Positions 1-16,970 of a stretch of 16,970 nucleotides of DNA are shown in pieces. The notes under the pieces were generated by a model that was given only the letters and a program-made list of their open reading frames with translations, searched no databases and was not told where the DNA came from. Source of the stretch: Candidatus Hermodarchaeota archaeon. GTDB taxonomy: Archaea > Asgardarchaeota > Lokiarchaeia > Sigyniarchaeales > SOKP01. The stretch lies in the NCBI GenBank assembly GCA_048885925.1, contig JBHLLG010000058.1, positions 1-16,970 on the forward strand. The letters are read 5' to 3'. The stretch's first letter is position 1. Every line of letters begins with the position of its first letter. The position numbers were made by a program, and so were the translations under genes.

Positions 1-1031
1 AAATCAGCTATTGTAGAAAAAGCGTAATTTACATTTTCTCCTTTTAGGGCGGAAGTTTCAATATACCCTAAATTTAATTCAGTTGCTAATTTTTGAATCA
101 TATCACTAGTTATTGTTCTTTGTCGTTTTAAATCAGATTTATTTCCGATGATAAATCCTATTAGTTCTTCTGATCGATCTTTTAGTTGATTGATTACATC
201 TGAGTACCATTTTGGGATAGTATTAAAAGTCTCAGTTCTTGTCATATCAAATACTAAGAAAACCGCATCTGACCCACGGTAAAATTGTTGTCTCATTGTC
301 TCGAACTTAACTTGGCCTCCGATGTCCCATAATGTTAATTGTATTACGGAGTCTTCAATTTTGAATATCTTGTCGCTGACCATTACTCCTAAGGTGGGTA
401 CGTAATTTCTTTTAAATGCATTATTAGTGTATCTTAATATTAATGAAGTTTTGCCAACATTTGGATCTCCAACTATGATTATTTTAAATTGGTAATCAAG
501 TAAACTCCGATCTCTTTTAGCTTCTGGGAACTCCTCTATTTGTTGCTGTTGAAATTCCTGCTGTTTTAATTCTTCTAGAAGAGTGGAAATATTGGAATTA
601 AGATTTTGAAGTAGATCAACAAAATCTTCTCTATGTGCTCTTGATTTTTCTAAATTTATGATTTCTTTAGATGTATTATTAAAAGTAATTGATAAATCAT
701 TCATATATTTATAAAATATTACATCATATGCTTCTTCGAATAATAATACAATAGCAGATTGACCAATTTCTCCTCTTCTTGAAGGATCTTTCCATTTAAG
801 ATATTTAATGAGTCCTTTTAAACTCATGGAAGGAAAAGGGAGTATGACTAAAGATTCTGGGATAAGTCCTTGTTCTCCTGTTAAAACAGTTAAAGCTTTT
901 ATACTAATATGAAGCAGATCCATCTGCGAAAATCTAGAAGTAAGCCAAGCTACTGGATTTGGTCCAAGTTCATCACTCATTTCTACATAAACGATCCCTG
1001 AGATTAATTCTTTTTCTATAGAACTCACCAT
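1..1031 (-). CDS. N-terminal longin/uDENN-like domain fused to a Rab/Ras-like small GTPase (3' end truncated by window edge)
   Basis: Not in the ORF track. Hand translation from ATG at 1031 is open to the window edge (343 codons): MVSSIEKELISGIVYVEMSDELGPNPVAW...ILPFPS...WKDPSRRGEIGQSAIVLLF...LKQQEFQQQQIEE...YQFKIIIVGDPNVGKTS (G1), YVPTLG (G2), LWDIGGQ (G3), FYRGSDAVFLVFD, IGNKSD (G4), ETSALKGENV (G5). The GTPase call is firm; the longin-like call for residues ~8-150 is inferred from pattern. Confidence 0.92.
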   Translation of the reverse strand, partial: MVSSIEKELISGIVYVEMSDELGPNPVAWLTSRFSQMDLLHISIKALTVLTGEQGLIPESLVILPFPSMSLKGLIKYLKWKDPSRRGEIGQSAIVLLFEEAYDVIFYKYMNDLSITFNNTSKEIINLEKSRAHREDFVDLLQNLNSNISTLLEELKQQEFQQQQIEEFPEAKRDRSLLDYQFKIIIVGDPNVGKTSLILRYTNNAFKRNYVPTLGVMVSDKIFKIEDSVIQLTLWDIGGQVKFETMRQQFYRGSDAVFLVFDMTRTETFNTIPKWYSDVINQLKDRSEELIGFIIGNKSDLKRQRTITSDMIQKLATELNLGYIETSALKGENVNYAFSTIAD

Positions 1032-1113
1032 TATAAAACTAACAAAAACTTAAAGAGCAAAATTTTAGCTATTATCTAATAATATAATTTTTTTATATTA
1101 AATATTGTTTGTT

Positions 1114-1123
1114 AAAAAAAAAA
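1114..1123 (-). terminator. Possible archaeal oligo(T) terminator after the 7-TM gene
   Basis: T10 run on the minus strand about 15 nt after the stop at 1138. Weak evidence in such AT-rich DNA. Confidence 0.3.
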
Positions 1124-1137
1124 GAGTTAAAAAATTT

Positions 1138-1845
1138 TTATTTTAATCCTACGTACATAAACCAAAAGCTACTTAGATACCCAATTCTAACTAAAATTAC
1201 CATAATTCCTGGAGCAGTTAATCCTTCTAACAAACCAAATATACAAAAACAAATCGACCCTATAGATAGGAAAAAGAAATTCTTACGTATAACTCCTGAG
1301 GATTGAAAGCCTTTATATAAAAACCCAAGACCCAGGAAAATTAAAACTGTTATTAACATAATCCCCATCAAAATTCCGGCAAGAGTCATTAAACTCACAT
1401 TGTAATCAATTAAATTTTCACTAGGCGGTGTTGGTGGTAATGGAACAAAATTAAAAGAACCTCTAGGATCTATAAATATTACTATTTCAAAGAATATGGT
1501 TAGGATCAAAAAAATAATGACAATGTATTTTTTCATTTTGGGTGCTAATAGTTCAGCACCAATATACATAGAGGTTATAATTACAGGAGCAAACCAAATA
1601 TATGACAAAATGCCAACAATCCCATTATTTACAATATTCTCTTGAAGAAATATTACAAATAGAAAATCTGTGAATACTCCTAAAAACATAAGACCTGCAA
1701 GTATATTAGCCAATCCTAAATATGTAAGCAATTCAGCTTGGATTTTTCTCGAATTGTAAATAAAGAATAAGCCAAAGATTATACCAAAAATTACTACACC
1801 TGAAGCTGTGATTCCGTCAATCCAACCATTAATATCTAATGCCAA
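1138..1845 (-). CDS. Seven-transmembrane membrane protein of unknown function (resembles a stand-alone 7TM sensor-like module)
   Basis: 235 aa, TTG start preceded by a GGGGGT purine tract, with an in-frame stop just upstream. Seven hydrophobic segments by eye, basic short loops (SRKIQ, PKMKK, VIRKN) and one Pro-rich loop (VPLPPTPPS). No soluble output domain. Confidence 0.8.
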   Translation of the reverse strand: MALDINGWIDGITASGVVIFGIIFGLFFIYNSRKIQAELLTYLGLANILAGLMFLGVFTDFLFVIFLQENIVNNGIVGILSYIWFAPVIITSMYIGAELLAPKMKKYIVIIFLILTIFFEIVIFIDPRGSFNFVPLPPTPPSENLIDYNVSLMTLAGILMGIMLITVLIFLGLGFLYKGFQSSGVIRKNFFFLSIGSICFCIFGLLEGLTAPGIMVILVRIGYLSSFWFMYVGLK

Positions 1846-1945
1846 GATTAAATTTTACCCCCATTTCTATTTTCATTTATTGGAAGAAAAGTCATTTTTT
1901 TTAAATTATTATATAATCATTTATTCTAATAAATAATAGCTTTAG

Positions 1946-2049
1946 TGGGAAAGGGGGGATTTGAACCCCCGACCATTACCAATTTGCTCCGAATGGAAGC
2001 AAAATCTTGGTCCCGGACCAAGTATCATACCAAACTAGACAACCTTCCC
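1946..2049 (-). tRNA. tRNA-Pro(CGG) with a 30-nt intron at non-canonical position 43/44
   Basis: Reverse complement folds as acceptor GGGAAGG/CTTTCCC + discriminator A, Pro-type D arm GTCTAGTTTGGTATGAT, anticodon stem CTTGG/CCAAG with loop TC-CGG-GA (anticodon at 2015-2013), T arm GGGGG-TTCAAAT-CCCCC. Removing 1976..2005 leaves a standard 5-nt variable loop TGGTC and a 74-nt tRNA. CCA is not encoded. Confidence 0.9.
1976..2005 (-). other. tRNA intron (30 nt) with a relaxed bulge-helix-bulge splice motif
   Basis: Intron ATTTTGCTTCCATTCGGAGCAAATTGGTAA: internal hairpin TTTGCT..AGCAAA, central 4-bp helix ACCA/TGGT and 3-nt bulges AG^A and AA^T. Cleavage after the second bulge base gives exactly these boundaries. 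Confidence 0.75.
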
Positions 2050-2149
2050 TTGATACATGATTTAATCTAAAAATAGTAACTTGGATTTAAAAAAATATTC
2101 TTTTTTTAAGATTTTTAGGGTAAAAAACTATAAATATTATTAACTTTTG

Positions 2150-2425
2150 TTAATCTTTAACTTTCTCTAAGATTGATATAATTCGATAAATAGTTGTGCG
2201 ACTATGAAATGGTACATTTGGATCTTGCGCCACATCTTCCACCATATACATTACATTACTGGCAAGGACTCCTGGAGTTTCATCTTCTCTATGCAATTCA
2301 TTAATGCCTCTTTGAGCAATCCGTTTTATATTTCTGGGAACACTCCTGTCATTTATCATTCCATTCAGAAGATATTCAACATTTTCAAAAGATTTTTTTT
2401 CTTCATCAGTTATAGCTCTTGGCAT
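2150..2425 (-). CDS. UPF0147 family protein (conserved archaeal)
   Basis: Family-typical DRSVPRNIKR and QDPNVPFHSRTTIYRIISILE motifs. ATG at 2425 preferred to the GTG at 2437. Confidence 0.88.
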   Translation of the reverse strand: MPRAITDEEKKSFENVEYLLNGMINDRSVPRNIKRIAQRGINELHREDETPGVLASNVMYMVEDVAQDPNVPFHSRTTIYRIISILEKVKD

Positions 2426-2518
2426 TGAAAATATCACCAGAAAGTATTTTGTAGGGATAAAAAGTATAAGAAGTAAAATAATTTTTAAAATTTAATTTTT
2501 TTGATTTTGAGAAAAGAA

Positions 2519-5431
2519 TTAATATATCCCAAATTCCCGAATTTCTTGTTTAAGCTCTGGAACATTTTCTCCGATCTCTTTAATTCTATTTTGATAATTA
2601 GTGAAAAAATCTTGAAATTGCTCATTTTTTCCTTGATTAATTTTTTTTACAAAATCATAAGACATTTGTTGGATTGTGTCAAATATTTGATTAAAATTTT
2701 CAGTAGAACTTAATAGTTTTTGATTTACTATTTTACCTTGTTTCCTTACCATATTTCGAAGTTTTCCACGAGGAATCCGTATTTTTTCTAATAAATTATC
2801 ACATTCATGGAGAAAATCATAAGATTGGGCTTTATTATTATCATCTAATTTTGCTTCAATTATTTCAGTTCTCCATGTGTTAATTCTTCCGCTTGCAAAG
2901 GTGTCAAAATTTAAGGAAATGGAGTCTATTCCTTCTCGTACTAAAAATCTTAGAAAATCGGGATCATCACTAGGTGCTTGACCACAAATTCCTACTTTTT
3001 TACTAAATTCATGGGCAGTTTTTATTAAGTGGCTAACAGATCTCCTAATTGCTTCACTATTAGTTGTATAAGCATATTCTTTAGCTATCGGAAGTAGTCT
3101 TGCTTCATCCCTGTCAACTCCAAATGTCAATTGAGTCAAGTCATTCGAACCTATTGAAAATCCATCAAAATATTTACAAAATGTATCTGCACAAATAATA
3201 TTTGAAGGAATTTCAGCCATTACATAGACTTTTAAATCATCTTCTCCGCGAATTAGTCCTTCACTCTCCATAATTTGTATTATTTCTCTCCCCTCTTCTG
3301 GAGAACGACAGAAGGGAACCATTGGGACAATATTTTTTAATCCCCAATCACGAGCTTTTTTAATTGCTCTTAATTCTAACATAAATGCATTTTGAAAGTC
3401 ATTAGAAACATATCGAGAAGCTCCTCGGAATCCCATCATTGGATTGTGTTCTTCTTCTTCATAAATCCATCCTCCAATTAAATTAGCATATTCATTAGTC
3501 TTAAAATCTGACAATCTTACTACACATTCAGCAATAATCCCATCTTTTAATTCTTTCCATACCCCCGCTGCGATAGTTGCTATCCCTTCTGCTAATTTCT
3601 CAATATAGAATTGCTCTTTATTATCATAACCTATAGTTAAAATTCTAATTTTGTCAAGAGTTTTTTTTAATTTTAAAATTTGTTGATTAAATGGATCTTT
3701 ATGGTAGAGATCACTTTTTTTGATATTTTCTATCCTTTTCCGTTGTTCTAATAAGATATCATATCTCATAATCAAAGCTTCAAAATCTATTAGAGCATTA
3801 GGATGAATCTGGATCTCGTCATTTATAATAAACTCTAATCTTGCTAGACCCGTTCCATCAGGATATTTTCCTGAAGATAAAGCTCCTTTAGGAATTCCTA
3901 AATTCACTAATACTTTTGTTCTTGTCGATGGCAATTTTGCGAATTCAATCGTATCAAAATCATATTCTACATCTTTTAACCATATTCTTGGCTCACCTTC
4001 ACTACAATCAATAGTAACATATTCAATCCCATCACGTTGTTTTTCTTTCATTGCTTGAATAATATTATCAGCTCCAACAATAGAAGCTATATTCAATTCT
4101 CTTGATACAATCGCAGCATGACAAGTAGGACCTCCTCTTTCTGTAATTACACCACCTAAGTTTTGCATATACGAAGTCCAATCTGGATTAGTCTCTTCAG
4201 TTATCAGAATATCTCCTTCCCTGAGTAAATGAGCATCGTTTATATTTTCTATTATTTTAATTTTTCCATATCCAATTCTACGTCCAATAGCTATCCCTGA
4301 ATTTTCAATTAATATCCCCTCTTTAACTAAGCTGTTTGGATCTTCAAGAAGGTAAAAAATTTCTTCGACATCACCCTTGATACTATGCACTGTTTCAGGA
4401 CGAGCTTGTACGATATATACTTTTCCGTCGTTACTAACTGCCCACTCAATATCCATCCTCCGCCCATAATGTTCGCGAATTTTTTGGGCATAATTAGCTA
4501 ATGTTATAACTTCATCATCAGACAAACAATACTTCATTTGGTGATCTAGAGGTACATGAACTACCTCAGTTCCAATCTTACCAGTTCCTTTTAAAAATAC
4601 CATCATCTTCTCTTTTTTAACTAATTCACGACGAATAATCCTAAGTCCTCTTGGATCATGCTTAAATACAAGAAATTCATCTCCTTTTTCTACTCCTTGG
4701 ACAATTAATTCTCCAAGACCCCATGTACCCCTAATAGCTACAACATTCAAATTTCCACTATCGGGATCTTCAGTAAACATAACACCAGAAGATTTAACAC
4801 CTCCAAGTCCACCTGCCATTTCTTGCACTCCTACACTAAGTTTTACGGCAAAGTGATCAAAACCTGCTCGTTCTCTATACATCGTTGCTCGTGTTGTAAA
4901 TACTGATGCCATATCTTTCAAGATATATTCCAATATTTGCTTTTCTCCCGCTATATTCAGGTGAGTATCTTGTTGGCCTGCAAAAGAGGCATCAGGTAGA
5001 TCCTCTGCTGTAGCAGAGCTTCTGACTGCGAAGGTGGTTTCTTCACCAATTTTTTCTAATAACTTATTATATGCATCTAATATCTCATCAGCAAGAGAAT
5101 CAGGAATTTTTGCTTGTTCAATAATATAACGGATGTTTGCACAGATTTTATCAACTTTCTCAACAGCTTTAATATCCTCGGATTTTAACTCATTAGATAT
5201 TCTTTTAATGTCTTGAGCAATTAATTCTCTAAGTGATATTTCTTTTTCCTTAATGGTAAAGTAATTTGTGTCTAAAATGTAATCAAATGCGTTTGCAGTT
5301 ACAGCAAAACCAAGAGGAACAACTATTCCAAAGCTTAATAGCTCTCCTAAAGAAGCATTCTTACCTCCAACGAGAGCTAAATCATTAACTCTCAAATCTT
5401 CAAAGAACTTGATATATCTATATTCATTCAT
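2519..5431 (-). CDS. ppsA: Phosphoenolpyruvate synthase (pyruvate, water dikinase) with extra helical insertion and C-terminal extension
   Basis: VGGKNASLGEL, AVRSSATAEDLPDASFAGQQDT, DIEWA, IVQARPETVHS, phospho-His motif GGPTCHAAIVSRE, GLARLEFII, NPMMGFRGASRY, FSIGSNDLTQL, GICGQAPSD. Confidence 0.97.
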   Translation of the reverse strand: MNEYRYIKFFEDLRVNDLALVGGKNASLGELLSFGIVVPLGFAVTANAFDYILDTNYFTIKEKEISLRELIAQDIKRISNELKSEDIKAVEKVDKICANIRYIIEQAKIPDSLADEILDAYNKLLEKIGEETTFAVRSSATAEDLPDASFAGQQDTHLNIAGEKQILEYILKDMASVFTTRATMYRERAGFDHFAVKLSVGVQEMAGGLGGVKSSGVMFTEDPDSGNLNVVAIRGTWGLGELIVQGVEKGDEFLVFKHDPRGLRIIRRELVKKEKMMVFLKGTGKIGTEVVHVPLDHQMKYCLSDDEVITLANYAQKIREHYGRRMDIEWAVSNDGKVYIVQARPETVHSIKGDVEEIFYLLEDPNSLVKEGILIENSGIAIGRRIGYGKIKIIENINDAHLLREGDILITEETNPDWTSYMQNLGGVITERGGPTCHAAIVSRELNIASIVGADNIIQAMKEKQRDGIEYVTIDCSEGEPRIWLKDVEYDFDTIEFAKLPSTRTKVLVNLGIPKGALSSGKYPDGTGLARLEFIINDEIQIHPNALIDFEALIMRYDILLEQRKRIENIKKSDLYHKDPFNQQILKLKKTLDKIRILTIGYDNKEQFYIEKLAEGIATIAAGVWKELKDGIIAECVVRLSDFKTNEYANLIGGWIYEEEEHNPMMGFRGASRYVSNDFQNAFMLELRAIKKARDWGLKNIVPMVPFCRSPEEGREIIQIMESEGLIRGEDDLKVYVMAEIPSNIICADTFCKYFDGFSIGSNDLTQLTFGVDRDEARLLPIAKEYAYTTNSEAIRRSVSHLIKTAHEFSKKVGICGQAPSDDPDFLRFLVREGIDSISLNFDTFASGRINTWRTEIIEAKLDDNNKAQSYDFLHECDNLLEKIRIPRGKLRNMVRKQGKIVNQKLLSSTENFNQIFDTIQQMSYDFVKKINQGKNEQFQDFFTNYQNRIKEIGENVPELKQEIREFGIY

Positions 5432-5543
5432 TTTAAAGTGAAACGGTTAAACGTAAATTATACTTAGAATTTTTCTAAATAATAATTATTATTCTTCTGA
5501 TTATAAATTAAACGTTAATAAAAAAAGTAACCCCATCCTTTAA

Positions 5544-6071
5544 TTAATTTAACTCGTTATCGAAAACAGCATAATCAGAAGTCGTAAATAGACAAAAAAT
5601 TACTTTTTTAATTTGGGTGTCCCCTTGTAAGTATTCTTTTGTTGTATTAATCATTATTTTAGCACAGCGATCAATGGGATATCCAAAAATTCCTGTTGAT
5701 ATAGCTGGAAATGCGATAGATTTAAGCTTTTTTTCATCCATTATTTTTAAACTATTAAGTGTTGCATTCCTTAGTTTGTTATCTTCATTTCCTTCTCCCA
5801 TTCTTGGACCTACTGCATGAATTACATATTTAGCTTTAAGATTTCCTCCAGTTGTTATAACAGCACCTCCAACAAAAGTACCTCCTATTTTATTACATTC
5901 TTCTTGAATTTTTTGACCTCCTTTTTTTCTGATAGCACCAGCCACACCCCCTCCTAATATGAGTTGAGCATTAGCAGCATTTACAATAACATCTGTGTCT
6001 AATTCCGTTATATCTCCTTGAACTAATTTAATTATTGATTCTTTTATCTTCAGTTCTTTCATTTTTAACAT
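5544..6071 (-). CDS. Macrodomain protein (MacroD/YmdB/AF1521-like ADP-ribose binding or hydrolase)
   Basis: QGDIT, DVIVNAAN, GGGVAGAI, VIHAVGP, SIAFPAISTGIFGYP. Confidence 0.95.
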   Translation of the reverse strand: MLKMKELKIKESIIKLVQGDITELDTDVIVNAANAQLILGGGVAGAIRKKGGQKIQEECNKIGGTFVGGAVITTGGNLKAKYVIHAVGPRMGEGNEDNKLRNATLNSLKIMDEKKLKSIAFPAISTGIFGYPIDRCAKIMINTTKEYLQGDTQIKKVIFCLFTTSDYAVFDNELN

Positions 6072-6121
6072 CTACTCAAAAGTTTTATTAATAAAAGTTA
6101 AAAAAGAAAAATTAGCTAAAT

Positions 6122-6841
6122 TTATTCTTCAACACGGCTCTTTTTAAAAATTTCATTTAATTTTTCGCGATCTTCTTCACTCATTTTACTCATAGCTTCC
6201 ATGTTTTGCCTCATTAAATCCATCATAATTTTCTGAGAAATCATTTGATTTAATACAGGTAAGGCAATCCTCATTCGAGTTAGTTCATAGTGCATTGTCT
6301 TTGCAGTTTCTCGCATCTCTTTCAAATCTTCCTTCGTCATTCCTTCTTCACCTATACCAGGGCAATCCGCATCAACAACGATAAAATTCTTTCCATCGAA
6401 TTCTAAAGGATATGTACGACAACTTAATGGACGGTTATCATATACCAAACATTTCTTATCATCTTTATTATAGAGCGGACATTTTACATCAAGTAATTCT
6501 TCGATAGGGACACTTACAAAAGGATCTTTTGGAGTTTTTTCTTCTCCTTCTTTTTCTTCTTTGGGAGGTGGTGCTAATGGTTTTAAGATGAGATCAATAC
6601 CTCCATCAGGTTTGTTATATATATCTAAATAGGGCATAAAGTTAGCGATAACTCCACTTCTTGCCCACATCTCTAAATCCCAAAAAGTTATAGGGATTGG
6701 ACCTCTTTTAGCACAGCAATTGTCGCAACGTGTACATTTAAATGAAAATTTTGCCTTTGATTTTTCTTCTGATGTTTCCTTTTCTTCTTTTTCAATATCT
6801 TGAGTATTGGGACTTTGATTCTCTTCACTATCTTCTGGCAT
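6122..6841 (-). CDS. YkgJ/UPF0153 family CxxCxxCC cysteine-cluster protein
   Basis: FKCTRCDNCC, CPLY...CLVYDNRPLSCRTYP and a final CPG. Acidic N-terminus and Met-rich helical C-terminus. Confidence 0.9.
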   Translation of the reverse strand: MPEDSEENQSPNTQDIEKEEKETSEEKSKAKFSFKCTRCDNCCAKRGPIPITFWDLEMWARSGVIANFMPYLDIYNKPDGGIDLILKPLAPPPKEEKEGEEKTPKDPFVSVPIEELLDVKCPLYNKDDKKCLVYDNRPLSCRTYPLEFDGKNFIVVDADCPGIGEEGMTKEDLKEMRETAKTMHYELTRMRIALPVLNQMISQKIMMDLMRQNMEAMSKMSEEDREKLNEIFKKSRVEE

Positions 6842-6960
6842 GATAAGGTTCTCTTTATTTAAATATTTTAAATATTATTATATTTGATTGTTATTAGAAA
6901 GAAGAATATAACCTAGAAAAAAAATTTTATTTTTGTTTAAAATAAATTAATATGAAATTT

Positions 6961-7560
6961 TTAAGATATTATAAACAAGTCATTATTATTTAACAACCAA
7001 CCAAGAGTTTTTAGTGCTGGTTCTATTAATTTTTCTTCTCTGATTCCAGTAAGTACTATTTTACCATTACTAAATATTAGAAAAACAGATTTAATTGGAT
7101 TATTTAATTTAAATGTTAATCCAGGAAAAACTTCTGGCTCAAAAATCGTATTTTCAAGTACAGTTGCAGCTAAATCTAAATTAATTTTTCTGAAAAAATC
7201 TGCGGTTATAACTATATTTACTATTTCTGGAATTATTAAACTTGTATTTATATAAATTCCACAATTTTCATGTAATTTCATAGATAATCTCATTAAACTT
7301 AAATTCACATGCTCAAATGATTTTAATCCAGTCATTATAATTTTACTATTTCTAAAAATGATAAATACGCATTTTGGATGCTTAAATCTTATAAAAAGCC
7401 CTGGAAAACGTTCTGGGTTATATTCTGTATCTATTAATTTATCACGTATTTTATTTAAATCAAGCTTTCCTTCGATATTTAAAGAGGTTTTTACAACGAT
7501 ATTCTCAATAGTATATGTTAAACTTTTAATTTCATCTTTTGATTTTATATCAAGATCCAT
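6961..7560 (-). CDS. tbp: TATA-box binding protein (probably a divergent paralogue)
   Basis: Two TBP repeats: IENIVV...YNPERFPGL...IFRNSKIIMTG and IVNIVI...FEPEVFPGL...LIFSNGKIVLTG. Confidence 0.93.
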   Translation of the reverse strand: MDLDIKSKDEIKSLTYTIENIVVKTSLNIEGKLDLNKIRDKLIDTEYNPERFPGLFIRFKHPKCVFIIFRNSKIIMTGLKSFEHVNLSLMRLSMKLHENCGIYINTSLIIPEIVNIVITADFFRKINLDLAATVLENTIFEPEVFPGLTFKLNNPIKSVFLIFSNGKIVLTGIREEKLIEPALKTLGWLLNNNDLFIIS

Positions 7561-7869
7561 TAATGGACTCCAATTTTTTTGTTAGTTAAAGCTTTTTCTT
7601 AAATTATTAAGGTCGCATTCTATTTAACTCTACTTTTTCATTTTTACTTAAATTTTGATAATCAAAAAGCGCTTATAGATTAAATTTTATTTTAATGTTT
7701 AAAAACTGTCGAAATAATTTAGAAAAGATAAGATAAAAATCCCTATTAAATACAATATACAATATTATAAAAAATAAAATTAATGCAAAATATTTTTAAA
7801 TCTCTGTAATAAACAATTTTAATCAAGTTTAATTTGCACTTTTATATTTAAAATATAATTAAAGTTATT

Positions 7870-8103
7870 ATGAAACAACTTACTTTGAAAAAACTATATA
7901 TCTGGTTAATGCTTACTCTTAATTTATTATTTGCTTTTGTAATTGGGTTTACAATTCCTTTACTCCAATCTGATAGTTATTACAATTTAGGGTATGTAAT
8001 GATTCCATTATTAGTAATTCTTAATTATATAATCTTAGATAGGTTTCATTATTATCTACGGCATTCAAATGAACTTGAGAGGAATGAAAATGCAGATATT
8101 TAG
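7870..8103 (+). CDS. Small two-TM membrane protein
   Basis: 77 aa, ATG start, two hydrophobic segments and a charged tail. Overlaps the start of the archaeosortase gene. Confidence 0.7.
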   Translation: MKQLTLKKLYIWLMLTLNLLFAFVIGFTIPLLQSDSYYNLGYVMIPLLVILNYIILDRFHYYLRHSNELERNENADI

Positions 8104-8980
8104 TAATTTGAGAAAAATCAAAAAACCTATTATTGAATATAATGAAAGAAAGTATATTTTTTCCATTAGATCAATAATTATTTTATCGATTTGTGCTCCA
8201 TTGTCAGCCTATCTAGTATATTTATTTTTTGATATGCAAATCAATTATTGGCTTCATGAAATTGTTGTAAAGCAAACAGTATTTTTCTTAAATTTGTTTT
8301 TTAATATAGGGGCTGTAGCTGAATTTGCTCCAAGTGGAAAATACCATTGGAGATTTTTGATTCCTGGAAAAAATCCCATATATTTCGAAACATTTTGTAC
8401 TGGAGTTCAAGCAATTGTTATATTTGTTGGTATAATTGTCTTTACACCTCATAGTCAAGATCAAAGTGCTAAAGAAGATATTATTTGGAGAAAGACAAAA
8501 GCGCTCATTATTTCATCAATTATATTCTATGTGATAAATATTATTAGAATGCTAATTCAAATTGACCTATATTACATCGGTTATGCCTGGGAAGATATAC
8601 ATTTTTCAATCAGCGCTGCAAGTTCCTTTATAGCAGCAATTATAGTTCTCTTGATGCATAAGTGGATTCCTGAATTTATAATCTCCATAATATATGTTGG
8701 AACTCTTGTAAGTGAACCAGTAAAAAAAAAGCGAAAAGAGAAAATTAAAACTATCCTTGAAACGTCAAATAAAATTGAATTCAAATTGATGCAAAAAGTA
8801 TTAAGAGTGGATAAAAAAAATTTTCATGGTAAAATTACGGAATGGGCAGAAGATTTTGGATACTCCATTGAAGAAAATTATATTGTTATCCCAAATACGA
8901 AAAAACCACACTTTATAGAATTGCTTATGATGGATAAACCTTTTTCCAAACAGGTTTCTAAAAATATGAAAGAAAAATAG
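8084..8980 (+). CDS. Archaeosortase/exosortase family transpeptidase with an extra soluble C-terminal domain
   Basis: Multi-TM protein with Cys in ETFCTG, Arg in INIIR and His in WEDIH, matching the Cys-Arg-His triad of the family. Start uncertain (ATG at 8069, 8084 or 8090, same frame). Confidence 0.85.
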   Translation: MKMQIFSNLRKIKKPIIEYNERKYIFSIRSIIILSICAPLSAYLVYLFFDMQINYWLHEIVVKQTVFFLNLFFNIGAVAEFAPSGKYHWRFLIPGKNPIYFETFCTGVQAIVIFVGIIVFTPHSQDQSAKEDIIWRKTKALIISSIIFYVINIIRMLIQIDLYYIGYAWEDIHFSISAASSFIAAIIVLLMHKWIPEFIISIIYVGTLVSEPVKKKRKEKIKTILETSNKIEFKLMQKVLRVDKKNFHGKITEWAEDFGYSIEENYIVIPNTKKPHFIELLMMDKPFSKQVSKNMKEK

Positions 8981-9038
8981 AATAGAAATATCATTTAATT
9001 TTTAATTAAATATTTTAAAAAATTAAAATTGATGAAAT

Positions 9039-9941
9039 ATGTTAAATTTTGAAACTGAGCAAAAAATATTACAAATTGGTAATGTTAGATTAGGTGGTCA
9101 ACCTGGAGAAAATCCAATTGTAATGATTGGAACTGTATTTTATGCAAGACATTCAGCTTTACTCGATGAAAAAACAGGTAGAATTGATAAAAATATTGTT
9201 GAACAAGAATTAAACGAATTTTCTTCTCTTATTGAGGAGTCTAAATTACAAGGGATAATTGATGTTGTTGGTGCATATCCAGAAGCACTAATTAAGGAAT
9301 GTGAATTTATTGCTGAGAATGTAGACTTTCCTTTTCTAGTGGATGGGTTAAACGACTCTTCTCGTATACCCGCTATGAAGGGATTAGGCGAAATTGGATT
9401 ATTAGATAGAGCTATCTTAAATAGTATTGATGAGAATACAAATGATGAAAATCTAGAAGTATTGAAAGAAATCGGAGTTAAAAATGCTGTTTTATTAACA
9501 TTTGGAAATAGATATATATTTCCGAAGCAAAAAGTTAAATTCTTAAAAGATACGCTGATTCCAAGAGCTGAACAAGCAGGAATTGATAATAAAATTGTTG
9601 ATACTGCTGTTTTGGATTTACCCTCGATTGCTATTAATTTTGAAACTGTAAGATTGGTAAAGAATGAATTAGGATTACCAACAGGATTTGCTCCTGCTAA
9701 TGCAATTTATGCGTGGAATTTTGTGAAAAGGTATGGGGAAAATCCTCGTTGTGGAGCCATTGCTTCAATTATGACTTACTGTGCTTCTGCACCGAGTGAT
9801 TTTATTTTATTTGGTCCACTAAAATTTGCAAAATGCGTGATACCGTCCATTGCACTAATTTCTGGAGTTAACTCCTACTACAGAAAAAGAGTATTAAGAA
9901 AAGAAATATTTGAACAATCACCTTTAAATGTAATTTTTTAA
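9039..9941 (+). CDS. mtrH: MtrH-family methyltransferase (tetrahydromethanopterin S-methyltransferase subunit H / MtgA-like), stand-alone
   Basis: Family-typical N-terminus FETEQKILQIGNVRLGGQPGENPIVMIGTVFY, plus PFLVD, ILNSI, IVDTAV, GFAPANA and DFILFGP. Confidence 0.9.
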   Translation: MLNFETEQKILQIGNVRLGGQPGENPIVMIGTVFYARHSALLDEKTGRIDKNIVEQELNEFSSLIEESKLQGIIDVVGAYPEALIKECEFIAENVDFPFLVDGLNDSSRIPAMKGLGEIGLLDRAILNSIDENTNDENLEVLKEIGVKNAVLLTFGNRYIFPKQKVKFLKDTLIPRAEQAGIDNKIVDTAVLDLPSIAINFETVRLVKNELGLPTGFAPANAIYAWNFVKRYGENPRCGAIASIMTYCASAPSDFILFGPLKFAKCVIPSIALISGVNSYYRKRVLRKEIFEQSPLNVIF

Positions 9942-11440
9942 GCTATATACCTTAAAAGCAAATCTTTTGTATAATTTAAGAAGGATGATAATTCAATATT
10001 AATAATCTCTTTTTTATTCTCATCATCTATCAAAAATAATAGAAACATATTATTTTCTTCAATTTGAATTCTTTTAAAAAGAATGATTGAATTAGAGACT
10101 TTAAATATTGCTTCCTCTTTTTGTAGTGCCTTAAATTTGGCAAAAATATTAAATAACATTGCAAATTGAGGTGCAGAGACTTCAAAAACATTCAAAATTT
10201 CTGATTTTGGAATTTTAATCAATTGGATTGTCTGATCATTATAAAAATTTGCTAATACTAATCCATCAGTAGATAATAATAAAGTGAGATTAACTTTTGT
10301 TATTAGAGAAAAATTTCTAAGGTTATGATTTATAATTTCTCTATTTGGGCTTAATTTCGAGATTCCTGAGGAAAAAGCTCTTAAAATTGTAAATACTTGA
10401 AAAATACTTGTTAAATATGTCTCAGGAGGACCATCTGGAGTAATTTTATTCAATCTTTTTTTAATAGATTCAATATTTTCTTTAATTTCAATTGAATTTA
10501 AAACGTCCAAATCTGCTTTTGATAAAATGTATATTATTGGAGTGTTTTGATTAAAATCTTTTAGAATTTTTTTAATATTTAAGAGATATTCTATACTTTC
10601 TTCAAATCTGTTTTTATTTTTAATATCGATAAAAAAGAACATCAAATCAGCTTCATACAAATAAATCTCAGCTTTGCTGATATATTTTTCCCGAAATTTT
10701 CGTTGGCCTCCTAAATCCCATAAAAATATAGTAGCACCTAATGCTTCAATAGATGTGATGCTTGCACCTGTTGTTGGCTTTAAACCTATCAATTTGCTAT
10801 ATTGTTTATCAATACTTAATAGGAAACTTGTTTTACCCGAATCATCAAGACCAGAAAAAAGTATTTTTAATTTTCTGTGTGAAGTTATTGGTGTAGAGGG
10901 GCTTTTTTCTATTTCAAATAAGTTAAATAGAAGATTATGGAAATATTGTTCAAGATCTTCGAACGGGGGGTAACTTTCATTTAATAAATTATCAAGTTCA
11001 TTGAAAAAGCTTATAATTAAAGGCTTTAATCTATTTATATTATTATATAAAAAGCTTCGGCTTTTTTCCTCAACTAAAATAGAAAATGCAGTTGGAATAG
11101 GATTATTTGATGAATCTGTCCTAATAAAATGAAAATAAGTAAGCGAAGTTGTCTTAAAATCAGGATAAGGTAATATTGCAAAATATTGGATATTTTCAAG
11201 GTTTTTTTCTTCGCTAACTATCTTATCGCTGATAAACAAACTCAGATTTTTTATAGAAATCTGAGTTACATCCCTATAAGTTAATGTCAGAAGTTTTCTT
11301 TCTTCTCTCTCTTTATGGATTTCACTAAATACTTTGTCACTAACATAATTTGGGAACATATAAATAGGTTGAGGACCCATTTCACCATAAACACTGAAGA
11401 CATAACCTTTTACAATCGAATTTTCAATAAGTTCTTCCAT
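9938..11440 (-). CDS. Three-domain protein: longin/uDENN-like domain, Arf/Rag-like small GTPase, roadblock-like C-terminal domain
   Basis: G1 GLDDSGKT, G2 KPTTG, G3 WDLGGQ, G4 SKAD, G5 TSIF. N-terminal GYVFSVYGEMGPQP..ISIK..ILPYP matches the N-terminus of the 1..1031 protein. C-terminal LLLSTDGLVLA is roadblock-like. Confidence 0.88.
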   Translation of the reverse strand: MEELIENSIVKGYVFSVYGEMGPQPIYMFPNYVSDKVFSEIHKEREERKLLTLTYRDVTQISIKNLSLFISDKIVSEEKNLENIQYFAILPYPDFKTTSLTYFHFIRTDSSNNPIPTAFSILVEEKSRSFLYNNINRLKPLIISFFNELDNLLNESYPPFEDLEQYFHNLLFNLFEIEKSPSTPITSHRKLKILFSGLDDSGKTSFLLSIDKQYSKLIGLKPTTGASITSIEALGATIFLWDLGGQRKFREKYISKAEIYLYEADLMFFFIDIKNKNRFEESIEYLLNIKKILKDFNQNTPIIYILSKADLDVLNSIEIKENIESIKKRLNKITPDGPPETYLTSIFQVFTILRAFSSGISKLSPNREIINHNLRNFSLITKVNLTLLLSTDGLVLANFYNDQTIQLIKIPKSEILNVFEVSAPQFAMLFNIFAKFKALQKEEAIFKVSNSIILFKRIQIEENNMFLLFLIDDENKKEIINIELSSFLNYTKDLLLRYIA

Positions 11441-11526
11441 GGTTTTAAAATAAATACAAGTAATTTTTTAATTTCTTAAATTAATGTAAGCAAATTTTAT
11501 TATTAATAGCTTTATATTTAAATTAG

Positions 11527-12489
11527 ATGTTTCTCAAAAAAATTGCTGAGACTATTACTAGTAATAAAGATATTATTGAAAAGAAAGATATTAGTCCAAT
11601 AATCGAATTCATCGATAAGAACTCTTTTAAAAGTCAAAAAATTTTCTCTGATATAGGAGAAGATTCAGCAGCGATAACAAATAAAGATAACTTTATCCTA
11701 ATTACTACAGACAGAATTAAAACTAGTTTTGTTGAGAATTTTCCTTATGGAGCGGGTTTTAGTGCAATAGTAGTTGGAGTAGATGATATTTATTGCTGTG
11801 GTGGATTTCCTTTAGCAGCAAGTTTAATTATATCATATAAAGAAGATGTAATTGGAAAGCAAATCATAGATGGTGTTTGTGAAGGTTCTAGGAAGTTTAA
11901 TGTACCGATCGTACGAGGTCATACAAACCCTAGAGGGGATTATTATGAATTAAGTTCTACTATGATTGGAGAAATTAACAGAGATCACTATATTTCGGCA
12001 AAAAATGCACAAGTTAATGACAATATAATTTTAGCTGTAGATTTTGATGGAAAAGTTGGAAAAGCAAGTAATTTATATTGGGATACTGTAACTTTTAAAA
12101 CTTCAAAAGAGGTTTTGAATAAAAGGAAATCGATGAATGAAATTGCTAAATTGCAAATAGCTAATTCTTCTAAAGATATATCTAATGGAGGTATATTTGG
12201 CACCATATTACAATTAATTAAATTCTCTGAAGTAGGAGCAGATATTAATATTAATCAAATTAGTATTCCTCCTAGATTAATTGAAAAAGACTATTCACTA
12301 GATACTTATATTAAAATGTATTTAACCACCTCCTACATTTTAACAGTCCCTAAAAAAAATAGTAAGATGGTATTAGAAATATTTAGTAAATTCGGATTAG
12401 ATGCAAAGATTATAGGGATAATTATAAAAGAAAAAAATCTCCTAAAGGTAAATGATGGGAAGAAATCCATTGATGTATTACGATTTTAA
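11527..12489 (+). CDS. AIR synthase (PurM-like) superfamily protein, selenophosphate-synthetase-related / methanogenesis marker 2-like
   Basis: IGEDSA, ITTD, GVDDIYCCGGFP, VPIVRGHT, SKDISNGGIFG. The exact subfamily cannot be resolved by eye. Confidence 0.8.
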   Translation: MFLKKIAETITSNKDIIEKKDISPIIEFIDKNSFKSQKIFSDIGEDSAAITNKDNFILITTDRIKTSFVENFPYGAGFSAIVVGVDDIYCCGGFPLAASLIISYKEDVIGKQIIDGVCEGSRKFNVPIVRGHTNPRGDYYELSSTMIGEINRDHYISAKNAQVNDNIILAVDFDGKVGKASNLYWDTVTFKTSKEVLNKRKSMNEIAKLQIANSSKDISNGGIFGTILQLIKFSEVGADININQISIPPRLIEKDYSLDTYIKMYLTTSYILTVPKKNSKMVLEIFSKFGLDAKIIGIIIKEKNLLKVNDGKKSIDVLRF

Positions 12490-12581
12490 ATTCAATTTAA
12501 AGTTAAAATTGCTTGATTTATAAATGTTAATTTATAAAATACAAGAAATAAAAAATTAAAAACTTAAATTAAATATTTAAA

Positions 12582-13232
12582 TTAGTTAAGGGGTGAATGG
12601 CAAGATGAACATATTGTTTGACCACCACTATTTAATTTTCCGCACATTGGACAAATAATTCTTCTTGTTTTTATTTCAGATTCCATAGCTTCTTTTTCTG
12701 CTAGAAATTGTAATAATTTCTTATCTGCTTCCTTCATTTCTCTTTCTTTAGCTTCTTTTTCCGCTCTTTTTTTAGCTTCTTGTTCAGCTTTTTCTCTAGC
12801 TTCCCTTTCTGCTTTTTCTCTGGCTTCTCTCTCCGCTTTTTCTTTAGCTTCTCTTTCCGCTTTTTCTTTAGCTTCTTTTTCCGCTCTTTTTTTAGCTTCT
12901 TGTTCAGCTTTTTCTCTAGCTTTCCTTTCTGCTTTTTCTCTGGCTTCTCTCTCCGCTTTTTCTTTAGCTTCCCTTTCTGCTTGCTTTTTAGCTGTTTTTT
13001 CCTCCTTTTCTAATTCTTTTCTTTCTTTTCTATCTTCTAATTTGAGTTTTGCTTTCTCTTTGCTTTCACCAACTTTTTCTTTTACTTTTGAAGCAAAGCT
13101 ACCTAAAGTTTTTTTACTACTACTCAGTTTATCTTTCAATTTTGATTTAAAAGCGCTTTCTGTCTTTTCTTCTAATTCTTTAATAGATTCTGAATCATTA
13201 TTTGATTCATTTTTATCTTGAGATTCGTTCAT
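12582..13232 (-). CDS. Charged helical repeat protein with a C-terminal C4 zinc finger
   Basis: Probable start is ATG 13232 (MNESQD); the ORF-track extension to 13385 reads as AT-rich intergenic sequence. About 100 aa of E/K/R/A repeats, then IICPMCGKLNSGGQTICSSCHSPL. Confidence 0.85.
   Translation of the reverse strand: MNESQDKNESNNDSESIKELEEKTESAFKSKLKDKLSSSKKTLGSFASKVKEKVGESKEKAKLKLEDRKERKELEKEEKTAKKQAEREAKEKAEREAREKAERKAREKAEQEAKKRAEKEAKEKAEREAKEKAEREAREKAEREAREKAEQEAKKRAEKEAKEREMKEADKKLLQFLAEKEAMESEIKTRRIICPMCGKLNSGGQTICSSCHSPLN
12743..12980. repeat. Intragenic tandem repeat: 24-nt units nested in a 120-bp-period duplication
   Basis: 12743-12860 and 12863-12980 are near-identical (about 3 mismatches by eye). 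Each is built of 24-nt units encoding KAEREA(R/K)E-type octapeptides. Confidence 0.92.
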
Positions 13233-13407
13233 TTGGATGTTCACTTTAAATTCAATCTTATTAAATATGATTAATCTTACTAACTTTATTTTATTTTTTT
13301 TCTTATAAGTATTTTTTATTAAGAAATAATAATAATAATTTAACAAATTTCGGTATTTTTTATAATTTTGATTTAATAAGATCATTGAAATTTAAGGTAT
13401 TTTAGAG

Positions 13408-13947
13408 ATGATTAATATGGACTTGGATTTTAAAAAAAACTGCAAAGGAGTTATTTCTGTAATTGGTGCTAGTGAGATTGATAAAGAGACGAAAGAAATA
13501 ACTATTGAAATTGGAAGATTACTAGCAAAAAATAATTTAGCTATAGCATGTGGTGGACTTTCGGGTGTAATGGAAGCTGTGTGTAAAGGAGCAAAGCAAG
13601 AAGGAGGCTTTACTATTGGAATAATTCCATTTGTTGAAAAATCAGCCGCCAACAAGTATATAGATTTAGTAATTCCATGTCCATTTTCTCAAGCAAGAAA
13701 TATAGTTGTTGTATTAGCTGGAGATATATGTTTAGCTATAGCTGGTAAAGCAGGCACCTTATCTGAAATTTCTTTTGCTTGGATCTATGAAAAGCCTATC
13801 ATTGCATTGACAAATGTTAATGGTTGGTCTTCAAAAATAGCTAATCAAAAACTTGACGATCGAAGAAATGACATAATTTATGGAGTGAAAACGCCTCAAG
13901 AGGTAATTAACAAAATAAACGACTTACTCAAAATCAAGAATTCTTAA
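13408..13947 (+). CDS. LOG/SLOG family nucleotide-binding protein (TIGR00725-like)
   Basis: ISVIGAS, ACGGLSGVMEAVCKGAK..GGFTIGIIP, ARNIVVV, GKAGTLSEI. Confidence 0.92.
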   Translation: MINMDLDFKKNCKGVISVIGASEIDKETKEITIEIGRLLAKNNLAIACGGLSGVMEAVCKGAKQEGGFTIGIIPFVEKSAANKYIDLVIPCPFSQARNIVVVLAGDICLAIAGKAGTLSEISFAWIYEKPIIALTNVNGWSSKIANQKLDDRRNDIIYGVKTPQEVINKINDLLKIKNS

Positions 13948-14008
13948 GAACATTTATAAAATTTTAAATAATATTTATATACCATATTTAAAAAAGAGGA
14001 ATTAAAGC

Positions 14009-14710
14009 ATGGATAAACAACCAATAGAAGATATGGAAGTTTTTTTGAAACCAACAAAATTTTGTGATTGTAACAATCGGGAAATAATTAATAAGGTGAA
14101 ATAACTTACTAAAAAAGATAAAACTCCAAAAGAGATGGTATTAAGTATTTTTAATTTTGTAAGAGATAAGATAACTTTCACGATGTGTGAGAATGATAGA
14201 GCATTTCAAACTCTTGAAAAAAGATATGGTGATTGCGATATCAAAACAAATCTTCAAGTTGCATTATTGCGTGCAATCAATATTCCAGTTAGATATTACA
14301 TTGCGTCTTTACGTAAAGAATGACTTAAAGGTATAATTTTAGAATCATTTTACGAGTTGGGATCAGTTGTAATACCACATCATCCTTGGTGTGAATGCTA
14401 TCTTTCTGAGAAACGGATCGCTTGTGACACTCTATTAGATAAAGAATTAGCTGAAAATATTAATAGGAAAGGTATTCATACAAAGGACGATATTCCAACA
14501 ATAGATTGGGATGGTAAACATGATTTAAACACCATGAAAAAATGGATAATAGAGGATAAAGGAACTCTTGCTTCTATCGATAAATTATTTCCTGAAGCTC
14601 AAAAGTGGTTAGATGATATACCAATTGAAAAGGATCAATTGGAGATACTAATTAATCAGTCAAATAAATATACTGAAAATTTAAGAAAATTAAAATCTAC
14701 CAATTGTTAA
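14009..14710 (+). pseudogene. Transglutaminase-like (Cys-His-Asp) gene interrupted by two in-frame stops
   Basis: One frame from ATG 14009 (GAGG upstream): MDKQPIEDMEVFLKPTKFCDCNNREII..K*(TAA 14102-14104)LT..IFNFVRDKI..GDCDIKTNLQVALLRAINIPVRY..RKE*(TGA 14321-14323)LKGII..HPWCECYL..IACD..TAA 14710. The ORF-track pieces 14135..14323 and 14357..14710 are fragments of this gene. Confidence 0.85.
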
Positions 14711-14995
14711 GCAAAAACTCGACTATAAACAGCAATATGTAATTGATAAAGTGAAAACTGTCTAAGGAGTAATAAAAAAAATAAAGGAACTACCAAAAAA
14801 AATGAAAATAGGTAAAAAATAAGCTGTAATAATGGGTCTTAAATGTCCTATAATCTCAACAAGATGAAGGTTTCTTTGAGTTTTAGATAGACAATCTTAA
14901 ATTTTAATTTTTAGTCTAATTTATCTTTACAAAATTATTTGTTATGCAAAAGCTAAATAAAGAATGATATAATTTTTTATCTTATTAAGAATATA

Positions 14996-15031
14996 TTTAT
15001 ATAAAATTTACTTCTATCAATTTTTAGGTGA
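14996..15031 (+). promoter_or_regulatory. Candidate TATA box (TTTATATA) and SD-like AGGTGA upstream of the Rag-like GTPase
   Basis: TTTATATA at 14996-15003; AGGTGA at 15026-15031, 7 nt before the TTG start. Low specificity in AT-rich DNA. Confidence 0.4.
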
Positions 15032-15038
15032 AATTTAA

Positions 15039-16007
15039 TTGGAAAAAGATCTAAAGCAGTCTATTCTATATCTTAAAAAAGAACCACCGAAAGAAGTTGC
15101 GGTTTCAAAGATTTTATTCACAGGATTGGACAATGCCGGTAAAACAAGCATTATTATGTCACTACAGAGAGAATTTTCTAAAATTGCGATTTTATCTCCT
15201 ACTCGAGGTGCACAGAAGCGAATATTTGAATTTTTGGGCAAGGAAATAAGTGAATGGGATCTTGGAGGTCAATTAAGTTATAGAATTGCCTATTTGAAAA
15301 ATCCAGGTAAATATTTTGAAGGAACAGAAGTAGCAATTTATGTTATTGATGTTCAAAACAAACCTAGAATTCCTGAAGCAATAAGTTATTTCAAGGATGT
15401 AATAGAACAGTTCAAGAAGTTAGAGATTGAACCTCCAATTTATGTATTTTTACATAAATATGATCCAGCTCTAAGAAGAAGCGCTCAAAATGAATTGAAA
15501 GCCTTCGTAATAGATCTAAAAGATAAATTAAGAGCGACTGAATATAAAGAATTGTTTTATTATGAAACGTCTATTTATGATTTTTCTTCTCTCATAACAG
15601 CTATGTCTGAAATTCTCTTAAGTCTTTATCCTAAATCAGAGTTGATAGAAAAGACGATTATAGAGTTTGCAAAGAAAGTTAATTCTGAAGGAGTCGTAGT
15701 AATTGATGACAATTCGCTAATAATTGGCTCTTATTATAAAGATGATGAAACTAGGCACCTTCTGACTGCCAGCATGCCTTACTTTTTAACTCTTCATGAT
15801 CACATGCAATTCACAGGTGTAATGGAAGAGAAATATGAGGATAAGATGATTGTTCAAAAATTCGGAAAGAACTTCATATTTAAACAAATAATGCTCAAAA
15901 AGGATGCAGTACCTTATTATTTATTACTACTTAAGGAAGAGCCAGTGTTTCGAAAAGAAGATCTTGAATCTTTTGCAAATTTGTTAAGAGAAATTCTCTA
16001 TAAGTAA
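15039..16007 (+). CDS. Rag/Gtr-like (Arf-related) small GTPase with C-terminal roadblock domain
   Basis: G1 GLDNAGKT, G2 SPTRG, G3 WDLGGQ, G4 LHKYD, G5 ETSIYD, followed by ~125 aa with a roadblock pattern (IEFAKKVNSEGVVVIDDNSLIIGS). HKxD, TSIYD and a C-terminal roadblock are hallmarks of Rag GTPases. Confidence 0.9.
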   Translation: MEKDLKQSILYLKKEPPKEVAVSKILFTGLDNAGKTSIIMSLQREFSKIAILSPTRGAQKRIFEFLGKEISEWDLGGQLSYRIAYLKNPGKYFEGTEVAIYVIDVQNKPRIPEAISYFKDVIEQFKKLEIEPPIYVFLHKYDPALRRSAQNELKAFVIDLKDKLRATEYKELFYYETSIYDFSSLITAMSEILLSLYPKSELIEKTIIEFAKKVNSEGVVVIDDNSLIIGSYYKDDETRHLLTASMPYFLTLHDHMQFTGVMEEKYEDKMIVQKFGKNFIFKQIMLKKDAVPYYLLLLKEEPVFRKEDLESFANLLREILYK

Positions 16008-16194
16008 ACAATTTCGAGTAATTTTAATTGGGTTTTAAAAATATTATACCTTTCTTTTATTAGTACCAACATTAATAAAAATAGATTTTTATTTATATTG
16101 TATACAAAAAGAACTAAAAATTTATCTTTAAATCAAAATATCCTATTAAATTTATTAGCTGAAAGATTTACGATTTAAAAATATAAAAAAAATT

Positions 16195-16970
16195 ATGATT
16201 ATATGCAGTAATTGTGGTGCAACTAATAATGAAACCACGACTCATATTTGTAGAAAGTGTGGGGCTTTACTACCTTTACCATCTAAAACTACACGAATAA
16301 GAAGTTCGAGAGTCGGTAAAGAAAAGAAGAAAAAGCAGAGTTCAATAGAAGAGCCAGTTAAACCTTCTCCTGATAAGCAACAAAAAGAAAGGAAAGAACT
16401 AGAATTACAGGAGATTCCAAAAGATACAGAATTAAAAAATGGGGTTAAGTTACATAAAATTCCCGATCCCTCAACTGGAGATGTTGTTGGAGAACCTTCT
16501 AAAAATGCGAATGAGGTACAAAAAAAAAGAAGGTTAGAAGTTCTTCAAGAGATCACACCTCAACCATATCAAGGTTCTAGAGTCTTTCCCTCTCCACCTC
16601 CCAGAACGAATATTGCTATTAAAGATGCTTTAAGTGAACTTAAAAGTTCGATATCTAACGATCTAGCTAAAAAGCAAGAAATTTCATCAGTATCAATTAC
16701 AGCAGAAGTTCAAAAAAGTGATAGTTCAAGGGCAAAGCAGGAAAGATTAGAAAAAGATATGACAGAAGTACTTAGTTTTCTTTCAAAAAAAATATCTGTA
16801 AAAAAATTAGAAATTCCAAAAGCTAAAACTGTACAAAAAAAAGAACCAAAAGAAACAATTCCTCCCTCCAGTATAAATGAAATTTTGAAACGTTTACTCA
16901 CATTAGACTTAAATATTGAAGCATCAGCTATTATAAAAACAGATGGTACCATTTTGGCATCAGCAATATC
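16195..16970 (+). CDS. Zinc-ribbon, long low-complexity linker and roadblock/LC7 domain protein (3' end truncated by window edge)
   Basis: Not in the ORF track. Open from ATG 16195 to the edge (258 codons): MIICSNCGATNNETTTHICRKCGALLP, a K/E/P/S-rich linker, then SINEILKRLLTLDLNIEASAIIKTDGTILASAI, a typical roadblock alpha1-beta1-beta2 start. Confidence 0.88.
   Translation, partial: MIICSNCGATNNETTTHICRKCGALLPLPSKTTRIRSSRVGKEKKKKQSSIEEPVKPSPDKQQKERKELELQEIPKDTELKNGVKLHKIPDPSTGDVVGEPSKNANEVQKKRRLEVLQEITPQPYQGSRVFPSPPPRTNIAIKDALSELKSSISNDLAKKQEISSVSITAEVQKSDSSRAKQERLEKDMTEVLSFLSKKISVKKLEIPKAKTVQKKEPKETIPPSSINEILKRLLTLDLNIEASAIIKTDGTILASAI

Follow-up and report, generated by a model that had tools for sequence, protein, structure and literature searches.

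Four open reading frames (ORFs) in a 16,970-nucleotide stretch of Asgard archaeal DNA, referred to here in its full length as the window, combine small GTPase, longin and roadblock domains, raising the question of whether they encode one regulatory network. A first-pass annotation had read them in this way, as a possible proto Rag-Ragulator-FLCN/GATOR module held together by roadblock-roadblock and longin-longin dimers. The ORFs, designated A, J, P and Q, have the coordinates given in that annotation.

Gene A, 3..1031, minus strand: ORF open at the window start
A, Ras/Rab-like GTPase domain, nt 3-506, minus strand (Pfam Ras)
A, N-terminal longin domain, GAP-type by motif, nt 507-1031, minus strand (residues 1-175)
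Gene J, 9938..11440, minus strand: ORF of 500 aa
J, roadblock C-domain, nt 9941-10345, minus strand (AF2 model, Foldseek)
J, Rag/Arf-like GTPase domain, nt 10346-10885, minus strand (Pfam Gtr1_RagA, Arf)
J, longin domain, nt 10886-11440, minus strand (AF2 model, Foldseek)
Gene P, 15039..16007, plus strand: ORF of 322 aa, TTG start
P, Rag-like GTPase domain, nt 15039-15623, plus strand (Pfam Gtr1_RagA)
P, roadblock C-domain, nt 15624-16004, plus strand (alignment to 8yl2_A)
P-Q spacer, 16008..16194, plus strand: 187 bp, AT-rich
Gene Q, 16195..16968, plus strand: ORF open at the window end
Q, putative zinc ribbon, nt 16195-16278, plus strand (weak Pfam matches, below cutoff)
Q, basic disordered arm, between zinc ribbon and roadblock, plus strand (conserved short motifs and a conserved helix in a 30-ortholog alignment)
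Q, start of roadblock domain, from about nt 16867, plus strand (remainder beyond the window)

Both strands are used by the four genes, unrelated genes lie in between, and A, J, P and Q are not a single operon, as the annotation had itself cautioned. Housekeeping genes in the window encode PEP synthase, a macro-domain protein, TBP, archaeosortase H, an MtrH-family methyltransferase, an AIR-synthase-like protein and a SLOG protein.

Domain architectures of A, J, P and Q

Pfam searches of the segments flanking the GTPase domains returned no longin or roadblock family, even at E<=10, and the longin and roadblock assignments rest on other evidence. Pfam, AF2 models, Foldseek and profile comparison together confirmed the four architectures of the first-pass annotation, and all four proteins belong to families already known in Asgard archaea. 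The GTPase domain of A (Pfam Ras, E 3.8e-45, 153.8 bits, residues 183-342) belongs to the Ras superfamily and is closest to Rabs, its best PDB matches being to Rab1/Ypt1 (E ~3e-32), with Rab8 and Sec4 also among the best. In its passage on such proteins, the preprint of Vargova et al. (10.1101/2024.02.28.582541) places no Asgard sequences as specifically sister to eukaryotic Rabs and terms them RasL. Orthologs of A are 344-351 aa long, and the window edge removes the final ~4-8 residues of A. A prenylation Cys was found in the last 10 residues of none of the 25 complete orthologs, a count that excludes the window's copy, whose true C-terminus is missing.

The GTPase domain of J scores highest with Pfam Gtr1_RagA (E 2.2e-20, residues 192-398, 73.5 bits against a gathering cutoff of 22) and also passes the Arf cutoff at a lower score (E 3.8e-17). 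Its G4 motif is S-K-x-D (S307, in 29/31 orthologs, K308 and D310). The AF2 model of J has a mean pLDDT of 68.4. Residues 1-180, with 10-residue block means of 72-91 except for block 71-80 at 53, adopt a strand-strand-helix-strand-strand-strand-helix-helix topology that Foldseek matched to the solved Lokiarchaeal longin 8yqg_B (E 3.0e-7, target TM 0.68), and residues 367-499 are modeled as helix-strand-strand-helix-strand-strand-strand-helix. Top Foldseek matches of the model are 8yl2, RagA/C and Gtr1/2, over 250-330 aligned columns; J matches 8yl2 (LokiRagO) with E 2.8e-28 by sequence and E 2.6e-13 by fold. Across the family the length stays close to 500 aa; of 351 matches, the best 120 are 57-100% identical.

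P likewise matches Gtr1_RagA best (E 1.9e-26, residues 24-236, 93.4 bits against a cutoff of 22) and exceeds the Arf cutoff at a lower score (E 8.7e-18). The G domains of both J and P are thus over the Pfam PF04670 cutoff, and each is directly followed by a roadblock domain, identified from the model and Foldseek in J and from the 8yl2 alignment in P. With conserved G motifs and C-domain, P aligns to PDB 8yl2_A across residues 4-319 of 322 (E 1.8e-87) and is a close relative of LokiRagO, an entry (8YL2) titled 'Homo Tetrameric RagA-like small GTPase from Asgard Lokiarchaeota (LokiRagO)'. Motifs G1, G3 and G4 are invariant in 57/57 sequences, G4 reading H139-K140-x-D142; H-K-x-D at G4 is a Rag signature. 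P would be a Rag-like switch that oligomerizes via its roadblock C-domain, as its solved relative does. P does not group with the MglA class of GTPases, its best families being Gtr1_RagA and Arf and the best structure the RagA-like 8yl2.

The window holds 258 of about 350 residues of Q (full-length orthologs, 309-364 aa), with only ~33 residues at the start of the roadblock domain, and the fold was read from a model of the L035 ortholog. In that model most of 34-221 is disordered (pLDDT <50 at 34-61, 63-103, 118-138, 159-174 and 204-221), with helices at 141-155 and 176-199, and 227-347 has roadblock topology. The top Foldseek match is MK-D1 Roadblock3 (9jue; E 1.9e-8, TM 0.80); Thor roadblock 7f8m, LAMTOR2/p14 and MglB are also among the top matches, at a roadblock TM range of 0.74-0.81. 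LAMTOR2/p14 chains 5x6v_B, 1veu_B and 5yk3_l are matched at E 2-3e-7 and TM 0.74, less well than archaeal roadblock proteins. In the sources, members of the family are annotated as 'roadblock/LC7 domain-containing protein' or 'predicted regulator of Ras-like GTPase activity'.

Longin and roadblock homology and the paralog R

In relatives, a second longin-Rag-roadblock paralog, R, lies just beyond Q and outside the window (Pfam Gtr1_RagA, 92.1 bits; G4 of H-K-F-D). It matches Pfam Folliculin weakly (E 8.5e-4), and an Atlas cluster with NPR2 on 19% of members is a further weak lead. A profile built from the N-domains of 12 J, 11 A and 10 R sequences, 33 in all, matched 8yqg_A (E 1e-7, over 8-162 / 6-155), and hhalign linked the N-domains of A and J (96.2%), A and R (99.1%) and J and R (99.4%). 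The longin fold is thus found in J by model and 8yqg_B match, in the joint N-domain profile by 8yqg_A, and in A by hhalign (96-99%). For the C-domains, hhalign gave 99.2% for J and R and 96.9% for P and R but only 7.1% for J and P; the J and P roadblocks are homologous by way of R. With the Rag C-domains, the roadblock of Q shows no relation at the profile level (hhalign below 1%). Of the pairwise domain sharing claimed in the first-pass annotation, the A/J longins and J/P roadblocks hold up as homologous, while the Q roadblock shares the fold only.

GAP-type longins are marked by a GP motif that closes the loop leading into the second strand (PMC12290439, section 2.4). The motif occurs in J (G22 and P23 in 31/31 orthologs, at the start of strand 22-29 in the AF2 model), in A (G23 in 26/26, P24 in 23/26) and in R (G38 and P39 in 22/22). 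By this motif the longins of A and J are classed as GAP-type, which is the type that an FLCN/GATOR analogy needs. The loop joining the fourth and fifth strands carries an invariant Arg-Gly in A (R86 and G87, each 26/26) and R108-G109 in R (22/22); this loop Arg may be the counterpart of FLCN R164, NPRL2 R78 and SMCR8 R147. No invariant Arg was found in the corresponding loop of J, where R107 occurs in 11/31 orthologs. The longin-Rag-roadblock proteins fall into two deep clades, Arg-bearing (R-type) and Arg-less (J-type): an [AV]-R-G loop is present in 14/14 R-type versus 0/21 J-type rows, with GP in 34/35 of these rows. In 25/45 loci with full flank, R is found no more than 10 kb from J; 5-8 genes separate the two. 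A divergent MAG has both types on a single 51,416-bp contig, their protein accessions differing by four. The individual architectures are not new, having been described earlier in Lokiarchaeon MK-D1; the GP motif in these longins, the Arg loop in A versus none in J, the paralog R and the two deep clades are. With its own GAP-type longin and Arg-Gly loop, A could speed up GTP hydrolysis, either in cis or between the partners of a longin dimer. The Arg-less J probably needs an Arg-bearing partner, for which R is the best candidate.

Gene order, clustering and competing explanations

Synteny was sampled in 80 related Promethearchaeota loci around J orthologs (49-74% identity), many of which conserve the order Q-P-M-(L)-K-J-I-H-G-F-E-D-C-B-A. 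Linkage is thus conserved across loci, and the proposed module does not fail for want of it. As a sign of a module, however, linkage did not stand up: J retains P within reach in 53/59 loci and the unrelated SLOG gene in 64/68, while A stays near J in 28/44, UPF0147 in 35/50 and PEP synthase in 37/51. PEP synthase, macro-domain and SLOG genes at comparable distances stay with J at least as well as the GTPase genes do, which is general synteny and not module evidence. Four loci (L061, L078, L056, L062) have 8 kb of flank or more and yet carry neither P nor Q there.

Chance clustering was estimated from MK-D1 gene counts and an MK-D1 genome size that we take to be 4.43 Mb. On these numbers, from which the density of the window's own genome may differ, a 17-kb stretch with three GTPases of whatever kind is unremarkable (P = 3e-3, 0.8 windows per genome), and one with three fused GTPases is suggestive (P = 1.5e-4, 0.04 windows per genome). 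Tran 2024 (PMC10933270) counts 74 small GTPases in MK-D1, of which 26 carry a roadblock or longin fusion; roadblock and longin paralogs number in the tens per genome. Mirror-tree style partial correlations were 0.38 for P-Q, 0.50 for J-P and 0.55 for J-Q; unrelated pairs were as high or higher (H-P 0.69, A-I 0.65, H-J 0.62), and co-evolution specific to P, Q and J is thus not indicated.

Only P and Q, among the four, behave as a gene pair. Q follows P, adjacent and on the same strand, in 48/48 assessable loci, and eight further loci with P and no Q end at most 731 bp past P. Insertions shift the P-M and M-K distances by kilobases, whereas the P-Q adjacency holds. Between P and Q lie 84-295 bp in 47/48 loci (1975 bp in L016), a spacer that is long for a tight operon. 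In the proposed pairing, the MglB/LAMTOR2-like roadblock of Q would form a dimeric platform regulating or scaffolding P, and the zinc ribbon and basic arm would tether it to another surface.

The explanation we favor, and consider probable, is a conserved Lokiarchaeial (Promethearchaeia) block in which Asgard GTPase and roadblock genes lie among housekeeping genes, P would work with Q, and A and J carry their own GAP-type longins. The locus would then be a chromosomal block of three multidomain small GTPases and one roadblock protein scattered among housekeeping genes. The long P-Q spacer, the low P-Q co-evolution value, the hhalign value of the Q roadblock and the generally non-operonic GTPase genes reported for MK-D1 (Tran 2024) sit less easily with it. 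That A, J, P and Q form a single network through roadblock and longin dimers is improbable: their homologous domains, GAP-type longin motifs, conserved co-location and rare density of fused GTPases are what such a network would display, but A and P are tied to J no better than housekeeping genes, unrelated genes on both strands intervene, P and Q are missing from four well-flanked loci, and with tens of roadblock and longin paralogs per genome the domains cannot reveal partner specificity. Neither a Ragulator-like (LAMTOR1-type) scaffold nor a TOR-like output or kinase was identified. Pure hitch-hiking, with all four genes, P and Q included, functionally independent in a slow-rearranging block of GTPase-rich genomes, strikes us as equally improbable; synteny of the entire block including housekeeping genes, the ordinary density of GTPases of any kind and a co-evolution signal without stand-outs all agree with it, but it leaves the invariant P-Q adjacency amid shifting distances unexplained, and the fold class of Q is that of known GTPase regulators.

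A slightly better case, though still an unlikely one, can be made that J pairs with R, and not with A, P or Q, as a Rag-like heterodimer joined at roadblock and longin with R supplying the arginine finger. The two deep clades with their all-or-none [AV]-R-G loop, the proximity of R to J and the shared contig of the divergent MAG speak for this pairing; 5-8 genes nevertheless separate the two, and homodimers are an equally good reading, the relative of P being a homotetramer by its PDB title and homodimers having been modeled for MK-D1 proteins by Tran 2024 (PMC10933270). A broader and similarly doubtful conjecture is that J and R diverged anciently, the Arg being kept in one and lost or never had in the other, that they dimerize at both ends, and that P-Q adds a Rag and free-roadblock platform comparable to Rag-Ragulator. 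If true, J-R would amount to a Rag A/C-like pair in a prokaryote, its asymmetric longin GAP built in, and would foreshadow both the RagA/B-RagC/D heterodimer and the pairing of an Arg-bearing with an Arg-less partner in FLCN-FNIP, NPRL2-NPRL3 and SMCR8-C9orf72. Overall, the favored block explanation describes known parts, and the earlier interpretation is partly supported.

Comparison with known systems

The multidomain GTPases of Candidatus Prometheoarchaeum syntrophicum MK-D1, as Tran 2024 (PMC10933270) describes them, comprise longin-GTPase, GTPase-roadblock and longin-GTPase-roadblock proteins; the same three architectures recur here, with Rag/Arf-like and Rab-like classes and no C-terminal prenylation Cys. 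The MK-D1 GTPase genes are described as generally outside operons with roadblock or longin genes, whereas here P and Q are invariant neighbors and the region is syntenic across many genomes. LokiRagO (8YL2), a homotetrameric RagA-like protein from a Lokiarchaeon with GTP, gives P a full-length-like match and J a match too, although P comes from another genome; LokiRagM (PDB 8ZLA/9M28) belongs with LokiRagO among the closest known systems.

Eukaryotic Rag-Ragulator with FLCN-FNIP/GATOR1 resembles this locus in the Rag G domain followed by a roadblock in J and P, in a free roadblock-fold protein with the LAMTOR2 fold (the Q ortholog), and in the GP motif of A, J and R and the conserved Arg of A and R. 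It differs in that neither a LAMTOR1-like lipidated wrapper nor a TOR kinase was identified here, the relative of P is a homotetramer, and the longin is fused to the GTPase on which it possibly acts. Bacterial MglA-MglB offers a likeness in gene order, P, a small GTPase, standing beside Q, a full-length roadblock protein with the fold of the MglB GAP dimer (P then Q in every assessable locus); P, however, is Rag-like by Pfam and already has a roadblock of its own, and MglB has neither the zinc ribbon nor the ~200-residue disordered arm of Q. The Asgard 'Folliculin/SMCR8-type' longins (Traffic 2025, PMC12290439) share the GP motif and, with A and R, the conserved Arg. In the part of that source devoted to them they are called longin domain-containing proteins, and their client GTPase is posed as a question; at the present locus, by contrast, a Ras-like or Rag-like GTPase forms part of the same protein as the longin.

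Gene content and domain architectures

The G+C content of the window is 28-31% in most 1-kb windows (range 22-36%), and 15 open reading frames of at least 100 aa plus a 95-aa UPF0147 gene were found. Genes are lettered by position.

Genes of the window (coordinates, strand) and, last, their presence in related loci around J orthologues. Fractions refer to assessable loci, whose flank extends far enough from J; that of I refers to the 80 loci (tblastn).
A, longin plus Ras/Rab-like GTPase: 3-1031, minus; 28/44
B, membrane protein: 1138-1845, minus; 20/46
C, UPF0147, 95 aa: 2150-2437, minus; 35/50
D, PEP synthase (NCBIfam 868 bits, cutoff 598): 2519-5431, minus; 37/51
E, macro domain: 5544-6071, minus; 46/58
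F, CxxCxxCC protein: 6122-6841, minus; 54/62
G, TBP: 6961-7560, minus; 33/64
H, archaeosortase H (311.7 bits, cutoff 200): 8069-8980, plus; 66/68
I, MtrH-family methyltransferase: 9039-9941, plus; 67/80
J, longin plus Rag-like GTPase plus roadblock: 9938-11440, minus
K, AIR-synthase-related protein: 11527-12489, plus; 75/75
L, charged coiled coil with C-terminal zinc ribbon: 12582-13385, minus; 13/71
M, SLOG/TIGR00725 protein: 13408-13947, plus; 64/68
P, Rag-like GTPase plus roadblock: 15039-16007, plus; 53/59
Q, zinc ribbon plus disordered arm plus roadblock: 16195-16968, plus, cut by the window end; 46/56

By these positions and identities, A, J, P and Q are scattered over both strands amid unrelated housekeeping genes. 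The architectures that the first-pass annotation had assigned to these four were confirmed by Pfam, structure models, Foldseek and profiles, with three qualifications. Pfam matched the GTPase domains of A (Ras, E 3.8e-45), J (Gtr1_RagA, E 2.2e-20) and P (Gtr1_RagA, E 1.9e-26) and matched no longin or roadblock family in the flanking segments, even at E<=10, so that profile and fold evidence was needed there. The G domain of A does belong to the Ras superfamily, but "Ras/Rab-like" is a better name than the "Rab" originally used, because the complete orthologues examined carry no C-terminal cysteines and because no true Rabs were found in Asgard archaea by Vargova et al. (10.1101/2024.02.28.582541). 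An ESM Atlas search with the N-domain of A returned solely unnamed Promethearchaeota clusters; one NPR2-tagged cluster, scoring 0.89, is a lead and not evidence.

The J model (AF2 on 31 orthologues, mean pLDDT 68.4, with the P-loop region of the G domain poorly modelled) has longin topology in the N-domain (1-180) and roadblock topology in the C-domain (367-499). Foldseek placed the RagA-like LokiRagO (8yl2, E 2.6e-13) first among PDB entries, followed by RagA/C and Gtr1/2, and also matched the model to 8yqg_B, the longin of a Lokiarchaeal roadblock-longin protein (E 3.0e-7, TM 0.68); a profile of 33 N-domains matched 8yqg_A over its whole span (E 1e-7). In profile-profile comparisons that included R, a paralogue of J beyond the window, the N-domains were related at 96.2% (A and J), 99.1% (A and R) and 99.4% (J and R), and the C-domains at 99.2% (J and R), 96.9% (P and R) and only 7.1% for J and P directly; at the level of sequence profiles, R links the C-domain of J to that of P. 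The fold of P follows from its close match to the solved 8yl2_A (residues 4-319 aligned, E 1.8e-87).

The roadblock domain claimed for Q is present in the model of a complete orthologue (L035:5909-6961), but most of it lies outside the window, where Q is incomplete; full-length orthologues have 309-364 aa. The L035 model comprises a zinc ribbon, a ~200-residue arm, mostly of low confidence except for a conserved helix (176-199) and a second helix (141-155), and a full roadblock domain (227-347). Its best Foldseek matches are MK-D1 Roadblock3 (9jue, E 1.9e-8, TM 0.80), a Thor roadblock, LAMTOR2/p14 and MglB, and public sources already name the family as a roadblock/LC7 or MglB-like regulator. 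The Q roadblock is related to the Rag C-domains at fold level only. Against PDB sequences, the roadblock matches of the Q profile were not significant (7f8m_A, E 0.072; 7yh1_D, E 1.3), and matches to designed repeat proteins in this search were judged spurious. Short motifs in the disordered arm (a repeated L-x-E-I-P-like motif and P-x-P-[FY]-x-G) and an amphipathic helix before the roadblock domain are conserved in 30 orthologues, and could serve partner proteins as docking sites. At the aligned start of the Q orthologue, eight loci (L016, L018, L019, L022, L025, L027, L031 and L032) have no ATG, GTG or TTG, and the L018 protein, when its frame is read, seems to open with Ile codons; an unusual start codon or another start upstream could be used.

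Several further features of the window were recorded. The 3' end of J overlaps the convergent gene I by 4 nt (9938-9941). The best NCBIfam match of K is "methanogenesis marker 2", below the family cutoff, and L is a Lys/Glu/Ala/Arg-rich repeat protein whose terminal zinc ribbon resembles the N-terminal one of Q. A tRNA on the minus strand at 1946-2049 (Rfam 45.2 bits, gathering score 29), with a ~31-nt insertion 3' of the anticodon stem, was not detected by ARAGORN. Between M and P, a transglutaminase-core-like frame (14010-14710, plus; Pfam Transglut_core E 3.7e-9 on 14135-14323) is interrupted by in-frame TAA (14102-14104) and TGA (14321-14323) codons. Recoding was rejected because the two stops are unlike, and tblastn found no homologue across the whole of the 80 related loci; the frame looks like a pseudogene specific to the window's genome. 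In L035, a transglutaminase-like gene of 417 aa is found intact beyond R.

Conserved neighbourhood and the P-Q pair

Synteny was assessed by scanning one genome per species and taking the best 80 of 212 stretches encoding a J relative, each extended by as much as 10 kb in both directions. The J orthologues of these loci are 49-74% identical to J, and the window's own genome is outside the set. In tblastn searches with all window proteins, the order Q-P-M-(L)-K-J-I-H-G-F-E-D-C-B-A recurred in most of the 80 loci. A lack of conserved linkage had been named as grounds for refuting a module of A, J, P and Q; since linkage is kept across loci, that objection falls. Among assessable loci, however, linkage to J is no better for the GTPase genes than for housekeeping genes similarly far from it, and because the whole block is syntenic, linkage carries nothing specific on function. 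K divergently adjoins J in all 75 assessable loci, with a median gap of 95 bp (11441-11526 in the window). In eight loci (L001, L002, L026, L027, L037, L039, L057 and L073), J orthologues 58-73% identical to the window's, with gene order as in MAGs labelled Promethearchaeota, come from MAGs labelled Thor-, Hod- or Odinarchaeota, phylum labels that may be unreliable.

P and Q are the exception to this unspecific synteny, forming an invariant gene pair. Q lies downstream of P on the same strand in all 48 loci that have both, with a spacer of 84-295 bp in 47 of them and 1975 bp in L016, whereas the P-M and M-K distances change by kilobases between loci. P occurs without Q in eight loci, which end at most 731 bp past P. 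Complex prediction for the L035 orthologues (P, 324 aa; Q, residues 100-351; a 30-row alignment each) scored 0.00 against a mark of 0.32 and gave no answer on binding, neither for nor against. Mirror-tree style partial correlations over 66 family pairs, controlled for K, I, H and M and with pairs involving R dropped (fewer than eight genomes), did not place GTPase pairs above unrelated pairs. Two of the more divergent loci carry tandem copies of P (L070:1066-3086 and L074:431-2538; 49-65% identical to the window's P), perhaps the counterpart of the "pair of Rag-like genes in an operon" mentioned for MK-D1 (Tran 2024, PMC10933270).

The first-pass annotation had allowed that the proximity of the GTPase genes might be chance, and proposed comparing their density with the genomic background. 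The Lokiarchaeon MK-D1, with a genome of 4.43 Mb, was used as a stand-in for the window's genome. It has 74 small GTPases, 26 of which are fused to a roadblock or longin domain (Tran 2024, PMC10933270). From these numbers, ~0.8 windows per genome are expected to hold three GTPases of any kind in 17 kb, which is in keeping with chance, but only ~0.04 to hold three fused ones, so that clustering of the fused GTPases beyond chance is suggested by figures that are those of another organism.

Paralogue R and two clades of longin-Rag-roadblock proteins

R is a longin-Rag-roadblock protein of 459-487 aa that shares 31-34% identity with J along its entire length and has a Gtr1_RagA match (E 4.6e-26) and a weak match to the Folliculin N-domain (E 8.5e-4). 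Of the 45 loci whose flank spans the full 10 kb, 25 contain it. In the 27 loci that show R, the order is R, an NrdD-like gene (15/27), a NERD-like gene (27/27), Q and P, and we infer that these three genes follow the end of the window too.

A 2025 survey (PMC12290439) describes GAP-type longins (FLCN, NPRL2 and SMCR8, and C9orf72 as well) by two features, a GP motif that precedes the second strand and, in the catalytic subunit, an arginine finger, and reports one class of Asgard longins with both the GP motif and the Arg. The GP motif was found in A (G23 in 26/26, P24 in 23/26), J (31/31) and R (22/22). The loop that joins strands four and five carries an Arg-Gly in A (26/26) and R (22/22); J has no invariant pair there, with Arg in 11 of 31.

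A search of 1.84 billion representative proteins with J gave 1555 matches at E<=1e-3. A midpoint-rooted FastTree phylogeny (LG+gamma) was constructed from the 25 full-length proteins (440-600 aa) among the best 150 matches, 5 of the 31 J and 6 of the 22 R sequences. The tree splits the longin-Rag-roadblock proteins into two deep clades, R-type and J-type. The loop motif [AV]-R-G occurs in 14/14 rows of the R-type clade and 0/21 of the J-type clade, while GP is present in 34 of the 35 rows of the two clades together; one further row (P0379) was unaligned. An origin of J and R by recent tandem duplication was rejected because the tree puts them in separate deep clades and places many other 50%-identity clusters between the two. 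A J-type representative and an R-type one, with protein accessions four apart (MHA1730945.1 and MHA1730949.1), share a contig of 51,416 bp from a divergent MAG; a second look-up yielded no further such pair on one contig.

Significance and relation to known systems

These results bear on the origin of the Rag-Ragulator and longin-GAP machinery by which eukaryotes signal nutrients, and on the partners of the many Asgard GTPases. All three GTPase architectures were already published for MK-D1, where roadblock and longin proteins are abundant and dimers were modelled via roadblock domains, with few clues to GTPase partners from genome layout (Tran 2024, PMC10933270). Solved structures exist for close relatives of P (8YL2), the Q fold (9JUE/7YH1) and the longin domain (8YQG); our literature search found no paper for PDB 8YL2, 8ZLA or 9M28, or for "LokiRag". 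The texts searched seem to report neither the invariant adjacency of P and Q, nor the conserved neighbourhood, nor the split of longin-Rag-roadblock proteins into Arg-bearing and Arg-less clades.

Of the proposed proto Rag-Ragulator-FLCN/GATOR module, the listed parts are confirmed, and at the domain level the analogy is a reasonable one, but the proteins belong to known Asgard families in a generally syntenic housekeeping block, and a single four-protein module is an unsafe basis for further work. Only P and Q are candidate functional partners and, more speculatively, J and R. The first candidate partnership is an invariant gene pair, that of a roadblock protein and a Rag-like GTPase of which a close relative has been solved; the second draws on longin-Rag-roadblock proteins that split cleanly by the arginine. 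The P-Q pair resembles MglA-MglB in layout, a GTPase gene beside the gene of a full-length roadblock protein, and Rag-Ragulator in components, a Rag-like GTPase and a roadblock protein. By analogy, J and R might form a Rag-like pair with Arg-less and Arg-bearing longins, because the clade split parallels two eukaryotic heterodimers: the Arg/no-Arg asymmetry of the longin GAP heterodimers is mirrored by the R-type versus J-type split, and the assembly of Rag heterodimers from two paralogues by a J-type together with an R-type protein.

What the first reader, a model, noticed from the sequence alone, without database searches (positions are those of the whole stretch)
580..1031. Longin-like domain with an FLCN/SMCR8-type arginine-finger motif fused in cis to a Rab-like GTPase
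Seen: residues 81-87 (nt 791-771) read KDPSRRG between two predicted beta strands (LIKYLKW / QSAIVLLF), followed by a long helix, a Gln-rich linker and a Rab-like G domain that keeps the switch II Gln (DIGGQ). Established: the longin domains of folliculin (Arg164), SMCR8 (Arg147) and NPRL2 (Arg78) supply a catalytic arginine finger to Rag or Arf GTPases; from memory the FLCN loop reads KDSLARG and SMCR8 DLEARG, the same D-x3-RG spacing. Inference: Arg86 may be an ancestral arginine finger, making this a self-regulating GTPase or a cascade element where one GTPase carries the GAP for another, such as the Rag-like proteins in this window. The gene is invisible in the supplied ORF track.
Basis: partly seen in the sequence, partly recalled or inferred. 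Interest (0 to 1): 0.85.

Follow-up and report, generated by a model that had tools for sequence, protein, structure and literature searches.

The report
Arginine-finger longin fused to Rab-like GTPase
An Asgard archaeal gene joins a Rab-like molecular switch to a folliculin/NPRL2-type longin domain that carries the conserved arginine which eukaryotes use to turn such switches off; recent papers had largely foreshadowed this combination.

Summary
Window 3-1031 (-) encodes a 350-aa protein cut by the contig start, and residues 81-87 read KDPSRRG. AlphaFold2 models residues 1-165 at pLDDT 94.7 with longin topology, and R86 lies in the beta4-beta5 hairpin loop. After an Asgard longin (8yqg, Z 19.4), the best solved matches are Lst4, NPRL2, FLCN and C9orf72/SMCR8 (Z 11.4-13.4). 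SNARE and TRAPP longins score 9.6 or less.

The G23-P24 motif and R86-G87 are among 11 N-terminal columns at least 90% conserved in 104 longin-Rab homologues. Across 153 family rows, Arg is kept in 105 of 139 ungapped rows. The C-terminal half is Rab-like and keeps the switch II Gln.

A predicted complex of two longin copies and the G domain scored 0.85, best control 0.01. In it R86 touches P-loop N191 and switch I, and G23-P24 touches Q240.

Most likely reading: a built-in longin-type GAP acting within a dimer. No biochemistry exists. The protein does not match Pfam Folliculin or NPR2. Asgard longins with GP plus Arg, and longin-GTPase fusions, are already published. This is a solid, moderately novel variant.

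The parts
3..1031 (-). Gene for the longin-coiled coil-Rab-like GTPase: residues 1-343 of 350. The last 7 codons and the stop lie before the window start, on contig C120.
645..1010 (-). Longin domain core, residues 8-129 (order beta-beta-alpha-beta-beta-beta-alpha-alpha).
   Evidence: AF2 pLDDT 94.7, pTM 0.89. VIA-align Z 19.4 to 8yqg and 11.4-13.4 to Lst4/NPRL2/FLCN/C9orf72-SMCR8. Profile hit to 8yqg at E 1.9e-4 to 1.6e-16.
960..965 (-). G23-P24 'GP motif' in the beta1-beta2 loop.
   Evidence: G 135 of 143 and P 130 of 143 ungapped rows. Touches Q240/K242 in the predicted complex. The motif is described for GAP longins in PMC12290439.
768..788 (-). beta4-beta5 hairpin loop D82-P-S-R-R86-G87-E88, with the candidate arginine finger R86 (nt 774-776).
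   Evidence: R86 touches N191, V211 and P212 of the G domain in the predicted complex.
543..632 (-). Long helix alpha3, residues 134-163, ending in the Gln-rich stretch.
   Evidence: DSSP on the AF2 models.
498..542 (-). Flexible linker, residues 164-178.
   Evidence: pLDDT below 50 for residues 166-174.
3..497 (-). Rab-like G domain, residues 179-343 (to 350 beyond the window).
   Evidence: Pfam Ras E 3.8e-45. Foldseek hits to Rab3C/Rab1/Rab11/Rab4/Rab2/Rab8 at E about 1e-17, 29-38% identity.
447..470 (-). P-loop GDPNVGKT (188-195), with Pro at the position of Ras Gly12.
   Evidence: sequence. G188, G193 and K194 are invariant in 104 sequences. Pro190 is present in 91 of 104.
312..326 (-). 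Switch II DIGGQ (236-240) with the catalytic Gln240.
   Evidence: D236 and G239 invariant, Q240 at least 90%. Q240 touches the GP motif in the predicted complex.
132..143 (-). G4 motif NKSD (297-300).
   Evidence: N297, K298 and D300 invariant.
9938..11440 (-). Context: 500-aa relative with a homologous longin domain that keeps GP but has no Arg, followed by a Rag-like G domain and a C-terminal domain.
15039..16007 (+). Context: 322-aa Rag-like GTPase without a longin domain.
   Evidence: Pfam Gtr1_RagA E 1.9e-26.

Best explanation
The gene encodes a two-module switch of an Asgard (Lokiarchaeia-type) archaeon. The first module is an N-terminal longin domain of the folliculin/NPRL2/SMCR8 (GAP) type. 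A long helix and a roughly 15-residue flexible linker join it to the second module, a Rab-like G domain.

Proposed mechanism: two longin domains pair, as in the solved homologue 8yqg, and form a cradle. A G domain sits on that cradle with its switch I and II regions. One longin copy inserts R86 from its beta4-beta5 loop next to the P-loop and the gamma-phosphate. The GP loop contacts the catalytic Gln240. GTP hydrolysis is thereby accelerated. The protein would therefore carry its own arginine-finger GAP and switch itself off when it dimerises, with itself or with the tandem paralogue.

Shown by computation: the fold, the motif positions, the conservation and the predicted interface.
Inferred: dimerisation of this protein, catalysis by R86, and whether the finger works in cis or across the dimer.
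For: Fold: residues 1-165 are modelled at pLDDT 94.7 and pTM 0.89, with strands 12-19, 23-30, 62-66, 71-81 and 89-99 and helices 36-51, 100-129 and 134-164.

Nearest solved folds:
- 8yqg, the longin of a Lokiarchaeota Roadblock-Longin protein: Z 19.4, rmsd 2.2 over 145 residues.
- Lst4 13.4, NPRL2 12.8, FLCN 12.7/12.0/11.7, C9orf72-SMCR8 entries 11.9/11.7, yeast Npr2 11.4.
- Sec22b 9.6, Ykt6 9.3, TRAPP 9.2 (Foldseek agrees).

The ESM Atlas structure search lists an archaeal Folliculin-bearing cluster (TM 0.83), NPRL2 (0.68) and SMCR8 (0.73).

Sequence link: a profile of four own-genome domains finds 242 representatives at E<=1e-3. Of 30 domain-only members, 7 match Pfam Folliculin. Two family members exceed the curated cut-off of 23.3 bits: P0259 at 28.7 and P0209 at 24.5. 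The matches cover beta4, the RG loop, beta5 and alpha2.

Conservation: G23, P24, R86 and G87 are among 11 N-terminal columns at least 90% conserved in 104 longin-Rab sequences. All 6 of 104 sequences that lost R86 also lost G23 or P24. In 3-4 independent contrasts, GP changed the same way in 2.8 on average and never the other way.

G domain: Pfam Ras E 3.8e-45, Rab-like fold, Q240 kept.

Predicted complex (two longin copies, the G domain, GTP and Mg):
- ipSAE 0.85; best of 3 controls 0.01.
- Calibration: the mark was reached by 58 of 80 solved complexes and 2 of 110 mismatched pairs. These counts hold only roughly here, because my own alignment was used and ligands rode along.
- The runs agree in at least 97% of contacts, and partner pLDDT is at least 90.
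- Contacts: R86 with N191, V211 and P212; G87 with V211; G23/P24 of the same copy with Q240 and K242. The second copy contacts switch regions through its GP loop and alpha1.

The same geometry, with the GTPase cupped by two longins and one supplying the Arg, is described for C9orf72-SMCR8-ARF1 (PMC8213707, passages) and FLCN-FNIP2-RagC (PMC9473554, passages).
Against: - There is no experiment on this protein or any family member.
- The window protein does not match Pfam Folliculin or NPR2 at E<=1. In its genome only the C7 paralogue touches Folliculin (17.5 bits, below the cut-off), a level that 8 of 14 unrelated control genomes also reach. NPR2 finds nothing.
- Profile searches of PDB sequences reached only 8yqg and 8yqk, never FLCN, NPRL2 or SMCR8 at E<=10. 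Equivalence of R86 to R164/R78/R147 therefore rests on topology and the predicted complex, not on an alignment.
- The closest solved homologue, 8yqg, has no RG in this loop.
- Arg is missing in 34 of 139 ungapped family rows. The 6 longin-Rab proteins without it still keep Gln240, so the family can do without the finger.
- The full-length monomer model has pTM of only 0.60.
- The complex score may reflect the model's memory of solved longin-GAP complexes. It also assumed a homodimer.
- The co-loss test is underpowered (p 0.25).
- Pro at the Ras-Gly12 position might hinder a finger. That rests on recalled Ras biochemistry and was not tested.
Confidence: 0.55

Rival explanations
1. The longin domain is a dimerisation and docking platform, or an exchange factor or autoinhibitory module, for the G domain, as in TRAPP, Mon1-Ccz1 and DENN proteins or MglB-type roadblocks. 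R86 would then serve binding or loop stability, not catalysis.
For: - Most longin and roadblock modules act as GEFs or platforms (PMC10933270, introduction passages).
- Longin GEF and SNARE structures also align at Z 8.9-9.6.
- The nearest solved homologue 8yqg lacks RG.
- 34 of 139 family rows lack Arg.
- The predicted interface shows docking, not chemistry.
Against: - GAP-type longins score clearly higher (Z 11.4-13.4) than GEF or SNARE longins.
- The GP motif is reported as specific to GAP longins and absent from TRAPP, DENND and adaptin longins (PMC12290439, passages). It is present and conserved here.
- An exposed loop Arg-Gly is at least 90% conserved in longin-Rab proteins and is predicted to touch the P-loop.
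Confidence: 0.2
2. R86 is a finger for another GTPase in trans. Candidates are the Rag-like proteins encoded nearby (window 9938-11440 and 15039-16007). One route would be pairing of this Arg-bearing longin with the Arg-less, GP-bearing longin of the 500-aa protein, as SMCR8 pairs with C9orf72.
For: - Eukaryotic longin GAPs are heterodimers of an Arg-bearing and an Arg-less subunit, and C9orf72 keeps GP without Arg (PMC12290439, passages).
- The window's 500-aa protein has exactly such a longin.
- Its orthologue lies 7-14 kb upstream on the same strand in 22 genomes listed in both.
- Eukaryotic relatives act on Rag and Arf GTPases.
Against:
- The genes between them (PPDK, macro domain, TBP, MtrH) are unrelated, and the genomes are close kin, so the synteny may be inheritance only.
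- The protein's own G domain docks with high predicted confidence.
Confidence: 0.15
3. The conserved Arg-Gly has a role unrelated to GTPases, for example contact with an acidic lipid or another ligand, or simply a tight turn in the hairpin.
For: Basic loop residues are common in membrane-facing modules. R85 is also basic in 111 of 115 close homologues.
Against: - R85 is not conserved across the family (27 R, 36 A and 37 gaps in 153 rows), whereas R86 is.
- Loss of R86 goes together with loss of the GP loop.
- The predicted contacts are with P-loop and switch residues.
Confidence: 0.05

Closest known systems
Eukaryotic longin-domain GAP subunits: NPRL2 (GATOR1), FLCN (FLCN-FNIP), SMCR8 (C9orf72-SMCR8-WDR41)
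   Same: Longin fold with the best structural scores among eukaryotic proteins. GP motif in the beta1-beta2 loop and a conserved exposed Arg in a loop. In the predicted complex the GTPase is cupped by two longins, with one supplying the Arg next to the nucleotide, as in PMC8213707 and PMC9473554.
   Different: There is no DENN or NPRL2 C-terminal domain. Instead a helix and a Rab-like G domain are fused in cis. No Pfam Folliculin or NPR2 match for this protein. The known clients are Rag and Arf GTPases acting in trans. The known complexes are heterodimers with an Arg-less partner. Sequence identity in structural alignments is only 4-11%.
Asgard 'FLCN/SMCR8-type' longins with a GP motif and arginine finger (Traffic 2025, PMC12290439; passages read, supplement not seen)
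   Same: Archaeal longins structurally close to GAP longins, with GP and Arg in the same arrangement. The authors ask which Asgard GTPases are their clients.
   Different: In the passages read, that paper describes 15 proteins, stresses Heimdallarchaeia and does not mention fusion to a GTPase (the word 'fused' occurs 0 times). Here the domain is fused to a Rab-like G domain in a family found mainly in Lokiarchaeia-type genomes. Whether any of the 15 belongs to this family is unknown, because its Data S1 is closed.
Longin-GTPase fusions of Asgard archaea (PMC10933270, section 7 read; bioRxiv 10.1101/2020.10.19.343400, passages)
   Same: A longin domain joined to a small GTPase in one polypeptide. 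NPRL2-like longins are noted as abundant in Asgard genomes.
   Different: In the text read, those fusions are described for the Rag-like class, and no catalytic Arg is discussed. Here the partner domain is Rab-like.
PDB 8yqg, longin domain of a Lokiarchaeota Roadblock-Longin protein (dimeric)
   Same: Nearest solved homologue by sequence profile (E down to 2.4e-27 for the Roadblock-Longin subclass, 1.9e-4 to 1.6e-16 for broader profiles) and by structure (Z 19.4). It carries the GP motif.
   Different: Its beta4-beta5 loop has no Arg-Gly (alignments). It is preceded by a roadblock domain and has no G domain. No paper on it was found in the library.
MglA-MglB (bacterial Ras-like GTPase with a roadblock-dimer GAP)
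   Same: A prokaryotic small GTPase regulated by a dimer of the roadblock/longin superfamily that binds the switch face (PMC10933270, introduction).
   Different: MglB is a separate protein with a roadblock fold, not a longin fold. That it supplies no arginine finger is recalled, not checked here. MglB aligns only weakly in Foldseek (rank 44).

Membership tests
Longin domain fold | Five-stranded sheet with the order beta-beta-alpha-beta-beta-beta-alpha-alpha | tested here: met
   DSSP on the AF2 model: E12-19, E23-30, H36-51, E62-66, E71-81, E89-99, H100-129, H134-164, at pLDDT 94.7. Z 19.4 to 8yqg and Z 8.5-13.4 to many longins.
GAP-type longins (FLCN / SMCR8 / NPRL2) | Structurally closer to these than to SNARE, TRAPP or adaptin longins | tested here: met
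   Z 11.4-13.4 for Lst4, NPRL2, FLCN, C9orf72-SMCR8 entries and Npr2, against 9.6 or less for Sec22b, Ykt6 and TRAPP. Atlas rows agree.
GAP-type longins (FLCN / SMCR8 / NPRL2) | GP motif at the end of the beta1-beta2 loop (PMC12290439) | tested here: met
   G23-P24 lie before strand 23-30. G is 135 of 143 and P is 130 of 143 ungapped rows.
GAP-type longins (FLCN / SMCR8 / NPRL2) | Conserved surface Arg at the position of FLCN R164 / NPRL2 R78 / SMCR8 R147 | tested here: inconclusive
   R86 is conserved (105 of 139 rows; at least 90% of 104), lies in a loop and touches the P-loop in the predicted complex. No residue-level alignment to the three human proteins was obtained. VIA-align gives ranges only (model 8..165 aligned to NPRL2 5..169).
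GAP-type longins (FLCN / SMCR8 / NPRL2) | Match to Pfam Folliculin (PF11704) or NPR2 (PF06218) | tested here: not met
   No hit for the window protein at E<=1. In its own genome only the C7 paralogue reaches 17.5 bits, and NPR2 finds none. Relatives P0259 (28.7 bits) and P0209 (24.5 bits) pass the 23.3-bit cut-off, so the link is transitive only.
GAP-type longins (FLCN / SMCR8 / NPRL2) | C-terminal DENN domain (FLCN, SMCR8) or NPRL2-specific C-terminal domain | tested here: not met
   Residues 179-350 are a Ras/Rab-type G domain.
GAP-type longins (FLCN / SMCR8 / NPRL2) | Heterodimer with an Arg-less longin partner | not tested
   Only a homodimeric longin pair was modelled. The tandem paralogue also carries RG. 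An Arg-less relative is encoded at window 9938-11440.
GAP-type longins (FLCN / SMCR8 / NPRL2) | Arg-dependent stimulation of GTP hydrolysis | not testable with these tools
   Needs a GTPase assay comparing wild type with R86A.
Rab-like small GTPase (Ras superfamily) | G1-G5 motifs and a Ras-family profile match | tested here: met
   GDPNVGKT 188-195, T213, DIGGQ 236-240, NKSD 297-300, ETSA 325-328. Pfam Ras E 3.8e-45, against Gtr1_RagA at 1e-6.
Rab-like small GTPase (Ras superfamily) | Fold closest to Rab structures | tested here: met
   All top 50 listed Foldseek PDB hits are Rab/Ypt proteins, at E 1.2e-17 to 2.6e-16 and TM (target) 0.82-0.90.
Rab-like small GTPase (Ras superfamily) | C-terminal Cys prenylation motif of eukaryotic Rabs | tested here: not met
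   The tail reads ...STIADLLYKSRI and has no Cys.

The most novel reading that the evidence does not exclude
This family preserves the ancestral state of the eukaryotic longin GAP systems: one polypeptide holding both the switch and its arginine-finger longin, which hydrolyses GTP only when two longins pair. The conserved tandem pair of longin-Rab paralogues would be a proto-heterodimer. So would the paired classes of longin-Rag fusions, one with Arg and one with GP only. GATOR1, FLCN-FNIP and C9orf72-SMCR8, and their free client GTPases, would have arisen from such proteins by gene fission. This would answer by 'Rosetta stone' logic which GTPases the Asgard GAP-type longins serve.
Probability: 0.3. 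Interest if true: 0.75.

Novelty: new variant of a known kind. Interest (0 to 1): 0.55.

Why it matters
Longin-domain GAPs (GATOR1, folliculin, C9orf72-SMCR8) control nutrient signalling and are disease genes. Their origin and their archaeal clients are open questions, raised explicitly in PMC12290439.

A GAP-type longin covalently fused to a Rab-like G domain names a likely client without any need to guess partners. Relatives fused to Rag-like G domains exist both with and without the Arg. This family is a small, soluble, single-chain system. In it the arginine-finger and GP-motif hypotheses can be tested with four mutants (R86A, G23A, P24A and Q240L). If the finger works, regulated small-GTPase switching by longin GAPs predates eukaryotes.

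Tried and rejected
1. Sequence bridge to FLCN, NPRL2 or SMCR8. Three profiles (A2, A5, A6) and two single proteins (P0259, P0209) were searched against PDB sequences at E<=10. They found only 8yqg, 8yqk and coiled-coil noise.
2. Pfam on the window protein: nothing for residues 1-170. The Folliculin and NPR2 models over its own genome gave only a sub-threshold hit on paralogue C7 and none for NPR2.
3. Link between loss of R86 and the P-loop Pro190: no consistent direction (1.2 the same way, 0.3 opposite, 1.5 no change). Rejected.
4. Link between loss of R86 and loss of Gln240: all 6 Arg-less longin-Rab proteins keep Gln. There is no support for coupled decay of the G domain.
5. Search for a paper on 8yqg by its code returned only unrelated texts. 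A term search found none.
6. PMC10050129 and PMC6393612 are not held.
7. The sigma-70 promoter scan was uninformative for an archaeon (12 found, 13.4 expected).
Full report
**The observation**

The window is the first 16,970 bases of contig C58 of a 3.9-Mb genome that is 95% complete. An ORF on the minus strand runs from the ATG at 1031 to the window edge at 3, giving 343 aa. It is listed only when open-ended frames are allowed.

The last 77 bases of contig C120 are identical to window 1-77. Read in frame, they add LLYKSRI and a stop. The resulting 350-aa protein is present letter for letter in the protein collection as P0001.

Window 771-791 (-) translates to KDPSRRG, residues 81-87. Names on the closest database hits (Promethearchaeota, Lokiarchaeota, Thorarchaeota and others) place the gene in Asgard archaea.

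**The C-terminal half**

Pfam Ras matches residues 183-342 at E 3.8e-45, far better than Arf (8.1e-15) or Gtr1_RagA (1e-6). The full-length AlphaFold2 model has pLDDT 85.1 and pTM 0.60. It finds Rab3C, Rab1, Rab11, Rab4, Rab2 and Rab8 structures at E about 1e-17, 29-38% identity and target TM 0.82-0.90.

The nucleotide motifs are intact: GDPNVGKT, T213, DIGGQ, NKSD and ETSA. Q240 is at least 90% conserved in 104 homologues. There is no C-terminal cysteine, so no Rab-type lipid anchor. The P-loop has Pro at the position of Ras Gly12, in 91 of 104 sequences.

**The N-terminal half: fold**

Pfam finds nothing in residues 1-170. A model of residues 1-165, built on 124 aligned relatives, is very confident (pLDDT 94.7, pTM 0.89). 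It has the longin order of elements: strands 12-19, 23-30, 62-66, 71-81 and 89-99, and helices 36-51, 100-129 and 134-164. R86 lies in the loop of the beta4-beta5 hairpin, and G23-P24 lies at the start of strand 2.

Foldseek against the PDB gives:
- 8yqg, the dimeric longin of a Lokiarchaeota Roadblock-Longin protein, first (E 5.9e-8).
- Then chains of about 363-370 residues from GATOR1 entries that I read as NPRL2 (E 1.3e-4).
- Then yeast SEA-complex chains, DENND10, Lst4, SMCR8-C9orf72 and FLCN entries.

VIA-align on the same candidates gives:
- Z 19.4 for 8yqg.
- 13.4 for Lst4, 12.8 for NPRL2, 12.7/12.0/11.7 for FLCN entries, 11.9/11.7 for C9orf72-SMCR8 entries and 11.4 for Npr2.
- Only 9.6, 9.3 and 9.2 for Sec22b, Ykt6 and TRAPP longins.

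The ESM Atlas structure search independently lists an archaeal cluster carrying Pfam Folliculin (TM 0.83), NPRL2 (0.68), SMCR8 (0.73) and a uDENN FLCN/SMCR8-type cluster (0.72). So the fold is a longin, and specifically of the GAP-type branch.

**The N-terminal half: sequence family**

The genome has three further copies of the domain:
- A tandem paralogue on C120: 346 aa, 45% identical, same architecture, loop DDTYRG.
- A 487-aa protein on C7 with the longin, a Rag/Arf-like G domain and a C-terminal domain: loop PDVEARG.
- The window's own 500-aa Rag-like protein (9938-11440), whose longin keeps GP but has no Arg.

A profile of these four domains finds 242 representatives (50%-identity clusters) at E<=1e-3 among 1.84 billion proteins, and 153 at E<=1e-10. 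Among PDB sequences it finds only 8yqg (E 1.9e-4, falling to 1.6e-16 with a 30-sequence profile).

Of 30 domain-only members, 7 match Pfam Folliculin. P0259 (28.7 bits) and P0209 (24.5 bits) exceed the 23.3-bit cut-off. The matched stretch is profile positions 49-105, which is beta4, the RG loop, beta5 and alpha2.

The window protein itself does not match Folliculin or NPR2. In its genome only the C7 paralogue gives a sub-threshold 17.5 bits, a level also reached in 8 of 14 unrelated control genomes. The tie to the Folliculin family is therefore structural and transitive, not direct.

**Conservation of the motif**

In 115 full-length close homologues (of the 120 listed; 255 passed E<=1e-3), D82, R86 and G87 are 115 of 115 and R85 is 111 of 115. 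Many other columns are also invariant at that distance.

In 153 rows (150 representatives plus the query, with two proteins contributing two rows), counted over ungapped rows:
- G23 is 135 of 143.
- P24 is 130 of 143.
- R86 is 105 of 139.
- G87 is 99 of 141.
- D82 is 91 of 147.

In 104 longin-Rab sequences, only 11 N-terminal columns reach 90%: G23, P24, R86, G87, F98, E100, D103, Y107, K108, Y109 and E159.

By architecture:

| Architecture | Rows | RG | R without G | No R | Gap |
|---|---|---|---|---|---|
| Longin-Rab | 48 | 40 | 2 | 6 | 0 |
| Longin-Rag | 30 | 10 (mostly 462-486 aa) | 3 | 14 (13 keep GP; mostly 479-682 aa) | 3 |
| No G domain found (fragments included) | 69 | 38 | 6 | 14 | 11 |
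| Weak G-domain match | 6 | 6 | 0 | 0 | 0 |

The six longin-Rab proteins that lost R86 all lost G23 or P24 too, and all keep Q240. On a FastTree tree with the trait columns removed, Arg loss needs at least 4 changes. In 3-4 independent contrasts GP went the same way in 2.8 on average and never the opposite way. So few pairs cannot reach significance (p 0.25).

**How it may work**

One complex job was run: two copies of residues 1-165, one copy of residues 176-350 as the scored partner, plus GTP and Mg.
- The score was 0.85 (three runs: 0.84, 0.85, 0.85), against 0.01 for the best of three controls.
- Calibration: the mark was reached by 58 of 80 solved complexes and 2 of 110 mismatched pairs. 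These counts hold only roughly, because my own alignment and riding ligands were used.
- The runs share at least 97% of contacts, and partner pLDDT is at least 90.

The confident interface is as follows:
- Longin copy 1: residues 18, 20, 22-24, 40-55 and 86-89/91.
- Longin copy 2: residues 18-24 and 36-52.
- G domain: residue 191 (P-loop), 207-220 (switch I), 233 and 240-253 (switch II).
- Named pairs: R86 with N191, V211 and P212; G87 with V211; G23/P24 of the same copy with Q240 and K242.

This is the arrangement reported for ARF1 on C9orf72-SMCR8, where both longins cup the GTPase and SMCR8 Arg147 points at BeF3 (PMC8213707, passages). It is also reported for RagC on FLCN-FNIP2, where the FLCN loop 10-16 and Arg164 are at the interface (PMC9473554, passages).

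The tool warns that such a pass can come from likeness to solved complexes. It shows that the protein looks like a longin GAP bound to its client, not that it binds or catalyses. Whether the finger reaches the G domain of its own chain or of the partner chain cannot be told. The monomer model's pTM of 0.60 and the disordered 166-174 linker fit a mobile G domain.

**Genomic context**

With the N-terminal domain as query, 165 of 399 genomes of the phylum have a match at E<=1e-3. These include 130 of 133 in the window's family and nearly all families of its class, but only three other families of the phylum.

Among the 150 match rows listed there, 30 genomes show two copies on one contig and strand, 1.1-4.3 kb apart. 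In 29 of these the better-matching copy is clearly upstream, and in one the two scores are nearly equal. The window's own genome shows the same order once C120 and C58 are joined.

The Arg-less longin-Rag gene has a match at E<=1e-15 in 52 of 60 sampled genomes of the class. It lies 7-14 kb upstream on the same strand in 22 genomes that appear in both lists. The genes between them are unrelated (PPDK, macro domain, TBP, MtrH), and the genomes are kin, so this is synteny, not an operon.

**Comparison with what is known**

- Longin-GTPase fusions in Asgard archaea are in print. [quoted passage not shown]
- In MK-D1, 26 of 74 GTPases are combined with roadblock or longin domains. In the text these are described for the Rag-like class (PMC10933270, section 7).
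[quoted passage not shown] That paper left open which GTPases they serve (PMC12290439, passages).
- In the passages I read, neither paper links an Arg-bearing GAP-type longin to a Rab-like G domain in one chain. The supplements that could hold this were closed.
- My library searches for 'Asgard + longin + arginine finger', 'Asgard + folliculin + GTPase' and 'Asgard + longin + GTPase + fused' returned no other paper that combines GAP-type longins with Asgard GTPases.

**Verdict**

The protein works like a longin GAP on present evidence. It is not a member of Pfam Folliculin or NPR2 by sequence, and it lacks their C-terminal domains. The novelty is moderate: a cis-fused variant of a kind already recognised, and useful mainly as a clean test system.

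Noticed in passing
window 1946-2049 (-): Rfam finds a tRNA (RF00005, 45.2 bits) that spans 104 nt, so it probably holds an intron. ARAGORN in its default mode reported no tRNA in the window.
   Followed up: partly
L004:1203-2243 (-) = G000 contig C120, about 310 bp downstream of the finding's gene once the contigs are joined: Tandem paralogue: 346 aa, 45% identical, same longin-helix-Rab-like design, loop DDTYRG. The two-gene order recurs in 30 genomes among the rows listed, which suggests a conserved pair and possibly a heterodimer.
   Followed up: partly
window 9938-11440 (-): A 500-aa protein whose longin keeps the GP motif but has no Arg and carries an insert of about 20 residues after strand 2. 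It is followed by a Rag-like G domain and a C-terminal domain. Among 30 longin-Rag representative rows, 10 have RG and 14 have no Arg (13 of these keep GP). This recalls the Arg-bearing/Arg-less pairs SMCR8/C9orf72, FLCN/FNIP and NPRL2/NPRL3.
   Followed up: partly
L007:153-1616 (+) = G000 contig C7: A 487-aa paralogue with an Arg-bearing longin (PDVEARG), a Gtr1/RagA-type G domain (E 6e-25) and a C-terminal region. It is the only protein of this genome that touches Pfam Folliculin (16.5-17.5 bits, below the cut-off).
   Followed up: partly
window 3-16007, compared: The longin-Rab gene and the Arg-less longin-Rag gene keep the same order and strand, 7-14 kb apart, in 22 related genomes, with housekeeping genes (PPDK, macro domain, TBP, MtrH) between them.
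   Followed up: partly
window 447-470 (-), residues 188-195: The P-loop reads GDPNVGKT: Pro occupies the position of Ras Gly12 in 91 of 104 longin-Rab homologues. Two stand-alone Rab-like genes of the same genome (L003:1481-2035 and 2219-2791) have Ala or Gly there. No link to loss of the Arg was found.
   Followed up: partly
proteins P0216, P0234, P0235, P0261, P0265, P0269 and others (about 287 aa): A subclass with an N-terminal roadblock domain (profile hit to PDB 8yqk, E 9.5e-4) followed by an Arg-bearing longin (8yqg, E 2.4e-27). The solved Roadblock-Longin protein itself lacks the Arg.
   Followed up: no
proteins P0222 and P0203: Family members in which the GP/RG longin is followed by a winged-helix DNA-binding domain (HTH_24 at 8.9e-5; TrmB at 1e-12). 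This hints at transcriptional outputs for the same module.
   Followed up: no
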